A stretch of DNA of 64,000 nucleotides. Origin: Candidatus Babeliales bacterium (GTDB taxonomy: Bacteria > Babelota > Babeliae > Babelales > JBFXEV01). The stretch is taken from positions 873,994 through 937,993 of the forward strand of contig JBFXEV010000001.1 in the NCBI GenBank assembly GCA_050179755.1, read 5' to 3'. The position numbers and the translations under genes are program-made. A model generated the notes under the pieces. That model was not told where the DNA came from and made no database searches. It saw only the letters and a list, made by a program, of their open reading frames with translations. The first letter of the stretch is position 1; the number at the start of each line of letters is the position of its first letter. This document shows positions 1 through 64,000 of the stretch, in pieces.

Positions 1-247
1 TTTTAGTATGTTGCAAATATTTATGGAGCTTGGCTACATTTATCATGACGAACGGCCAGGTTCATGGATTTTGGTTAAATCTGGCGATGATCTTGCAGCC
101 TTGCGTGCCGTGCGTGATGGTACAACTGTGTTGTTACAAGAAGGTGATCATGACGTATGGTATGGCAATGCAAATGATATATATGGTTATGATAAAGTGA
201 ATAAATTGTTTAGAAACGATGCAAAAAACATAAGAACAGTTCAGTAA
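1..247 (+). CDS. Hypothetical protein, probably 5'-truncated by the window edge
   Basis: ORF 8..247; the frame stays open to the window start. Confidence 0.55.
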   Translation, partial: FSMLQIFMELGYIYHDERPGSWILVKSGDDLAALRAVRDGTTVLLQEGDHDVWYGNANDIYGYDKVNKLFRNDAKNIRTVQ

Positions 248-261
248 AGATGGAGCATTGA

Positions 262-1794
262 GTGAAACTATCTACGTACCTATTTCTTGGCATGGGCATT
301 TTAACGAGTGGTACTATTATCGCGCGTTCATGCAATCTTTCAAATATACTGCTGCAGCCTGGTGGATATTATGTTTTTCCATGTAAAGAAGAGCTTGTAG
401 AATGTGCACAGCCATGTAATGCAACTTGGTATAAGCAGGTAACAAATGCACATGGCGTAGGAACGTATGATAATTATTATTCTTTTCTTTTTGGTGATTG
501 TAAAAAACACTTTTTATTTCAAGCCTTTTTTTATGGGTGTTTGGCAGACAAAGGTTTTAATGATGCCAAACAAAAAGTGCCCTTGAGTACGTTGATATTT
601 GGTAATCCTTTTACGATAGAAGATGCCAATCTTGCCTCGCGCTTGGCAGCGCAGGGTTTGCTTACATTGCCCACAAGGCCGGGAATGCCACGCCCGTATG
701 GTTCAATTCCTGATGAGCAATATATTGCATTACTTGCACCAACTAATGTTAACGTTTCATCTGAGCAACAAGAGTTAGGATTAAATTTAACTGGTATGTA
801 TTATGCACGTATACCGGGAACCAGAAAATTATTGGGTGTCCTTGGGCTTATGATTCCCATAATTAGTCAACGTCATCGCATGGATATAAGTTATGATAAT
901 GGCTCATTAATTTCTCCAGCAGTGCCACCGCCCAGCGTGCCTGGTCAAACAACGTTAACACAATTTTTTTCTTATTTTGAAAGCGTAGATGATTTTTTTA
1001 CACGTGGCGTGCTTGCTCCTAAAGGGTTAACATGTAATGTGCGTCAGCGGCGGACGAGTATTGGTGATGTGGTGGCATTAACGGCTTTTGATTTTTCTGG
1101 CTGCTCAACTTGGTGTGATGCTTGTTTGCTTGGTATGCAATGGGTGTTTCCTACGGGCAATAAGCAACATGGCACACGCGTATGGCCACTAGAACTTGGC
1201 AATGGCGGATCGTATCAATTTGAACCATTTCTGAATATATATGCCACTATGTTTACATGGATTAATCCAATATTTTATATTGGCGGTAGATTTAGTACTT
1301 CATATACGGGCATACGGCGAGTTCCACAATTAAAAAGTGGTTCTTCCGGGCAAGCACTTTTAGATACGAGCGTGCTTATACCGCCAGGTTTTGAAAATTA
1401 TATTGTAACACCAGGGGAATCTTTTAGTGAGTTTGATACAACAGTTCTGCAGCTTGCCGATGCGCGCGTGCAAGCAAGAATTCATCCTGGAGCACAAATG
1501 CTTGTGCGTATGGGGAATTTTTTTGAAGAATTTTTAATTGATTGTTTAGACCTTGGCATTTTTTATGACGTTTACATGCAGAAAAAAGAAAGAATTGGGG
1601 TGCTTGATGTTGGTATATTTAATACAGAATTGTTAGAAAGGCACTCGGTAAGAACAGAGCATCTTATTAGTTGGCGTCTTGGTTATACGCATAATGATGT
1701 TCTTCAAGCGTATGTTGGCTCGCAGCACGTGGTAGCAGGTAAAAATGTAGCGCAAGATAATAAAATATATGCATCGTTAATCGCATATTTTTAA
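262..1794 (+). CDS. Hypothetical exported protein, possible outer-membrane beta-barrel
   Basis: 510 aa; N-terminal signal-like segment; C-terminus IYASLIAYF (terminal Phe, alternating hydrophobics). Confidence 0.5.
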   Translation: MKLSTYLFLGMGILTSGTIIARSCNLSNILLQPGGYYVFPCKEELVECAQPCNATWYKQVTNAHGVGTYDNYYSFLFGDCKKHFLFQAFFYGCLADKGFNDAKQKVPLSTLIFGNPFTIEDANLASRLAAQGLLTLPTRPGMPRPYGSIPDEQYIALLAPTNVNVSSEQQELGLNLTGMYYARIPGTRKLLGVLGLMIPIISQRHRMDISYDNGSLISPAVPPPSVPGQTTLTQFFSYFESVDDFFTRGVLAPKGLTCNVRQRRTSIGDVVALTAFDFSGCSTWCDACLLGMQWVFPTGNKQHGTRVWPLELGNGGSYQFEPFLNIYATMFTWINPIFYIGGRFSTSYTGIRRVPQLKSGSSGQALLDTSVLIPPGFENYIVTPGESFSEFDTTVLQLADARVQARIHPGAQMLVRMGNFFEEFLIDCLDLGIFYDVYMQKKERIGVLDVGIFNTELLERHSVRTEHLISWRLGYTHNDVLQAYVGSQHVVAGKNVAQDNKIYASLIAYF

Positions 1795-1818
1795 AAAATT
1801 ACAAAAAGGGAGTTATGT

Positions 1819-3255
1819 ATGAAAAAAAATATAGTGTTGTATAGCTTGGTGTTCTATGTATTTGATGTTTCCGCGTATGCGTGGATGAATTTAAAACAGC
1901 GCGCACAACATCTTGCACTGCGTAAAGAAGCATTACAAAAAGAACGGCAAGAACGTAAAGAGCAGCGGCTTGCACAATTAAGGAATTATTATGCTGAGCA
2001 GGCGCAGCTGCTTGCGCAAAAAAAGTGTGAACAAGAGCAAGCTATGCAGGAGCAAAAAATTGTGGTTGCTCACAAAGAAGCACTGCGTGTAAAAGCTGCT
2101 CAAGAGAAAGAAGCTGAGCGTATTCAAGTGTTTGCACAGCGTGAAGAAGCTCGCATAAAAGCTGCTCAAGAAAAAGAAATGCAACAACAGCAATTGCTTG
2201 CGCAGCGGCAAGTAAAGCAACAAAGAATACAGGAGCAAAACGCATTAAAATTAGCGCAGCGCCAGCAAGAGCAGCAAGCACGTGAAGCAGCAAAAGCATT
2301 ACAACTTGCTCAACGTGCGTGTGAAAAAGAAGAAGCTGCACGTCAGCAGGCGCTTATAATGGCACAAAAAGAATCTGAACGCAAGCAATTTGAAGAACAA
2401 AAAGCATTGCAACTTGCCGAACGCAAAAAAGAACAGGAACGTATTGCCCAAGAAAAAGAAACACAACGTGCAGTCGCGCTTGCAGCGCGGCGAGAAGAAC
2501 GTCAAGCACGTGCACAAGCACGAGTTGAATTATTTGCACAAAAAGAATCTGAGCGTAAGGAGCGTGATGCGCAAAGAACGCAAATTTTAGTTCAAAAAGA
2601 GCCAGAGCGTACAGTGCAACAAGAATCAGCGCCTCAACAAGTAATGCTCACGCACAACCAGGAAGTTTTACCAAATATTGTAGTGCAACAACAGGAACCA
2701 CTTGCTTCATTGGTGCAAGACATTGCAGGTACCACGCTACAAGACGATCGCTTTAATAGTCTAATGGCCTATGCTGAAAAAAAACTAGAAGTTACCAGAG
2801 AATTAGTTCATACGCAACAACGTGTAGTAGAAGCTATGCGCCAAGATCTTGCGCAATTGACAAGCCTTGCTCTGGGTACTGTAACAAGCGATCTAAAAAC
2901 TGCTTTGCCTACGCCTCAAGAATTTCAACAGGCATTTGATCAATTTGCGCACAATGCACATTTCAATGAACAATTGATAGCGTCGTTGCTGCAAGTGCTT
3001 GAGGGTGAAAGTGCTATTGTTGCAAGTCTTGAAAAAAATAATCGTGGATCTCAACTTGAAAAGGTGATTCAAGAGCGTAATGCACTACTTTTCCAAAGTC
3101 CTCTTGCGGTCCAACGATTCTATGAAGTGATTATGGAGCAGGCATTTGATGCTAGTGAGCAATTTGAAGGTAAACGCAGTGAGTATTTGAATCACATGCG
3201 TGAATCACTTTCTGCCGTAGAGCAACAAGTTAAAAAATTACAACAAACTGTTTAA
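1819..3255 (+). CDS. Exported long coiled-coil (Q/E/K/A/R-rich) protein
   Basis: Signal-like N-terminus; repeated LAQK/RE.E motifs; GGGAG RBS upstream. Confidence 0.7.
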   Translation: MKKNIVLYSLVFYVFDVSAYAWMNLKQRAQHLALRKEALQKERQERKEQRLAQLRNYYAEQAQLLAQKKCEQEQAMQEQKIVVAHKEALRVKAAQEKEAERIQVFAQREEARIKAAQEKEMQQQQLLAQRQVKQQRIQEQNALKLAQRQQEQQAREAAKALQLAQRACEKEEAARQQALIMAQKESERKQFEEQKALQLAERKKEQERIAQEKETQRAVALAARREERQARAQARVELFAQKESERKERDAQRTQILVQKEPERTVQQESAPQQVMLTHNQEVLPNIVVQQQEPLASLVQDIAGTTLQDDRFNSLMAYAEKKLEVTRELVHTQQRVVEAMRQDLAQLTSLALGTVTSDLKTALPTPQEFQQAFDQFAHNAHFNEQLIASLLQVLEGESAIVASLEKNNRGSQLEKVIQERNALLFQSPLAVQRFYEVIMEQAFDASEQFEGKRSEYLNHMRESLSAVEQQVKKLQQTV

Positions 3256-3258
3256 CAG

Positions 3259-3849
3259 GTGGGTATGAACATAAAAGTTGCCTATGCATTGAGCTTGTTC
3301 ACAATTTCATTTTGTAAAAGTGAGAACATACCGTTTGGCATGTTCTTTCATTCTAGAGAAGAAGTTAACGTTGCAGATAGTGCTTCATTCAAAGCATTTG
3401 ATACACCGCATGAGCAAGAAATTATTAAGATTACTCAGCAGCAGCAACAAATACAGGAAGCACAAGAAATTGAAAAGCATGCAGCGCAGTTACGCACAAT
3501 TCTTGAAAAGAGAGAAGAAAAACGTACCGTGCGTTATGCGCATTTTCAAAATGCAATGAGTGTTCGTTCATATAAATTAAGTAATCGTGAACTGCTTGCA
3601 AAACGAGCTGCAATGCCAGAGCCTGATATAACAGCTCTCTACCGCACAACTTTGCCAGATTATACCGTTTTATGTGCGCAGCGTCAGGCAGATGAAAGAG
3701 CAAACCGTAGTGAGCGTGTACAAGCATATGCTGATCAGCAAGCTGAGGTATTATTGCAAGCAATTAATGTGCAGCATACAATAAAAGATCTATGTGCTGA
3801 TATTGAGAGATTGCAAGCTACGCGATATGCAAAAAATGTGGTAAGCTGA
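3259..3849 (+). CDS. Hypothetical exported helical protein
   Basis: 196-aa ORF in operon-like spacing; hydrophobic N-terminus. Confidence 0.6.
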   Translation: MGMNIKVAYALSLFTISFCKSENIPFGMFFHSREEVNVADSASFKAFDTPHEQEIIKITQQQQQIQEAQEIEKHAAQLRTILEKREEKRTVRYAHFQNAMSVRSYKLSNRELLAKRAAMPEPDITALYRTTLPDYTVLCAQRQADERANRSERVQAYADQQAEVLLQAINVQHTIKDLCADIERLQATRYAKNVVS

Positions 3850-3877
3850 ATAGAAATTTAATAAAAGAAAGCATCAT

Positions 3878-4837
3878 ATGTCCTTACTCAGTAATTTTGT
3901 GAGTCCACCCATTCTTTTTTTCTTTTTGGGTTTGCTTGCCAGTTTTTTGCGGGTTGATTTAAAGATACCTCAACCAATTCCCAAATTTCTATCATTGTAT
4001 CTTTTATTAGTTATTGGGTTTAATGGTGGTGTTGAGTTGCATGAAGCAGGTATTGATGCAACGATTGCGGTTACTTTGCTTGCTGCAATAGGTATGGCAC
4101 TTTTTGTGCCTTGTTACACTTATTTTATTGCACGTACTCGTTTGAATGTCTATGACTCTGCAGCAATGGGTGCAACTTATGGATCAGTAAGTGCTATTAC
4201 CTTTATTACTGCAACGAGTTTTTTAAATTCGCTGGGTATTGCTTTTGGTGGCTATATGGTGGCTTGTCTGGCGCTCATGGAATCACCCGCAATTATTGTG
4301 GGGCTATGGTTTGTGCAAAAATATGCGCCCGATGAAGAGGGCAGGTATCAAGAAACATCAGTGTGGCGTGAGGCACTTTTAAATAGTTCCGTATTTTTGA
4401 TTATGGGTAGTTTAATTATTGGCATGATTACCGGTGTGTCTGGGCAACAAGAACTTGCTCCATTTACCCAAGGTATTTTTAAAGGAATGCTTTGTTTATT
4501 TATGCTTGATATGGGGTTACTTGCCGCAAAGAGAATGGTAGACGTGAGATATAGTGGTCTGTTTTTAGTGGCCTGCGGTCTGGTTATACCACTTATAAAT
4601 GCGCTACTTGGTATTGGTATTTCATATATGTTAAGTTTGAGCACTGGTGACATGTTATTATTTACGGTGCTGTGTGCAGGTGCTTCTTATATTGCAGTTC
4701 CTGCTGCATTACGTTTAGCGGTACCAGAAGCAAACCCAGGATATTATTTACCTATGGCTTTAGGCATTACATTTCCGTTTAATATATTAATTGGATTGCC
4801 GTTATATTTGTATATCATTCAACTTCTAAAAGGATGA
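3878..4837 (+). CDS. sbtA: Sodium-dependent bicarbonate transport family permease (SbtA-like)
   Basis: About 10 TM segments; family motifs YGSVSAITF, MESPAIIVG, ASYIAVPAA, LGITFPFNI. Confidence 0.88.
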   Translation: MSLLSNFVSPPILFFFLGLLASFLRVDLKIPQPIPKFLSLYLLLVIGFNGGVELHEAGIDATIAVTLLAAIGMALFVPCYTYFIARTRLNVYDSAAMGATYGSVSAITFITATSFLNSLGIAFGGYMVACLALMESPAIIVGLWFVQKYAPDEEGRYQETSVWREALLNSSVFLIMGSLIIGMITGVSGQQELAPFTQGIFKGMLCLFMLDMGLLAAKRMVDVRYSGLFLVACGLVIPLINALLGIGISYMLSLSTGDMLLFTVLCAGASYIAVPAALRLAVPEANPGYYLPMALGITFPFNILIGLPLYLYIIQLLKG

Positions 4838-5139
4838 GTGTGTTAATTCAGCAAAAAAAAGTTGAAATCATTATTGAAGTTATTAAAACACCAAAAATTA
4901 CGCGCATTATTGATGAACTTGGATTGGCAGGTTATTCAGTAATTCACGGCGTAGAAGGCCGTGGTTCAAACGGCACGTGTGACGCACAAGAAGTCACCGA
5001 CGTGCTCACTAACGATTGTGTAATGGTAATTTGCTCAGAAGATGAAGCACGCCAATTGGTGCATGACGTGCAACCGATTTTAAAAAAATTTGGTGGCATC
5101 TGTTTTATAAGTGATGCGCAACTATTACAATTAAGTTAA
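4834..5139 (+). CDS. sbtB: PII-like regulator (SbtB-like)
   Basis: KKVEIIIE, GYSVIHGVEGRGS, GGICFISD; overlaps the sbtA stop (ATGA). Confidence 0.8.
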   Translation: MSVLIQQKKVEIIIEVIKTPKITRIIDELGLAGYSVIHGVEGRGSNGTCDAQEVTDVLTNDCVMVICSEDEARQLVHDVQPILKKFGGICFISDAQLLQLS

Positions 5140-5142
5140 TTG

Positions 5143-6141
5143 CTATTCTTCTTCAATATTCGATGATGCATCTATTCCATCTAAACGATCAGTAATCATT
5201 TGATCTTGTTCATCTTGTTGTTCTGTGGTCTGCAGCGCGAGAAACAAAGAAATCCAACAACTTGCACCATTAAGTGCGGTGGTGATCGTTGGAATGTATC
5301 CTTGCCCATTATACATAAAATAATCTTTAACTAAATTAAGGCCAAATAATACACTTAATGCAGTATACATTTGTGTCTTTGCGTCAAGCGACCCATCTTC
5401 TAAAATGAGTCTTATATCAGAAGCTTGTTGTTCTTGCTCAGCAGTGAGCGTTTGCGGCGCATGCCGTTGTGTAGATGAATATCGCGTATAAGTTGGATGC
5501 GATCTATGTTCAGCAGTAAGCAATTCGGTGGTCCCTGCGCGTGGATGATCGAGCTCTCCAAGCAGTTGGATCAGCATATCTTCAAGTTCTTGTGTTCGTT
5601 TTTGAAATTGGTAAGATAAAGCCAATGCGCCCAATGGTAATAAAAAATCTACTGCTAGATTGGTGATGGTAATTGGATCTATATGGAACATTAGATCACG
5701 GTTAGCAGCAGTTAAGAAAGCACTTTTTATAAAGTTACAACTTAGCAGTACGCCAATTGTTTGACTCATTTGTGATATTGTGTGTGCTTTTCCCAGGGAG
5801 CCTATTAAATTGATGCGTTCATCACGGTGTTCTTGTGCAAGCAATAAATCTGCAATGTGAGAACGTGCAGGTACTTGAAATGCGCTATCTTCAGGAGGGG
5901 CGGAAGGCGTTACTAATGAAACCACTGTATGATGATCTTGGAATGGTAGTACTACAGGTTCAGATGCTCCGGTAGCATAGTGAGATAATTCGTTTAATGC
6001 TCCTTGTGTAGGCAAACCAGCTTGGATTACTGGTGGTTGCTGCCACATACAATATGTATATGATGCTGGCACTAGCATAAATATGATTTGTACGAGTACT
6101 AACAAATAATTACTTGTACGAAATCGTCTTATTTCTTTCAT
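5143..6141 (-). CDS. Hypothetical secreted/membrane protein with two hydrophobic hairpins
   Basis: ORF track 5143..6171; ATG at 6141 has AGGAG RBS; repeats similar to 6155..7405. Confidence 0.65.
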   Translation of the reverse strand: MKEIRRFRTSNYLLVLVQIIFMLVPASYTYCMWQQPPVIQAGLPTQGALNELSHYATGASEPVVLPFQDHHTVVSLVTPSAPPEDSAFQVPARSHIADLLLAQEHRDERINLIGSLGKAHTISQMSQTIGVLLSCNFIKSAFLTAANRDLMFHIDPITITNLAVDFLLPLGALALSYQFQKRTQELEDMLIQLLGELDHPRAGTTELLTAEHRSHPTYTRYSSTQRHAPQTLTAEQEQQASDIRLILEDGSLDAKTQMYTALSVLFGLNLVKDYFMYNGQGYIPTITTALNGASCWISLFLALQTTEQQDEQDQMITDRLDGIDASSNIEEE

Positions 6142-6154
6142 GTAATTTCTCCTT

Positions 6155-7405
6155 TTATTTCTCATGTGCAATAACTTGGCGGAGTTCGTGTAAGCGTTGT
6201 GTGAGTGATTTGTTAGCTTTAGTGGAAGACCTGCAGGATCTAAAACTCAACCATCCAAATGTAAGAATGCCTGCAGTGTTTGCAAGAATGCTGCAAATTG
6301 AAGTATAGCCAAAGGCATTAGTAGTTTTTTGTTCACTCACGCAATCAACGCCACATACGGTGATGCACGGTGGCTGTATACAATCTGGTGTTCCGCAACA
6401 GCCTGCATGCCAGCATACTTGCTTGCATGGTATTATTGGTAGTGATTGATTGTGTTCAGGTAAGGGTGTGCTTGGATAGAACGTATCTTGCCCCCATAAA
6501 AGTGCGCCTATTAAATCCTTTGTTAAATTTGCTCCAAAAAGTGCTGCAAGACCTGCATATAGTTTCCATTTGGCATCTGCCGAACCAGTTGATTTAATAA
6601 GCGCTATAAGATCATTACGTTGGGTGTTAATGCTATCTTGATCAGCACGTTCCATATCATGTGCAATGTGTTTATCAAGTACATCACGAATAGCGTTATC
6701 AGAATTAGAAGGTATACTTTGAAGTTGAGGTAAACCTTCTGTTGCATCATGGAGCTTTTGTAGTAATGTCTTAAGTTTTTCTTCAGAGTTTTGGCCTTTG
6801 GTGTATGTACATGCGGCATATAAAAGACCCAATACGCAAACAAGACCATTAGCAGATAAGCTTACAAGTGCAGTAGCGCCAAGCGCATTTAATGATTGAT
6901 TATTTGCCGAGCAATCCCACGGCCCATCACAATCTATCGTGCAATCTGGCGATGCAGGAACACAATATGCGCGGCAAATACGATAACAAGGATGCAAATT
7001 CATTAAGTGATTTGGTGGAATTAAATCAGTCATTGGGTATTGTGGTACTGTTCCCCAGAGGTATAAGGCAGCGGTACTTACGCCAGCATTCAGCGCACCA
7101 AAAAGGCTTGCCAATAATGCCAATTTTGTGCGTGCGTTATTGCGGCCTATTGACTGAATAAGCGCCAGATTTTTTTTACCATTTTCTCCCTCAAAAAGTG
7201 GTTCTGCGTCCGGATTCCGTGCTTCTAAAATGCTTACAAGGCGCTGCGCGGGTGGGAAAAGAAGCATTTGTTGATACAGCGGCGCTATCTCTCTTGAGCC
7301 GGTATTTGATTCAGCAAGTTGCACTCTTTTAGTAATTGGGCAGTCCATGCACTGTGCAATCATCATTACGTTCAAGCCAACGCATACATACAAAGCAAAT
7401 TTCAT
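6155..7405 (-). CDS. Hypothetical membrane protein, internally duplicated TM-hairpin with Cys-rich loops
   Basis: Two repeats (LIQSIG..LFG..LWG..Cys-rich..NALG / LIKSTG..LFG..LWG..Cys-rich..NAFG). Confidence 0.7.
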   Translation of the reverse strand: MKFALYVCVGLNVMMIAQCMDCPITKRVQLAESNTGSREIAPLYQQMLLFPPAQRLVSILEARNPDAEPLFEGENGKKNLALIQSIGRNNARTKLALLASLFGALNAGVSTAALYLWGTVPQYPMTDLIPPNHLMNLHPCYRICRAYCVPASPDCTIDCDGPWDCSANNQSLNALGATALVSLSANGLVCVLGLLYAACTYTKGQNSEEKLKTLLQKLHDATEGLPQLQSIPSNSDNAIRDVLDKHIAHDMERADQDSINTQRNDLIALIKSTGSADAKWKLYAGLAALFGANLTKDLIGALLWGQDTFYPSTPLPEHNQSLPIIPCKQVCWHAGCCGTPDCIQPPCITVCGVDCVSEQKTTNAFGYTSICSILANTAGILTFGWLSFRSCRSSTKANKSLTQRLHELRQVIAHEK

Positions 7406-7515
7406 GGTGTCCTTTTTAGTCGCTCTTAAGAGTAGGTTTGATAGTATGAGAATACTTTTTTGTGCAGCATGCTGTCAACAGCTTACTGCTTTTATATTTT
7501 CATAAAGTTATGCCA

Positions 7516-7980
7516 TTATTCAACTTTTGCTTTTCTGCAGCAAGCGCGTAGCAGATGCCAACTTGTTTTGCCAGTGGCATAGAGCAGCATGGCTCCATCA
7601 ACTGCAAGTTCACTGTAATCAAATGAGTGTGGCACACTTTGTGCATACACGGTGGTATACACATCGTAGGCAGTTTTAAGACCTATAAGTAAGGTGGCTG
7701 TAGCCGGAACGGCAGCATTTTTTAAATCCCAGCGGCGATTAAGTCTGACAACCGCTTGTGCGTGGCGTAACTTTTCGGTTCTTATATCATCATCAGCTTT
7801 TTGTATTTTTGCTTGTAACTCAGCAACTTGTCTATCATGTTCTGTGCGATCGATCATTTGCACTGCGCTGCTTGATGAATCGCTGTTCGTGCTATCCATG
7901 CAAAGTGTGGTAGTGCAAGGAACTAAAAGTAATAAAGTGAGGGATAATATTTTCATTTTTTGTAGTTTCCTTGTAGCCAT
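7516..7980 (-). CDS. Hypothetical secreted protein, coiled coil plus hydrophobic hairpin
   Basis: Signal peptide TTTLC|MDS; C-terminal RACCRK. Confidence 0.65.
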   Translation of the reverse strand: MATRKLQKMKILSLTLLLLVPCTTTLCMDSTNSDSSSSAVQMIDRTEHDRQVAELQAKIQKADDDIRTEKLRHAQAVVRLNRRWDLKNAAVPATATLLIGLKTAYDVYTTVYAQSVPHSFDYSELAVDGAMLLYATGKTSWHLLRACCRKAKVE

Positions 7981-7985
7981 ATAAA

Positions 7986-8498
7986 TTAATGTTCATCAGT
8001 GTTACTATCGTGCATAATTTGAGTCACGGCATAACTTTCATACGAAATTGTTCCTAAGAAGTTATTATAAAAAGGGATTAAAGACCAATACGACCAATTT
8101 GCTCCTTGTTCGGCCAAAATCTGATCTTTTATTGCGTGCGCCATAAGGCATACAAAATAAAAACTGCCTGCAATTGAGCTCACTGTTATATTTGAACGTC
8201 TATGTTCTTCTTTACGGAATCGCTTATGCCAATTAAGTTCTGCATGAAATTTGCGTGGTAGTACATCAAGTTCTTGTTCTTTTGCCTCAAGTATTTCTTG
8301 TAACCTCTTTAGTTCTAAAGAATTTTCTTGTTTGTTAGCGCTTGCTTGTGGCTGAGGAAACAAATCATGCGATAGTAACCGCAGTTCTTCTTTTAATGAA
8401 TGTGGTTGTCCGCTCTGTGCTGCAGATATTGCAAGTTTATCCATAGTATAAATAGATAGAGGCACACTCAGAAATAAAAGAGCAGGTAATTTTGTCAT
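7986..8498 (-). CDS. Hypothetical secreted protein, paralogue of 8516..9088
   Basis: ORF track 7986..8516, likely start MTKLP; shares SNITVS/SNATVS and LDVLPRK/LKNLPKD. Confidence 0.6.
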   Translation of the reverse strand: MTKLPALLFLSVPLSIYTMDKLAISAAQSGQPHSLKEELRLLSHDLFPQPQASANKQENSLELKRLQEILEAKEQELDVLPRKFHAELNWHKRFRKEEHRRSNITVSSIAGSFYFVCLMAHAIKDQILAEQGANWSYWSLIPFYNNFLGTISYESYAVTQIMHDSNTDEH

Positions 8499-8515
8499 AG
8501 CGTTCTTTCTACACA

Positions 8516-9088
8516 TTAGGTAACTTCATAGGTATTGCTTCTGCAGAAACATTGTGACATGCTATAACCCATGGATGCTATCCAGCCAATAATATTATAG
8601 GTAACGCCAATTGCAGATTTATTCCAACCACCATTTTCGGCTATTCGCGGATCACCACCAGCTTGTAATATCATACCGATACAAAATGCGCCAGAAGTAA
8701 TACCACTCACCGTTGCATTAGATTTAATATTTTCAAATGTGCGATCAGCTTTAAGTATTCTTAATGTTCCATCAAGATCTTTGGGAAGGTTTTTAAGGCT
8801 TCGCTTTTTTTCTTCTAGTGTTTTACGTAATTTGCCAAGCGTTTCTTCACTTTCATCTTTACTGATAAAAAGTTGCCCATATGGTGTGGGTGCAACAGGC
8901 ATAAGGGCCTGACCATCTTTTTCAAAAAAATCTTGCGCGAGCAAACTTGCTTGTTCACCTGTTTTTAAGTCATGTGAACTTGATGCAACATCAAGTAAAG
9001 GGTACAGTCTTGCATTGTTTTGCTGCATGCTGTGAATAGGCATTGTTATGCTACAACAAATACATATGATGGCAAGTAATTTTTTCAT
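8516..9088 (-). CDS. Hypothetical secreted protein, coiled coil plus hydrophobic hairpin
   Basis: MKKLLAIICICCSITMPIHS|MQQ signal peptide. Confidence 0.65.
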   Translation of the reverse strand: MKKLLAIICICCSITMPIHSMQQNNARLYPLLDVASSSHDLKTGEQASLLAQDFFEKDGQALMPVAPTPYGQLFISKDESEETLGKLRKTLEEKKRSLKNLPKDLDGTLRILKADRTFENIKSNATVSGITSGAFCIGMILQAGGDPRIAENGGWNKSAIGVTYNIIGWIASMGYSMSQCFCRSNTYEVT

Positions 9089-9211
9089 ACAAAAGTCCTT
9101 GGAAATTGGTGTTGCAGGGTTATATCAATTACTCTTAACATAACATGTGGCATAAAAGCGTCAATATAAAAACGCATGGCACTAACATCGTATTTCTCTA
9201 TAGTTTTTGTT

Positions 9212-9862
9212 TTATCTCATGAGTTCAATGCGTTCATCAGCATATGTGCCAACTAATTCAGCATTGTGACAGACCATTACTACAAATGTGTTACTTGTGT
9301 GCGCAAGTTGTGTGAGCGCTTGCATAACTTCATGTGCATTCTTGGTATCAAGTGCTGCTGTTGGTTCATCAAGTAATAATACGCTAGGTTTCTGTTGCAA
9401 GGCCATCATTATTGCAAGCAACTGCCGCTGACCACCAGAAAGCGTATGCACCGGCGCATCAAGATCAAATGATACTTGTGCTGTAAGTTCTGCACGATTA
9501 ATTTGAGGAAGTGGCGCAAGTTTTGGGAATGCAAACATGCCCGCCAGTTGCAGATTTTCTTTAGCTGTCATGTTAGTAGCAAGCATGGTATCAATATCTT
9601 GATGTACTAAGTGAATGTGCTTGGTGAGTTCTTTTGGTAATCGATTATGCGCCGTAGTATACCGAACGCCATTAAGTATAAAGTTACCCTCAAGTTGTTC
9701 ACCAATTAATTGACCTGCAAGTAGTTTAAGTAACGTGGATTTACCTGCACCATTGTGCCCACATAAGGCAGTTAGCTTACCTTTTTGCAGCGTAATAGTT
9801 AGTTTATTAAAGAAAGGCTTTTGTTGCCCGGTAAACGTAAAGGTGAGATTTTGTAATTTCAT
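9212..9862 (-). CDS. ABC transporter ATP-binding protein
   Basis: Walker A GHNGAGKS, signature LSGGQ, Walker B LLLDEPTAALD. Confidence 0.95.
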   Translation of the reverse strand: MKLQNLTFTFTGQQKPFFNKLTITLQKGKLTALCGHNGAGKSTLLKLLAGQLIGEQLEGNFILNGVRYTTAHNRLPKELTKHIHLVHQDIDTMLATNMTAKENLQLAGMFAFPKLAPLPQINRAELTAQVSFDLDAPVHTLSGGQRQLLAIMMALQQKPSVLLLDEPTAALDTKNAHEVMQALTQLAHTSNTFVVMVCHNAELVGTYADERIELMR

Positions 9863-9864
9863 GA

Positions 9865-10752
9865 TTATACTCCTAAATGTTCAATGCGCTCGCTCGTGTG
9901 CTTGCGATAATAGAGAATCAGAATTGCAAGAACTATAAGTGCTTGTAACATAGTAAAATATTTAAGATTAAAGCCGATTTTGAGCATTAATTGTTGCAAT
10001 GCAAAATAACTAAAAATACCTATACCAGGTATCAAAAGAGTTATCGGATTTTTGGTATTCATCAATGTTTTTCCTAGAATTAATGCAGTGATGCACAAGA
10101 GCACTTTGCCTATGCCCATGTTCATCTCTGCAAAACCATTTGATTGCGCAATCAAGTAACCAGAAAGTCCTGCAAGAGCATTGGCAAGTATAATACCTGT
10201 CATGAACACAAATCCTGTTGAAATACCGTAGTTTCTAAAGAACTTGGGATTGTTGCCAAATACCGCATATGAAAATCCAAGTTGTGTTTTTAAGACATAT
10301 GCTACAGCAAGAATTACTACAGAACTTATAATAAGCAGCATTATGAATTCTGGCTGTCTTGGAAAAACAGCATAGAGTGTGAGCGGGCTATTATACCCGC
10401 TTAATGATACATAAGGGCTTATAAATAGTTGTACTAATCCATGAAAAATGCCAAACGTGATAATGCTTGAAAGCAAGTGCGGTAACTTGCCATAATGCGT
10501 TATACTACTTGATACGATGCCCACGAAAGCACCACCAAAAAGTGATGCTAGAAGTGCAATAATGAGTGCTAGCAGCAAGGGCATAGTGCAGTTTAATAGC
10601 ATTAAACTACTTGAGCATAATGCGCCACACATGAATGCTGTTTCAATACTTAAATCAGGTACTTTCATGAGCGCGATTGAAATATAGGCGCCTATGATAA
10701 GTGGCATGTGCATTAAAGCTTGTTGCGCAATAATTAAGAGTGTGCTGATCAT
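9865..10752 (-). CDS. ABC transporter permease (aromatic amino acid / TrpY-like family)
   Basis: Multi-TM; PDLSIE and LANALAGLSG..AQ..GFA motifs. Confidence 0.8.
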   Translation of the reverse strand: MISTLLIIAQQALMHMPLIIGAYISIALMKVPDLSIETAFMCGALCSSSLMLLNCTMPLLLALIIALLASLFGGAFVGIVSSSITHYGKLPHLLSSIITFGIFHGLVQLFISPYVSLSGYNSPLTLYAVFPRQPEFIMLLIISSVVILAVAYVLKTQLGFSYAVFGNNPKFFRNYGISTGFVFMTGIILANALAGLSGYLIAQSNGFAEMNMGIGKVLLCITALILGKTLMNTKNPITLLIPGIGIFSYFALQQLMLKIGFNLKYFTMLQALIVLAILILYYRKHTSERIEHLGV

Positions 10753-11747
10753 GATGCAGCCTTAATAATAACATTTGCATCTTGTGCTAGCGCGCCAAGA
10801 TGTTCATCTGTTAACGCAAGCCCCTGTGCACGTTGAGTACTTTTATTAATGAGCATTTTATAGTTGCTTATTGGGGTTATCGCCACATCACGTGCTAACG
10901 TATAATCATCAAGAATAGTAAGCGCTTTGCGCGCACCTTCCTTGCCATGATCATATTCTTGTACGCCAAACGCAAGTGCTGCACCTTTTTCTCCCGAATT
11001 TAAATCAGAAGCATAAAGCGTTACGCCATATTGATTGCACAATTTAATAAGTGCGTCCACTCCTGAAACAAGAGTGTGGTCAGTATAAATAAGTACCGTA
11101 TCAACGTTGCTCAGCATTGGTTCTACTTTCTGTACAATCTCGTTTGTTGCAAACACTTCTGCCGTTGTGAGCACTATCTCTTTTGCACTTGCTGCACGTT
11201 CAAGTTCTTTGCGCACTTTTTCCATACCGCTGCCATGAGTAGGGTCGTATACAAATAAAATGTTCCTTGCCGTTGGCTTTACCTTATGTAGATAATCAAG
11301 CTGTGCATCAAAGTTATCAGTTATATACACGCCGGTAGCTTGATCGCCTTGTGCGCGTGATTCTGCGGTTACGCCAATTATTGCTGGGTTATCAATAGCA
11401 GAAAAAACAAGAGGTAGGTTTTGTTTGTTTTTTTGCAGTAACGTGTGCATAGTGTGTGAGCATAGTGTACCAACGGTAAACACAAGGTCATATTGAAGAT
11501 GTGCTATTTCTTCTGCTTGCGCTTTAAGGAGTGTTTTGTTGCCGCCAGCGTTAAACGTATCAAACGTATACGTTTGCTTGCCATGCGCCATAGTTTCTTT
11601 AAAGCCACGTTCAATTTCATCGATTGCTGGATGTAGTGCAGGCAATAAGATGGCAATACGGACTCCATTATTTTTTGGAACGAAAAAATATATGGTTCCG
11701 GTAGCTAAAATACTTAATGCTGTTAATGCTATAATCAGTTTATTCAT
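10749..11747 (-). CDS. ABC transporter substrate-binding protein (ABC_sub_bind, Trp/Tyr-type)
   Basis: HPAIDEI..GF, NAGGN, PLVFSAI.NP, GAALAFGV..Y..G motifs. Confidence 0.8.
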   Translation of the reverse strand: MNKLIIALTALSILATGTIYFFVPKNNGVRIAILLPALHPAIDEIERGFKETMAHGKQTYTFDTFNAGGNKTLLKAQAEEIAHLQYDLVFTVGTLCSHTMHTLLQKNKQNLPLVFSAIDNPAIIGVTAESRAQGDQATGVYITDNFDAQLDYLHKVKPTARNILFVYDPTHGSGMEKVRKELERAASAKEIVLTTAEVFATNEIVQKVEPMLSNVDTVLIYTDHTLVSGVDALIKLCNQYGVTLYASDLNSGEKGAALAFGVQEYDHGKEGARKALTILDDYTLARDVAITPISNYKMLINKSTQRAQGLALTDEHLGALAQDANVIIKAAS

Positions 11748-12234
11748 AGTTTTCCTTTAATTGAGTTTGTCTGCCTTCGCTTTGTTCATAAGCGGCGGCG
11801 AGTGTTGATACTGTTTTAGTTTTATCAAGTGCTAATACCAATTGGCTTACTATCGTGCGCGCTTCATGATGCTGCAGTAATTGTGCAAGAAGCATTTCTT
11901 GCTTTGTTGGTGCGCGTGATGTTATTGGCAGTGCGCCATGCCATTCGCAATATTTATACTGCTCCGGGTTTAGCGTTTTAAATTCCATTAACGGAGTCCA
12001 CCCAGCGCCAATTCTTTTTAAGAATGTAGCGTTTGCTGGCATAAAACGAATTTGACTCGGTGCAATTGTGATAATGCTTGGGCTTTTTTCGTTTGCGTTA
12101 TCATAAAATGATGCATGCTCCTGTGTGGCATTATGTAAGAAAAAACCAAAGCTACTGTTTGATTGTTCTTGCATTGCATGTACAGCAATATACAACGTTG
12201 TGCTCATTGCTAAAAGTAGCATATGCATACGCAT
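11740..12234 (-). CDS. Hypothetical secreted protein, first gene of the ABC operon
   Basis: ORF track 11740..12267; likely start MRMHMLLLAMSTTLYIAVHA|MQE. Confidence 0.6.
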   Translation of the reverse strand: MRMHMLLLAMSTTLYIAVHAMQEQSNSSFGFFLHNATQEHASFYDNANEKSPSIITIAPSQIRFMPANATFLKRIGAGWTPLMEFKTLNPEQYKYCEWHGALPITSRAPTKQEMLLAQLLQHHEARTIVSQLVLALDKTKTVSTLAAAYEQSEGRQTQLKENYE

Positions 12235-12362
12235 AGATATTTTCCTTGAGAGATAAAATTTGAGCAAAGTATTTTAAGGTATATTAAACCTTAAGCACCA
12301 TGCACAAGGTGATTACATTAAAAATAAAATCAAAAATGGGTAATAAAAGAGAATGTGCTAGT

Positions 12363-12455
12363 TTAGCACCAAGATAAGCCACGCCAAGAAAGGGCAGCAA
12401 AAGAAGAATGAGAAGTTAAAGATTGATTGTTAAGGTTTATGCGCCTGATTTCCAT
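12363..12455 (-). CDS. Putative Trp-containing leader peptide MEIRRINLNNQSLTSHSSFAALSWRGLSWC (30 aa)
   Basis: Translated by hand; AGGAG RBS at 12464-12468; two TGG codons near the end; not in the ORF track. Confidence 0.65.
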   Translation of the reverse strand: MEIRRINLNNQSLTSHSSFAALSWRGLSWC

Positions 12456-12493
12456 GGCGGCTACTCCTATAATGTTAAAATATAACTACTAAT

Positions 12494-12522
12494 AGCATAG
12501 CATAGAAATTACTCATTGTAAA
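12494..12522 (-). promoter_or_regulatory. Sigma70-type promoter for the leader/ABC operon
   Basis: TTTACA-17 bp-TATGCT with TG extension on the minus strand. Confidence 0.5.
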
Positions 12523-12570
12523 TAAAAATTGATTGAAGGTTTGAAAGTTTAGGGCTTTATAGATTATGCA

Positions 12571-13458
12571 TTGGCTTTATACTTTCAAAAAACATTAGAG
12601 AGACTTGTGCAAGATGTCTATGATATAAAGAGCGGCAAAGTAACCAGATGGGATCTTGTGCAGCGTGATTTAGGGCAACTAAAAGCACAATGGGGTCAAT
12701 CAAATGCAAGAGCATATACACTTCTTAAGTATGCTTACTCTAATTTAAATAAAGAAGCCGCACTGTATGGAGTAGAAAAAATTACTGAAGTTGGCACAGA
12801 GATGTTTTTAACCAATCAAGCAATCAGTGGTTTTGGTCACTTGATTGGCAATGGCGCGCGCGCTTTAGATGATATAATACAAGCTGGTAATGGTATTGAT
12901 AAATTTAATAACTTGCCATTGAATGGCCAAACGCTGCAAGCCTTTATTGGCTATGAAGCTGTTCTTGCAGAAGGACGAGCTGCAGTAGCTCAAGCAATAG
13001 GTGTTGCAGGAGCTGTCGCGGAAGAAACGCTTGATGGCGCTTCAAAAGTGCTTCCGGCAGTTTTTGCAATGAATAATGGTGGCCCAGGCGGTAATGATCC
13101 AAAGAATCTAGTTAGTGCGGGAAAGATTCAGAAATATTTGAAACATCCATATCAAGCTAAATACAAAGTCAACATAAAAAGCGTTGAAAGAATAGCTAAG
13201 AAGGTTGCGAGACTTGATTTCAATAAACGACGACATATACTTCAAGTAAAGCATGCTTGGGATAGATTAGTTGTTGATCCCAATGATTGGGATGCTGTAG
13301 CTAGAATAATCACAAAAGTGATGAAAGAAGGTAGAGTGGAAAAGAAATTTAATCATTTTATAAAATATGCGGAAATTTTTGGAGAGAGAGTTGAAGTTCA
13401 GTATATTGTAAAGCATAATAAAACGATGATAAGTGACGCATGGATAAGAACGATATAA
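12571..13458 (+). CDS. Polymorphic toxin C-terminal portion, predicted RNase (Ntox35-like); N-terminus apparently lost
   Basis: Gly-rich linker NNGGPGG then basic domain HILQVKHAW...ISDAWI; TTG start just after an in-frame TAG. Confidence 0.6.
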   Translation: MALYFQKTLERLVQDVYDIKSGKVTRWDLVQRDLGQLKAQWGQSNARAYTLLKYAYSNLNKEAALYGVEKITEVGTEMFLTNQAISGFGHLIGNGARALDDIIQAGNGIDKFNNLPLNGQTLQAFIGYEAVLAEGRAAVAQAIGVAGAVAEETLDGASKVLPAVFAMNNGGPGGNDPKNLVSAGKIQKYLKHPYQAKYKVNIKSVERIAKKVARLDFNKRRHILQVKHAWDRLVVDPNDWDAVARIITKVMKEGRVEKKFNHFIKYAEIFGERVEVQYIVKHNKTMISDAWIRTI

Positions 13459-13898
13459 GAGAATTTAAGAATTCTTTATTGCAAGGTGATTTTGATAAGG
13501 CTAAGTTATATATAAAAGATCTCGATAATGAAAAAATTTATGATTTAATTGTAGAAATAAATTTTAATGATGAATCAATGGTAAGTTATTGCTTTTTGGC
13601 TAGTTTATTGCATGATAATGAAACAGCGGAGCTGCATATCAATGCTGCAAGTTTTTTAACATTTTTTCTATTTCATATACAAGGGGCATATAATTCGGCT
13701 TTATATCATTTGCGTCAGGCTATTAAATTAGATCCAGATAATATTGAATATCAAGAGCTCCTATTGCATTTTAATGAAATACCGGATCGTTTAGTTAGTC
13801 AGGACGAGGCAATAGCAGTTGCCAAAAATATTCTAAAAGATAAATCAGATAGCTCTGTAGCTTTGAGAATATTAAGTGACTATAAAATAAATAATTAA
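13440..13898 (+). CDS. Putative cognate immunity protein (TPR-like)
   Basis: Overlaps the toxin 3' end; acidic; ALYHLRQAIKLDPDN TPR-like motif. Confidence 0.65.
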   Translation: MDKNDIREFKNSLLQGDFDKAKLYIKDLDNEKIYDLIVEINFNDESMVSYCFLASLLHDNETAELHINAASFLTFFLFHIQGAYNSALYHLRQAIKLDPDNIEYQELLLHFNEIPDRLVSQDEAIAVAKNILKDKSDSSVALRILSDYKINN

Positions 13899-13917
13899 TT
13901 AAAACAGTTATAATTCC

Positions 13918-14352
13918 ATGAACGAAGTTATTAAAGAATTAATTTTAAGAGGCTCGTTTGAAGAAGCAAATTACTTACTAATTTCATTTGGAGAACAGGA
14001 AATAGAAAGCTTTTTAGTAAATTTAGCATGTGAGTCTCAAAGTATAACGGCATATGGCTTTATAATTAATAATTTAATACAGCAGGAAACAATATATTGG
14101 CATAAAATGGCAGCAGTTTTGTTCTTAGCGCCTTTAAGTCGTGTTATAGGAGCTTATCCTTTAGGCCTTTATCATACAAGGAGAGCAATGGCGCTAGATT
14201 CTAATGATGTTGGTGCAAAGTCATTGTTGTTGTCTTATCATAATTCTCCTGCTCCTACAGTAACAAAAGAAGAGGCAATTGAAGTCGCAAAAGAAATTGT
14301 TATTACCCAATATAATGATGAATTTACTATCACTGATCGGTTAAACGCATAA
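13918..14352 (+). CDS. Immunity protein paralogue with a chimeric C-terminus
   Basis: GAYPLGLYHTRRAMALDS and EEAIEVAK align with 13440..13898. Confidence 0.6.
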   Translation: MNEVIKELILRGSFEEANYLLISFGEQEIESFLVNLACESQSITAYGFIINNLIQQETIYWHKMAAVLFLAPLSRVIGAYPLGLYHTRRAMALDSNDVGAKSLLLSYHNSPAPTVTKEEAIEVAKEIVITQYNDEFTITDRLNA

Positions 14353-14389
14353 ATGCTAATTTATTAAAGATGACCTGAATACTCATGAT

Positions 14390-14698
14390 CTTTTTTTTCT
14401 ATTTTATAAAGGAGGCGTATGGGTGAGCTTTATATCATTTGCGACGGGCTATTCAATTAGATCCGGAAAAGCCTACTCAAAATTATCTACTCATGCGTTT
14501 ATCTAGTATCGAAAAAAAGGATGGCTTTATTTTAATGGTTTAAAATTGGGCGATAAGGACACAGGTGCTCAATATAAAATATCTATTGAAAATTTTGTCA
14601 GTCTTCTTGAAAAATGGAAAAAATTAAATGAAGAGGGCGTGCGCGAAATTGTCATAAGACAAGAAGATAGTTCAGTAATTATCAGTGGTAATTATTAA
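14390..14698 (+). pseudogene. Fused remnants of two immunity-gene families
   Basis: AYG*ALYHLRRAIQLDPE (copy of 13698-13738), then frameshifted YKISIENFVSLLEKWKKLNEEGVREIVIRQ similar to 14699..15070. Confidence 0.65.
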
Positions 14699-15070
14699 AT
14701 GGCTATGCAACAATATATGACTTTTCTCCAAGAAAAACTGTTTCATTATAAATTAGATAAATATAGCGATGATACGATGTTTACTGTGTACATGTGCTTA
14801 ACTGATGGATTAGGAATGGAGTCTTACGTAAATTTTTTAGAAAATACTGAAAGAGTTAGATTAGGTGGTAATATTTGTAGTATAGTTAAATTAGGTAAGA
14901 TGGTTTCTTTGTCTATACATGAAGAAATAATACCTGATTTGCCTGTATTTAGCACGAGTATAGATAATTTGATCAAACTATATAAGGAAATTAAAAGATT
15001 AGAAGATCTTGGAGTTAATAAAATTAATATTTCCTTGGATAATGATGAGCTATTGATTCTTGGGGAATAA
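14699..15070 (+). CDS. Hypothetical protein, likely orphan immunity protein
   Basis: 123 aa, acidic, AT-rich; homologous to the upstream remnant. Confidence 0.55.
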   Translation: MAMQQYMTFLQEKLFHYKLDKYSDDTMFTVYMCLTDGLGMESYVNFLENTERVRLGGNICSIVKLGKMVSLSIHEEIIPDLPVFSTSIDNLIKLYKEIKRLEDLGVNKINISLDNDELLILGE

Positions 15071-15119
15071 ATAAAGAGATTTCAACCTTAAATTTTTTGT
15101 TCTATGGGAATAACCGTTG

Positions 15120-16202
15120 CTACTTCGCTGCGTTTACTAAATAACCTTCAATAAATTGCATTAAATCCCCATCAAGCACTAAATCAGGTTGCGGCGATTC
15201 AATATCAGTGCGGTGGTCTTTAACCATCTTATAAGGGTGCAACACATACGAGCGAATTTGTGAACCCCATTCAATTTTCTTTTTTTCTATTTTATTTAGT
15301 TCTGCTTGTTGCTCTTCCCGCTGCTTTTGCGCTAATTTTGCCATGAGCATTTTCATGGCAGTTTCACGGTTTTGAATTTGAGATCGTTCACTTTGGCATT
15401 GCACCACTATATTAGTGGGAATATGGGTAATGCGCACGGCAGAATCTGTTTTATTCACGTGCTGGCCGCCCGCACCACTTGCGCGGTAGGTGTCTACACG
15501 AAGATCTTTAGGTTCTATGGCAATTTCTACTTCTTCCACTTCAGGAGTTACATGCACGCCAGCAAAAGAGGTGTGGCGGCGCTTTGCAGCATCAAAAGGT
15601 GAAATGCGCACTAATCTATGAATGCCGTGCTCACTTTTGAGTATGCCATACGGATTTTTACCCTTAATATAGAGTGTGGCCGATTTAATGCCTGCTTCTT
15701 CGCCTGGTTGCATATCTATAATGGTGGCTTTCAAGCCATAATTCTCGCAAAAGCGCACATACATGCGCAATATCATTTGAGCCCAATCTTGGGATTCCGT
15801 GCCACCTGCACCGGCATTAATGCTAAAAAAGCACGCTGCTTTATCAGATGGTTCATGCAAAAGAAGCTCAATTTTAAATGTACGTAGCTCTTTAATGAGC
15901 TTATGGATATCAGGTTCTAGGTTTGCAAGCTCTGCTTCATCAGTAGCAAAAAGGTCAATAAGCTCCTGAAGCTCCTCATGGCAGGTGATAATATTCATAT
16001 ACTGCTCACGTTGGGTGCGAACAGCTTGCAGTTCTTTGGAGATAGTATCGCGGTCGGGGTTTTGCCAAAAATTTTCTTGCTTGACCTCGTTTGAAAGCCG
16101 TTCATAGGCTTGCTCCAAGCCACTATTGCTCCAATAGGCTTTTATGGTGGCAAGATCAGGGGCAGCTATTTTTAAGGTTTCTTTAAGGTAATCGGCAAGC
16201 AT
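15120..16202 (-). CDS. prfB: Peptide chain release factor 2
   Basis: SPF tripeptide (RISPFD), GGQ, WGSQIRSY; single uninterrupted ORF. Confidence 0.97.
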   Translation of the reverse strand: MLADYLKETLKIAAPDLATIKAYWSNSGLEQAYERLSNEVKQENFWQNPDRDTISKELQAVRTQREQYMNIITCHEELQELIDLFATDEAELANLEPDIHKLIKELRTFKIELLLHEPSDKAACFFSINAGAGGTESQDWAQMILRMYVRFCENYGLKATIIDMQPGEEAGIKSATLYIKGKNPYGILKSEHGIHRLVRISPFDAAKRRHTSFAGVHVTPEVEEVEIAIEPKDLRVDTYRASGAGGQHVNKTDSAVRITHIPTNIVVQCQSERSQIQNRETAMKMLMAKLAQKQREEQQAELNKIEKKKIEWGSQIRSYVLHPYKMVKDHRTDIESPQPDLVLDGDLMQFIEGYLVNAAK

Positions 16203-16393
16203 GGGTTCCTTTTAAAGTAAGATTTCTTACTGTAGTATAGCATGCAGTAAGAATACTTGGCAATTAATGAATATTTACTACTTGCAAAATATAAAAATGG
16301 TGCTACGCTATTAATACCTATAGAGGGTATGAAGCAATCGTCAACTTTTCGTCAATTTTCCCTCTTTTTGTAATTTCTTAACTAAAAAAATAT

Positions 16394-17002
16394 ATGACTC
16401 CAGGAAAACTATTTGTTGTTTCGGCTCCCTCAGGGGCAGGTAAAACTAGTTTGGTTCTCAAGGCACTTGAACAGCTTAATGGCAGGTGCTTGGTAGAAAG
16501 AGTAGTTTCGTATACCTCAAAAACGCCTCGACCTGGGGATGTTCATGGGTTTGACTACTTTTTTATACCAAAAGAAGAATTTTTGGTAAAGATTGAAGAA
16601 GGGTTTTTTATAGAATATAGTACCGCCTATGGCAATTATTATGGTACTCCTGCTCATATAGTAGATAATGTGGCTCAGGGAAATTCCTATATTTTGGTTA
16701 TTGACCGAGCGGGAGCCAAGCAGATTGCCCAGAAAACTGAACATGCTGTACTGATCTGGATAGATATTCCTGATATTGAAACGCTTGAAAAACGACTCGT
16801 TCTTAGAAAAACAGAAGATGAAGATCAGCTAAGAACTCGGCTTTTACTTGCTCAAAAGGAGCTTTTGGAAGAAAAACAAGAAAATTTTTATCATTATCAT
16901 ATCTGTAACGATATCTTTGAAAACGCCCTAGGAGAGCTGTTATCCGTAATAGTGGCAAATCTGGAAGGCGGCAGGAAGCCTACAGATTTAAAAAAAAAGT
17001 AA
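16394..17002 (+). CDS. gmk: Guanylate kinase
   Basis: SAPSGAGKTSL, DYFF, YGNYYGT. Confidence 0.95.
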   Translation: MTPGKLFVVSAPSGAGKTSLVLKALEQLNGRCLVERVVSYTSKTPRPGDVHGFDYFFIPKEEFLVKIEEGFFIEYSTAYGNYYGTPAHIVDNVAQGNSYILVIDRAGAKQIAQKTEHAVLIWIDIPDIETLEKRLVLRKTEDEDQLRTRLLLAQKELLEEKQENFYHYHICNDIFENALGELLSVIVANLEGGRKPTDLKKK

Positions 17003-17020
17003 AAAAAGTGTAAAAAAATG

Positions 17021-17049
17021 TTGACGTTGCGCGTTTGGCAACATATACT
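17021..17049 (+). promoter_or_regulatory. rrn P1 promoter
   Basis: TTGACG-17 bp-TATACT after an A-tract UP element. Confidence 0.75.
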
Positions 17050-17132
17050 TATTGAGCATTGAAAACGAAACGACCGAAAAAAACAGGTTTGAAATTTGCA
17101 AAGTGAACCGAAAAAAAAGTTTACAAAAACAG

Positions 17133-17160
17133 TTGACACGAGGTTAAAGTCTTGTATAAT
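17133..17160 (+). promoter_or_regulatory. rrn P2 promoter
   Basis: TTGACA-16 bp-TATAAT. Confidence 0.85.
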
Positions 17161-17229
17161 TGTTCTTAGTAACCAAACATCGATCACCTATCAAATGGCC
17201 TTCGAATCGTTACTTTTATAAAAATTAAG

Positions 17230-17241
17230 TATTCTTTGAAA
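17230..17241 (+). promoter_or_regulatory. boxA-like antitermination site (second copy TGTTCTTTGAAA near 19346)
   Basis: TATTCTTTGAAA, followed by a leader strand complementary to about 19316-19327. Confidence 0.55.
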
Positions 17242-17305
17242 TACACGAAAATCCTAAATAAATTTCGCTTGTCGTTAATAATGACAATTTAATTCATCCA
17301 AATTT

Positions 17306-18848
<1,543 letters not shown>

Positions 18849-18970
18849 GAGGGAGATTTGCCTGATAAATACCTCACTTTAAGTGAGTTGTAATTTATCT
18901 ACTATATATAAGGTGTAAATAAACAAATTGCCATTATGGCGACAAGCGATTAGAAATTAAATAAAGGTTG

Positions 18971-19047
18971 GGGCCTATAGCTCAGTTGGTTAGAGCGCCC
19001 TGTTGATAACGGGGAGGTCAACTGTTCGAGTCAGTTTAGGCCCACCA
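18971..19047 (+). tRNA. tRNA-Ile(GAT)
   Basis: Cloverleaf; anticodon loop TTGATAA; CCA end. Confidence 0.97.
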
Positions 19048-19106
19048 GTGCAAATGTACTGATGTGGGCTGAATCTTTCGGTTATCGGCTTATGCTTACC
19101 ATTTTT

Positions 19107-19182
19107 GGGGGTGTAGCTCAGTTGGTAGAGCGTCCGTTTTGCACGCGGAAGGCCAGCGGTTCGAATCCGCTCATCTCCACCA
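19107..19182 (+). tRNA. tRNA-Ala(TGC)
   Basis: Cloverleaf; loop TTTGCAC; CCA end. Confidence 0.97.
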
Positions 19183-19420
19183 TACTTCGCCAAGGCTTCG
19201 TATGGCACGGCCATTCTTTTCGAGAAAATGAACTTAATAAGTAAGTTTTCTTTCTGGAGAGCGATGACTGACAAGTAATTCCTTAAAAGTAATCAAAATT
19301 TCTAAATTCCCAAACGGATTTCGTGTAATAAGAACAAAAAATTCATGTTCTTTGAAATATATGTGATAGACAAATATTAATTAAATATAATGACGTCTTT
19401 TCTTTAGCTCATAAATTTGT

Positions 19421-22437
<3,017 letters not shown>

Positions 22438-22541
22438 ACTTACAAAAAATTTGAAAAGACTAGACGTTTTTAATAAATTTGTATATCATATATATTTCAG
22501 AGACATGAGATAAATTTGTTCTTATGCATGAACTAAAAATT

Positions 22542-22657
22542 TCCTGGTGGAAATAGTTGTAGGGCAACACCCGTTCCCATTTCGAATACGGAAGTTAAGT
22601 TTACAACGCTGATGATACTTGGCTGGTAACGGCCTGGAAAAGCAAGTACTGCCGGGA
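22542..22657 (+). rRNA. rrf: 5S rRNA
   Basis: TCCTGGTGG...CACCCGTTCCCATTTCGAATACGGAAGTTAAG...GCCGGGA. Confidence 0.95.
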
Positions 22658-22665
22658 TTAAATTA

Positions 22666-22700
22666 AAAACCTCGAAGAGAAATCTTCGGGGTTTTTTTTT
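22666..22700 (+). terminator. rrn intrinsic terminator
   Basis: AAAAACCTCGAAGA-GAAA-TCTTCGGGGTTTTTTTTT. Confidence 0.9.
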
Positions 22701-22783
22701 GACTAAAAACAACATTACTAGTGAATATGCATTATAGTTTTGATAAACTAATAATAATAAGAAACTATCTATAAGGATAAACT

Positions 22784-23080
22784 ATGAACCAGCGATTACT
22801 ATTTTTGGGATTGTGGCTAATGAGCGTTTCTGCAGTTTATGCAATGGATAAAGAGCAAGAACAAAAAAGCATGGAAAGGCAATGCAAAGAAGAGCATCCA
22901 TTACCGGTAAGTAATCGTCAACGCATGCTAGATCGGGCAGTGATTGAAATAACACATATCGATGATCTTGCAGAACGAATGGCTATTGTGAGAAAGTATG
23001 AGCTACAAGGGCTAACTCTAGACGAAATGTTTGAACGAAATGAACAAATATTGCGTGAGCATGCCAGAACTACTGGTTAG
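22784..23080 (+). CDS. Small secreted hypothetical protein
   Basis: AAGGA RBS; signal peptide SAVYA|MDK. Confidence 0.65.
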   Translation: MNQRLLFLGLWLMSVSAVYAMDKEQEQKSMERQCKEEHPLPVSNRQRMLDRAVIEITHIDDLAERMAIVRKYELQGLTLDEMFERNEQILREHARTTG

Positions 23081-23145
23081 TGACCAATGTGGCGCAGCGA
23101 GCATCTATAGTAAATTTTAGTATAGAAGATGAACGAGGAAATTAT

Positions 23146-23910
23146 ATGTACATGCGCGTGTTGTTTCTGGGATTGTGGTTAATGAGCAATGCGATAACTT
23201 GTGCAATGGAAGAAAATACTCTTGCTCTTTATAGAGGAACTCCTTTGCAACAAGCTCAAAGAAATATTGCTTCACAAAAGTTATGTACCGCTATTTCTCA
23301 AGCACGGTTTGATGACGTGGAAAAAATTATTTTAGATGATCCACTTATTGTAAGATATTCTCCAGACGCGTTATTTGTTTCAAGAGCGGTAGCAATTGCT
23401 GATTATGATCAACGGATATTAAGCCTTGTACTAAGAGCTGGTGGAAATCCAAATGAAGTTAACCCTAAAGATGGTAATACACCCGCGCATATTGCCGCTT
23501 GCCTATTACATAGCGAGGCATTATTGTGTTTGCATGCCAGAAATGCAGACTTAACTGCAAGAAATCATGCGGGCAAAGCACCAGCTGACCACATTCTTAA
23601 TGGTGGCAATATTAATGAGAAGAAGAGAGTTGAGATTGCAGACTGGTTTCGTAGACATGGAATACCTGTTAGGATTCACATGCGTGCACACGTGCCTTCA
23701 GACGCACAAGCGCAATATGAGCAGAGAATTCGCTTAATAGATGCGGCATTGACAGTTATGGGATCTACTGCCGATTCAGAACAACAGAATGCTATTTTGA
23801 GCTTGCTTACGAAACAAGGGATAAATATAGAAGAAATACAGCAGCGCACACAATTACCTATGAATAGAAAAAATCTACGTGGGCTTATAAGGCAGGTGAA
23901 CAAATATTAA
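23146..23910 (+). CDS. Secreted ankyrin-repeat protein
   Basis: GNTPAHIAA, GKAPAD ankyrin motifs; start re-called at MYMRVLFLG after a GAGGA RBS (ORF track 23080). Confidence 0.8.
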   Translation: MYMRVLFLGLWLMSNAITCAMEENTLALYRGTPLQQAQRNIASQKLCTAISQARFDDVEKIILDDPLIVRYSPDALFVSRAVAIADYDQRILSLVLRAGGNPNEVNPKDGNTPAHIAACLLHSEALLCLHARNADLTARNHAGKAPADHILNGGNINEKKRVEIADWFRRHGIPVRIHMRAHVPSDAQAQYEQRIRLIDAALTVMGSTADSEQQNAILSLLTKQGINIEEIQQRTQLPMNRKNLRGLIRQVNKY

Positions 23911-24073
23911 TAGAAATTTCATGCTGTGTTTTTTATATTACGTTTTTTGTCTTTTTGATTCAAGATAGAATAAGTAACTCAATACGGTTAGAATGGCAAT
24001 AGAGTGTGATAGCGTTTCTATGGTAACAGTTTAAGGCTCATGAAAAAGTAACAACATTCCAATATGGTAATTA

Positions 24074-24559
24074 ATGAGAGGGAGCAACATGCAAACGAAT
24101 AAAAAAGTACAGTTATTTACATCGCAAGAATTTAAAAAATATATTAAAAATAAACAAATTTATAAACAGGTGGTTTCAACTCCTGCAGGGTTATTAGAAG
24201 TTCAGGCAACTAAGGATGGCGTCTTTCAAGCAGCATTTGTAGATCAAACTACTCTGCACATTGAAGCCATGCTTAAATGTGATACAGTTTTGCTTGTGGG
24301 AACGCCATTTCAACAACACGTTTGGCAAGAAGCGCTGGCAATTTCTGCAGGAACTACCTTAAGTTATCATGATCTTGCGCATAAGATAGGAAAGCCGTCA
24401 GCGTTCCGCGCGGTAGCCAATGCATTGGGTGCAAATAACATATCATACATTGTGCCATGCCATAGAATTAAGCGCAAAAATGGTGATCTTGGCGGTTATG
24501 CGTGGGGCCTAGACCGCAAACAGGCTTTGCTTGCTTATGAGGCGGTAAAGACTACATGA
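24074..24559 (+). CDS. ogt: Methylated-DNA-protein-cysteine methyltransferase
   Basis: RAVANALGAN, PCHR active site, GGYAWG. Confidence 0.92.
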   Translation: MRGSNMQTNKKVQLFTSQEFKKYIKNKQIYKQVVSTPAGLLEVQATKDGVFQAAFVDQTTLHIEAMLKCDTVLLVGTPFQQHVWQEALAISAGTTLSYHDLAHKIGKPSAFRAVANALGANNISYIVPCHRIKRKNGDLGGYAWGLDRKQALLAYEAVKTT

Positions 24560-25335
24560 TTAATGCAGTGCAGCTTGGTGGCTACTTACTAAAAAACTCA
24601 CTTTATTTTTATATAGCATTGTTTACGCATCCTGCAATACAGATTATACAAGAATCTGATGTTCTCTATGTAACGTCATCAATACGTGATGAAACGTACA
24701 ACAATGTTTGGAAGACAAACTTTTCTGTTGAAACGCTCGATCAACGCATCAACGGTATTAAAAATATTTTTGGTGAACAACCATTCATTTGGTGGGTTGA
24801 TCCTTCTGATACACCTACTGATCTTACTAAATATCTTGAGCAGCATAAGTTCACCTTCGTGGAGCAAACAACAATTATGTATCATGCACAAAAGGAACTG
24901 TTGCCTTCTTGTACAGGCAATATTCAGGTGCGCAGGGTTTCGACTGCGCAGGAACTAGATGATTTTTGTACGGTTAAAGGAGGCACGCCAGAACAGATTG
25001 CGCTTAATAAGCAATTATTTGCTACATGTTGTGAGCAACAAAGATATCCGATTGAATTATTTGTCGCTTATCATGATCACGATCCGGTGTGTATTGCGGT
25101 TACCGTGCAACAAGATGGTATCGGCAGTATTCACTCTTTTGCTACCAAGCAAGAAGCACAAGGTAAAGGATACGGCACGCGTATGCTTAATTACGCGCTT
25201 GAGCGATTGTATAGCGCAGGATGCTCAATTGTTTTGCTTGATTCTAGAGCGCAAGCAATTAATTTTTATGAAAAAAATGGCTTTAAAGCAACCGAACTTA
25301 TTATTAAAGCGTATAGATCTCCATTATGCGCGTGA
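24556..25335 (+). CDS. GNAT family N-acetyltransferase
   Basis: QGKGYGT acetyl-CoA motif A; FYEKNGF. Confidence 0.88.
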   Translation: MINAVQLGGYLLKNSLYFYIALFTHPAIQIIQESDVLYVTSSIRDETYNNVWKTNFSVETLDQRINGIKNIFGEQPFIWWVDPSDTPTDLTKYLEQHKFTFVEQTTIMYHAQKELLPSCTGNIQVRRVSTAQELDDFCTVKGGTPEQIALNKQLFATCCEQQRYPIELFVAYHDHDPVCIAVTVQQDGIGSIHSFATKQEAQGKGYGTRMLNYALERLYSAGCSIVLLDSRAQAINFYEKNGFKATELIIKAYRSPLCA

Positions 25336-28300
25336 GGGGCGCAGTGCTTGTATAAAAAAGGCTGCAAGCGCACAGCAAAGAACTATGGTCAATAAGGTAC
25401 CAAGCCATATACCAGGGTAAGCGTTAAGTAATGCATCTTGCACTGCATCAATGCTCAAGTGTGTAGCAATAAGTATTGGTACAATGCAATAATTAAAGCG
25501 TAGAGCAACATAGTATACCGCAAATAATATCATGCCAATGCCCCAGCCAACAAGTAACCATACAAGCAATGATGACGATGGTTCAAAGCCTGCAAAAGCA
25601 ATGCCAAGGAGTATGCACACCAGGGTAAGATAACCATAGTTTTTGCGCCCGTAATCACTGAGCATATTAAGGCCATGAAGTATAAAAAGACTTATAAGTG
25701 TTGAGGCAATCATAGTGGTAGCCGTTCGTAACCCCATACTCAGCCACGGTAAATAAGCACCGGCATTACTAATATCAAGCCAGAGCGGTTTGCGTTGAGG
25801 CAGTGCCCAACTTGCAAAAGCGGTAGCGCCTGAAATCAACAAAGCAATACTTATACCCTGTAGCAATGTTTGTACAAGAGATTTAGAGCATCGGCCTTTA
25901 AGTAGGCCAATCGTATACCCTGCAAGCCATCCAAGAAACACCGTAATACCAACAGTTTGAATGAAAGTCATTGCAATTAGCATGCCCACTTGCCGCAGAT
26001 ACGGCGCGCTGGTGGCAAAGTCTATAGTGAGTACTGGCCAGAGGTTCCATAATTGTATGCAGGTTTTAAGCACCAGCAGCAAGACTGTAATAAGTGCAAA
26101 ACGCACGGCAAAAGGGTGAATTGGCCGTCTTCGTATAATAAGACCTGCCAGTAGCATCATCAGCGCCACCAAAAGAATAAGCGAACCATTTTTGACAAGT
26201 TGTTCTAATTTTGTTTCAAATTCATACGCACGCTCCCATGTTTCGGGAATATGCAGTACGCGGTCATGACTGGTAATTTGGTCACCGCCAAGAGTGATGC
26301 GTATACGCAGTTGACCTTCACCCAGATCAGGGCCTTGTTTGAGGCGATAGATAAATTCCCAATCTTTTCGATTAGGTTGTTTTTCTTCGCGAGCTGAAAC
26401 TTCTACTACGTCGTCAGGGGTTACATTGTAACGCGTTTTTAGAACTTCATGCGTCATTGCGCGTGCTTGGTCTTGTGTTAGAGTTGCACCTTCTTGTTCT
26501 TTTGGTAGTACGTGTTGATATTCCACAACAGAACCATCATGGCCCACGTATATATCATATTCTTCGGCACTTTTTGCAATATCCGGTGCATCAAATTCTG
26601 CGCTTCTTACTTTCCAATGAGGTGCCATTATAAACTTGCCATCTAGTTCATTATAAATTTCTTTGCCCTTGGTGCGCCATACAAAGAGGTTATCTTTGGT
26701 GAGTTTGCCCCCCACATTTGAAAGTACGCTTAGTTCTTTTGGTATAGTAAGATTAAACTCCTGAGCTGATTGATGTGCACGTTCTACTGCTTGTTCGCGT
26801 GTTATGCTCAGTGGTTTTACGTCTTGGGCTTTATGTCTGAGCAGGCCCCATGTAGTCAATCCAAGTAAGCCTATAAAAAGAATAGGTAGGCGATAGAGTG
26901 AAGGTTGTATTGGTTCTTTATGCATTGGGTCTTCCTTTGCCGCAGCGCCTTGCATAGGGGATTGCCATAATCCGTTGTACCAACGTTCTGATAACGTGTG
27001 GAATCTGCCTTTTACAATGCGTGCGTACAGCAATACCATTAGCGGCACAAGACCGCATAAAATAACTATTGCTTTATTTACTATGCTACCCGGTGCATCA
27101 GAAATAAAAATGGGTAACGCCATGAGAATAAGATCATATATGACGTGTGATATAATGGCAGGAATCAAGCCAAAAGCAAGGTACAATCCGCCAAATACAA
27201 ACGATGGAATAATAAGTTCTACCAAACGAGCATACGCAGGCTGTGCAGGGTAACTTGCATGCGCTCCTGCAAAAATGATAGCTTGTAAAATCATGGCGCC
27301 ACCAAGCCACAAATATTTTTTGCCAAACCGTTTTGCAAGAAGCATTGCGCTTGCAAGGGGTACGGCGCGGAATAAGCATTCTTCCCAGAACCCTGCACGT
27401 AATGCAGTAATAACTGATGAAAACCAAGGTGCGTAACTTGCAAGCACGTTGGGGTCAATCAATGTATCGGCAGGTGACCACCAACCAAGATATTTAAAGG
27501 AAAGTAAATAAAATAAGGTGACAAAAATAAAATCAAATCCAACCATAAGATAGCCGCCGATTGTTCTGCCCACAATCTGCCATGATGAAGCTACTTCAGG
27601 GTCTGCAGATGGCCATAATTGTACTTGATTAGGGAACGCCTTGCGTGTTAAGTTTTCTGCTGCCATAAAGCTGAGGTAGAGCATTAAAAACGTAGACCCA
27701 AATGACATTAATATCGATTGTACGATGCTGAGTATAAACGTAAGTGTGGAAGTAGTAGTTTGGTAATACATCCACCAGAGTGAATAGTTATTAACCATAC
27801 TGAGCGCCATACCAAGCGCAATAAATAATGCCCAATAAAACGGAGCTCGTGAGATTAACCAATGACGGTTTGATCGTACTAAAAGAATAAGCCCCAAAAT
27901 GCAACCAAGTAAAATATACAGCAAAAACATTGCAGCGCTGGACCACGTGGCAATACTATTATTGGCAGAACGCATACAGGCATAGCGGCGCTCAAAAGAT
28001 TCTGGAATTTTTAAATCAACCATTGTTTTGGTTGGTTTGTTACCCGAGATTCGAATTGTTACGCGATACGGCGCATCAGCAATTTTTGCATCGGTGCGTT
28101 CATAGACAAGCGTATGGTCAATGCGGCCGTTTGGCTTTTCTTCTGTAGAATGTTCTACGAGCATATGTTTGCTAAAATCAATAAACCAGTTGGTGCTTGC
28201 AGATTCCTGTGCAAGTTGCTCAGCTTGCGCTTTATCAAGATTAGGCAGTTCCATGCTATCAGGTAGTAATTCTCTAAAGCCGTATGGTCTGCCATCAGGC

Positions 28301-28671
28301 ATAAAAAATATCATGGCTTCATGTTTTTCCATTGGTTTAAAATGGCGCACTTGCCAGTAATAGGGCGCAAAATATTCTTCTTTAATGACGTCGCGGAATT
28401 TCTCTACACCGCCAGCCTCAAGCTGAATATATATTTTTGCTTTATCATCACTTGCAAATATGATCGCTTGGCGATGTTCTTGTGGCCCAATGTTATGAGC
28501 TGTGGTAATTTCTTGCGCTCTGGCAAGAGCAGATGATCTATCCATAGTAAGATCAATAGAGACTATGGGAAACGCTATCGGAAAGAGTTGAAACGCAGCA
28601 TAAGCCAAACTAAACGAGATTGCTGTTGCCAGTACCCAGAACCATGATTTATTAAAGATAGTTGCTTGCAT
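25324..28671 (-). CDS. Large CPBP/Abi (CAAX protease-like) intramembrane metalloprotease with duplicated architecture
   Basis: WEECLFR, FAGAH, AIISH motifs; two similar soluble-domain plus TM halves. Confidence 0.8.
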   Translation of the reverse strand: MQATIFNKSWFWVLATAISFSLAYAAFQLFPIAFPIVSIDLTMDRSSALARAQEITTAHNIGPQEHRQAIIFASDDKAKIYIQLEAGGVEKFRDVIKEEYFAPYYWQVRHFKPMEKHEAMIFFMPDGRPYGFRELLPDSMELPNLDKAQAEQLAQESASTNWFIDFSKHMLVEHSTEEKPNGRIDHTLVYERTDAKIADAPYRVTIRISGNKPTKTMVDLKIPESFERRYACMRSANNSIATWSSAAMFLLYILLGCILGLILLVRSNRHWLISRAPFYWALFIALGMALSMVNNYSLWWMYYQTTTSTLTFILSIVQSILMSFGSTFLMLYLSFMAAENLTRKAFPNQVQLWPSADPEVASSWQIVGRTIGGYLMVGFDFIFVTLFYLLSFKYLGWWSPADTLIDPNVLASYAPWFSSVITALRAGFWEECLFRAVPLASAMLLAKRFGKKYLWLGGAMILQAIIFAGAHASYPAQPAYARLVELIIPSFVFGGLYLAFGLIPAIISHVIYDLILMALPIFISDAPGSIVNKAIVILCGLVPLMVLLYARIVKGRFHTLSERWYNGLWQSPMQGAAAKEDPMHKEPIQPSLYRLPILFIGLLGLTTWGLLRHKAQDVKPLSITREQAVERAHQSAQEFNLTIPKELSVLSNVGGKLTKDNLFVWRTKGKEIYNELDGKFIMAPHWKVRSAEFDAPDIAKSAEEYDIYVGHDGSVVEYQHVLPKEQEGATLTQDQARAMTHEVLKTRYNVTPDDVVEVSAREEKQPNRKDWEFIYRLKQGPDLGEGQLRIRITLGGDQITSHDRVLHIPETWERAYEFETKLEQLVKNGSLILLVALMMLLAGLIIRRRPIHPFAVRFALITVLLLVLKTCIQLWNLWPVLTIDFATSAPYLRQVGMLIAMTFIQTVGITVFLGWLAGYTIGLLKGRCSKSLVQTLLQGISIALLISGATAFASWALPQRKPLWLDISNAGAYLPWLSMGLRTATTMIASTLISLFILHGLNMLSDYGRKNYGYLTLVCILLGIAFAGFEPSSSLLVWLLVGWGIGMILFAVYYVALRFNYCIVPILIATHLSIDAVQDALLNAYPGIWLGTLLTIVLCCALAAFFIQALRPSRA

Positions 28672-28749
28672 TAATGACCCTTTAATTCATAAAAAGAATT
28701 TCTATTTCTTCTTTAAGGATAGTTGGGCCAAAAAAAATAAGCAATAAAA

Positions 28750-28778
28750 GAGCGAGTGTTATGGTGTAACACTCGCTC
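28750..28778. terminator. Perfect 12-bp hairpin, likely terminator of 28813..29379
   Basis: GAGCGAGTGTTA-TGGTG-TAACACTCGCTC; TTTTATT follows on the minus strand. Confidence 0.7.
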
Positions 28779-28812
28779 ATAAAGTTATGTGGTCAGATTT
28801 ATATGTTGAGAA

Positions 28813-29379
28813 TTAGTCAGCGTTCAAGTTCATGCCGTCAAGAACCATTGCAATGAGTTCTTCGTTTTCTTCATCATCTGGGCTAGAATTTTCAGGAACT
28901 GCAGGAGCTACAGGCGCTGCAAGTACCAAGGGCGCTCGTAAAGCCTCTGCCCACTGAGTGAGTTGATTAAACGAGCGTTTTTGTTTTATCAGATGAGTAG
29001 GAATCGCGCTTTTACAACGTGCAAGAGCAACAAAGTAGACAGGAGGTAAAAAGCCATCTTCTTCATACGCTTGTCTGTATTCTTGGTAAAACTGCTGATA
29101 AAGCGCCTTGTAATGATTTATGGCTGCTTGATGTGTCTGCTTTTCATCGAGAGCTTCAGCGCAAGCAGTAAGTTCTACCCCAATAGGTTTTGGTAAAGAA
29201 TTATGCTTATTTTCATTTTTTCTTGAATTTCGTTTAGACTTTGTTGCTCGTTCAATCTGTTCTTTTTTTGGTGCACGGCGATCGGTAAGATCCCGCGAAT
29301 TGCTGCGTTTCATAGCATTTATTTGAAAGCAAACAGTAATAATGGCACTAAGAGTTATGAGTAAGTTTTTGTTTTTCAT
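28813..29379 (-). CDS. Secreted hypothetical protein (basic N-region, acidic tail)
   Basis: Signal peptide FQINA|MKR; paralogue of 29389..29763. Confidence 0.65.
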   Translation of the reverse strand: MKNKNLLITLSAIITVCFQINAMKRSNSRDLTDRRAPKKEQIERATKSKRNSRKNENKHNSLPKPIGVELTACAEALDEKQTHQAAINHYKALYQQFYQEYRQAYEEDGFLPPVYFVALARCKSAIPTHLIKQKRSFNQLTQWAEALRAPLVLAAPVAPAVPENSSPDDEENEELIAMVLDGMNLNAD

Positions 29380-29388
29380 GTGGATATC

Positions 29389-29763
29389 CTATAACGATAC
29401 TTCGTCAAAAATTTCATCGGTGCTGAGAGACTCATTCGTTTTTGGTTTGTTTTGAGGCGCTTTCAGCATTTTAGTGACAATTTTTAAATTACCAAATTTA
29501 CCTTTAAGGCGTAGTTGATCTTGCGGCACTTGGTTGTAATACTTTTCAAGTTCCTGATAAAAATAGCCTGGTAAGTAAGCACGGCATTGTTGTGCCGCTC
29601 GGTACTGTGAATTAAGAAGATAAAACGCTTCTTGTAGCTGATTTTCTTGTGCAGGAGACCAAGTAAGCTGAGTTGTTTGTTTTGGTGCTTTTTCCATAGC
29701 CATTGATTCCGCTGATAAGGCAGTGAAAGCTAAAAATAATAGAATACGTGATATATGTTTCAT
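29389..29763 (-). CDS. Secreted hypothetical protein
   Basis: AGGAG RBS; signal peptide AESMA|MEK. Confidence 0.65.
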   Translation of the reverse strand: MKHISRILLFLAFTALSAESMAMEKAPKQTTQLTWSPAQENQLQEAFYLLNSQYRAAQQCRAYLPGYFYQELEKYYNQVPQDQLRLKGKFGNLKIVTKMLKAPQNKPKTNESLSTDEIFDEVSL

Positions 29764-29864
29764 GCTAGTCTCCTAGTATTAAAAGAGATGAATATTAATA
29801 AATCTTGGTATAGGAATAGTGTATCAGAAATTGCCAAATAGTCAAGTTTTGCATAAGGCTTTAG

Positions 29865-31202
29865 TTATTCTGAAAATAGCTCTAAAAGCTCGTAAACAGA
29901 GCTAAATTGGCGTAATTTTACACTGCTTTTCATGCCCTTTGCTTTGGCAGTAAAAAGTGTTTCTATGCCAAATTTTTCGGCTTCGTTCATATGGAGTTGC
30001 ATGCGATTAGTTGGTTTTATGTCACCGGTTAGGCTCATTTCACCAAGCACTAAAGATTTATGCGCAAGCGGCTTTTGATAGTAGCTTGAAAGGAGTGCCA
30101 TGGCGATTGCAAGATCTGCCGCACTTTCCTTAATTTTAAAGCCGCCACTCACTTTAAAAAAGATATCTTGTTCAGATAGTTTAATGCGTAAATATTTTTC
30201 CAAGATGGCAGCAATAAGCACTACTTGTTTGTGATCAATACCAGAGATCACGCGTTGTGGTATGCCAAATTTACTTGGCACGGTAAGCGCTTGCAATTCA
30301 AGCATCAAAGGGCGTGAGCCTTCAAGAGTGCTTGTGAGCACTGAGCCTGGCGCAAACGTGGCTTGTTCAAGCAATATTTGATTAATGTTGGGAACTTCTT
30401 GCAGGCCTTGTTCTTCCATTTGAAAAAAACCAAGTTCATGTATGGGGCCAAAACGGTTTTTAACAGAACGTAAAATACGTATGTGGTATTGATCTTCACC
30501 TTGCAAATAAAATACGCCATCTACCATATGTTCAAGCATCTTAGGTCCTGCAATATGGCCTTCTTTGGTTATGTGTCCTGTTAAAATAGTTGCAATGTTA
30601 TGTTCTTTTGCAAGCCGCATTAAATGGAACGCAGATTCGCGCAATTGCCCAACGCTACCAGGTATTGTATGCGTGTCGCCAGAAAAGCAATTTTGAATTG
30701 AATCAACTACAATAAGCGTGGGTTTTTGTTGCTCGCATGTTGCAATAATAGATCCCAAGTTTGCTTGATCAGAAAATAATATGTTGTTATTCAAGCAATT
30801 AAGGCGTTGGGCTCTCCCGCGCACTTGTTCAAGAGATTCTTCAGATGAAAAATAAAGTACGTGGTGATCTTGCGCCAATTGATGTACCACTTGCAAAAGA
30901 AGCGTTGATTTACCAATGCCCGGATCACCCGTTAGAATAAGGAGAGAGCCTGGCACAATGCCGCCGCCCATTACGCGATCCCATTCGCCAATATGTGAAA
31001 GTATGCGCGTATGCGTAAGCGGGCTTACCTCTTGCAAATTTGTTAATGCTAACGCTCCACTGGTAGAGCCCACTTTAGAAGAAAGCGTGGGTTGCAATTC
31101 GGTAATGCTGCCCCATTCATTGCATTCTGAGCAACAGCCAATCCATTTTGGTGGGCGGTAATCGCAATTGGTGCAGTAAAATTTAATTGTTTGTTTGGCC
31201 AT
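29865..31202 (-). CDS. radA: DNA repair protein RadA/Sms
   Basis: C4 zinc finger, GDPGIGKST, KNRFG; start re-called at MAKQ. Confidence 0.96.
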   Translation of the reverse strand: MAKQTIKFYCTNCDYRPPKWIGCCSECNEWGSITELQPTLSSKVGSTSGALALTNLQEVSPLTHTRILSHIGEWDRVMGGGIVPGSLLILTGDPGIGKSTLLLQVVHQLAQDHHVLYFSSEESLEQVRGRAQRLNCLNNNILFSDQANLGSIIATCEQQKPTLIVVDSIQNCFSGDTHTIPGSVGQLRESAFHLMRLAKEHNIATILTGHITKEGHIAGPKMLEHMVDGVFYLQGEDQYHIRILRSVKNRFGPIHELGFFQMEEQGLQEVPNINQILLEQATFAPGSVLTSTLEGSRPLMLELQALTVPSKFGIPQRVISGIDHKQVVLIAAILEKYLRIKLSEQDIFFKVSGGFKIKESAADLAIAMALLSSYYQKPLAHKSLVLGEMSLTGDIKPTNRMQLHMNEAEKFGIETLFTAKAKGMKSSVKLRQFSSVYELLELFSE

Positions 31203-31257
31203 TCTACTTGGCCTCAATGTGGAAACCATTAAGAGCAACGTTCATGGCCAGTTGTGC

Positions 31258-31290
31258 CCTTCGTCCTTCGACAAGCTCAGGATGAGCGGA
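31258..31290. repeat. REP-like palindromic element
   Basis: CGTCCTTCGACAAGCTCAGGATGAGCG, GC-rich imperfect hairpin between tdk and radA. Confidence 0.5.
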
Positions 31291-31355
31291 TTTTAGCCAA
31301 GTAGGGTTAAGGCTACGAAGAATTACGCGCAATAGTACAGTCGTGGTGCGCTTCA

Positions 31356-31952
31356 TTATAGCTGTGGCATTTCGTCAATTTGATGGCACGATCTGCAACG
31401 AGCTTGGTATTGTTCTTCAGCGCCGATCACAATGAGTGGATCATCATGGCGTGCTGGTTTTCCATTAACAAGACGTTGGGTAAAGTGTGCATTTTTGCCG
31501 CAGTGGATGCAGATTGCTTGTAACTTTGTTACGTTATCTGCGATAGCCATAAGCGTGGGAATACAACCAAATGGTTTGCCACGAAAATCAAGATCCAATC
31601 CCGCAACAAGCACGCGTTTTCCTCGGTTTACTAAATCGCATATTACTTGTATTATCGACATATCAAAAAATTGTACTTCATCAATACCAACTACCGTGAC
31701 ATTGCTGGTGGTAAGTTCAAGTATGTCTTGAGGTTTTTCAAGTGGAATTGCTTTTAACTTACTGCCGCAATGCGATACAACATATTCAATAGTAGAGCGA
31801 TTATCAAGGCTATGTTTAAAAACAAGAACATTTTGTTTTGCAAGTTCTGCCCGCTTGAGTCTGCGAATTAACTCTTCAGATTTTCCAGAGAACATTGATC
31901 CGCAAATAATTTCTAAACTTCCTTTTTGTACTTCTTCATGCATGGCCGTCAT
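31356..31952 (-). CDS. tdk: Thymidine kinase
   Basis: GSMFSGKSEEL, IDEVQF, AGLDLDFRG, C-terminal Zn cysteines. Confidence 0.96.
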   Translation of the reverse strand: MTAMHEEVQKGSLEIICGSMFSGKSEELIRRLKRAELAKQNVLVFKHSLDNRSTIEYVVSHCGSKLKAIPLEKPQDILELTTSNVTVVGIDEVQFFDMSIIQVICDLVNRGKRVLVAGLDLDFRGKPFGCIPTLMAIADNVTKLQAICIHCGKNAHFTQRLVNGKPARHDDPLIVIGAEEQYQARCRSCHQIDEMPQL

Positions 31953-31961
31953 AAATATCCT

Positions 31962-32225
31962 TTAGTATTTTTTTGCTTTTCGTTGTGTAAGAGTTCGTGC
32001 TGCGGCAAATTGATGTTCGCCGTATTCTTCATCTCGTTCTTGTTGTTCTTGCCATTTATAAATGCGTGCAAGTGATCGATTAGTTTCCTTTTGTTTTTTT
32101 AGTTTGCTATTTCTAACCTGGCTAATGCTACTTTTTTCACTTGCATGTGTATGCAAAATAACAAGTGATGCAAGGAGTGCAGCGCACATTTTTTTTAGTT
32201 GCATAAATTCTTTCAACGTATACAT
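31962..32225 (-). CDS. Small hypothetical secreted protein
   Basis: Hydrophobic N-terminus LHTHA|SEK. Confidence 0.45.
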   Translation of the reverse strand: MYTLKEFMQLKKMCAALLASLVILHTHASEKSSISQVRNSKLKKQKETNRSLARIYKWQEQQERDEEYGEHQFAAARTLTQRKAKKY

Positions 32226-32318
32226 TTAATGTTGTCCATTCTTGTAAAAAAGAGTATATAGAATGTGATACTTTTTACCATCTAAAAAATTTAAGTATTG
32301 AAAATGTAAGGAACTTAT

Positions 32319-33668
32319 ATGTGTGCGGCTCCTCAAGATGTTTTGGCAACCATTGATGCACAAACGGCGTATCATGAATCAACTTCAGTTGATCAAGTGC
32401 TCGTAGTAGAACCATCTACTGGACTTCGTGGGCAAGTTGAATTAGTTGGTGCAAAAAATGCTGTGCTTGCAATTATGGCATCGTTAATCTTAACGGAAGG
32501 AATTTCCACGCTTACTAATGTTCCTAATTCACATGACGTGCGTCAAATGATTCAATTATTGCGTGATCTTGGTGCGCACGTTACGTTTGACGTGCATAAG
32601 CATCAACTTGAAGTTGACACAACATTTTTATGTAAATACACGGTGTCGCCAGCTATTATGAAAAAAATGCGCGCAAGCGTGCTGGTGATGGGTCCATTAC
32701 TTGCTCGTTTTGGTAGAGCAGATATTGCTATGCCTGGCGGTTGTTTAATTGGTGCGCGCCCCATTGATATTCATTTGAAAAATTTTGAAAAAATGGGTGT
32801 GGTGCTCTCTCAAGAGGCAGAGTTTTTAAATGCAAAAGCAGATGCATTAACGGCCACACATCTTGTGCTTGAGTATCCAAGCGTGGGCGCGACCGAAAAT
32901 CTTTTGATGGCGGCCGTAAAAACACGTGGCATTACACGATTAATAAATGCAGCCCTTGAACCTGAGGTGCTTGATTTAATTTCAGTTATGATGGCAATGG
33001 GTGCAAAAATAAATATATTAGCTCCTGCGACCATTGAGATTGAAGGGGTTTCTACGTTAAAGCCTGTTAATCATGCGGTAATGTATGATCGGCTAGAAGC
33101 AGGATCTTTATTGATTGCCGTTGCGGTGACTGGTGGGCAAGTAACGTTGCCGCAAGCCAGATGGGATCATATGGATGTGTTTCTTTTTAAATTAGAAGAA
33201 ATGGGGCATCATGTGCTGCGCGGGCCTAATGGTGTGGGCATTACGTTAGTAGCAACGCGCGAGCCGCGTGCTGTTTCTTTTACCACCGCTCCGTATCCAG
33301 GATTTCCTACTGACCTGCAAGCGCCTATGATGGTAGCACAATGTTTTGCGCGTGGTCAAAGCGTTATACATGAAACAGTATTTGAAAATCGTTTTTTGCA
33401 TGTGAGAGAGCTTCAGAAAATGGGTGCACAAATTACTATTAAAGGCGATCGTGCCTATGTTTCCGGTGTTGAAGAGCTCTATGGAGCAAAAGTAATTGCT
33501 ACTGATATTCGTGCGTCGTGTGCTCTTGCAATAGCTGGTTTAAAAGCTAAAGGGCAAACGGTGATTACGGGCTTGCAGCATTGGCAACGTGGCTACGAAG
33601 CGCTTGAACAAAAAATAGGTCAACTAGGCGGTATGATTCGCTTAGAGACTACCAATCAAATCAGTTAA
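32319..33668 (+). CDS. murA: UDP-N-acetylglucosamine 1-carboxyvinyltransferase
   Basis: GAKNA, PGGCLIGARP, PGFPTDLQ, TDIRA. Confidence 0.97.
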   Translation: MCAAPQDVLATIDAQTAYHESTSVDQVLVVEPSTGLRGQVELVGAKNAVLAIMASLILTEGISTLTNVPNSHDVRQMIQLLRDLGAHVTFDVHKHQLEVDTTFLCKYTVSPAIMKKMRASVLVMGPLLARFGRADIAMPGGCLIGARPIDIHLKNFEKMGVVLSQEAEFLNAKADALTATHLVLEYPSVGATENLLMAAVKTRGITRLINAALEPEVLDLISVMMAMGAKINILAPATIEIEGVSTLKPVNHAVMYDRLEAGSLLIAVAVTGGQVTLPQARWDHMDVFLFKLEEMGHHVLRGPNGVGITLVATREPRAVSFTTAPYPGFPTDLQAPMMVAQCFARGQSVIHETVFENRFLHVRELQKMGAQITIKGDRAYVSGVEELYGAKVIATDIRASCALAIAGLKAKGQTVITGLQHWQRGYEALEQKIGQLGGMIRLETTNQIS

Positions 33669-34508
33669 TTCGCGAGTAATTTTTGCTTGACGCCGTTTAT
33701 TATAATCAAGCGTCATATCATCAAGTAAGTTGCGAGCATTGCGGGTTGAATTGTCCATAGCAACAAATCGAGCCGCTTGCTCTGCGGTGAGTGAAGTAAG
33801 TAAAATATCTTGAAGATTTGCAAGTAATAAGCTTTGTGCAAGTGCTGAAAGTAAGCGTTCAGGTGTTTGTTCCCATTCAAATCCTTCGTGAGCATCATGT
33901 TCAAGAGATGCAGCCTGGGGCAGCGCAAGAGGAATCAATGTAGAGCTTTCGGGAACTTGTACAAAAAATGATTTTGACCAATTACTGTACACGGTAACCG
34001 ACGTATAGAAAGGCTCTGAATGCATAATATGCCAAGTCACTTGTGCGGCAATATCAGTAAATGTAGTGTGGGTAAAATTATTGAATTCTTTCACGATAGT
34101 ATAACGATGGAGTTCGCGCGCGTAATCGCCTGCTCGTTTGCCTATTACAATGAGATCGCTATGATCCTGTGGAGCTTTTGATTGCGAGCGTTCAAAGAAT
34201 GCAAATAAACTTTGGTTAAAAGTGCCACATAGCCCTTTTTGAGAGCCCACTAAAATAATAAGCGACCGTGGTGGCGTTGGTTCTTCAGACTGAGGCTTTG
34301 GTAATAAAATGGGGTGGTGCCAAGAAGGTGCGTGAGCGTAGACTTGCGCAAATAGTGTTGAAAGTTCTTGAGCATACTGCGTAAGAGCTGTTTTTTTATT
34401 GCGCAAGCGCGTGTGTGACGACATAGAAATAAGTCGCATGGCATGCGTAATTTTTTGGATAGTTTCTACTGCTTTCATGCGTTGGCGCATGAGCATTAAT
34501 ACAGACAT
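33642..34508 (-). CDS. atpG: F1 ATP synthase gamma subunit
   Basis: QKITHAM, KGLCGTFN, EQAARFVAM, RQAKITRELT. Confidence 0.93.
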   Translation of the reverse strand: MSVLMLMRQRMKAVETIQKITHAMRLISMSSHTRLRNKKTALTQYAQELSTLFAQVYAHAPSWHHPILLPKPQSEEPTPPRSLIILVGSQKGLCGTFNQSLFAFFERSQSKAPQDHSDLIVIGKRAGDYARELHRYTIVKEFNNFTHTTFTDIAAQVTWHIMHSEPFYTSVTVYSNWSKSFFVQVPESSTLIPLALPQAASLEHDAHEGFEWEQTPERLLSALAQSLLLANLQDILLTSLTAEQAARFVAMDNSTRNARNLLDDMTLDYNKRRQAKITRELTDLIGSL

Positions 34509-34610
34509 GTATTCCTTTCACAAATCTTCTGTTTCTAACTCTACCTTGCGGCAGAATCTTTTGCAATAGTTTTTTCTTATCTGATACACTATACAAAATG
34601 AGGAGATGCT

Positions 34611-35189
34611 ATGATTATTGTGGTTGATGGCTATAACGTGCTTAAGTTGGTGCACAAGTCAAAAAACATTGGAGAATCAGTAAGATCACAGTTTTTGAAG
34701 CAGCTTGCAGCTTATGGTAAACAGAGAGGTCATACGCTAGTGCTTGTTTTTGACGGTGGCCCTTATGATATGAGCACGTTTGAGCGCCTTGGCCAAGCAA
34801 CCGTGGTGTATGTTGGTTATCGCGAGACTGCCGATGATTATATAAAAAGATACCTTACTGAACATCGCAATAGAGAAATAGTGCTGGTAACGCACGATAG
34901 AGATTTGGTTAGCTTTGCGTCTCAATTGGATATACCAACGATAGGTGTATGGCTATTTTATGAAAAAGTGCTTAAAAAAGAAGTGCAGTATGGCGTGCAA
35001 CCTCCGCCGGTAAAGGGGCAGGCTCATAAGTTGCATCCTGAGGAAGTTGATGCCGAATTAGATGCAATGCTTGAACAAGCTGATATACTAGAAAAAGTTG
35101 AGTATGAGCCTTCAAGTGATCGAGCGCAGTATGGCAAAAAGCAATCAAAAGAGAAAAAATCGCTTGAGACGCTCTTAAAGAAATTATAA
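34611..35189 (+). CDS. NYN/YacP-like (Rae1-type) RNase domain protein
   Basis: IVVDGYNV, LVFDG, TADDYI, VTHDRDL. Confidence 0.8.
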   Translation: MIIVVDGYNVLKLVHKSKNIGESVRSQFLKQLAAYGKQRGHTLVLVFDGGPYDMSTFERLGQATVVYVGYRETADDYIKRYLTEHRNREIVLVTHDRDLVSFASQLDIPTIGVWLFYEKVLKKEVQYGVQPPPVKGQAHKLHPEEVDAELDAMLEQADILEKVEYEPSSDRAQYGKKQSKEKKSLETLLKKL

Positions 35190-35190
35190 G

Positions 35191-35625
35191 ATGGAAAAAG
35201 ATACCACACTACGATTTGGCTTAGATCAAATTGAGCACGTAGCTGATTTTTTATATGCATTGAGGGATCACTGCAAAGTGTATGCTTTTAAAGGCACGCT
35301 TGGTGCGGGTAAAACAACGCTTTCTCAAAAGCTGTTGCGCCGATTTGGGGTAGAGGGCGTGATAACGAGTCCTACGTTTACCTATGTAAATATGTATCAT
35401 CTTAACGATGGTACGGTGTTGTATCATTTTGATTTGTATAGAATCAATTCTGTAGATGAATTTGTGCTCAGCGGTTTTAATGAGTATCTCTATCAACCAA
35501 ATAGTTGGGCACTTATTGAGTGGCCCGAAGTAATTGAGCCACTTTTGATGCGCCACGTAGTTGAAGCTACGCTTGCATATGAAGATGAGCATACGCGTGA
35601 GCTCAAAGTTAAAGTACTTAATTAA
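35191..35625 (+). CDS. tsaE: tRNA t6A biosynthesis ATPase
   Basis: GTLGAGKTT, SPTF, HFDLYR, IEWP. Confidence 0.95.
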   Translation: MEKDTTLRFGLDQIEHVADFLYALRDHCKVYAFKGTLGAGKTTLSQKLLRRFGVEGVITSPTFTYVNMYHLNDGTVLYHFDLYRINSVDEFVLSGFNEYLYQPNSWALIEWPEVIEPLLMRHVVEATLAYEDEHTRELKVKVLN

Positions 35626-35638
35626 GTTATGAGTCTTT

Positions 35639-35866
35639 ATGGGAAATTGTCCAAATAAAAAAGATGGTGCGTGTTGCCAGCAAAATAACGATGATTACTT
35701 AGTTTGTACCTGTATGGGGGTTATGCATTCCGAGATTATTGAAGCGATTCATGCTGGGGCACGAGACTTTCAGGCACTCCAGGATCAATTGATGGTAGGC
35801 ACAGGTTGCTCAAGCTGTGTTGCCGAGATTATGGAAATCTTGGCTCAATGTGCAAAAAAAGATTAG
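35639..35866 (+). CDS. BFD-like (2Fe-2S)-binding protein
   Basis: VCTCMGV ... GTGCSSC. Confidence 0.8.
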   Translation: MGNCPNKKDGACCQQNNDDYLVCTCMGVMHSEIIEAIHAGARDFQALQDQLMVGTGCSSCVAEIMEILAQCAKKD

Positions 35867-35874
35867 AAAAATAG

Positions 35875-35903
35875 TTGCAAAACGGAGAAAAAACTTCTAT
35901 TCT
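35875..35903 (+). promoter_or_regulatory. Putative promoter of the tRNA cluster
   Basis: TTGCAA-17 bp-TATTCT. Confidence 0.45.
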
Positions 35904-35959
35904 ATACAGCAGTACTACGGTACACGCTCGTGGATAGTAAATTATTTTTTGACATCATT

Positions 35960-36044
35960 GGCGAGATTCCCGAGCGGTCAAAGGGGACGGACTGTAAATC
36001 CGTTGGTTATGCCTTCGAAGGTTCGAATCCTTCTCTCGCCACCA
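35960..36044 (+). tRNA. tRNA-Tyr(GTA)
   Basis: Cloverleaf with long variable arm; loop CTGTAAA. Confidence 0.96.
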
Positions 36045-36313
36045 GTCTTTGCTCCTTACGTCGCAAATTCTGGCACTTCTAGGGAATTTACTTATTAATA
36101 AAAAGTAGGTTTCTATGGAAAGAGCAAAGACTGCCCAAATTCGCCGTCTGGTATGAGTTTGCCGAAAGGCAAAGGCGAAGAGGCAAAGACGGGCCAACCG
36201 ATTGAAAATATGGCAGCTTCCCATAACGAAGACTGGCAAGCCACGATAAAAATTATTTGTTCACTGAAATTTCAAGTTTAGAGCGGTAACTGGCCACATA
36301 ATGCAATTTATGT

Positions 36314-36390
36314 GCGGGAATAGCTCAATTGGCTAGAGCGACAGCCTTCCAAGCTGTAGGTTGCGGGTTCGAGTCCCGTTTCCCGCTCCA
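36314..36390 (+). tRNA. tRNA-Gly(TCC)
   Basis: Loop CTTCCAA; CCA end. Confidence 0.96.
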
Positions 36391-36484
36391 TTGAAAGCCG
36401 CACCCTTTCCACAACCGCTCGTCCCGGGCGCAAAGCAGGGTGAGTGTGATTGACAGGGATATTATCCCTCTTTGAAAAAGTTAA

Positions 36485-36560
36485 GCTGGCGTAGCTCAGT
36501 TGGTAGAGCAGCTGATTTGTAATCAGCAGGTCGTGGGTTCGAATCCGACCGCCAGCTCCA
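36485..36560 (+). tRNA. tRNA-Thr(TGT)
   Basis: Loop TTTGTAA; CCA end. Confidence 0.95.
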
Positions 36561-36562
36561 CT

Positions 36563-36623
36563 CGCCATCGCTCCTCTGGAGCTAAGGCGTAGTGCCACGC
36601 AATAGCGCTTTGCGCGACGGCGG
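36563..36623. repeat. tRNA-adjacent palindromic repeat pair
   Basis: 36596-36623 is the reverse complement of 48767-48794 at 26/28 nt. Confidence 0.7.
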
Positions 36624-36751
36624 GCAGTCTCTACAGCTGCTGTGGCGCGATTTTTACGCCCTGGAGTTGGCATAGTGCAAAAAAACGCTGATTTATTTGT
36701 GTTTTTGGTTTTTTTTATTTATTCTAAATGAAGTACTCTAGAAGAGTTAAG

Positions 36752-36827
36752 GCCCACGTAGCTCAGCAGGTAGAGCACTTCCTTGGTAAGGGAGAGGTCG
36801 CCGGTTCAAACCCGGTCGCGGGCTCCA
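36752..36827 (+). tRNA. tRNA-Thr(GGT)
   Basis: Loop TTGGTAA; CCA end. Confidence 0.95.
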
Positions 36828-36896
36828 TAAGGTTACAAAAATTTATCTATACACTCCGTCTTTGTTTAAAGCAAATTCGGACAAGAGTTCACAAGC

Positions 36897-37058
36897 ATGG
36901 CAAAGAAAAAACGGGTGTCAACACACCTTTCCTGTAACGACTGTAAAGAGCGTAATTACACCCAAGCTGTTTCGGGCAAAAGAACTGTTGGTTCTTTGCG
37001 CTTGAGCAAGTATTGTTCGCGTTGCAGAAAGCATAGTGAGCATAAAGAAACTAAGTAA
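36897..37058 (+). CDS. rpmG: 50S ribosomal protein L33 (Zn-ribbon type)
   Basis: Translated by hand: [21 protein letters not shown]...[16 protein letters not shown]; below the ORF-track cutoff. Confidence 0.93.
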
Positions 37059-37063
37059 AAAAA

Positions 37064-37138
37064 AGGCCAGTGGCGCAATGGCAGCGCAGCAGACTCCAAA
37101 TCTGAAGGTTGGGGGTTCAAGTCCCTCCTGGCCTGCCA
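37064..37138 (+). tRNA. tRNA-Trp(CCA)
   Basis: Loop CTCCAAA; G73; CCA end; conserved position before secE. Confidence 0.95.
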
Positions 37139-37184
37139 AAGCTTAGGTGTACCAACGTACGGTAATATAAAATTATGTGGTGGT

Positions 37185-37373
37185 ATGATGAAAAGTATGC
37201 AAACATTTTTGCAAGAAGTTAAACTTGAATTTTCTAAGATAATCTGGCCAAAGCCTGAGGCATTGGTTGGAGCTCTTGTGGTGGTATTAATTTTAGTTCT
37301 AGCCTTTTCTTTGTATATTGGTGCAATCGACTTTATATTTTATAAAGCGATTAATTACATTTTAAGTGTCTAG
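37185..37373 (+). CDS. secE: Preprotein translocase SecE
   Basis: EFSKIIWP plus one TM; synteny. Confidence 0.92.
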   Translation: MMKSMQTFLQEVKLEFSKIIWPKPEALVGALVVVLILVLAFSLYIGAIDFIFYKAINYILSV

Positions 37374-37402
37374 CAAGTGATAGTGTTCGGGACAATTGGT
37401 TT

Positions 37403-37924
37403 ATGAAACGATGGTATGTAGTTCAAATTTATGCAGGCTATGAAACGGCTTTAGTAGCAGATCTTGAGCGCCGCATTAAACAAGCGGGGCTTGAAGAGCT
37501 TTTTGGCCAAATTTTAGTTCCATCGGTTCAAGCCCAAAAAGCGTTTGGTGCTGCCTCTACTCAAGGTGAGCAGCAACTATTTCCCGGGTATTTACTTATC
37601 GAAATGGTACCTGAACAAGAAGCAATACGGTTGGTACAAGCTTCTCCCCGTGTTGTTCGCTTTCTTGGTGGAAAAAATCCAACACCGATATCTCAGCAAG
37701 AAGTAGATAGAGTACTATCGCAGCTTAAAGGCGAAGTGATAGTTGCACCTAAAGCAAGTAATTTTGTGGAAGGCAGCGAAATCGAAATTAACGAAGGTCC
37801 TTTTGCAGGCTTTGTTGGGATAATAGAAAGCGTGGATGATGAACATGAGCGCATTACGGTTATGGTGAGTATTTTTGGCCGTATGACTCCGGTTGATCTT
37901 GGATTTAATCAAGTAAAACAGTAA
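37403..37924 (+). CDS. nusG: Transcription factor NusG
   Basis: WYVVQ, FPGY, GPFAGF, IFGR.TPV. Confidence 0.96.
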   Translation: MKRWYVVQIYAGYETALVADLERRIKQAGLEELFGQILVPSVQAQKAFGAASTQGEQQLFPGYLLIEMVPEQEAIRLVQASPRVVRFLGGKNPTPISQQEVDRVLSQLKGEVIVAPKASNFVEGSEIEINEGPFAGFVGIIESVDDEHERITVMVSIFGRMTPVDLGFNQVKQ

Positions 37925-37950
37925 CAAACTTTTAGCTAACTGGATTTGGA

Positions 37951-38373
37951 ATGGCCAAAGCAATAAAAACAATAGTGAAATTACAAATTCCTGCTGGCGC
38001 TGCAACACCTGCTCCTCCAGTAGGTACTGCTCTTGGGCCCCATGGTATTAACATGATGGGATTTTGTAAAGATTTCAACGCAAGAAGTGCTAGTCGTAAA
38101 GGTGAAACAGTTCCTGTTGAGGTGACGATTTATGTGGATCGTTCATTCGATTTTATTCTTAAAACGGCTCCAACTTCAGAAATGATTCGCAAAAGATTAA
38201 ATCTTTCTAAGGGTTCATCTAAACCTAATACTGAAAAAGTGGGTAAACTTTCTTGGGCTGATATAGAAGAGATTGCAAAGGTAAAATTACCTGACTTGAA
38301 CGCTCTTGATATGGAACAAGCTAAAAAGATTGTTGCCGGTACTGCGCGCAGTATGGGTGTTGACGTCATTTAA
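37951..38373 (+). CDS. rplK: 50S ribosomal protein L11
   Basis: ATPAPPVG, GTARSMG. Confidence 0.97.
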   Translation: MAKAIKTIVKLQIPAGAATPAPPVGTALGPHGINMMGFCKDFNARSASRKGETVPVEVTIYVDRSFDFILKTAPTSEMIRKRLNLSKGSSKPNTEKVGKLSWADIEEIAKVKLPDLNALDMEQAKKIVAGTARSMGVDVI

Positions 38374-38389
38374 TGATAAGGTATACGGT

Positions 38390-39088
38390 ATGAAACACCG
38401 CGGAAAAAAATATAAAGCATCGCGTGCGCAAGTTGCGTCCCGCGTTATTGTGCCATTAAAACAGGCGGTTGATCAACTTAAAAAGGTTGCATTTGCTAAG
38501 TTTGATGAATCAGTAGACGTGGTATTGCGCCTTGGCATTGACCCAGCAAAGGGTGAACAAGCGGTGCGTGGATCAGTTATTCTGCCAGCTGGTACTGGTA
38601 AAAAAGTAAAAGTCTTGGTGTTTGCCAAAGGTGAGCATGCACATGCTGCTCAGCAAGTTGGTGCTGACTATGTTGGCTCAGAAGATTTAATTGAAAAGAT
38701 TGAAGGTGGGTGGATTGACTTCACTTACGCCGTTGCTACTCCCGATATGATGGGTAAAGTTGGTAAATTAGCAAAGATTCTCGGGCCTCGAGGTCTTTTG
38801 CCTAACCAAAAGCTTGGTACGGTGACTTTTGATGTTGCACCAATTGTGCAAGACCTTAAGAGTGGCCGAATCTTTTTTAAGAATGATAAGCAAGGCGACG
38901 TGCATGTAACGCTTGGTAAAGTTTCCTTTGATGCACCGAAACTGCAAGAAAACATTGTAGCCTTCTTAAAAGCGCTTGCGGCTTCTCGCCCTGCAAAGGC
39001 AAAAGGTAAGTTTTTAAAGAGCATGACTATTACTTCTACTATGGGCCCGGGTATTACCGTCAGTCCAGATGAAGTAGTGGCTGTGTGA
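38390..39088 (+). CDS. rplA: 50S ribosomal protein L1
   Basis: KFDESVD, LGPRGLLPN, STMGPG; start re-called at MKHRGKK. Confidence 0.96.
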   Translation: MKHRGKKYKASRAQVASRVIVPLKQAVDQLKKVAFAKFDESVDVVLRLGIDPAKGEQAVRGSVILPAGTGKKVKVLVFAKGEHAHAAQQVGADYVGSEDLIEKIEGGWIDFTYAVATPDMMGKVGKLAKILGPRGLLPNQKLGTVTFDVAPIVQDLKSGRIFFKNDKQGDVHVTLGKVSFDAPKLQENIVAFLKALAASRPAKAKGKFLKSMTITSTMGPGITVSPDEVVAV

Positions 39089-39109
39089 CGTGAATAAGGG
39101 TTAACGATT

Positions 39110-39631
39110 ATGAATCGCCAAGAAAAAGAACAAGTTATTTCGACACTTAAGCACGACTTTAATGATAGCCAAGCTGCATTCTTAGTTTCCTATCAAGGTC
39201 TAGATGTAGTTCAAATGAGTAACTTGCGCCATGCTCTCCGCGAAAAAGGTGGAACATGCAAGGTTGCTAAAGTAACTCTTATGCGGCGCGGTATTGAGCA
39301 AGTGCCAGAAGTTGCACAGCTTGAACCGTTTGTAAAAGACCAAGTTGCACTTGTGTTTGCGCATAATGAACCTGCATCTATTGCAAAAGTTCTTTTAAAC
39401 TTTGCAAAAGATAATGAAAAGCTGCAACTTGTTGCAGGCTGTTATGAATCACAATTACTTGATGCAAAAGCTATAAAAGCACTTGCAACATTACCATCAA
39501 AAGAGGTATTGCTTGGTCAAGTGTGTGGTTTATTGCAAGCTCCTGCTACGGGCATTGCATGTTCAATGAACGCAGTTATGAGACAGTTGCTTGTGGCTAT
39601 TACTAAAGTGGCTGAAAAACAAGCAAATTAG
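39110..39631 (+). CDS. rplJ: 50S ribosomal protein L10
   Basis: LATLPSKE; synteny. Confidence 0.93.
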   Translation: MNRQEKEQVISTLKHDFNDSQAAFLVSYQGLDVVQMSNLRHALREKGGTCKVAKVTLMRRGIEQVPEVAQLEPFVKDQVALVFAHNEPASIAKVLLNFAKDNEKLQLVAGCYESQLLDAKAIKALATLPSKEVLLGQVCGLLQAPATGIACSMNAVMRQLLVAITKVAEKQAN

Positions 39632-39712
39632 TAAATAAGAGAATGCTGTGTTGAAGCACAGTACGTAGAATTATATTGGTACATTAGAATTTTTAAATCT
39701 TTTGGAGTTGAC

Positions 39713-40099
39713 ATGGCTGCAAAGTCTCAAGAAAACTTAATCGAACAAATTGGTAGCTTAACATTAATGGAAGCTGCAGAGCTTGTAAAAGCGCTTGAAG
39801 TAAAATTTGGCGTTTCTGCTGCTGCTCCTGCCGCTGTTGCTGCTCCTGCTGCTGCCGCTGCTGCAGCTCCTGCTGAAGCTGAAGTTAAAGCTGAATATAA
39901 AGTTACTTTGACTGATAAAGGTGCCAAGCCAATCGACGTTATCAAAGTTGTGAAAACGCGAACTGGTTTAGGTTTAACAGAAGCTAAAAAAGCAGTGGAC
40001 AATGCTCCAACTGTTTTAAGCGAATCTATGCCTAAAGATGAAGCACAAAAAATGAAAGCTGAAATTGAAGCCGCTGGCGGAAAAGTAGAGCTTGCATAA
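39713..40099 (+). CDS. rplL: 50S ribosomal protein L7/L12
   Basis: Ala-rich hinge; GLGLTEAK. Confidence 0.96.
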   Translation: MAAKSQENLIEQIGSLTLMEAAELVKALEVKFGVSAAAPAAVAAPAAAAAAAPAEAEVKAEYKVTLTDKGAKPIDVIKVVKTRTGLGLTEAKKAVDNAPTVLSESMPKDEAQKMKAEIEAAGGKVELA

Positions 40100-40278
40100 T
40101 TAGTAGTTTTTGGGTGTCATTCTATCCACCTTTTTTGTTCTTAAAGAACAATTGAAAGGATAGATTATTTGCCATCTTATTTGTAGATCGTAGAGCGATA
40201 TGCAAAAAAGATGTGCAATAATTTTATGGGGTAGGGTCACTGTATTTTTTGATGTATTGATGTAGGAGGAACAACTGG

Positions 40279-43200
40279 ATGTCTAGCCTTTCAGGCAAAT
40301 GTGTTATTCGTAGATCATTTGGAAAGCGAAAGGATGTTGTTCCTGTTCCCGATTTGATTGGGATTCAGTCGCGTTCATTCAATGAGTTTGTTCAATTGGA
40401 CATGCTGCCAGAGGAGCGTGTTGCTCTAGGTTTGCAAAAGGTATTTCGTGATATCTTTCCTGTGGATTTTGAGGATAAGCTTTCTCTTGAGTTTGTCAGC
40501 TACGAATTGGGGCATTGGTCATGTACGTGTGGTAAACTAGCTGGTATTAATAATCGCTATACGTGGAACTGTTCTTCTTGTAAGAAGTCAGGAACATCGC
40601 GACTTGATGCTCAGTGTACTTGCACGTATTGCAACAAAAAAACTGCTTCCTACATCACATGCTCTAACTGTTTATCACGAGTGAGTCTGCAATTGCCATT
40701 AACTCTTGAAGAGTGTAGGTCAAGCGGACAAACTTTTGCTATGCCGTTAAAAGTTAAGATACAGTTGATTAACTGGGATATTGATGACAAAGGCAACAAA
40801 GTTGTTCGCGACATTAAAGAACAGGTTATTTATTTTGCAGATATGCCTGTAATGGCTGATCTGTATGAAGAAGACAACGTATTTAAGCTTGGTAGCACGG
40901 GGACTTTTCTTATAAATGGTGTTGATCGTGTGGTGGTTAGTCAATTACACCGTTCTCCTGGTGTAGTGTTTGGCCAAAGCAAAAAGATCAAAGACGTTCG
41001 CGGTCGCCCGTATTACCTTGCCCGTATTATTCCTATGCGTGGTTCATGGCTTGATTTTGAATTTGATAGTAACGATTTACTTTATGTACGCATCGATAAA
41101 AAGAAAAAGATGCTTGTTACTACGTTCTTGCAGGCTCTTGGCATTGCACGGGATAAAATTATTTCTCAATTTTATAAGATTCAGACTATCACCGTTGAAA
41201 AAGGCGGCTTTTTTGTACCAGCAGATAAGACCGCTGTAGGTCTTCGTATTGAAAAAGATATGCTGCCTCAAGGATCTGTAGATTCGCTCATCGGTAGCCG
41301 AATTACTGATAGTGTGTTGTCTAAATTGCAAAAAGAGAAAATAACACGATTAGAGCTTAACAAGGCAAACTTGGTAGGGCGTGTTCTTGCTGCAGATGTA
41401 ATTGATCCGCAAACGGGTGAATTGCTTGCAAGTCAAGGGCAAGTCTTTGCGCAAGAGCAATTTGACCAATTTTCTAAAGCTTCTGGCTTGTCATTTGATC
41501 TTATTGCATCGTCTGGCTATGTTATTCAGCCTTCTATTGCGTTAACATTAACGCATGATAAATGCCATTCACTTGATGATGCTATTAAAGAATTACATGC
41601 TAAAATCTGGCCTGGTGATAACGCTTCCTTGCAAGAGGTTCGTGAACGCCTTGAAAATATGCTTTTCAATAGTCGCCTATATGATATGACGCGTGTAGGC
41701 CGTATTCGCATGAACCGTAAGTTGAATTTATCGGTTAATGATGATATTTCGGTGCTTACGCTCGAGGATATTATTGCTTCTATTCGCTATTTAGTTAATT
41801 TACGTGAGCTTGGTGAGGGCGAGTTGGATGATATTGATCATCTTGGTAATCGCCGTGTACGTTTGGTTGGTGAATTGTTAACTAATCAGGTGTATATCGG
41901 TTTGTCGCGAGTTGAGCGTATTATCCGTGAACGCTTCCGTATGCAAGAGCCACAAACAGCATTAATGCCGCAAGACTTCCTTAATGTTAAGCCGTTAAGT
42001 GCTGCATTACGTGAATTCTTTGGTTCAGGCCAATTATCGCAGTTTATTGATCAAACAAACCCATTATCTGAAGTTGCACATAAACGTAGACTTTCAGCTC
42101 TCGGGCCCGGCGGTGTTATGAAAGATAGAGCAACGTTTGAAATACGTGACGTTCATAGTTCTCACTATGGCCGTATTTGCCCTATTGAAACCCCTGAAGG
42201 TCAGACTGTTGGACTTATTTCATCACTTTCTACCTATGCAATGGTAAATGACCTTGGGTTTATTGAAACTGCGTATCGACCGGTAATAAACGGTAAAGTA
42301 AAAGATGAAGTTGTCTTTATGGACGCTTTTGCAGAAAGTGATCAATATATTACGCAAACAGATGCGGTTAATACAAAAACTGATGAAATTCAGGGTGACC
42401 GTGTGGTAGCGCGTCATGAAGGGAACTTCATGTATGTTGATGCTGCAAAAGTTAACTATGTAGACCTTTCAAGCCAACAGCTTGTTTCTGTTTCTACTGC
42501 GCTTATTCCGTTCTTGGAACATGATGACGCGTCTCGTGCGCTTATGGGTTCTAACATGCAACGCCAAGCAGTGCCGCTTATTAAATGTGAAGCGCCACTT
42601 GTTGGTACTGGTATGGAACGTGAAATTTGTAAATCTTCTGGTGCTGCCATTGAGGCAAAGCGGCCGGGGATAGTGCAATACGTATCTTCTGAAAAAATTG
42701 TTGTTCAGGCAGATCGTGATGCGTTTGAAACAGTTGAAGACTGGATTGCGCATGGTATTGATATTTATTATTTGAAAAAATTTAAACGTTCAAGCTATAG
42801 CACGTGGATCCATCAGTCTCCTATCGTTGCACGTGGTGATCATGTGAACGCGGGTGATCTTTTAACCGATGGACCTGCAATTGATTCGGGTGATCTTGCT
42901 TTAGGGTCTAACTTGGTAGTAGCCTTTATGCCATGGCATGGTTACAACTATGAAGATGCTATTGTGCTCTCCAAGCGTTTGGTTACCGATGACGTGTTAA
43001 CATCAGTTCATATTGATGAATACGTGGTAGACGCGCGAGACACTAAACTTGGGCCTGAAGAAATTACTAAAGATATTCCTAACGTGAGTGAAAAAGCATT
43101 ATCGCATCTTGATGATGATGGTATTGTAAAAATAGGTACGCGAGTGCAACCAGGTGATATCTTGGTTGGTAAGGTAACTCTTAAAGGTGATATTCAGTTT

Positions 43201-44601
43201 TCTCCTGAGGAAAAATTGCTCCGTGCCATCTTTGGTGAAAAGTCTCGTGAAGTACGTGATACTTCCTTGTACGTACCACCTGGGATTGAAGGCACCGTTC
43301 TTGATGTAAAAGTATTCTCTCGTAGCGGTATTCGTAAGGATAAGCGTTACAAAGAAATGGTACGCATTGAGGTTCTCAAATTAGAAGCTGAATATGCAGC
43401 GCATCAAGGTTTCTTGGAACGCATGCTTGGCGAACAAATTAGTGGTTTGCTTGCAGGTCAAGTGCCTGCAGGGCGTCCAGCAGCTAAAGTACTCAACGAC
43501 AAAGTATATGACAAAGCAGCCCTTGAATCACTTGATTTTGAACAATTATCTGCGCTGAAAGCAAAAGATAAAAAAGTTCAGGATCAAATAGATCTTATGG
43601 TTAATACCTTGCAAAACCAGGTCCGTATTATGGAAGGGTTAAAAGAAGAGCGTATTAACAGACTTAAGAAGGGTGATCCGCTTCCATCTGGTGTTATTAA
43701 GATGGTGAAAGTATATATTTCAAGCAAACGTCATATATCAGTTGGTGATAAAGTTGCGGGTCGTCACGGTAATAAAGGTGTGGTATCAATAATTGTGCCA
43801 CGCGAAGATATGCCGTATATGGATGATGGAACTCCTGCTGATATCGTATTGAACCCGCTAGGTGTTCACTCTCGTATGAACGTTGGTCAGATTATTGAAA
43901 CTGCCCTCGGGTGGGCTGGCCGCACTATGGGTGAACGATTTGAAGCAGCGCTTAAAGATCAAAGCAACAAACTTGTCAAAAAGTATCTTGAAGATTACTT
44001 TGGCGCTGATTTGATTGCTGATTACCAAAAAGCACATGGTGTAGATGGTTTGATTGAACTTGCACAGCACACTGCAAAAACAGGTGTTCACTTTGAATCG
44101 CCTGTGTTTGATGGTGCATCATTTGATGGTGACGTGCAGCCACTACTTAAGAGCCTTGAGTTACCAACTTCCGATTCATTTATGATTCGTGATGGTAGAA
44201 CGGGAGAATATTTTGATCAGCCTGTAACGGTAGGATCATTGTATATTCTTAAGTTAAACCATATGGTTGATGATAAGCTCCATGCCCGATCAGTTGGACC
44301 GTACTCCTTGGTAACGCAGCAGCCACTTGGTGGTAAAGCGCAAATGGGTGGCCAGCGATTTGGTGAAATGGAAATGTGGGCGCTTGAAGCATATGGTGCT
44401 GCATACACCCTACAAGAAATGTTGACATATAAATCAGATGACGTAAATGGTCGCCATAAGGTCTATGAAGCTATTGTTCGTGGAGATGAAGTACCTGAAC
44501 CAGGGTTACCAGAATCGTTCAACGTGTTAGTAAAAGAGCTTCAAAGTTTAGGCTTACAAATAGACTTGTTCAAAGGCGGCAAGGAGGAAGTCGGTGAATA
44601 A
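40279..44601 (+). CDS. rpoB: RNA polymerase beta subunit
   Basis: CPIETPEG, GDKVAGRHGNKG, GGQRFGEME. Confidence 0.99.
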   Translation: MSSLSGKCVIRRSFGKRKDVVPVPDLIGIQSRSFNEFVQLDMLPEERVALGLQKVFRDIFPVDFEDKLSLEFVSYELGHWSCTCGKLAGINNRYTWNCSSCKKSGTSRLDAQCTCTYCNKKTASYITCSNCLSRVSLQLPLTLEECRSSGQTFAMPLKVKIQLINWDIDDKGNKVVRDIKEQVIYFADMPVMADLYEEDNVFKLGSTGTFLINGVDRVVVSQLHRSPGVVFGQSKKIKDVRGRPYYLARIIPMRGSWLDFEFDSNDLLYVRIDKKKKMLVTTFLQALGIARDKIISQFYKIQTITVEKGGFFVPADKTAVGLRIEKDMLPQGSVDSLIGSRITDSVLSKLQKEKITRLELNKANLVGRVLAADVIDPQTGELLASQGQVFAQEQFDQFSKASGLSFDLIASSGYVIQPSIALTLTHDKCHSLDDAIKELHAKIWPGDNASLQEVRERLENMLFNSRLYDMTRVGRIRMNRKLNLSVNDDISVLTLEDIIASIRYLVNLRELGEGELDDIDHLGNRRVRLVGELLTNQVYIGLSRVERIIRERFRMQEPQTALMPQDFLNVKPLSAALREFFGSGQLSQFIDQTNPLSEVAHKRRLSALGPGGVMKDRATFEIRDVHSSHYGRICPIETPEGQTVGLISSLSTYAMVNDLGFIETAYRPVINGKVKDEVVFMDAFAESDQYITQTDAVNTKTDEIQGDRVVARHEGNFMYVDAAKVNYVDLSSQQLVSVSTALIPFLEHDDASRALMGSNMQRQAVPLIKCEAPLVGTGMEREICKSSGAAIEAKRPGIVQYVSSEKIVVQADRDAFETVEDWIAHGIDIYYLKKFKRSSYSTWIHQSPIVARGDHVNAGDLLTDGPAIDSGDLALGSNLVVAFMPWHGYNYEDAIVLSKRLVTDDVLTSVHIDEYVVDARDTKLGPEEITKDIPNVSEKALSHLDDDGIVKIGTRVQPGDILVGKVTLKGDIQFSPEEKLLRAIFGEKSREVRDTSLYVPPGIEGTVLDVKVFSRSGIRKDKRYKEMVRIEVLKLEAEYAAHQGFLERMLGEQISGLLAGQVPAGRPAAKVLNDKVYDKAALESLDFEQLSALKAKDKKVQDQIDLMVNTLQNQVRIMEGLKEERINRLKKGDPLPSGVIKMVKVYISSKRHISVGDKVAGRHGNKGVVSIIVPREDMPYMDDGTPADIVLNPLGVHSRMNVGQIIETALGWAGRTMGERFEAALKDQSNKLVKKYLEDYFGADLIADYQKAHGVDGLIELAQHTAKTGVHFESPVFDGASFDGDVQPLLKSLELPTSDSFMIRDGRTGEYFDQPVTVGSLYILKLNHMVDDKLHARSVGPYSLVTQQPLGGKAQMGGQRFGEMEMWALEAYGAAYTLQEMLTYKSDDVNGRHKVYEAIVRGDEVPEPGLPESFNVLVKELQSLGLQIDLFKGGKEEVGE

Positions 44602-47600
44602 TATGCTACAGCGTTTTAAGGAATACCTTAATATAACGCAATTTAATGCAATGAAATTGAGCATTGCTTCACCTGAAAAAATACGATCTCTTTCGTATGG
44701 TGAAGTAAAGAAGATAGAAACAATTAACTATCGTACACTCAAGCCTGAGCGCGATGGATTATTCTGTGCGCGCATTTTTGGTCCAGTTAAGGATTGGGAA
44801 TGTAACTGCGGTAAATACAAGCGCATGAAGCATCGTGGTGTAACGTGTGAAAAATGTGGTGTGGAAGTAATACAGGCCCGCGTTCGTAGAGAACGCATGG
44901 GCCACGTAGATCTTGTAGCACCCGTTTGCCACATCTGGTTCTTAAAAGGTATCCCAAGCTATTTAAGCTTGATTTTGGATATGGCTGTTAAAGATCTAGA
45001 ACGCGTGATCTATTTTGATGCTTACTTGGTCATTGATCAAGGTAAATCGCCGTATCCTCGCAAAACGCTTTTGGCTGCTGCTGAGTATGAAAAATATACT
45101 GAAATGCACCCAGAAGATCATGCCTTTAAAGCAGAAAGTGGTGCAGAGGCAGTACGTTTAGTGCTTTCTTTGATGGATTTATCTTTAGAGATTGCGCAAC
45201 TTGATAAAGAGTATGAGAAAGCAACTTCAGTTGCTGCGCGCCATAAATTGATGCGTCGCATTAAGGTATTATCAAGCATGCACCAAGCAGGCATTCGCCC
45301 TGAGTGGATGATTATGACGGTGTTGCCGGTATTGCCTCCTGATTTGCGACCGTTAGTACCGTTAGAAGGTGGACGCTTTGCAAGCTCAGATTTAAATGAA
45401 TTATATAGACGTGTATTAAACCGTAATATACGTTTGCATCGGTTGCTCGCGATCGAGGCTCCTTCGGTAATTATCAAAAATGAAAAGCGTATGCTCCAAG
45501 AATCGGTAGATGCGCTTATTGATAATGGTCGCCGAGGCCAGCCAGTACGCGGCACCAACCGTCGTCCGCTTAAATCACTTTCTGAAATGCTCAGAGGTAA
45601 GCAGGGCCGGTTCCGACAAAACTTACTCGGTAAACGTGTTGACTATTCAGGACGTTCAGTAATTGTGGTTGACCCAGAACTTCATATGAATCAATGTGGT
45701 TTACCAAAAATTATGGCGCTTGAACTATTTAAGTCGTATGTGTATTCAGAGCTTCTTGAACGTGAGCTTGCAGTTAACTTACGCGTTGCAAAACGCATGG
45801 TAGAAGACGCAGAGCCAGAAGTTTGGGACGTGCTAGAAGATGTGGTAAAAGACCGCCCGGTACTATTAAACCGTGCACCAACGCTCCATAGATTAGGTGT
45901 GCAGGCGTTTTACCCAATTTTAGTTGACGGTAAAGCTATCAAAATTCACCCGCTCGTTACTCCAGCGTTTAACGCGGACTTTGATGGTGACCAGATGGCA
46001 GTCCACGTTCCATTAAGTTCTAAGGCTCAGCTTGAGTCACAAAAACTTATATTATCAACCCAGAACCTTCTTTCTGCATCAAATGGTCGTCCTATTGCAG
46101 TTCCTCACCAAGATATGGTGTTAGGGTTGCACTATATGACCAAAGTTCGCTGCAATGTAAAAGGTGAAGGGATTACGTTTGGTTCACTCCAAGAAGTAAT
46201 TACTGCGTATCAATTTGGGCAGGTGCATTTGCACGCTCGTATTAAGTTACGCCTTGCAGATAATCAAGTGGTAGAAACTACCGTAGGCCGTGCAATTCTT
46301 TTTGAAGCGTTACCAGCAGGATCCGATTTCCATTGGATCAATAAAGTAACCAAAAAGAGTGATTTGAATAAGCTTATTGAAAAGATTTATTATCGTTTTG
46401 GTTCTGAGCCAACGGTAATCTGTCTTGATAAAATCAAGAAGCTTGGGTTCTATTATGCAACGGTGAGTGGTGTATCGTTCTCTATGCACGATTTGATAGT
46501 TCCTGCCAAGAAAGATACCATTATTTCTAAAGCGGAGCATGAAGTACAGCGTATTGAAAACTTATACATGGACGGTGTGATCACTAATGGTGAGCGCCAT
46601 AGTAAAGTAATTAGCATTTGGTACGGCGCAACAGCAAGCGTAGCTAATGAAATGTTAACTGACTTTGAAGCGCAGAATAATGAATCATTTTTGAATAAAG
46701 ATAAGTCTGATATTCCGTTTAACTTTATCTTTATGGTTCTTGATTCTGGTGCAAAAGGTTCATCTGCACAGATTAAACAGCTTGTTGGTATGCGTGGTTT
46801 AATGTCCACACCTACCGGTGAAATTATGGAAACGCCGGTTAAATCTAACTTTAAAGACGGGTTAAGCGTTTTTGAGTACTTTATTTCAACTCACGGTGCT
46901 CGTAAAGGTCAAGCCGATACTGCACTTAAAACGGCAAACTCTGGTTATTTAACACGTAGACTTGTAGACGTTGCGCAAGACGTAACAGTAACGCTCGATG
47001 ACTGTAAGACTTTGGGTTATATTGAGCTTGAAGCGTTGCAAGAATCTGGTGATATTATTTATGCACTTGCAAATCGTGCTTTTGGCCGTGTGATTGCAGC
47101 AGACGTTAAAGATCCTGTTACTGGTGAATTGTTGTTCCGTCAAGGTGATATTATTTATCGCCAGGATATGCAAAAGCTGGCAGATTCAGCGGTTTCTAAA
47201 TTGCTCGTGCGTTCAGTGCTCACCTGTCAGGCAAAACGTGGCGTGTGTGCTGTGTGTTATGGACTTGATTTGTCGCGCCTTGATCTTGCAGACGTTGGTA
47301 CCACGGTGGGTATTATTGCTGCACAATCAATTGGTGAACCGGGTACACAGCTTACCATGAGAACCTTCCACATCGGGGGTACTGCATCTGGTACTGCTGA
47401 TCAAAATCAATTTAGTGCTAAGCATGCAGGTAAATTGCAATGGCGTGGTATCCGTACTATTGAAAACCGTGATGGTCAGCATGTGGTACTAAGCCGTAAA
47501 GCGCGTATCGTAATCGTTTCTGAAGACGGGCGTGAGTTGCAACAGCATACGCTTGAATATGGTGCATTACTCTTAGTGGCTGACGGCCAAGAAGTAACTG

Positions 47601-48700
47601 CTGGTCAAAAGCTTGCAGAATGGGATCCACATAACAAGGTTATTTTGACTGAGCGTGCAGGTAAAGTACAATACGTTGATTTAATTAAGAATATTACTAT
47701 ACAAGAGCGCTTTGACGAAGCGACTAAGAAATCAAGCAATATTGTGCTTGAGCATAGAAACGAAAAGTATCAGCCTGCTATCAGCATTGTTGATAAAAAC
47801 GGTGATGAACTTGCTCATTACTTCTTGCCTACCGGTTCATACATGGTAGTAAAGGATGGTGAAGAAGTTAAAGTGGGTGATATTTTAGTTAAAATGCCTC
47901 GTGAAATAACAAAAACCAAAGATATTACCGGTGGTTTACCTCGTATTGCTGAGCTCTTTGAAGCACGTGCACCAAAAGATCCTGCAGTACTTGCAGATAT
48001 TGATGGTGAGGTTGTCTTTGGTGGCTTATACCGAGGTATGCGCAAAATATCAGTGGTGAATGGCCAAGAAGCACATGATTACTTTATCCCACGTGGTAAA
48101 CAATTAAACGTGGTGAGTGGCGATCAGGTGACTGCAGGTGACTTGTTAACATCTGGTACACCAGTGTTGCATGATATCTTGCGTATTATGGGGCCTGAGG
48201 TATTGCAAAGATATCTTGTTGGTCAGATCCAAGAGATTTACCGCTTACAAGGTGTTGATATTAACGATAGACACATTGAATTAATTGTACGGCAAATGTT
48301 ACGTAAAGTGCGTGTCGTTGATTCAGGAGATACAGATTTCTTGATTGGCGATCGTGTGGATCGTATTCACTTTAAGACAGTTAATGAAGTGTTGCGTGCA
48401 GAAGGTAAAAAACCGGCGGTGGCACGTCCAACGCTTATGGGGCTTACCCTTGCATCGCTTGATAGTGAAAGCTTTATTTCAGCAGCATCGTTCCAAGAAA
48501 CTACAAAAATTCTTGCAGAAGCGGCTATTGCTGGCAGAGTTGATCACTTGTATGGCTTAAAAGAAAACATTATTATTGGTAAACTAATACCAGCAGGTAC
48601 CGGTATAGCCTCATTCAGAAAGAAATTTTTGGGTGATGACCGCTCAGAATTTGAGCGAGAAGCGGCACTTGAAGAAGAGACTATTGTAACAGGCGCGTAG
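44594..48700 (+). CDS. rpoC: RNA polymerase beta' subunit
   Basis: NADFDGDQM catalytic motif; GTG start overlapping rpoB. Confidence 0.99.
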   Translation: MNNMLQRFKEYLNITQFNAMKLSIASPEKIRSLSYGEVKKIETINYRTLKPERDGLFCARIFGPVKDWECNCGKYKRMKHRGVTCEKCGVEVIQARVRRERMGHVDLVAPVCHIWFLKGIPSYLSLILDMAVKDLERVIYFDAYLVIDQGKSPYPRKTLLAAAEYEKYTEMHPEDHAFKAESGAEAVRLVLSLMDLSLEIAQLDKEYEKATSVAARHKLMRRIKVLSSMHQAGIRPEWMIMTVLPVLPPDLRPLVPLEGGRFASSDLNELYRRVLNRNIRLHRLLAIEAPSVIIKNEKRMLQESVDALIDNGRRGQPVRGTNRRPLKSLSEMLRGKQGRFRQNLLGKRVDYSGRSVIVVDPELHMNQCGLPKIMALELFKSYVYSELLERELAVNLRVAKRMVEDAEPEVWDVLEDVVKDRPVLLNRAPTLHRLGVQAFYPILVDGKAIKIHPLVTPAFNADFDGDQMAVHVPLSSKAQLESQKLILSTQNLLSASNGRPIAVPHQDMVLGLHYMTKVRCNVKGEGITFGSLQEVITAYQFGQVHLHARIKLRLADNQVVETTVGRAILFEALPAGSDFHWINKVTKKSDLNKLIEKIYYRFGSEPTVICLDKIKKLGFYYATVSGVSFSMHDLIVPAKKDTIISKAEHEVQRIENLYMDGVITNGERHSKVISIWYGATASVANEMLTDFEAQNNESFLNKDKSDIPFNFIFMVLDSGAKGSSAQIKQLVGMRGLMSTPTGEIMETPVKSNFKDGLSVFEYFISTHGARKGQADTALKTANSGYLTRRLVDVAQDVTVTLDDCKTLGYIELEALQESGDIIYALANRAFGRVIAADVKDPVTGELLFRQGDIIYRQDMQKLADSAVSKLLVRSVLTCQAKRGVCAVCYGLDLSRLDLADVGTTVGIIAAQSIGEPGTQLTMRTFHIGGTASGTADQNQFSAKHAGKLQWRGIRTIENRDGQHVVLSRKARIVIVSEDGRELQQHTLEYGALLLVADGQEVTAGQKLAEWDPHNKVILTERAGKVQYVDLIKNITIQERFDEATKKSSNIVLEHRNEKYQPAISIVDKNGDELAHYFLPTGSYMVVKDGEEVKVGDILVKMPREITKTKDITGGLPRIAELFEARAPKDPAVLADIDGEVVFGGLYRGMRKISVVNGQEAHDYFIPRGKQLNVVSGDQVTAGDLLTSGTPVLHDILRIMGPEVLQRYLVGQIQEIYRLQGVDINDRHIELIVRQMLRKVRVVDSGDTDFLIGDRVDRIHFKTVNEVLRAEGKKPAVARPTLMGLTLASLDSESFISAASFQETTKILAEAAIAGRVDHLYGLKENIIIGKLIPAGTGIASFRKKFLGDDRSEFEREAALEEETIVTGA

Positions 48701-48765
48701 CTCAGTGGTAGAGCATTGCTTTGACGTAGCAAGGGTCAGCGGTTCAATCCCGCTCGTGCCTACCA
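48691..48765 (+). tRNA. tRNA-Val(GAC), overlapping the last 10 nt of rpoC
   Basis: AGGCGCG..TTGCT-TTGACGT-AGCAA..CGTGCCT-ACCA, full cloverleaf. Confidence 0.95.
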
Positions 48766-48766
48766 T

Positions 48767-48872
48767 CCGCCGTCGCGCGAAGCGCTATGGCGTGATAGGC
48801 GGGCCCGAAGGCAGCTGAAGAGTGAGCGAAAGTTGCCGAAGTCACGCAGTAGCCATGAAATGGCGAAGGCGG
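48767..48872. repeat. tRNA-adjacent palindromic repeats
   Basis: CCGCCGTCGCGCGAAGCGCTATGGCGTG and a related inverted copy GTAGCCATGAAATGGCGAAGGCGG. Confidence 0.65.
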
Positions 48873-49127
48873 AAGTTATTTCCAATTTACGATAGTAAAA
48901 GTGGAATGTAAGTCACACCGCCGCATTTAAAAAAGTGCGAAGACGGATTGAAATTGAGAAATCCATTGAATGTAGTTTGGCAGTCGAAAGATTGCCAAAC
49001 TCATAACGTGGGCCAGATATTTACCGGTTTTTCAAAAGACTAGGATATACTGGTTGTGATCAGATAAGATCGGTAAGACGCACCTGTGGGTGCGCAATAA
49101 TCAATAATTATTATAAGAAAGGTAATC

Positions 49128-49391
49128 ATGACCGAAAAAACAAAACGCGAAGTTATAGAACAATTTAGCGGTAATCCAAAAGATACTGGTTCAACATCAG
49201 TGCAAATTGCTCTGATCACGCAACGCATTCAACAATTAACTGAACATATGCAAAATAATAAAAAAGATGTTTCAAGTAAACGTGGTTTACTTAAACTAGT
49301 AGATAGCAGAAAACGATTACTTTCATATCTTGATCGTACTGATCATGCTCGTTATCTTGAAGTAATAAAAAAGCTTAATATAAGAAAATAA
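49128..49391 (+). CDS. rpsO: 30S ribosomal protein S15
   Basis: DTGSTSVQIA, KRGLLKLV. Confidence 0.97.
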   Translation: MTEKTKREVIEQFSGNPKDTGSTSVQIALITQRIQQLTEHMQNNKKDVSSKRGLLKLVDSRKRLLSYLDRTDHARYLEVIKKLNIRK

Positions 49392-49403
49392 TCTAGGATC
49401 TCA

Positions 49404-51497
49404 ATGGCAAAAACGTTTACATTACCCGAATTTGGGTATTCCGTTGTACTAGATAAATACGCACGTCAGGCTGATGGTTCAGTTTGGATACAACAAGGCG
49501 GCACGGTAGTTCTTGCAACTGCAGTATCAGCTGAATCTTCAGAGTTTCCTGGCTTTTTGCCGCTTACTGTTGAATACCGCGAAAAATTTTCTGCAGCAGG
49601 TAAAATTCCTGGTGGTTACTTTAAACGAGAAGGCAAGCCTTCTGATAAAGAAGTATTAACTGCTCGCTTAATAGATAGAGCAATTAGACCACTATTCCCT
49701 GACAACTACTTTAATCAAGTGCAAGTTATTGTAACGGTGTATTCAGTAGACCGTGATAATATGCCAGAAACGCTTGCAGTTGTTGCAGCTTCCATGGCAC
49801 TTAATAATTCCAAGATTCCTTTAATCAGCCCTGTTGGTGTAACTACGGTGGCACGCATTAAGAATGAATGGGTTTATAATCCTTCGTATCCTCAAACGGT
49901 TGAATCTGATACTCGTTTTATGGTTATTGGTACGCAAGACGGCCTTTGCATGGTAGAAGGTGGATTACCAGAGCTTGATGAAGCTACTGTTGTTGACGTG
50001 CTCTTTAAAGCGCATGCAAAAATGCAACCACAAATTGCATGGCAACATGAAATAAGAAAGCAAGTAGGTAAAGAGAAAGAAAGTGTTGCTCTTACTGAAG
50101 AATGGAATTGCTGGAAAGCGCATGTTGATGCGTATTTAACTGATGCAGTAGTAAAAACTACATTCTTGAATGAAAAATTAGCTCGCCGTGATGCTATCAA
50201 AGCTGTAGAAAATACATTCTTTGAAAAACATGCACATGCTTTTGAAGCTGACTCTAATTTAAAGACATTGGTGAATTATATTTTTGATATTCAACTTGAC
50301 GAGCGTATGGCTGCGTTAACCTTAAAAGAAGGCAAACGTATTGACGGTCGTGCGTATGATGAAGTTCGCCCAATAACGGTTGAAGTTGGTATTTTACCAT
50401 TTAACCATGGATCTGCGGTATTTACTCGTGGTGAAACACAAGCGCTTGTTTCTACAACGCTCGGTAGCGCGCAAGATATGCAACGTGTTGATGAGTTAAT
50501 GGATTCAAATGCTCAAAATGCATTTATGCTTCATTATAACTTCCCGCCGTTTGCAACAGGTGAAGCAAAAGGTATGCGTGGTGTTTCTCGACGTGAAACT
50601 GGTCATGGTCATTTGGCAGCTACTGCAATTCGTTCAGTGCTTCCTACTATGGAACAATTTCCGTATACGCTCCGTATAGTATCAGACGTTCTTGAATCTA
50701 ATGGTTCTTCTTCAATGGCTACGGTGTGTGGTACTACCATGTCCTTAATGGATGCTGGTGTGCCTATTAAACATATGGTCAGCGGTATTGCAATGGGATT
50801 ACTTGAACATAACGGTACGTTCCAAGCTTTATCAGATATTAATGGTAAAGAAGATTCATTTGGTTTGATGGACTTTAAAGTTGCAGGAACAGCCGCTGGT
50901 ATTACTGCACTTCAAATGGATATTAAATACAAAGGCGGATTACCGCGTATAGTATTTGAAAAAGCATTAGAACAAGCAAAACGCGGTAGATTGCACATTC
51001 TTGATAAAATGAAACAAGTAATGACTGCGCCTCGCAGTGAGCTTTCTGCGTTAGTTCCTAAAGTGATATCATTCAAGATTTCAACTGATAAAATTGGTGC
51101 AGTTATTGGTAGTGGCGGTAAAGTGATTCGCGAAATCATAGATAAAACGGGCACGTCAATTGATATTGATGATGATGGTACGGTTAAAATCTATGGTGGG
51201 CCAGAAGCAAAAATTGAACAGGCAATCTCATGGGCTAAAGCTCTTGGTGGCCTGATCACTCCGGGTGAACGCTTTGTCTCTGCTATTAAACGTGTAACTA
51301 ACTTTGGCGTGTTTGCAGAACTTGCACCAGGCCTTGACGGTTTGATTCATATTTCAAATATCCCACGTGAAATGCAAAAATCTATGGAACTAGAGTTCCC
51401 AATAGATACTATCATTGACGTTGAAGTATTGCAATATGATCCATCTAATGGACGTATTGGTTTGAAGTATCTTGGCAAACATAAAGCTGATAAGTAA
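49404..51497 (+). CDS. pnp: Polyribonucleotide nucleotidyltransferase
   Basis: RLIDRAIRPLFP, ESNGSSSMA, MDFKVAG, KH and S1 domains. Confidence 0.98.
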   Translation: MAKTFTLPEFGYSVVLDKYARQADGSVWIQQGGTVVLATAVSAESSEFPGFLPLTVEYREKFSAAGKIPGGYFKREGKPSDKEVLTARLIDRAIRPLFPDNYFNQVQVIVTVYSVDRDNMPETLAVVAASMALNNSKIPLISPVGVTTVARIKNEWVYNPSYPQTVESDTRFMVIGTQDGLCMVEGGLPELDEATVVDVLFKAHAKMQPQIAWQHEIRKQVGKEKESVALTEEWNCWKAHVDAYLTDAVVKTTFLNEKLARRDAIKAVENTFFEKHAHAFEADSNLKTLVNYIFDIQLDERMAALTLKEGKRIDGRAYDEVRPITVEVGILPFNHGSAVFTRGETQALVSTTLGSAQDMQRVDELMDSNAQNAFMLHYNFPPFATGEAKGMRGVSRRETGHGHLAATAIRSVLPTMEQFPYTLRIVSDVLESNGSSSMATVCGTTMSLMDAGVPIKHMVSGIAMGLLEHNGTFQALSDINGKEDSFGLMDFKVAGTAAGITALQMDIKYKGGLPRIVFEKALEQAKRGRLHILDKMKQVMTAPRSELSALVPKVISFKISTDKIGAVIGSGGKVIREIIDKTGTSIDIDDDGTVKIYGGPEAKIEQAISWAKALGGLITPGERFVSAIKRVTNFGVFAELAPGLDGLIHISNIPREMQKSMELEFPIDTIIDVEVLQYDPSNGRIGLKYLGKHKADK

Positions 51498-51503
51498 ACA
51501 CGT

Positions 51504-52310
51504 ATGAAAACTGTTGGCTTAAAAAGAAAAGATGGACGCAGCGCAAACGAGCTGCGTCCTATTTCCTGTCAGTTTGATATCTATCCAAATGCTGCAGGCT
51601 CAGTATTATATGCCATAGGCAAAACTCAGATTTTATGTTCGGTGATTATGCAACCAGGCGTTCCTGCATTTTTGCGTGGTACTAGAACTGGTTGGCTCAC
51701 CGCAAATTATTCTATGCTGCCTGCTTCAACGCAAAAACGTAACGAGCGTGAATCTGGCGCTAAACCTAATGGCCGCTATATGGAGATTTCTCGCTTGATA
51801 GGCAGATCGCTTCGCGCAGTAGTTGATGTTGCAAGTATTGGTGAACGTACAATTACTATTGATTGTGACGTGCTGCAAGCAGATGGTGGCACACGCACGG
51901 CCAGTGTTACTGCTGCATGCTTGGCGCTTAAGATGGCGGAGCAGACATGGCTGAGAAAAGGCATTATTACGCAAGCTATTTCGCGTGACGTAATTGCTGG
52001 TGTTTCAGTTGGCTTTTGCAATGGCGTTCCCGTGCTTGATCCTAATTGTGATGAAGATAGCTCTGGTCAAGCAGATGTTAACTTTGTGTTAACCAAATCT
52101 GGCGCTATTATTGAGATCCAAGGCACTGCAGAAACGAGCCCGATTTCTTATGAATCATTTAATGCAATGTATACGCTCGCGTGTGCAGGTGTTTCTGATA
52201 TAATGGAAAGTATAGAAAAGCCGAGTGAGCCGGTGATTAAGCAGCAGACACAAAAGGTAGCGTATAAGTTCGGTACATTAGGAAGTATTTTACAGCAGAA
52301 GACAGAGTGA
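51504..52310 (+). CDS. rph: Ribonuclease PH
   Basis: EISRLIGRSLR, DVLQADGGTRTAS, EIQGTAE. Confidence 0.95.
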   Translation: MKTVGLKRKDGRSANELRPISCQFDIYPNAAGSVLYAIGKTQILCSVIMQPGVPAFLRGTRTGWLTANYSMLPASTQKRNERESGAKPNGRYMEISRLIGRSLRAVVDVASIGERTITIDCDVLQADGGTRTASVTAACLALKMAEQTWLRKGIITQAISRDVIAGVSVGFCNGVPVLDPNCDEDSSGQADVNFVLTKSGAIIEIQGTAETSPISYESFNAMYTLACAGVSDIMESIEKPSEPVIKQQTQKVAYKFGTLGSILQQKTE

Positions 52311-53233
52311 TCGAATTCCTATCGTCCTTCAAAAATCCAGAATTACAACCAGGCGTAGTATGTTTTTCTCATAAAACATATCCAGCATTATTCTTTGCAC
52401 ATATGCACCGCGCGATGCGTATCGTACACACCATGCAATCGCTTGATGCGGCAACAATTTCTTTTGCGGAAATCCAAACGCAGTGTAACATGTCCTTTTT
52501 AGGGGCACAGCATATTATATGGCTTGGCAACGTGAGTGATCTTGATGCAAAAAAACAGCAACAGATAGTGCAATTTTGCAGCACATACACGGGGCCTCAT
52601 GCTCTTTGGTTTTTCTATAATGGAGAATCTACTGCCATTCGTGAGCGAGTGCAATTGCCACAAACTATGTCCTTTTCTGAGTATCAATCATTCTGCATAC
52701 TGTGGTACCCGCAGCTTGCGCGTTCAGCACATACCTTAAAAGATCTTTTTAAGGATGATGCAATCGACCTTGAATTTGCAGCAATGTTAATGCAATATCA
52801 CTTAGTGGTTGGCAAACATGCAGATCTGTTTATTGATCAATGGGCGGGAAAATTAAGCCAGTCTGAGCAATCGCTTTTTACATTAACAACGTATTTTTTT
52901 TCAAAACAAACTACGCCCTTTTTTAGGTTATGGAAAACTATAGAGCCTGAATATCCGGCTGTATTTTGGGCGTCATTTTGGTCTGAGCAGTTATTCCGAG
53001 CAGCATGCGTTATTGAGGCAATGAAAGCAAATAATCATCAACTTGCCAAAAAGATGGCATATCGTTTACCTTTTTCTTTTATGCAAAAGGACTATAAGCG
53101 GATAACCATTGCTGAGCTTCAATACGCGCATCAATTTATGTATGATTATGATGTGCATATTAAGAACAACGGCTCAGTTGAATTTATTGATATTATGTTC
53201 AGTGCTTTTTTTGTTGGTTCTCGCATAGCGTAA
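52307..53233 (+). CDS. Hypothetical protein, possibly divergent DNA polymerase III delta (HolA-like)
   Basis: Size and MSFLG..IIWL / LF.LT pattern resemble HolA; weak. Confidence 0.45.
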   Translation: MIEFLSSFKNPELQPGVVCFSHKTYPALFFAHMHRAMRIVHTMQSLDAATISFAEIQTQCNMSFLGAQHIIWLGNVSDLDAKKQQQIVQFCSTYTGPHALWFFYNGESTAIRERVQLPQTMSFSEYQSFCILWYPQLARSAHTLKDLFKDDAIDLEFAAMLMQYHLVVGKHADLFIDQWAGKLSQSEQSLFTLTTYFFSKQTTPFFRLWKTIEPEYPAVFWASFWSEQLFRAACVIEAMKANNHQLAKKMAYRLPFSFMQKDYKRITIAELQYAHQFMYDYDVHIKNNGSVEFIDIMFSAFFVGSRIA

Positions 53234-53253
53234 TAAAGCGTCAGTTTTATTTT

Positions 53254-53904
53254 TTATTTTTTCTCAAACCGTTCCGGTCTAATAATACCACCCGAAATAA
53301 TCAAAGACATTGCTTCTTGGCGCGTCAAATCAACCACCGTAAAATCGCCTTCAGCAGCTATTACCAGAAAACCACTTGTGGGATTTGGCGTTGTGGGAAT
53401 AAACACATTATAAAAATTTTTCCCTTCTTTGGGGTGCAAGTGAATTGGTGATTGTCCAGTCAAAAAACCAATGCTATATACGCCTATGCGAGGGAATTCC
53501 ATGATTACAACTTGTTGGAACGTTAATTGATCTTGAGCAGTCAGCGCTCGCACCATTTGCTTGATGCCAAAATATAATTGGCTAATAAGCGGCAACTTAG
53601 AAAAGGTTTGTTCTACAAAGTCTAATAATGCACGAGCGAAGAATAATTTAAATATCAAACCAATTAAAAATATGATGAGTGCTACTAAAAGATATTCTAT
53701 ATACGGTATGCCGCGGCCCCATTCTGGTATGCAACACTGAAACAAATGATATGTAACAAGAGGCGCAAGCCAGCGTTTGGTCAAACTGAACACATATCTA
53801 AAAATGGCAATAGTAAGTATTATGGGCATTAAGACCATAATGCCATTGAGAAAGATCGATTTGATCCAGTTGCCAATTGCTAGAAGGCTTGCTTTTACAT
53901 CCAT
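53254..53904 (-). CDS. DUF502 family membrane protein
   Basis: VFIPTTPNPTSGF, IISGG. Confidence 0.88.
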   Translation of the reverse strand: MDVKASLLAIGNWIKSIFLNGIMVLMPIILTIAIFRYVFSLTKRWLAPLVTYHLFQCCIPEWGRGIPYIEYLLVALIIFLIGLIFKLFFARALLDFVEQTFSKLPLISQLYFGIKQMVRALTAQDQLTFQQVVIMEFPRIGVYSIGFLTGQSPIHLHPKEGKNFYNVFIPTTPNPTSGFLVIAAEGDFTVVDLTRQEAMSLIISGGIIRPERFEKK

Positions 53905-53912
53905 GTATGTCC

Positions 53913-55244
53913 TTAATTACTTAAATTTTTTTTCAGTTTCTGAGCGAGCTGCGAGCCGATGGCTTGCGCTTGTTCAAAATGCTCTTCTTCTATCATAATA
54001 CGCAGTAGTGGTTCAGTGCCAGAGTAGCGCACAATAATGCGCCCTTGTTTGATCTGTGCGTCACTTGCTGCTATCAAAGAAGCGAGGGGTTCTGTATCAA
54101 GTTTTGGTTTTCGCATTACCGGTACGTTAATGATTACTTGTGGGTATTTGGTAAACGTAGTCATTTCCACATTATCAGAGTTGAGTATCGCTTGCATAAC
54201 ACGCAATGCATTAAAAATACCGTCGCCTGTTGGCAAATAGTCACGTGTAATAATATGGCCAGAAGGCTCACCGCCCAAGGGTAAATTACGTTTTACCATT
54301 TCTTGCCAAACATATTTATCACCCACATTTGCGCGTATTAATGTCTTATTTTGTTTTAATAAATAGTTTTCAAACCCTTGATTGGTCATGCTTGTGCCAA
54401 CCACTGTTTTGGTTTCTTTGTATGTTGGATGTGCAAGAAGCAGCGCTAAAACGTCATCACCATTTTTAAGTTGGCCATGTTTGTTAACGCATATCACGCG
54501 ATCACCATCACCATCAAATGCAAAGCCAATATCAGCGTGATGAGATACTACCGCTTTTTGGAGTGCTTGTGGGTAGACTGCGCCAGATTGCTTATTGATG
54601 TTAATCCCGTTAGGTGCATTATGCAGCGCAACTACGCATGCACCATAATGTTTAAATAATGCTGGCGCAAGTTGCCAGGCAGCACCATGTGCGCAATCAA
54701 GGACTATTTTGAGGCCTTGTAAAAATTTTGGCTCAAAAAAAGGCGTAATATGTTCTTGATAGTTTTGACTTACTGCGGTAAGCACTGTCTGTGTGCCAAG
54801 CACTGTATAATCTGGTTCGTGATTACTTTGTGCAAAGAATAATTGTGTAATTTGTTCTTCGGCTTGTTGGCTTAGTTTGCCGGTATGCGCATCAATAAGT
54901 TTAATACCATTATCTTCATAACTATTGTGTGATGCAGAAATAACAATGCCGCAATCGTAATCGGTAGTATAATGTAACAATTGAGAAACTACTGGTGAAG
55001 TAACCACGCCGGCATCAAAAATTTTCACGGGAGAAAGTAGTAAACCGCTTTGCAAACTTGATTTTACCCACGCACACGATTGACGCGTATCATGCGCAAG
55101 TAAGATGCGTGGATTATTGCCATAATGTGCATGCGTCCATGCAGCAATTGCTTTGCCAAGTTGCGGTAATTCATGATGTGTAAAAGGCGAAGAACCAACG
55201 GCGGTTCTAATGCCGTCGGTTCCAAATAAATTGCGTGTTTCCAT
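53913..55244 (-). CDS. glmM: Phosphoglucosamine mutase
   Basis: FGTDGIR, ISASHN, DGDGDR, RYSGTEP; downstream of cdaA/cdaR-like genes. Confidence 0.92.
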   Translation of the reverse strand: METRNLFGTDGIRTAVGSSPFTHHELPQLGKAIAAWTHAHYGNNPRILLAHDTRQSCAWVKSSLQSGLLLSPVKIFDAGVVTSPVVSQLLHYTTDYDCGIVISASHNSYEDNGIKLIDAHTGKLSQQAEEQITQLFFAQSNHEPDYTVLGTQTVLTAVSQNYQEHITPFFEPKFLQGLKIVLDCAHGAAWQLAPALFKHYGACVVALHNAPNGININKQSGAVYPQALQKAVVSHHADIGFAFDGDGDRVICVNKHGQLKNGDDVLALLLAHPTYKETKTVVGTSMTNQGFENYLLKQNKTLIRANVGDKYVWQEMVKRNLPLGGEPSGHIITRDYLPTGDGIFNALRVMQAILNSDNVEMTTFTKYPQVIINVPVMRKPKLDTEPLASLIAASDAQIKQGRIIVRYSGTEPLLRIMIEEEHFEQAQAIGSQLAQKLKKNLSN

Positions 55245-55249
55245 AGTTG

Positions 55250-55630
55250 CTATAATTTTTCTGTTACGTTGATTACTGCATTTGATGGAGTATAGTGTAC
55301 CAGGTTTACACCATCTGGTAAAAACAATGTTGAGCGATCAACCAGTAATTGATTTTCACCTTTATGTAAACGACTTGCGTCAATATGAATGGCAAGTTCA
55401 TCTCTATCCAAACTGTATATTTTTGAGCGCGGTGCTTGCAGCGTAATAGTTATTGTTTGTGGTGCATTAATTGTTTGGTGTGATTCAGCATTATACATAC
55501 ATACTGGCACATCATGTGTAATGCTCATTACGTGCGACCCACTAATGAGCGCCCAGACAAGATAACCACTTGTGAGTGAAAGTAACTTAATGGGTAGGTT
55601 GGTTAGAATTAGTTGTTTTAGATTTATCAT
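55250..55630 (-). CDS. YbbR/CdaR-like protein (single domain)
   Basis: NLPIKLLSL...W TM anchor; one YbbR-like beta domain; synteny. Confidence 0.65.
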   Translation of the reverse strand: MINLKQLILTNLPIKLLSLTSGYLVWALISGSHVMSITHDVPVCMYNAESHQTINAPQTITITLQAPRSKIYSLDRDELAIHIDASRLHKGENQLLVDRSTLFLPDGVNLVHYTPSNAVINVTEKL

Positions 55631-56429
55631 GATACTTTAATTCTCCTTTTGGTGATTGATACGATGGCATAACATATGAACTCATAATGCGCACAGCTTG
55701 CGGCGCGCTTAAGCCTTCAATAAGTTTATCGTGAGCAATGAGTGAAAATGTGTGCGAATTAGGGTCTGCATACATTACTACCGCATCAGTTTTTGCCGTA
55801 AATAACAATGCGTCTTCATGCCAAATGCTTGTAAATTGTTCTTGACCAAATTGTTCCCAAGAGCATGAAAGTGCAAGTAATTTGCCTTCATGATTGAGCC
55901 ACAAAAAACTGTTTGCATCGTATGACGGATTTTGTAGCAACAATTCTATGAGGCCTGGTTGCACATAACTATTTAGAATAAAAGGTGCCCATACAAATTG
56001 GCTTAAGCTATCACGTTGCTCAATTACGCACATGACCGGTTTTTTATTGTTCATTGCCACCAAGCAACTGCGCACAAGCAATTCCACCCAATTTGTATGA
56101 TGCGCTTGTTTACGTGGCGTCAAATTACGCAGCGCAATGTAATTGCTTTGCAGAGTTTTCTGATGAATTAAAATAAAAACCATGGCAATCGCTGGGCTAA
56201 GAGCGCATAGCACAAAGCTGATTGCAAAAAGACTACAGAAATAACTTCCAAGCGTTAAGGCAAGGTAACCATAAAAATAAGCTAGCAATGGTTGCGTGCG
56301 GTCTTGCTTGAGCCATTGTGCAATATAAAAAAAAGCGACGGCAAAGAAAAGTATTTCTATGCCATCGCTTACATTCATAAATGCAATATGTTGCTGCACT
56401 AAGTGCAGCGTGGTTGAAAGTGCTTTCAT
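55587..56429 (-). CDS. CdaA/DacA-like diadenylate cyclase homologue with degenerate active site
   Basis: Three N-terminal TMs, CVIEQ, TDAVV; cdaA-cdaR-glmM order; DGA and RHR motifs absent. Confidence 0.65.
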   Translation of the reverse strand: MKALSTTLHLVQQHIAFMNVSDGIEILFFAVAFFYIAQWLKQDRTQPLLAYFYGYLALTLGSYFCSLFAISFVLCALSPAIAMVFILIHQKTLQSNYIALRNLTPRKQAHHTNWVELLVRSCLVAMNNKKPVMCVIEQRDSLSQFVWAPFILNSYVQPGLIELLLQNPSYDANSFLWLNHEGKLLALSCSWEQFGQEQFTSIWHEDALLFTAKTDAVVMYADPNSHTFSLIAHDKLIEGLSAPQAVRIMSSYVMPSYQSPKGELKYHDKSKTTNSNQPTH

Positions 56430-56449
56430 ACTAATGTCCTCTACTTTAT

Positions 56450-57673
56450 TTATTGTTTTTTCTTTTCTTCTTCTGTTAGTTTTCTAGTAGGTTGTGCCAA
56501 ACATTCGGCTTCATCATTAATTTTTGCTTGTAATAATAGTGGGCGTTCTTTTATAATTGACCTATAGTCAGAGTCAACTTTTAAAAATGCATCTTCTTCT
56601 ACTGGATTACTTTTTTCATTTATTTCATCCAGTGAGTAATTCAAGCCTGCTTGATCTGCACATGTTTTTGTAATGCGATCTATAGTTGCTTCGCGTGCTA
56701 TAGTAGTAGCTTTAAAGTATATTTTAGTAAGAATTTCTTCTAAATGTTGCGTATGATATATTGTTTTTAGTCGATTGCAACCGTCATCTAAAATTCTTCT
56801 TGCCAGATTAAGAACTTGATCTGTATCATCAAATTGTTTTCCTCTCAAGTTTGCAATTAAAGGCTGGGTTATTTCAGTAATAAAGTTACAAACTTCAGTT
56901 TGCTGCTGGTGGCCCTGTACTGTCCGCATAAGAAGCATAAGTTCCTGATGTAACGTTTGAAAAAAGATTGAGCCAAATACATATTTTTCTTTTGGAATTG
57001 AGCCTAAATCCTCGGGGCAATACATAGTTTGCATGGCTGCTACCCATCCAACTTCTTGTATCTTTTGGTATGCTTCTTTACGTACTTCTAAGATTTTTTT
57101 TGCTTGTTCACACCAATGTTCTGAATATCTAGTTTTTTCTTTACTTATTGCATTTGCTTGGTTATCTACTAACTCTAAAACCCTAAGACCATTGGTTGCA
57201 CCAAGGCGCTCTTGAGCTCTTTCACGCGTTTGTGCTGCCCAATAACCTGCTGATAATAAAGTAATCTGTTGGCATTGTTCATCACCAACACCGGGGTAAC
57301 AATAAGGTTTTAAAAAACTTAAAACACAGCATGCGGCAGCTGCTGCACCAGTCCAAGGCGCCCATGTTCTCCAATATACTGTGTTTAATTTTGCAGAAAT
57401 GTCGTCAAACTCATGAGCTAGATTATCAGAGGCCATTGCGATGCGTGATGGGCGCATGGCTGCCATTAATTGGGTGATTTCTTGTGTTTGACTAATGGCA
57501 TTGCCATACGCTGTTAATCTTTCTCGAGATACAGGTGTTTTTTCTTGAACTGCTACACAGATAACTTTTCTTATTGTGTTTTGTGGCGGAGATTGTGCTC
57601 CTTTAGGCTCCATTGCCGGTGCCGTAGTAGATGCAAGCATGACTATAGTAAATAAACCAAGATGTCTATTCAT
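56450..57673 (-). CDS. Secreted hypothetical protein
   Basis: ORF track 56450..57739; likely start MNRHLGL...TTAPA|MEP. Confidence 0.65.
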   Translation of the reverse strand: MNRHLGLFTIVMLASTTAPAMEPKGAQSPPQNTIRKVICVAVQEKTPVSRERLTAYGNAISQTQEITQLMAAMRPSRIAMASDNLAHEFDDISAKLNTVYWRTWAPWTGAAAAACCVLSFLKPYCYPGVGDEQCQQITLLSAGYWAAQTRERAQERLGATNGLRVLELVDNQANAISKEKTRYSEHWCEQAKKILEVRKEAYQKIQEVGWVAAMQTMYCPEDLGSIPKEKYVFGSIFFQTLHQELMLLMRTVQGHQQQTEVCNFITEITQPLIANLRGKQFDDTDQVLNLARRILDDGCNRLKTIYHTQHLEEILTKIYFKATTIAREATIDRITKTCADQAGLNYSLDEINEKSNPVEEDAFLKVDSDYRSIIKERPLLLQAKINDEAECLAQPTRKLTEEEKKKQ

Positions 57674-57745
57674 GAGTATCCTTTGTAGATTTTTAATAGC
57701 AGATACATTTAGTCTACTTCTAAGCTGTGTTTCTCGCAACAGGGG

Positions 57746-58363
57746 TTACTTAGTCTTTTTTTCTAACTCTTGTGCAGATAGGTGTGCTTGATTGCGCAAA
57801 TTAGTAAGGAGAGTGCGAGCGGTATATGTTTTTTGGGTAATTTTGGTGATTCCACGCATTGCTCTTATTGATTTGCAGCATTGCACGCACGTTATGAGTG
57901 CGAGTGCACAACTTGTGCTGCAGGGTGCGCAGCAATTTTCACCACGTTGTGCAGCGTTGTGTGCCCGTGCGGCAAAATACGCACTAAAAATGCCAAACTT
58001 GCAGGGTTTTACGATTGCTAAACCGCAAGACGTAATGTGGTTACAAATACGGCTATTAGTTTCACCTACCATGTAATCTAATAATTCAGTATGTTCTTGA
58101 GGGCTGCTGCAAATTAGTTGATATAATGAGTTTGAAGTGAATTTGCGCTCATAAATTGCCATTTCTTCTTGCGTATGCAACCACGAGCAATCTTTGCCTG
58201 CCTCTTGTGCATATTCATGCATTTGAATCCGTGCCGGTGGCATCTCCTCTAAGAGTGCATCTGCATTATCATAAACCATGCTTACTCGAGGTGGGTAATT
58301 AGGATCCATTCCAAAGAGTAATGATGAACTTAATAAAGTTACGCTTAAAAGTCTATGATGCAT
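57746..58363 (-). CDS. Secreted hypothetical protein, Cys-rich hydrophobic C-half
   Basis: Signal peptide SLLFG|MDP; CCAPCSTSC..CVQCC. Confidence 0.65.
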   Translation of the reverse strand: MHHRLLSVTLLSSSLLFGMDPNYPPRVSMVYDNADALLEEMPPARIQMHEYAQEAGKDCSWLHTQEEMAIYERKFTSNSLYQLICSSPQEHTELLDYMVGETNSRICNHITSCGLAIVKPCKFGIFSAYFAARAHNAAQRGENCCAPCSTSCALALITCVQCCKSIRAMRGITKITQKTYTARTLLTNLRNQAHLSAQELEKKTK

Positions 58364-58442
58364 GATGATCCTGTGAGCTAAGAAAGTGTTATGATTGTTA
58401 AAACTATTGCTTAGTTTAAGCCAAATACGCTCACTAGTCTAA

Positions 58443-59534
<1,092 letters not shown>

Positions 59535-59563
59535 GATACTGATTTTTTGGCAGAATATTTAAT

Positions 59564-60295
59564 CTATTTTTTACTGGCCTGATATGCTTTATAAAACGCA
59601 ACAAGTGGTTGCCATTCTTCTCTACCTTCAAGTAAATTTATTGGTGTTTGACCCTCAGTAGTTCTTGCCTCAAGGCAAGCTCCTGCATCAAGTAGCATGT
59701 GTGCTATTGCAATGGTTTTTTCTTCATCAAAACGTGCTTGTGCAAGAACATGAAGTGAGGAACAATTTTGAGTGTCATTTACTTTAACATGAGCGCCATG
59801 CTCTAATAATAATGCTACTTTTTCAGGAGAACACCAAGCAATGGCGCGATGAAGCGGCATATCTTCACCGGGTAAACCATTAACTTGCGCGCCTTGTTCA
59901 AGCAAAGCAGTCATTTTTTCTTTTGTGCCTCTATGGTCAGCAGCTTTAACTAATTTTCTGGTGAGTCGAGCTTGCAAAATACAGCCAACAGGTGTAACGC
60001 CGCTTTTGTTTAGAGTGGCTTCAGGTGCACCATTTTCTAATAATAAACCGATTATTTTATTATTAAGTTGCCTTTGGGTGAATGCAACATGTAATGCCGT
60101 ATCGCCTGTTTCAGGTAGAGTTGCTCTAACATCAACACCTGCTGTAAGTAATTGACTGACTTGATGATAATTGTTTTGGCGAATAGCAAGGCACAGGTCT
60201 TGGAGGGTTGTTTTTTTTTGTGATGCTTTTTCTGTATCCATTGCTTGTAATGTTAGGGTAGAAGCAAGAAGTGCGATACGTATTATTTTTTGCAT
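59564..60295 (-). CDS. Secreted ankyrin-repeat protein
   Basis: GDTALHVA, GVTPV, PLHRAI, GQTPI; start re-called at MQKIIRIALL (ORF track 60421). Confidence 0.88.
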   Translation of the reverse strand: MQKIIRIALLASTLTLQAMDTEKASQKKTTLQDLCLAIRQNNYHQVSQLLTAGVDVRATLPETGDTALHVAFTQRQLNNKIIGLLLENGAPEATLNKSGVTPVGCILQARLTRKLVKAADHRGTKEKMTALLEQGAQVNGLPGEDMPLHRAIAWCSPEKVALLLEHGAHVKVNDTQNCSSLHVLAQARFDEEKTIAIAHMLLDAGACLEARTTEGQTPINLLEGREEWQPLVAFYKAYQASKK

Positions 60296-60380
60296 GGTGA
60301 TCCTTAAGTGTCTTGAAAAGAGAATCTTAGGATCAAGATAACAGATATAGGATTTGCTGCAAGAAGTGCTTATTGCGTGT

Positions 60381-61517
60381 CTAATGATGATCGTTGTCTG
60401 TATAATGCGTGCTTTTATCATTAATCACTTGGGCAAGTGTTTTACTTGATGTATGATTGGCAACATATACATGATGGGCAATTATTGCTTGGCCAAGTTC
60501 AGGGTTATTGGGGTGGTACGAAGCATGATTAAAAACGGGTGTGGCACGGTTCACAAAATTTTCTGATTGTATCACGACCAAGTCAACCGTTCTATTATCG
60601 GTTAAGCGCACTAAGCATTTTCTATGAAAGTTTCCCTTCATGTTTTTTTGGTTATTAGTTTTAGCAACGGTAATGTGTGCACCTGCTTGAGTCAATTCAC
60701 TTAATAATTGAGTACTTACTTTAGTTAAAAACTCCCAATCCACAATCATATGCACAGTGCCCCCTTGTTTGCAAAAAACAAGTAGTTTTGCATGCAATGT
60801 TGTATTACCGTAGCCCATAGTTCCAAGATACAAGGTGCCACCTTTTTCAGGGTTAATTTGCTGTGCAAGTGATTCGGTTAATTTATAAAGTGTAGTATCA
60901 TATACGGTGCTGCATTTTAACTCGGTAGGCGGCAATATATGTGCCCCATTAGCATCTTCTTGCATGCCTTCGACGTGTGATGCTAAATGTTGTTTATAAT
61001 ATTCATGGTTATCATGAGTAATTAAACCAATTTCAAAGTTTTGGCGCCGACATCTTTGCGCATTATTAGGGTTGTAAGAACCTTCATATATACTATAATG
61101 CCAAGTTTGTTCACCAGTCTTTTTATAAGCAATAAGCACTCGTTTGCCGTGTTGACTGCCACGTTTTAAGGTAATGTTTTTGCAATCTTTTAGTTCTCTA
61201 CAAACGTGTTGATTTTCATGGCGATCAGCGTCTAGGTGGAGCGATACGCTGCCTTGTTTTTTGCTCGCAATTGCTTTAATGAGATCAATTACTTTTTGAT
61301 TGGTAATAAATGCTAAATCAGCTGATAAGGTAACACACTCTGCTGTGTTCGCAGTTTGCAGTAGTGCATGTAATTTATCGCGAACATCAAGTGTGCGCAA
61401 TGCCAAGTATGGTTTAGATATTTGAGTTATTGTTGAATCCATAGCACAGGAAAAAGTGGAGAGTGATAGTAATGTAAAAAAGAATATAATTTTTAGTGGC
61501 TTCATTTCTTTTTTCAT
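60381..61517 (-). CDS. Secreted phospholipase D/nuclease-superfamily protein (variant HxK motifs)
   Basis: QHGKR...GSYN and FHRK...SEN. Confidence 0.7.
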   Translation of the reverse strand: MKKEMKPLKIIFFFTLLSLSTFSCAMDSTITQISKPYLALRTLDVRDKLHALLQTANTAECVTLSADLAFITNQKVIDLIKAIASKKQGSVSLHLDADRHENQHVCRELKDCKNITLKRGSQHGKRVLIAYKKTGEQTWHYSIYEGSYNPNNAQRCRRQNFEIGLITHDNHEYYKQHLASHVEGMQEDANGAHILPPTELKCSTVYDTTLYKLTESLAQQINPEKGGTLYLGTMGYGNTTLHAKLLVFCKQGGTVHMIVDWEFLTKVSTQLLSELTQAGAHITVAKTNNQKNMKGNFHRKCLVRLTDNRTVDLVVIQSENFVNRATPVFNHASYHPNNPELGQAIIAHHVYVANHTSSKTLAQVINDKSTHYTDNDHH

Positions 61518-61523
61518 AGCATG

Positions 61524-62693
61524 TTACTCATTGTTGCCCGAAAGTGCTATTTTTTTCTTGGAAGATTTTCTTTTAGGTAATTGCGCACCAGAATTTTTAA
61601 AGTCCTGATACGTAACACCTTGTAGTGCAAGTTTTGTGTGTTCAGCAATGATGGCGTTACCCATATCGGTTTGATTCGGATAATAGGTGCTTACATTAAA
61701 ATCATGTTCTGCGTGCTTTGTTGCATTGGCAGTTGAAACACACGTGAGAATCTTTCCTGCACGTACACGCACCAAATACTTTTGATGGAAGATGCCTAAC
61801 TTTTCAAGGAGCGTTTTGCCTTCTTTTACTTTAAATTGCCCAGTTGGCAGCACAATGTGTGCACCATGATGCGTAAGTTCGTCAAGTAACGGTATATTCT
61901 CTTGTGATGTTGCGTCAGTATCAAGGAGCATGTGCACTAAGACCTTTCGCTTTGCGGCTTCAACTAACGCGGCATGAAGTCCGGCATGGCCATAGTTCAT
62001 AGAAGCAAAATAAATAGAGTCGCCTGTGTTGGTGTTTGCAATACGTGGTGCAAGGCTTGCATGGAGATCATGCTCAGCATTATCAATAATTGTTTTCTTT
62101 GCTGGTGTAGCGTCTAAAGTTTCTAATTCGTGCTTTTTTGTGCGTTTGGTGCCTTGTTGATGTGATTTTACATGGGCGTTGTGCGCTGGAGAATCATTAT
62201 ATTCTATTACCATCATTTCTTTATTGCGCTGTGCGCTTTTAGATAAGTTATAGGAACCAGCAATCGTTCGGCGATGCCACACGGTTTCATCAGCTTGTTT
62301 ATATTGGATAGACAATCTTTTGGTATGTTGTGCACTTTTGATTACCGTTATACCGGCACTTTCTAGTTTTTGGATTGGCGTTTTATTATTGGCGTTGGAT
62401 TTATGCATATGCACAGAAACGTTGCCTGGGTGCTTTGTATGTATATCGATGAGTAAATCTATAATAGTGCTATCAGTAAGAATGAAAGCATCTACGTTCA
62501 CATGTGCCTCATCTGCGTTTAAGGCAGCAGCGAGTTCTGTGATAACGGTAGGTTGTATGTTTGGATTAAATAGTACGGTGTCTTTTTGCGGAGAGCGTGG
62601 ATCAACATCCATGCAATGCAGAGAAATACTGCAGCCAAAAGCTGCTATACCTATAAACAGGGAATATAAAGATATTCTCATTTTTTTTAACAT
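61524..62693 (-). CDS. Secreted phospholipase D/nuclease-superfamily protein, paralogue
   Basis: QHTKR...GSYN, FHQK...TAN; AAKRKVLVHMLLD. Confidence 0.75.
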   Translation of the reverse strand: MLKKMRISLYSLFIGIAAFGCSISLHCMDVDPRSPQKDTVLFNPNIQPTVITELAAALNADEAHVNVDAFILTDSTIIDLLIDIHTKHPGNVSVHMHKSNANNKTPIQKLESAGITVIKSAQHTKRLSIQYKQADETVWHRRTIAGSYNLSKSAQRNKEMMVIEYNDSPAHNAHVKSHQQGTKRTKKHELETLDATPAKKTIIDNAEHDLHASLAPRIANTNTGDSIYFASMNYGHAGLHAALVEAAKRKVLVHMLLDTDATSQENIPLLDELTHHGAHIVLPTGQFKVKEGKTLLEKLGIFHQKYLVRVRAGKILTCVSTANATKHAEHDFNVSTYYPNQTDMGNAIIAEHTKLALQGVTYQDFKNSGAQLPKRKSSKKKIALSGNNE

Positions 62694-62885
62694 TGTTTCT
62701 CCATTCTGATAGGGTGAAGCTACCCTGCAATAGCTAAATTAATGATACTTATAGCATACCTGAATTATTCTATTTGTCAAATTTTACTAGAGAAAAACCA
62801 AAGGTTTTTAAAAATCCTTCCCTGGTGGCGCGATTATGTGGTAAGGTGTACAGGAGAAGGTATTCTATATAAGAGGAGAAATAGT

Positions 62886-63467
62886 ATGTTTAAAGGAATG
62901 TCTAGTTACTGGTTTGGGGCAGGGATAGTCTTGTTTTTTACCATACTACTTTGTATATCATTTTTTACCTGGTGGCAGCAAGCTTCAGTTTGGCAAGAGC
63001 AAGTGATAGATGAGCATATCACTACACTGCTCGGTATTTTTAAACGCATTGACGCTGAATGCCATATAACGGGCTTTGAGCATCAAAAGAATTACATTGA
63101 TTTTCTTAATGTGGCAACATTTGCTGGATCAGAAGTAGGTTCTATGAATTTGGCACAACCACATAAATGGAAAGGGCCGTATATTAAAGATAATCCCACC
63201 ATTCAAGAAAAACAGTATCAAATTGTAAGAACTCATAAAGGATATTTTATTGTACCTGGTGAAGGTGTGGAGCTTGGTAACGGCAAAGTCATTGGTAAAG
63301 ATATTGTGTTTGATGAAGATGCAGATATTGAAGCAATGATGCAAGATGAACATGCGTTAAAATTTAAAGAATATAAACTTGCAGCACCATTGATATTAAA
63401 GAGTGAAGCTCAGGTTGAACTCACGCCTAAAGAGGCTTTGGTGGTATTAGAAGACCCTGGTGTGTAA
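62886..63467 (+). CDS. Membrane-anchored hypothetical protein, GspG/pseudopilin-like segment
   Basis: AGGAG RBS before MFKG; N-terminal TM; KWKGPYI. Confidence 0.45.
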   Translation: MFKGMSSYWFGAGIVLFFTILLCISFFTWWQQASVWQEQVIDEHITTLLGIFKRIDAECHITGFEHQKNYIDFLNVATFAGSEVGSMNLAQPHKWKGPYIKDNPTIQEKQYQIVRTHKGYFIVPGEGVELGNGKVIGKDIVFDEDADIEAMMQDEHALKFKEYKLAAPLILKSEAQVELTPKEALVVLEDPGV

Positions 63468-63477
63468 CAAGCAAGCC

Positions 63478-63503
63478 AGAGGCTACTCTTTAAAGTAGCC
63501 TCT
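63478..63503. terminator. Hairpin between convergent genes
   Basis: AGAGGCTACT-CTTTAA-AGTAGCCTCT. Confidence 0.7.
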
Positions 63504-63518
63504 AGCTTATAATATCAG

Positions 63519-64000
63519 TTAATGACTATGAGTTTGCTTAATAATATCGGCTGCACGTTCAGACATAGCATAAATAGTAGCTGACGGCCGCGTAACTGTA
63601 GTTGTTGGTAGCACTGAACCATCAACTACTCGAAGATTTCTAATTCCGAATACTCTAAACTCTTGGTCTACAACTGCCAGAGGATCGTTATTCGCCCCCA
63701 TTTTGCAGCCACCTACTTGATGCGTACTAGGAGTTGCAAAAGATTTATTAAATAAATCAATTTGGGCATCTGCTTGAATATTAGGGCCTGGAAAGACTTC
63801 TCCAGTAATTTGGATACCTTCTGTATTTGTTGTACTAGTTTCTAACCAGGTTGTAAATTTCTCCATGACTTCTCGAGATTTTTTAAATGCATTTCGTAGA
63901 TCTGTTACATCTTGCTCTTCGGTAAAATATGGAGGAATAATGTAAGGGGGATCAAGAGGGTTATTTGAAAATATTACAATTTCTCCATTGCTTTTAGGTT
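63519..64000 (-). CDS. GMC oxidoreductase, C-terminal part (truncated by the window)
   Basis: Frame open to the edge: PKSNGEI..NPLDPP..HQVGGCKMG..VVD..LRVVDGS. Confidence 0.9.
   Translation of the reverse strand, partial: PKSNGEIVIFSNNPLDPPYIIPPYFTEEQDVTDLRNAFKKSREVMEKFTTWLETSTTNTEGIQITGEVFPGPNIQADAQIDLFNKSFATPSTHQVGGCKMGANNDPLAVVDQEFRVFGIRNLRVVDGSVLPTTTVTRPSATIYAMSERAADIIKQTHSH

Follow-up and report, generated by a model that had tools for sequence, protein, structure and literature searches.

A methionine directly behind the signal peptide, described preliminarily for 15 genes in one genomic window, is a real and genome-wide signature of the protist-parasitic bacterium concerned, in which roughly one exported protein in three is predicted to carry Met, usually with an acidic residue next, directly behind its signal; proteins built like those of the host are foremost among them. 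The window is a stretch of 64,000 nt (contig JBFXEV010000001.1, positions 873,994 to 937,993 of the forward strand) of a Candidatus Babeliales bacterium (assembly GCA_050179755.1; GTDB lineage Bacteria; Babelota; Babeliae; Babelales; JBFXEV01). We propose, giving the idea about an even chance, that signal peptidase I would rebuild a Met-acidic, degron-free N terminus for the host cytosol.

Met junctions in the window and across the genome

The window does contain all 15 signal-Met junctions of the preliminary description, each in the gene given for it (Table 1), and the count of 13 with M-D/E/Q holds. An upstream-only cleavage model placed its top site at the Met in 11 of the 14 window genes scored, the top site lying elsewhere for SIYT/MDK, ESMA/MEK, and TAPA/MEP. 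Seven other signal-shaped window genes (262, 1819, 3265, 10749, 25324, 31962, and 62886) have no junction Met. The cargoes had been called unrelated, which does not hold for several pairs: the PLD-like proteins 60381 and 61524 are paralogues whose BLASTP alignment pairs Met with Met, 7986 and 8516 are 31% identical, 22784 and 23146 have a common signal, and 5143 and 6155 have a common 31-residue patch. Of the 15 proteins, just the ankyrin (59564) and one PLD (61524) have Pfam matches. The Inc-like class assigned at that time is unsupported: 11 window proteins were checked for a long hydrophobic stretch and none has one, the best mean hydropathy over 38 residues being 0.96.

Table 1. Window genes with a Met junction. 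A slash marks the signal-Met boundary; P is the cleavage-model value for the Met site.
Coordinates	Strand	Protein	Junction	Met codon start	P	Remarks
5143..6141	-	orphan, long signal	YTYC/MWQ	6048		without Pfam/NCBIfam match
6155..7405	-	orphan	IAQC/MDC	7348	0.87	
7516..7956	-	orphan	TTLC/MDS	7899		
7986..8498	-	orphan, paralogue of 8516	SIYT/MDK	8444	0.32	not top site
8516..9088	-	orphan	PIHS/MQQ	9028	1.00	
11740..12234	-	orphan	AVHA/MQE	12174		read from sequence, outside model-scored set
22784..23080	+	orphan	AVYA/MDK	22844	0.88	
23146..23910	+	orphan, signal near-identical to 22784	ITCA/MEE	23206		
28813..29379	-	orphan	QINA/MKR	29313	1.00	
29389..29763	-	orphan	ESMA/MEK	29703	0.32	not top site
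56450..57673	-	orphan	TAPA/MEP	57613	0.09	weakest prediction
57746..58363	-	orphan	LLFG/MDP	58309	0.97	
59564..60295	-	ankyrin-repeat protein	TLQA/MDT	60241	1.00	Pfam Ank_2 7e-13
60381..61517	-	PLD-like paralogue of 61524	FSCA/MDS	61442		BLASTP 30%, E 6e-41
61524..62693	-	PLD-like protein	SLHC/MDV	62612		Pfam PLDc_2 1e-11

Genome-wide gene calls were our own, as were the cleavage models (rule-based and upstream-only). Among the 638 signal-shaped proteins of the whole genome, a predictor blind to position +1 called Met at that position 173 times, with a posterior mass for +1 Met of 157 versus 26 expected; 223 of the 638 had Met sites, compared with a mean of 68 and a maximum of 88 in 200 within-protein shuffles, and a rule-based, Met-blind prediction gave +1 Met in 144/515 proteins versus a background Met frequency of 1.8%. 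Predicted cleavage before the Met is far above chance in models and shuffles alike; this was one of three points on which the preliminary description could have been refuted, and none of them refuted it. When downstream columns were included, an EM model shifted by three residues, locked on M-D/E, and was discarded; the upstream-only model was used unrefined because extra EM rounds degraded it (173, 150, and 104 of 638).

The predicted signals have a basic n-region and a hydrophobic h-region and span 15 to 30 residues (mean length, 20), and the Met sites have A/S/G/C/T/P at −1 in 255/319 cases and mostly L/A/V/I/T/S at −3. Two Peptidase_S26 (signal peptidase I) genes are present in this genome and at least one in 147 of 151 phylum genomes. 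The Met-class proteins match the features of Sec and signal peptidase I substrates, with cleavage predicted before the Met. A lipoprotein reading (signal peptidase II, Cys at +1 and Met at +2) was rejected: Cys precedes Met in only 28 of the 319 sites, a lipobox-like motif occurs in just 15/515 proteins, and IAQC, TTLC, YTYC, and SLHC in the window are not lipoboxes.

Judged by what lies upstream, the junction Met appears not to be the bacterial start codon, a case that had been raised at the outset. A Shine-Dalgarno motif stands ahead of the signal start in 186/255 genes and ahead of the inner Met in 3/255, the latter rate being exceeded even by random internal ATGs (381/7260 with a Shine-Dalgarno-like motif), and the inner Met is thus without a ribosome-binding site. 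We consider it highly improbable that translation starts at the inner Met, whether as a second start for a cytoplasmic product or as the real one, even though its codon is always ATG, the gene caller picked it in at least two ankyrin genes (638058 and 1110090), and Shine-Dalgarno-free initiation would be compatible with the sequence; the 15 to 30 codons upstream are stop-free classical signals, and Val/Leu-D/E at +1 is not in excess. A Kozak-like DNA context was also rejected, because +2 Gly/Ala/Val codons are depleted and Gln/Lys codons are common; the 37 Ser codons still show a slight excess of AGY.

Cargo, conservation, and distribution

The Met junction is restricted to eukaryote-like and orphan cargo. 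It occurs in 59 of 78 ankyrin and WD40 proteins; envelope proteins have it in 2 of 25 cases (p = 1.5e-9), and soluble enzymes with a fused signal in 3 of 42 (p = 9e-14). The enrichment over envelope controls that the preliminary description had called for is therefore present. Envelope-type enzymes with a Met junction are an S41 protease and a D-Ala-D-Ala carboxypeptidase; host-directed-looking cargo without Met comprises a ubiquitin hydrolase (C/ARP), 8/11 short ankyrins, and GNATs, which depend on acetyl-CoA and have predicted starts F, Q, or Y. N termini are more disordered in the Met class (0.61 versus 0.55), NLS and F-box motifs show no excess in it, and CaaX, transmembrane, and Inc-like motifs do not separate Met from non-Met classes. 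The ankyrin alignment was too variable for use in scanning, and random 40- to 60-kb samples were too small for ranking families.

The Met is kept in 9/9 and 8/8 members of WD40 families (the latter with five called and three by eye) while signals and flanks diverge, and it stands behind a diverged signal in 5/5 database homologues of the PLD-like protein 61524, one of which is the 61524 protein itself. Among macro-domain homologues judged by eye, just 2 of about 13 signal-bearing proteins have Met, and several start with Leu, a primary degron.

Across the phylum, the Met motif is strong in 74/151 genomes, and 77/151 have fewer than 12 Met matches per Mb. Small-genome Alphaproteobacteria, Ca. 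Paracaedibacter symbiosus among them, show it again, on other cargo (Sel1, TPR, LRR, and patatin); the sample was without Bacteroidota symbionts (Amoebophilus and Cardinium). Match length did not discriminate as an in-frame test (Caedibacter, 7/10; a chlamydial genome, 13/19), and true matches were therefore judged by translation or by eye, the latter giving 0/10 in Caedibacter. Outgroup ankyrins, mostly signal-less (2/43 with a signal peptide), showed no Met site.

In Met-scarce genomes, ankyrins often begin with Ala. Paralogues with a conserved signal alternate between Met and Ala in one phylum genome (G041), and a spot check of 11 signal-shaped proteins from an Ala-rich one (G027) gave no Met site, too few cases to establish an Ala rule. 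No genome of the 151 reaches 20 matches per Mb for both patterns, 50 reaching it for Met only and 13 for Ala only; the exclusion is weak (Spearman −0.05, kin among the genomes not being independent) and is expected if a property of the residue, rather than Met itself, is selected.

Export route and fate of the mature N terminus

Position +2 in 212 Met proteins is D/E/N/Q in 149 (expected, 23%), small in 14 (43%), hydrophobic in 18 (19%), and basic in 31 (15%), which is the pattern predicted by degron rules; Arg/N-degrons are predicted for 216/346 non-Met mature starts. These termini had been proposed to be substrates of the host acetyltransferase NatB. Given the predicted cleavage, the spectrum does fit, the dipeptide set in the 149 proteins being identical to that of NatB substrates (PMC11735805), whereas it is doubtful that an imported protein would be acetylated, because NatB is described as co-translational, acting at the host ribosome (PMC11735805); Met-class proteins are made by the bacterium, and their genes carry bacterial ribosome-binding sites. 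Further, section 9 of PMC11735805 shows no ligase interaction for unacetylated NatB-type termini. Escape from degrons with the terminus left unacetylated is at least as good a fit as NatB acetylation, which is possible and not required.

Two secretins, GspC, and two GspF genes are encoded, and markers of T3SS, T4SS, T6SS, and TolC (FHIPEP, VirB4, VipB, and OEP) gave no matches in this 96% complete genome, so that a type II secretion set is the only outer-membrane route detected. With this set present, as published for the phylum, the two-step export route, earlier called uncharacterised, is not wholly so; the sorting code and the host-like N terminus are both candidates. Type II-dependent secretion of the Met class would be consistent with the presence of this system and the absence of the other routes. 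Secretins do not track the motif, Met-poor genomes (5/5) and Caedibacter carrying the same ones. Since a vacuole surrounds growing B. massiliensis (PMC4378268), type II secretion by itself would leave proteins short of the cytosol.

In the degron reading, hundreds of exported proteins of Babeliales and of some protist-dwelling Alphaproteobacteria, with Met-D/E/Q/N directly behind a Sec signal, would be exported by Sec and cut before the Met by signal peptidase I, the position of the Met being what would make the new start host-like. They would then pass through type II secretion into the host cytosol, where the host-like start would likely guard against N-terminal degradation. The cargo split, the +2 classes, the retention of Met amid divergence, the Met/Ala exclusion, weak as it is, the recurrence in a second class, the outgroup ankyrins without a Met site, and the Listeria p60 precedent argue for this reading; host-directed-looking cargo without Met, the macro-domain homologues that rarely keep it, the two envelope-type enzymes that have it, the lack of an NLS or F-box excess, the vacuole of B. 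massiliensis, and the 77 phylum genomes with few matches argue against it. Ligases for G/A/S/T degrons are described from animals and plants; should amoebae lack them, something else would have to account for Met-acidic being favoured over Ala.

The Met-acidic terminus might instead be a PEXEL-like address by which a bacterial receptor (a type II adaptor or vacuole translocon) would tell host-bound proteins from residents of the periplasm or vacuole, the main rival reading, which we hold tentatively and as the less likely of the two. It would draw on the same cargo split and on the greater disorder of Met-class N termini; type III, IV, and VI and TolC markers are missing, yet the host boundary may include the vacuole, and a mature N terminus alone can confer export (PMC10653839). 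Such an address might carry Sec-exported effectors beyond bacterium and vacuole into the host cytosol without a type III, IV, or VI system, and it could conceivably do for bacteria what the PEXEL terminus does for Plasmodium, having evolved twice, in Babeliales and in protist-dwelling Alphaproteobacteria. However, the G041 paralogues switch between Met and Ala behind a conserved signal, secretins are shared with Met-poor genomes and Caedibacter, the motif is not linked to a second signal peptidase (19/82 one-peptidase genomes have at least 30 matches, p = 0.17), and no candidate receptor was found. Further, avoiding a small +2 residue matters only where MetAP acts, and MetAP does not act in the periplasm.

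That the Met-acidic start serves the bacterium itself, aiding signal peptidase cleavage or resisting periplasmic or vacuolar aminopeptidases, seems unlikely: exported M16, M3, C11, and S41 peptidases are encoded in this genome, and the Q-rule offers a precedent for a +1 residue that stabilises via pyroglutamate (PMC10653852), but envelope proteins and signal-fused enzymes meet the same peptidase and periplasm almost always without Met, and the Q-rule is compartment independent (PMC5837995) whereas the Met junction is not. A signal cassette fused ahead of captured genes that retained their own start Met would explain a Met exactly at the junction, and it would suit neighbours that share signals (22784 and 23146) and 10 clustered ankyrin genes that lack a signal and have similar M-Q/K/E starts. 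This relic of gene birth is nevertheless very unlikely and already largely refuted, as cytoplasmic-type enzymes that gained a signal rarely have a Met there (3/42), D and E stand at +2 in 66/662 bacterial starts here versus 126/252 Met sites, the A/S/G of eukaryotic starts are scarce at +2 (11/252), and the Met stays while both flanks diverge, with two classes converging on the same +2.

Known systems and implications

By analogy, the Met junction can be regarded as a variant like the Bacteroidetes Q-rule with a new residue. Both are lineage-wide fixed +1 residues behind the signal peptidase I site, linked, in the Met case putatively, to exported-protein stability; the Met junction differs in its residue (Met, not Gln), its +2 bias, its share (roughly one substrate in three rather than the majority), its cargo specificity, and its patchy distribution in the phylum with a repeat in Alphaproteobacteria (PMC5837995, PMC10653852). 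Gln itself stands at +1 in 34/638 proteins, without enrichment, and the split between ankyrin/WD40 and envelope proteins is not compartment independent. The Q-rule has a dedicated enzyme that modifies the new N terminus; this genome encodes signal-bearing GNATs, and no enzyme dedicated to the Met junction was identified. Listeria p60, secreted by Sec, is reportedly a host N-end-rule substrate (work attributed to Sijts, 1997) and is said to meet the host N-degron system with the N terminus left by signal peptidase; p60 is a single substrate protein, whereas here a proteome-wide signature would avoid degradation. The mature PEXEL terminus has an acidic residue or Gln at +2. In PEXEL, signal cleavage leaves a mature N terminus that marks off the proteins a vacuolar parasite sends to its host from those that stay (PMC10653839), as the Met terminus might do here, but Plasmodium is a eukaryote using plasmepsin V and PTEX, and here ordinary signal peptidase I is predicted to cut without RxL. 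Arg is absent from the −3 residues listed for the 319 sites, and motif density is unrelated to how many signal peptidases a genome encodes.

Sec and type II secretion of ankyrins and orphans has been described in Dependentiae, in the same organisms and cargo as here, with 79 of 126 Babela ankyrins and 44% of Chromulinavorax genes carrying signals and T2SS as the only system (PMC4378268, PMC4776705, PMC6561590). The word "methionine" is absent from the main texts of these papers, where the junction motif is undescribed. In the Babela supplement, the Met junction is visible in all 10 ankyrin rows shown. The signature was not found in the literature searched.

Nearly half of the genes in Dependentiae lead to exported proteins, most of them without a family, and the motif, by sequence alone, sets one third of this secretome apart as likely host-directed from a remainder of envelope proteins. 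For annotation, it is a warning that gene callers can pick the inner Met as the start and lose the signal. With this split, cultured Babela massiliensis and Ca. Paracaedibacter become organisms in which destination, route, and N-terminal fate can be tested directly, and if the degron reading is true, host protein quality control would have shaped signal-peptide junctions proteome-wide, twice.

Signal junctions ending before a methionine

The preliminary description had claimed a signal-then-Met motif in at least 15 window ORFs, with cleavage directly before the Met. All 15 junctions were found (e.g., TLQA|MDT), and an upstream-only model placed its top site there in 11 of the 14 window genes scored. 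Among the cargoes, described as unrelated, four pairs have sequence in common; Pfam families were assigned to only 2 of the 15, and the suggested Inc-like cargo was unsupported by a hydrophobic-segment test.

The window covers bases 873,994 to 937,993 of the source genome, G000, which is one contig of 1,525,295 bases (completeness, 96%) and in which 636 of 1,412 called genes have the strict signal shape; genes and cleavage sites come from a purpose-written gene caller and cleavage models, and every cleavage site is predicted. Under a fixed -3,-1 rule that ignores +1, Met follows the site in 144 of 515 proteins, versus a background Met of 1.8%. Under a cross-validated upstream-only matrix it does so in 173 of 638 (posterior mass, 157 versus 26), and residues other than Met show no +1 enrichment in these proteins. 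Observed Met sites numbered 223, versus a mean of 68 and a maximum of 88 after shuffling of the junction region (200 runs). The Met class comprises about 200 to 250 G000 proteins, depending on the definition (212 or 252).

A second translation start at the inner Met is highly improbable: a Shine-Dalgarno-like word precedes that Met in 3 of 255 cases, below the frequency at random internal ATGs (381 of 7,260). The preliminary description had named a true start at the Met as grounds for refutation; in 186 of 255 cases, such a word lies upstream of the codon that begins the signal. Asp or Glu occupies position 2 in 66 of 662 signal-less genes, versus 126 of 252 after the junction Met. A lipoprotein reading was rejected, as Cys directly precedes Met at only 28 of 319 sites and lipoboxes are rare. 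In the available part of the Babela supplement, one row takes the junction Met as the start, the same error that our gene caller made in two ankyrin genes (see the table).

Cargo and second residue

One Met-blind model was applied to every cargo group. Pfam scans covered signal-shaped G000 proteins (167 in bases 1 to 400,000 and 133 of 155 in bases 400,001 to 760,000); listed ankyrin matches mapped onto 82 genes, with 150 of 235 candidates scored in the search. Met follows the signal in 59 of 78 ankyrin and WD40 proteins (ankyrin, 49 of 66 with a signal among the matches listed; WD40, 10 of 12), versus 2 of 25 in a hand-picked envelope set without lipoproteins or membrane anchors (Omp85, SurA, thioredoxins, adhesins, secretin, porin, M16, and others), which bears out the proposed enrichment over periplasmic-type controls. 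Signal-bearing but normally soluble enzymes (glycosyl-, methyl-, and acetyltransferases and others) have it in 3 of 42. Exceptions run both ways: Met is absent from 8 of the 11 ankyrins shorter than 190 residues and from one ubiquitin hydrolase, and it is present in one S41 protease and one D-Ala-D-Ala carboxypeptidase. Fewer Met-class proteins carry the C-terminal aromatic signature of outer-membrane proteins (1 of 212 versus 15 of 346 others), and NLS and F-box motifs show no difference between these two groups.

At +2, the 212 Met proteins have D/E/N/Q in 149, basic residues in 31, hydrophobic in 18, and small in 14; residues +3 to +12 give expectations of 23%, 15%, 19%, and 43%. Asp is enriched 5.1-fold and Glu 3.5-fold in the 252-protein set, which carries a mild polarity filter, and the unfiltered 319 agree. 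The portions of PMC11735805 available to us count among the degrons R/K/H/F/W/Y/L/I, D/E/N/Q/C, G/A/S/T/C when unacetylated, and unacetylated Met before a hydrophobic or basic residue; they restrict Met removal by MetAP to Met before small residues, describe NatB as co-translational, and report no physical ligase interaction for unacetylated NatB-type termini, with UBR1/UBR4 recognition possible in flies and mice. From these degron lists, the MetAP limit, co-translational NatB, and the lack of a reported ligase interaction, we therefore infer that a Met-acidic start would be the least exposed N terminus for a folded imported protein.

Features observed in the source genome (G000; L, loci)
Feature	Coordinates	Observation
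Ankyrin gene	G000:C1 638058	Called from junction Met; intact in-frame signal upstream
Ankyrin gene	G000:C1 1110090	Called from junction Met; intact in-frame signal upstream
Ankyrin cluster	G000:C1 1396462-1408234	10 genes without signal peptides; interleaved small ORFs; in-frame stops upstream of most genes; differs from other ankyrins
Signal-bearing protein	window 25324-28671	1,115 residues; no match in Pfam or NCBIfam
Low-GC stretch	window 12571-15070	Pfam Ntox35 toxin-tip ORF (12571-13458), then small ORFs, one TPR-like
Signal peptidase I paralogue	L116:4176-5009	
Signal peptidase I paralogue	L117:6717-7577	
Nucleotide transporter	L061:1501-2838 (G000:C1 1046377)	Nearest distant relatives of subfamily include eukaryotic ones (Capsaspora, haptophyte), not classical chlamydial or rickettsial transporters
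Normally cytoplasmic enzymes	L118:16017, L125:1024, L133:3600, L131:6209, L058:14624, L059:4615	Cleavable-looking signals without Met: glutamine amidotransferase, HIT, nucleotidyl transferase, thioredoxin reductase, UDP-sugar dehydrogenases, GNATs

In the low-GC stretch, the small ORFs after the Ntox35 ORF look like putative immunity genes by sequence, and none of the ORFs has a signal peptide.

Distribution within and beyond Babelota

A DNA search pattern was calibrated on G000, where it matched 47 times, 37 of these at known Met sites (swapped control, 3). In 151 phylum genomes it gave 3,419 matches versus 647 for the control, and 74 of the genomes reached at least 12 per Mb (control maximum, 12.5), kin being non-independent in both counts. 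The motif is strong in families f1, f2, f3, f8, f9, and f18; in f4, f5, f7, f10, f12, and f15 to f17 it is close to background. Signal-bearing ankyrins have a Met site in 16 of 25 in genome G090, 0 of 6 in G150, and 19 of 54 in G041, about half of the last being false by eye and the remainder of the ankyrins mostly Ala-starting. Pro at -1 ends some signals and is common among G041 ankyrins. In cultured B. massiliensis, 10 of 10 ankyrin rows, at places 4 to 13 of 126 in the part of PMC4378268 supplement 9 available, show a small residue and then Met by eye. A small or stabilizing residue is predicted at +1 in 44 of 74 non-Met ankyrins, versus 266 of 678 other proteins. No genome reaches 20 per Mb for both Met and Ala patterns (50 genomes reach it for Met only and 13 for Ala only; p 0.004; rank correlation nil), and a parallel Ala rule is possible in Ala-rich, Met-poor genomes with a signal-Ala-[Ala/Asp/Glu] junction (G027, G139, G142, G136, G135, G036, and G041). 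At least two signal peptidase I matches occur in 65 of 151 phylum genomes.

Outgroups were sampled at loci around a transporter motif (122 matches, 80 loci taken, 79 analyzed). Met sites numbered 5 of 41 in Chlamydiae (none M-D/E), 1 of 17 in Rickettsiales, 1 of 14 in Gammaproteobacteria, 0 of 7 in Verrucomicrobia, 0 of 6 in Holosporales-type loci, 0 of 15 in further loci, and 3 of 17 in further Alphaproteobacteria (all M-D/E). A signal was present in 2 of 43 outgroup ankyrin proteins, and none of the 43 had a Met site. Whole-genome pattern densities per Mb were 5.1 (Chlamydiae), 2.2 (Rickettsiales), 2.8 (Gammaproteobacteria), 6.3 (Verrucomicrobia), and 9.0 (the 27-genome order of alphaproteobacterium G153). 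A stricter pattern, less sensitive in GC-rich genomes, gave at most 4 matches in 190 of 201 Alphaproteobacteria, one genome counting only in the denominator; the six densest (3.7 to 9 per Mb) all have genomes of 0.9 to 2.3 Mb. Translation confirmed 7 signal-Met proteins in "Ca. Paracaedibacter symbiosus" (6 of 10 regions) and 11 in genome G178 (8 of 10), in pattern-selected regions where +2 is thus not independent. Eight of 21 alphaproteobacterial cargoes match Sel1, TPR, LRR, or patatin, and 13 have no match. Caedibacter varicaedens showed no Met junction (0 of 10 by eye; 0 of 16 in a separate count). Named homologues of the G000 nucleotide transporter are from Dependentiae/Babeliales.

Alternative readings and putative export route

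In two WD40 families every member retains the Met (9 of 9, and 8 of 8 with 3 of the 8 by eye) behind mostly unrelated signals, and the window PLD keeps it in 5 of 5 homologues, itself included, and in a 30%-identical paralogue. Counting against conservation, only 2 of about 13 signal-bearing macro-domain homologues have it (by eye). Of 258 paralogue pairs, 76 have their two members in different classes, many of them through false calls or mixed ankyrin families. That the junction Met is a fusion relic is very improbable, and an effect on stability on the bacterial side is improbable.

The Met-acidic start could instead be an export address, which we consider rather unlikely. G000 encodes type II secretion genes (two secretins, GspC, and two GspF), with no match for VirB4, VipB, FHIPEP, or OEP in this 96% complete genome; the same inventory is reported for the phylum in the available parts of PMC4378268 and PMC4776705, and secretins also occur in Met-poor genomes. 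As far as the available text goes, B. massiliensis grows in a vacuole and C. destructans in the cytoplasm. The junction Met works as in the Q-rule, yet lies outside it, and the Met-acidic start resembles a PEXEL terminus, yet is not one. We found no description of the motif in the literature covered, which excludes subscription journals and whose supplements might mention it; the relevant main texts covered lack the word "methionine." Escape from host N-terminal quality control is the likeliest reading and has, in our judgment, an even chance of being correct: signal peptidase I cleavage would leave a Met-acidic start, and that start would have been selected for survival of this host control.

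Follow-up and report, generated by a model that had tools for sequence, protein, structure and literature searches.

The stop codon of rpoC was found to lie inside the tRNA-Val(GAC) gene that follows on the same strand of the analysed DNA (the window, a stretch of 64,000 nucleotides from a Candidatus Babeliales bacterium with a small genome). The same tRNA gene was located directly after rpoC in every related locus surveyed, and a minority of these loci shared the overlap. It was concluded that the overlap is probably a tolerated, recurring by-product of spacer loss in an old compact block, rpoB-rpoC-tRNA-Val(GAC)-rpsO-pnp, which is present group-wide.

The rpoC end and the tRNA-Val(GAC) gene

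The following features were assigned in the window:

40279..44601, + strand: rpoB, RNA polymerase beta, 1440 aa, upstream of rpoC (ORF and six Rpb2 Pfam domains)
44594..48700, + strand: rpoC, encoding the beta-prime subunit of RNA polymerase, 1368 aa in the ORF list (Pfam Rpb1 domains 1-5)
48691..48765, + strand: tRNA-Val(GAC), 75 nt including the encoded CCA (ARAGORN and Rfam RF00005)
48691..48700, + strand: overlap of rpoC and the tRNA gene, 10 nt (sequence reading)
48698..48700, + strand: rpoC stop codon TAG, equal to tRNA positions 8-10 (sequence and ORF list)
48766..48872, + strand: GC-rich structured repeat element abutting the CCA end of the tRNA (fold -45.5 kcal/mol, z -2.2)
48992..49021, + strand: weak promoter-like site ahead of rpsO (TTGCCA, 18 nt, GATATT; 9/12; consensus scan, with such sites at chance level in the region, 4 found against 4.4 expected)
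49128..49391, + strand: rpsO, ribosomal protein S15 (Pfam Ribosomal_S15, E 6.8e-33)
49404..51497, + strand: pnp, polynucleotide phosphorylase (Pfam RNase_PH, KH and S1 domains)

The original prediction had rpoC ending in ...GTA ACA GGC GCG TAG and the tRNA starting at 48691, and both were confirmed by the sequence, the ORF list, ARAGORN and Rfam. At the junction (...ATT GTA ACA GGC GCG TAG) base 1 of the tRNA is the final A of the Thr codon ACA, GGC GCG (Gly-Ala) are bases 2-7 and TAG is bases 8-10; the last two codons were thereby placed in the tRNA 5' end, as had been claimed. The encoded protein ends in ...EEETIVTGA*. The possibility that the rpoC frame was a chance ORF was rejected.

The tRNA-Val(GAC) is needed and intact. 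Rfam RF00005 matched positions 48691-48762 with 65.2 bits (gathering score 29), the median identity to the orthologous tRNAs of the relatives was 95%, and GTT and GTC together made up 39% of the Val codons. ARAGORN listed the gene once in the genome of the window, and those of the other overlap genomes that were searched (E <= 1e-12) likewise gave no further copy. Of the 34 tRNA genes in the genome, no other overlaps an open frame of 100 aa or more on its own strand. Folding of 48660-48770 was uninformative, with z = 0.24 and no cloverleaf recovered.

The junction was also checked against other DNA. A 3934-nt contig from run X3, which comes from the study of the probable source samples, spanned 48200-48736 with 0 differences and no listed indels. 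Further, a genome of the same genus (G001), 87% identical over the stretch, carried the same -10 overlap behind a different tail (...EEEETIITGA*) and thus lent independent support. Hence, the rpoC stop inside the tRNA gene was confirmed, and an assembly indel or substitution hiding an earlier stop codon, raised at the outset as a possible refutation, was judged very unlikely.

Conservation and spacing in related genomes

The survey set consisted of 130 related loci from one order-level group, whose genomes are related and hence not independent samples. The comparison of rpoC 3' ends and tRNA positions proposed earlier gave a clear outcome: tRNA-Val(GAC) followed rpoC on the same strand in 130/130 loci, with an overlap in 20/130. 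As a negative control, 79 rpoC loci from other phyla were taken from a related-locus search of genome contigs (only one relative was among the results), and none of them had a tRNA within 1500 nt downstream of rpoC.

The 110 loci without overlap had spacers of +4 to +180 nt, with a median of 14.5 and a usual range of 4-30 nt. The overlaps were of five forms, namely -10 (11 loci), -2 (six loci), and -1, -21 and -39 (one locus each). Gap classes 0-3 were empty among the 130 loci, which suggests some selection on the spacer that is unexplained by the spacer-loss account. A wider empty range of 0-7, seen with 41 loci, was not upheld in the larger set.

The overlap was gained and lost repeatedly. 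A minimum of 11 state changes was required on a FastTree phylogeny of the 130 loci, or 13 if counted by overlap kind, and a minimum of 5 on an IQ-TREE phylogeny of 41 loci. The overlap was retained in 6/7 genomes of a clade formed by families f5 and f14, while locus L159 of the f5 clade, with a gap of +5, represented an apparent reversal. The rpoC tails differed in both length and sequence past the conserved ...GTG..SFR..YLG, the tRNA was essentially alike in the overlap and non-overlap groups, and no sequence feature peculiar to the overlap lineages was found among the 130 loci. The suggestion that an original stop codon had been lost fits these data best; contrary to the suggestion, however, the loss is not recent, being common to G001, present in 20/130 loci and kept through the two-family clade.

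The tRNA itself offers stops to any frame that enters it. TAG was present at tRNA positions 8-10 in 128/130 loci (ARAGORN boundaries), AG at positions 1-2 in 122/130, and T at base -1 in 68/130. Conserved tRNA bases therefore give a stop in all three frames: T(-1)A1G2 in loci with T at -1, TAG at 8-10 and TAG at 19-21. A further TAG at 37-39 is in the same frame as that at 19-21.

Downstream, pnp was on the same strand in 28/28 relatives tested. Over 112 loci, the tRNA and rpsO were separated by about 51 nt (median), and by no more than 35 nt in 27 of them; the distance in the window was 362 nt because of the inserted GC-rich element. Copies of this element adjoin five other tRNA genes of the genome, and it may be a 3' end hairpin or a mobile repeat.

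Transcription, processing and origin of the overlap

We proposed that a deletion or point change would destroy the own stop of rpoC, so that the frame would end no more than 39 nt into the tRNA. Due to the stops in every frame of the tRNA, spacer loss would add no more than a few residues (here Gly-Ala) to an already variable C-terminal tail.

Co-transcription of rpoC and the tRNA is likely, and was inferred from the lack of room between them for a promoter or terminator. No terminator was detected between the two genes in the window scan, and a consensus promoter scan of 47800-49500 reported no + strand site between 48176 and the tRNA. In the related loci, a hairpin was found in 1 of 20 spacers of at least 30 nt, and base composition anchored upstream of the tRNA reached at most 0.3 bit per position (41 loci). 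No terminator-like site followed the tRNA in the window, where the GC-rich structure without a T run was found instead; such sites followed it in 8/129 relatives, compared with 15/130 control windows inside rpoC (a crude scan with a loose T-run rule). The six RNA runs considered contained 4-5% of the sampled sequence words, the cover in runs X18 and X20 was mainly on the tRNA (gaps in cover in X4, X18 and X20 carry no meaning), and an X18 contig (record 4) linked the rpoC 3' end of a relative to the tRNA, a contig not being equal to a single transcript.

By analogy with E. coli secG-leuU, cleavage of the rpoC-tRNA transcript by RNase P at tRNA +1 is likely. The genome encodes RNase P RNA (199 bits), RnpA, tmRNA and SmpB. 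The predicted cut in the window leaves ...GUA AC with no in-frame stop, and A-addition creates none. With such cleavage, the rpoC message would cease to be useful in every one of these lineages, whether overlapping or not; the only extra effect of the overlap would be that ribosomes left on the cut message need release by tmRNA-SmpB. The cost of the overlap appears small enough for long persistence. The earlier reasoning that tRNA maturation would leave a non-stop rpoC message thus stood as to the cut end and the encoded rescue machinery, and depends for the rest on the likely co-transcription.

Several points count against the spacer-loss account. Three steps, namely co-transcription, RNase P cleavage and the tagging of beta-prime by tmRNA, are inferred; a promoter may exist inside rpoC, at the codons of the conserved RpoC peptide LKENVIIGKL; and, by our own reasoning, the demand for the tRNA may exceed the supply by read-through from rpoBC.

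The latter two points lead to the alternative that the tRNA, perhaps with rpsO-pnp, is expressed mainly from a promoter inside the rpoC 3' end, and that non-stop messages are rare. Terminating ribosomes would then hold the 5' half of the tRNA unfolded, and full-length rpoC messages would be largely shielded from RNase P. A weak TTGAAA-N17-TAAAYT site falls 100-200 nt before the tRNA, within the codons for LKENVIIGKL. Promoter-like matches were recorded 120-179 nt upstream in 45/130 loci, mostly from this peptide, compared with 12/130 at less than 60 nt. Codon choice at the peptide leans towards both hexamers (TTG 55% against 30% background, GGT 87% against 53%), and a tRNA would normally require stronger transcription than rpoBC read-through. 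However, the site in the window's genome matches at only 8/12 positions and was not reported by the consensus scan, AT-rich codons of a conserved motif yield such hexamers, and a comparable codon bias was observed at other conserved residues. Moreover, nothing was found to halt a polymerase coming from rpoB-rpoC before the tRNA, and long transcripts must therefore include it. This alternative was judged rather unlikely, though it ranks above the remaining ones.

A stronger version of processing was considered doubtful. It states that tRNA-Val(GAC) acts group-wide as a genuine punctuation mark within a single rpoB-rpoC-tRNA-rpsO-pnp transcript, and that the RNase P cut sets the 3' end of the polymerase mRNA for the PNPase encoded next door; in the roughly 15% of lineages with overlap, every cut message would be non-stop and late beta-prime chains would be tmRNA-tagged. 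With no RNase R/II detected in the genome, PNPase would then act as the principal 3' exonuclease. If this were true, tRNA processing would set the lifetime of the polymerase mRNA.

It was also proposed originally that beta-prime output could be coupled to tRNA processing. On this reading the overlap was selected and maturation of tRNA-Val by RNase P makes the rpoC mRNA non-stop, tuning beta-prime through tRNA processing and tmRNA tagging. To our knowledge, no special link of RNA polymerase beta-prime to tRNA-Val has been described. The geometry and the encoded RNase P, tmRNA and SmpB would allow such coupling, the overlap was kept in most of the two-family clade, and a similar hypothesis was put forward for selB-selC (PMC8124441). 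The comparative data gave the coupling no support, since 110/130 relatives retain an ordinary stop codon 4-180 nt ahead of the tRNA, the form of the overlap varied, at least 11 state changes with an apparent reversal were counted, and nothing in the sequence or in the tRNA set the overlap group apart. Further, if the precedent of secG-leuU holds (PMC2241853), an mRNA cut 4-30 nt past its stop is also lost fast, and the overlap would add little regulatory range. Selected coupling was therefore regarded as quite improbable.

Finally, an assembly error masking an earlier stop, or a pseudogene in place of the tRNA, is hardly credible: the window derives from a metagenome-type assembly and the sole DNA run with the exact sequence, among the runs examined, comes from the probable source's own study, but the contig crosses the junction unchanged, the -10 form occurs in G001 and 9 further genomes, and the tRNA is the well-conserved, only Val(GAC) gene.

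Comparison with known systems

In mitochondrial tRNA punctuation, tRNAs lie between same-strand protein genes and their excision sets the mRNA ends. The likeness drawn originally to this system was borne out in layout, as the tRNA is closely flanked by same-strand protein genes in the order rpoC-tRNA-rpsO-pnp with very short spacers in the group. It did not extend to stop completion, because the ...GUAAC end in the window gives no stop on addition of A residues, and a single tRNA is involved here rather than a genome-wide system. Of the relatives, seven (forms -2 and -1) would be left with U or UA after the cut, and A-addition could turn this into UAA. The genome carries one gene of the PolyA_pol family, with a putative activity. 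We know of no polyadenylation-dependent stop completion in bacteria.

A processing precedent is E. coli secG-leuU, with one transcript, a 14-nt spacer and a single separating RNase P cut, the secG mRNA being degraded within 30 s after the cut in a PNPase- and PAP I-dependent manner (Mohanty and Kushner 2008; PMC2241853). Similarly, tRNA-Val in the genomes of this group comes right after a same-strand protein gene, neither promoter nor terminator was found between the two in the window, and the median spacer of the relatives is 14.5 nt. In contrast, secG retains its stop and leuU is followed by a Rho-independent terminator, whereas none was detected after tRNA-Val in the window, and co-transcription here is predicted.

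The selB-selC pair resembles the rpoC junction in that the stop is inside the following same-strand tRNA gene. According to Mukai 2021 (PMC8124441), the selB stop lies within selC (tRNA-Sec) in Dyella, Luteibacter and a Nitrospirae lineage, close relatives have the stop just upstream, and the trait is clade-conserved in places and not essential. Unlike beta-prime and tRNA-Val, for which no such partnership is known, SelB binds tRNA-Sec, so that a stoichiometric feedback is plausible there. The same source describes a whole tRNA-Sec nested in frame in many Alphaproteobacteria, compared with at most 39 nt here.

Overlaps of this kind were surveyed by Hudson 2014, where 250 "CDS upstream" overlaps were recorded in a set of 115,660 t(m)RNA genes. 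FtsW/RodA with tRNA-Ile(CAT) in Helicobacter was the most frequent pair, an smpB-ssrA overlap in Carsonella was noted, and the authors already inferred a non-stop mRNA from tRNA maturation. The rpoC junction belongs to this class, being a functional Pfam-family protein gene that runs into the 5' end of a same-strand tRNA found valid by two independent callers, ARAGORN and Rfam. However, rpoC with tRNA-Val tops no row of the published table, which gives the top family per class only. The top families of that survey represent a few events in close relatives, whereas here the tRNA link is order-wide and the overlap arose many times.

No published account of an rpoC-tRNA link in Dependentiae, or of a tRNA downstream of rpoC, was found in the literature covered, most subscription journals being outside that coverage. 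CDS/tRNA overlaps and their non-stop consequence are already in print (Hudson 2014; Mukai 2021), and a regulatory role here is unsupported. By itself, the overlap is a curiosity of the surveyed kind. The comparative picture adds more, in that one tRNA is fixed a few bases past a long, essential gene in all sampled members of a deep bacterial lineage. In these genomes, annotation pipelines that forbid CDS/tRNA overlap will cut rpoC short or flag it. The relatives also form a natural series in which a single gene pair has spacers of +180 down to -39 nt, and which includes sister species that have or lack a stop ahead of the RNase P site. With this series it could be tested whether RNase P, by cleaving mRNA-tRNA transcripts, yields non-stop messages in bacteria, and at what cost.

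The rpoC and tRNA-Val(GAC) junction

The original prediction placed the rpoC stop codon within a tRNA-Val gene, and this was confirmed: on the + strand rpoC ended ...ATT GTA ACA GGC GCG TAG, with the TAG at 48698-48700 inside tRNA-Val(GAC).

44594..48700, + strand: rpoC, an open frame with all five Rpb1 domains of RNA polymerase beta-prime
48691-48765, + strand: tRNA-Val(GAC), located by ARAGORN

The rpoC gene followed rplL and rpoB and had 10 nt in common with the tRNA gene, such that a Thr codon ended on tRNA base 1, Gly-Ala was encoded by bases 2-7 and the stop codon occupied bases 8-10. The tRNA scored 65.2 bits against the Rfam tRNA model (gathering score 29). The window's own genome was a single contig of 1.525 Mb with 39% G+C and 34 tRNA genes, among which this was the sole tRNA-Val(GAC) gene and the only one overlapped by an open frame (100 aa or longer) of its own strand.

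The assembly of the junction was upheld by a 3934-nt contig from a DNA sequencing run (X3), which spanned 48200-48736 with zero differences and no indels listed, although this run and the probable source samples belonged to one study, so that the support was not independent. Judged by sequence comparison, the same-genus genome G001 provided better support than the X3 contig; it was 87% identical to the window over the rpoC 3'/tRNA stretch and had the same overlap with another protein tail. It was concluded that the overlap is real and stable.

The length and sequence of the RpoC tail beyond the conserved ...IPAGTG..SFR..YLG differed among relatives, and the two to thirteen added residues are unlikely to be of consequence. 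A TAG was present at tRNA positions 8-10 in 128 of 130 related loci. A second lay at 19-21 in tRNAs with a GGTAG D loop, and a third followed the anticodon at 37-39; therefore, any frame entering the tRNA ends within 39 nt. Bases 1-2 were AG in 122/130 loci and base -1 was T in 68/130, the two together giving T-A-G across the tRNA start.

Gene block and spacer lengths in related genomes

A query of the rpoC 3' end with the tRNA matched 40 of 41 relatives and, at phylum scope, 120 of 121 genomes, all of the matching ones classed 'same order'. The sole genome without a match (G014) was an assembly in 120 contigs, and the nearest named record found was a Dependentiae (Vermiphilaceae) metagenome-assembled genome (L021). 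Every matching locus was taken; tblastn with frame extension gave the rpoC stop, and ARAGORN gave the tRNA position. The tRNA-Val(GAC) gene was located just 3' of rpoC on the same strand in 130/130 related loci, and no tRNA was found within 1500 nt downstream of rpoC in a control set of 79 loci from other phyla. The rpsO gene, identified by Pfam in the window's genome only and as an S15-sized frame in relatives, followed at a median of ~51 nt; among the 112 loci with a placeable frame, 27 had a distance of no more than 35 nt. The next gene was pnp, on the same strand, in 28/28 loci tested (of 47 with long flanks) and also in the window's genome. From these positions, the conserved block was defined as rpoB-rpoC-tRNA-Val-rpsO-pnp.

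48766-48872, + strand: GC-rich element, fold -45.5 kcal/mol (z -2.2), starting right after the tRNA-Val(GAC) CCA
51504-52310, + strand: RNase PH gene, downstream of rpsO and pnp
G000:C1 (the window's own genome) 1365457-1365512, 1034010-1034040, 836853-836880, 1122250-1122277 and 910589-910616: copies of the GC-rich element

In the window, rpsO, pnp and the RNase PH gene all ran in one direction at 49128-52310 (+), 3' of tRNA-Val. Because of the GC-rich element, rpsO was 362 nt from the tRNA rather than the usual ~50 nt. The first ~30-55 nt of the element were repeated directly 3' of tRNA-Lys(CTT) and tRNA-Val(TAC), and inverted copies lay 36-64 nt 3' of tRNA-Phe, tRNA-Thr(TGT) and tRNA-Arg(ACG). 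The element was also present, at 92-97% identity, in G008 and G037, which belong to other families; it was absent from the rpoC-tRNA locus of the same-genus G001 and matched no Rfam family at gathering score. On the upstream side, a tRNA cluster (Tyr, Gly, Thr, Thr, Trp) was recorded at 35960-37138 (+), followed by an ORF run at 37403-39631 and then rplL-rpoB-rpoC. The tuf gene lies between tRNA-Thr and tRNA-Trp in many bacteria; in this cluster, the interval from the second tRNA-Thr to tRNA-Trp had no listed ORF of tuf size.

Comparison of the relatives revealed the overlap in 20/130 loci, with distances from the rpoC stop to tRNA +1 of -10 (n=11), -2 (n=6), -1 (n=1), -21 (n=1) and -39 (n=1). 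The remaining 110 distances ranged from +4 to +180 nt (median 14.5, peak 8-9); at two loci the ARAGORN call began one base too far upstream, which shifted the positive gaps there by one and left the count unaffected. Spacers of 0, 1, 2 or 3 nt were found in 0/130 loci, with 1 locus at +4, up to 8 at +8 and +9, and 7 at -1 or -2. The distribution suggests a lower limit on spacer length, bypassed only on complete loss of the stop, with related genomes being non-independent samples. Strong hairpins were noted within long spacers (53-180 nt) at loci L020, L105, L108, L118 and L191, the last with a 13-bp perfect stem; such a hairpin may be an attenuator or terminator absent from most of the group.

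In a 41-locus RpoC C-terminal tree (IQ-TREE quick) the overlap state required at least 5 changes, 2 of them forced by well-supported branches alone. The 130-locus tree (FastTree) required at least 11, with 4 forced by well-supported branches, and 13 when changes were scored by overlap kind. Three genomes of one genus (g36) had distances of -10, -10 and -2. In the clade of families f5 and f14, 6/7 genomes had the overlap, and the seventh seemed to have gone back to a spacer of +5; hence the state can last through long divergence. No second tRNA-Val(GAC) copy was found at E <= 1e-12 in the overlap genomes searched.

Transcription signals and proposed processing of the junction

There was no room for signals between rpoC and tRNA-Val. 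Scans found no terminator between the two genes and no promoter-like site matching the consensus on the + strand from 48176 to the tRNA. No position-specific signal upstream of the tRNA was detected in 41 loci, and promoter-like sites within 60 nt of it occurred in only 12/130. In the proposed search for an internal tRNA promoter, a weak sigma-70-like match (TTGAAA-N17-TAAAYT) was found in the codons of the conserved RpoC peptide LKENVIIGKL, at 48564-48592 (+) and at the same place in relatives, but the copy in the window's genome reached only 8 of 12. In 45/130 loci a match of at least 9 of 12 lay 120-179 nt 5' of the tRNA, mostly in these codons. Codon choice there leaned toward the hexamers (TTG 55% against a 30% background; GGT 87% against 53%), and the bias was similar, and no smaller, at other conserved RpoC residues. 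The rpoC 3' end may hold a promoter. Even then, nothing would halt the rpoB-rpoC polymerase ahead of the tRNA.

It was proposed that rpoC and tRNA-Val would share one transcript, which RNase P would cut at tRNA +1. The only RNA hint of joint transcription was a 410-nt, low-depth contig from a wastewater metatranscriptome (X18), in which a relative's rpoC 3' end was joined to an identical tRNA-Val with 72 nt beyond. It aligned to 48467-48529 and 48690-48765, the window's 160 nt between these being replaced by 199 nt in the contig, and hints weakly at rpoC and the tRNA on one RNA in that relative, DNA carry-over being possible.

The window's genome encoded RNase P RNA, RnpA, tmRNA, SmpB, an RNase E/G homologue, PNPase and RNase PH. 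No RNB-family exonuclease (RNase R/II) was detected in this genome, which was 96% complete; therefore PNPase, encoded beside tRNA-Val, may carry out most 3'-to-5' mRNA decay, and tmRNA may lack RNase R, its usual partner.

Comparison with known systems

The preferred reading of the overlap is a tolerated outcome of spacer erosion, arising repeatedly in a compact, probably co-transcribed block. The conserved rpoC-tRNA-Val-rpsO-pnp block with its natural spacer series is most worth pursuing. Among the parallels, E. coli secG-leuU has been studied best: there, a single RNase P cut occurs 14 nt past the secG stop and secG mRNA is gone within 30 s of the cut, dependent on PNPase and PAP I (PMC2241853). 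If this applied here too, a cut would end the useful life of the rpoC message in all lineages of the group, overlap or not. The sole addition made by the overlap would be ribosomes on a cut message without a stop codon, for which tmRNA would be needed.

Such non-stop rpoC mRNA had been part of the original prediction. Hudson, Lau and Williams (2014) surveyed 115,660 t(m)RNA genes, counted 250 same-orientation 'CDS upstream' overlaps and proposed that these yield non-stop mRNAs (PMC4131195); hence the idea had already been published, as a hypothesis. No account of the rpoC/tRNA-Val pair was found in the literature searched. The suggested likeness to mitochondrial tRNA punctuation held for the layout and failed for stop completion, since the cut would leave ...GUAAC; a UA or U end would arise in only 7 relatives, those whose overlap is -1 or -2. 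Another counterpart is selB, whose stop codons were described by Mukai 2021 as lying inside tRNA-Sec, with relatives that carry the stop just upstream (PMC8124441). The two pairs have this anatomy in common, whereas a functional partnership is confined to SelB and tRNA-Sec.
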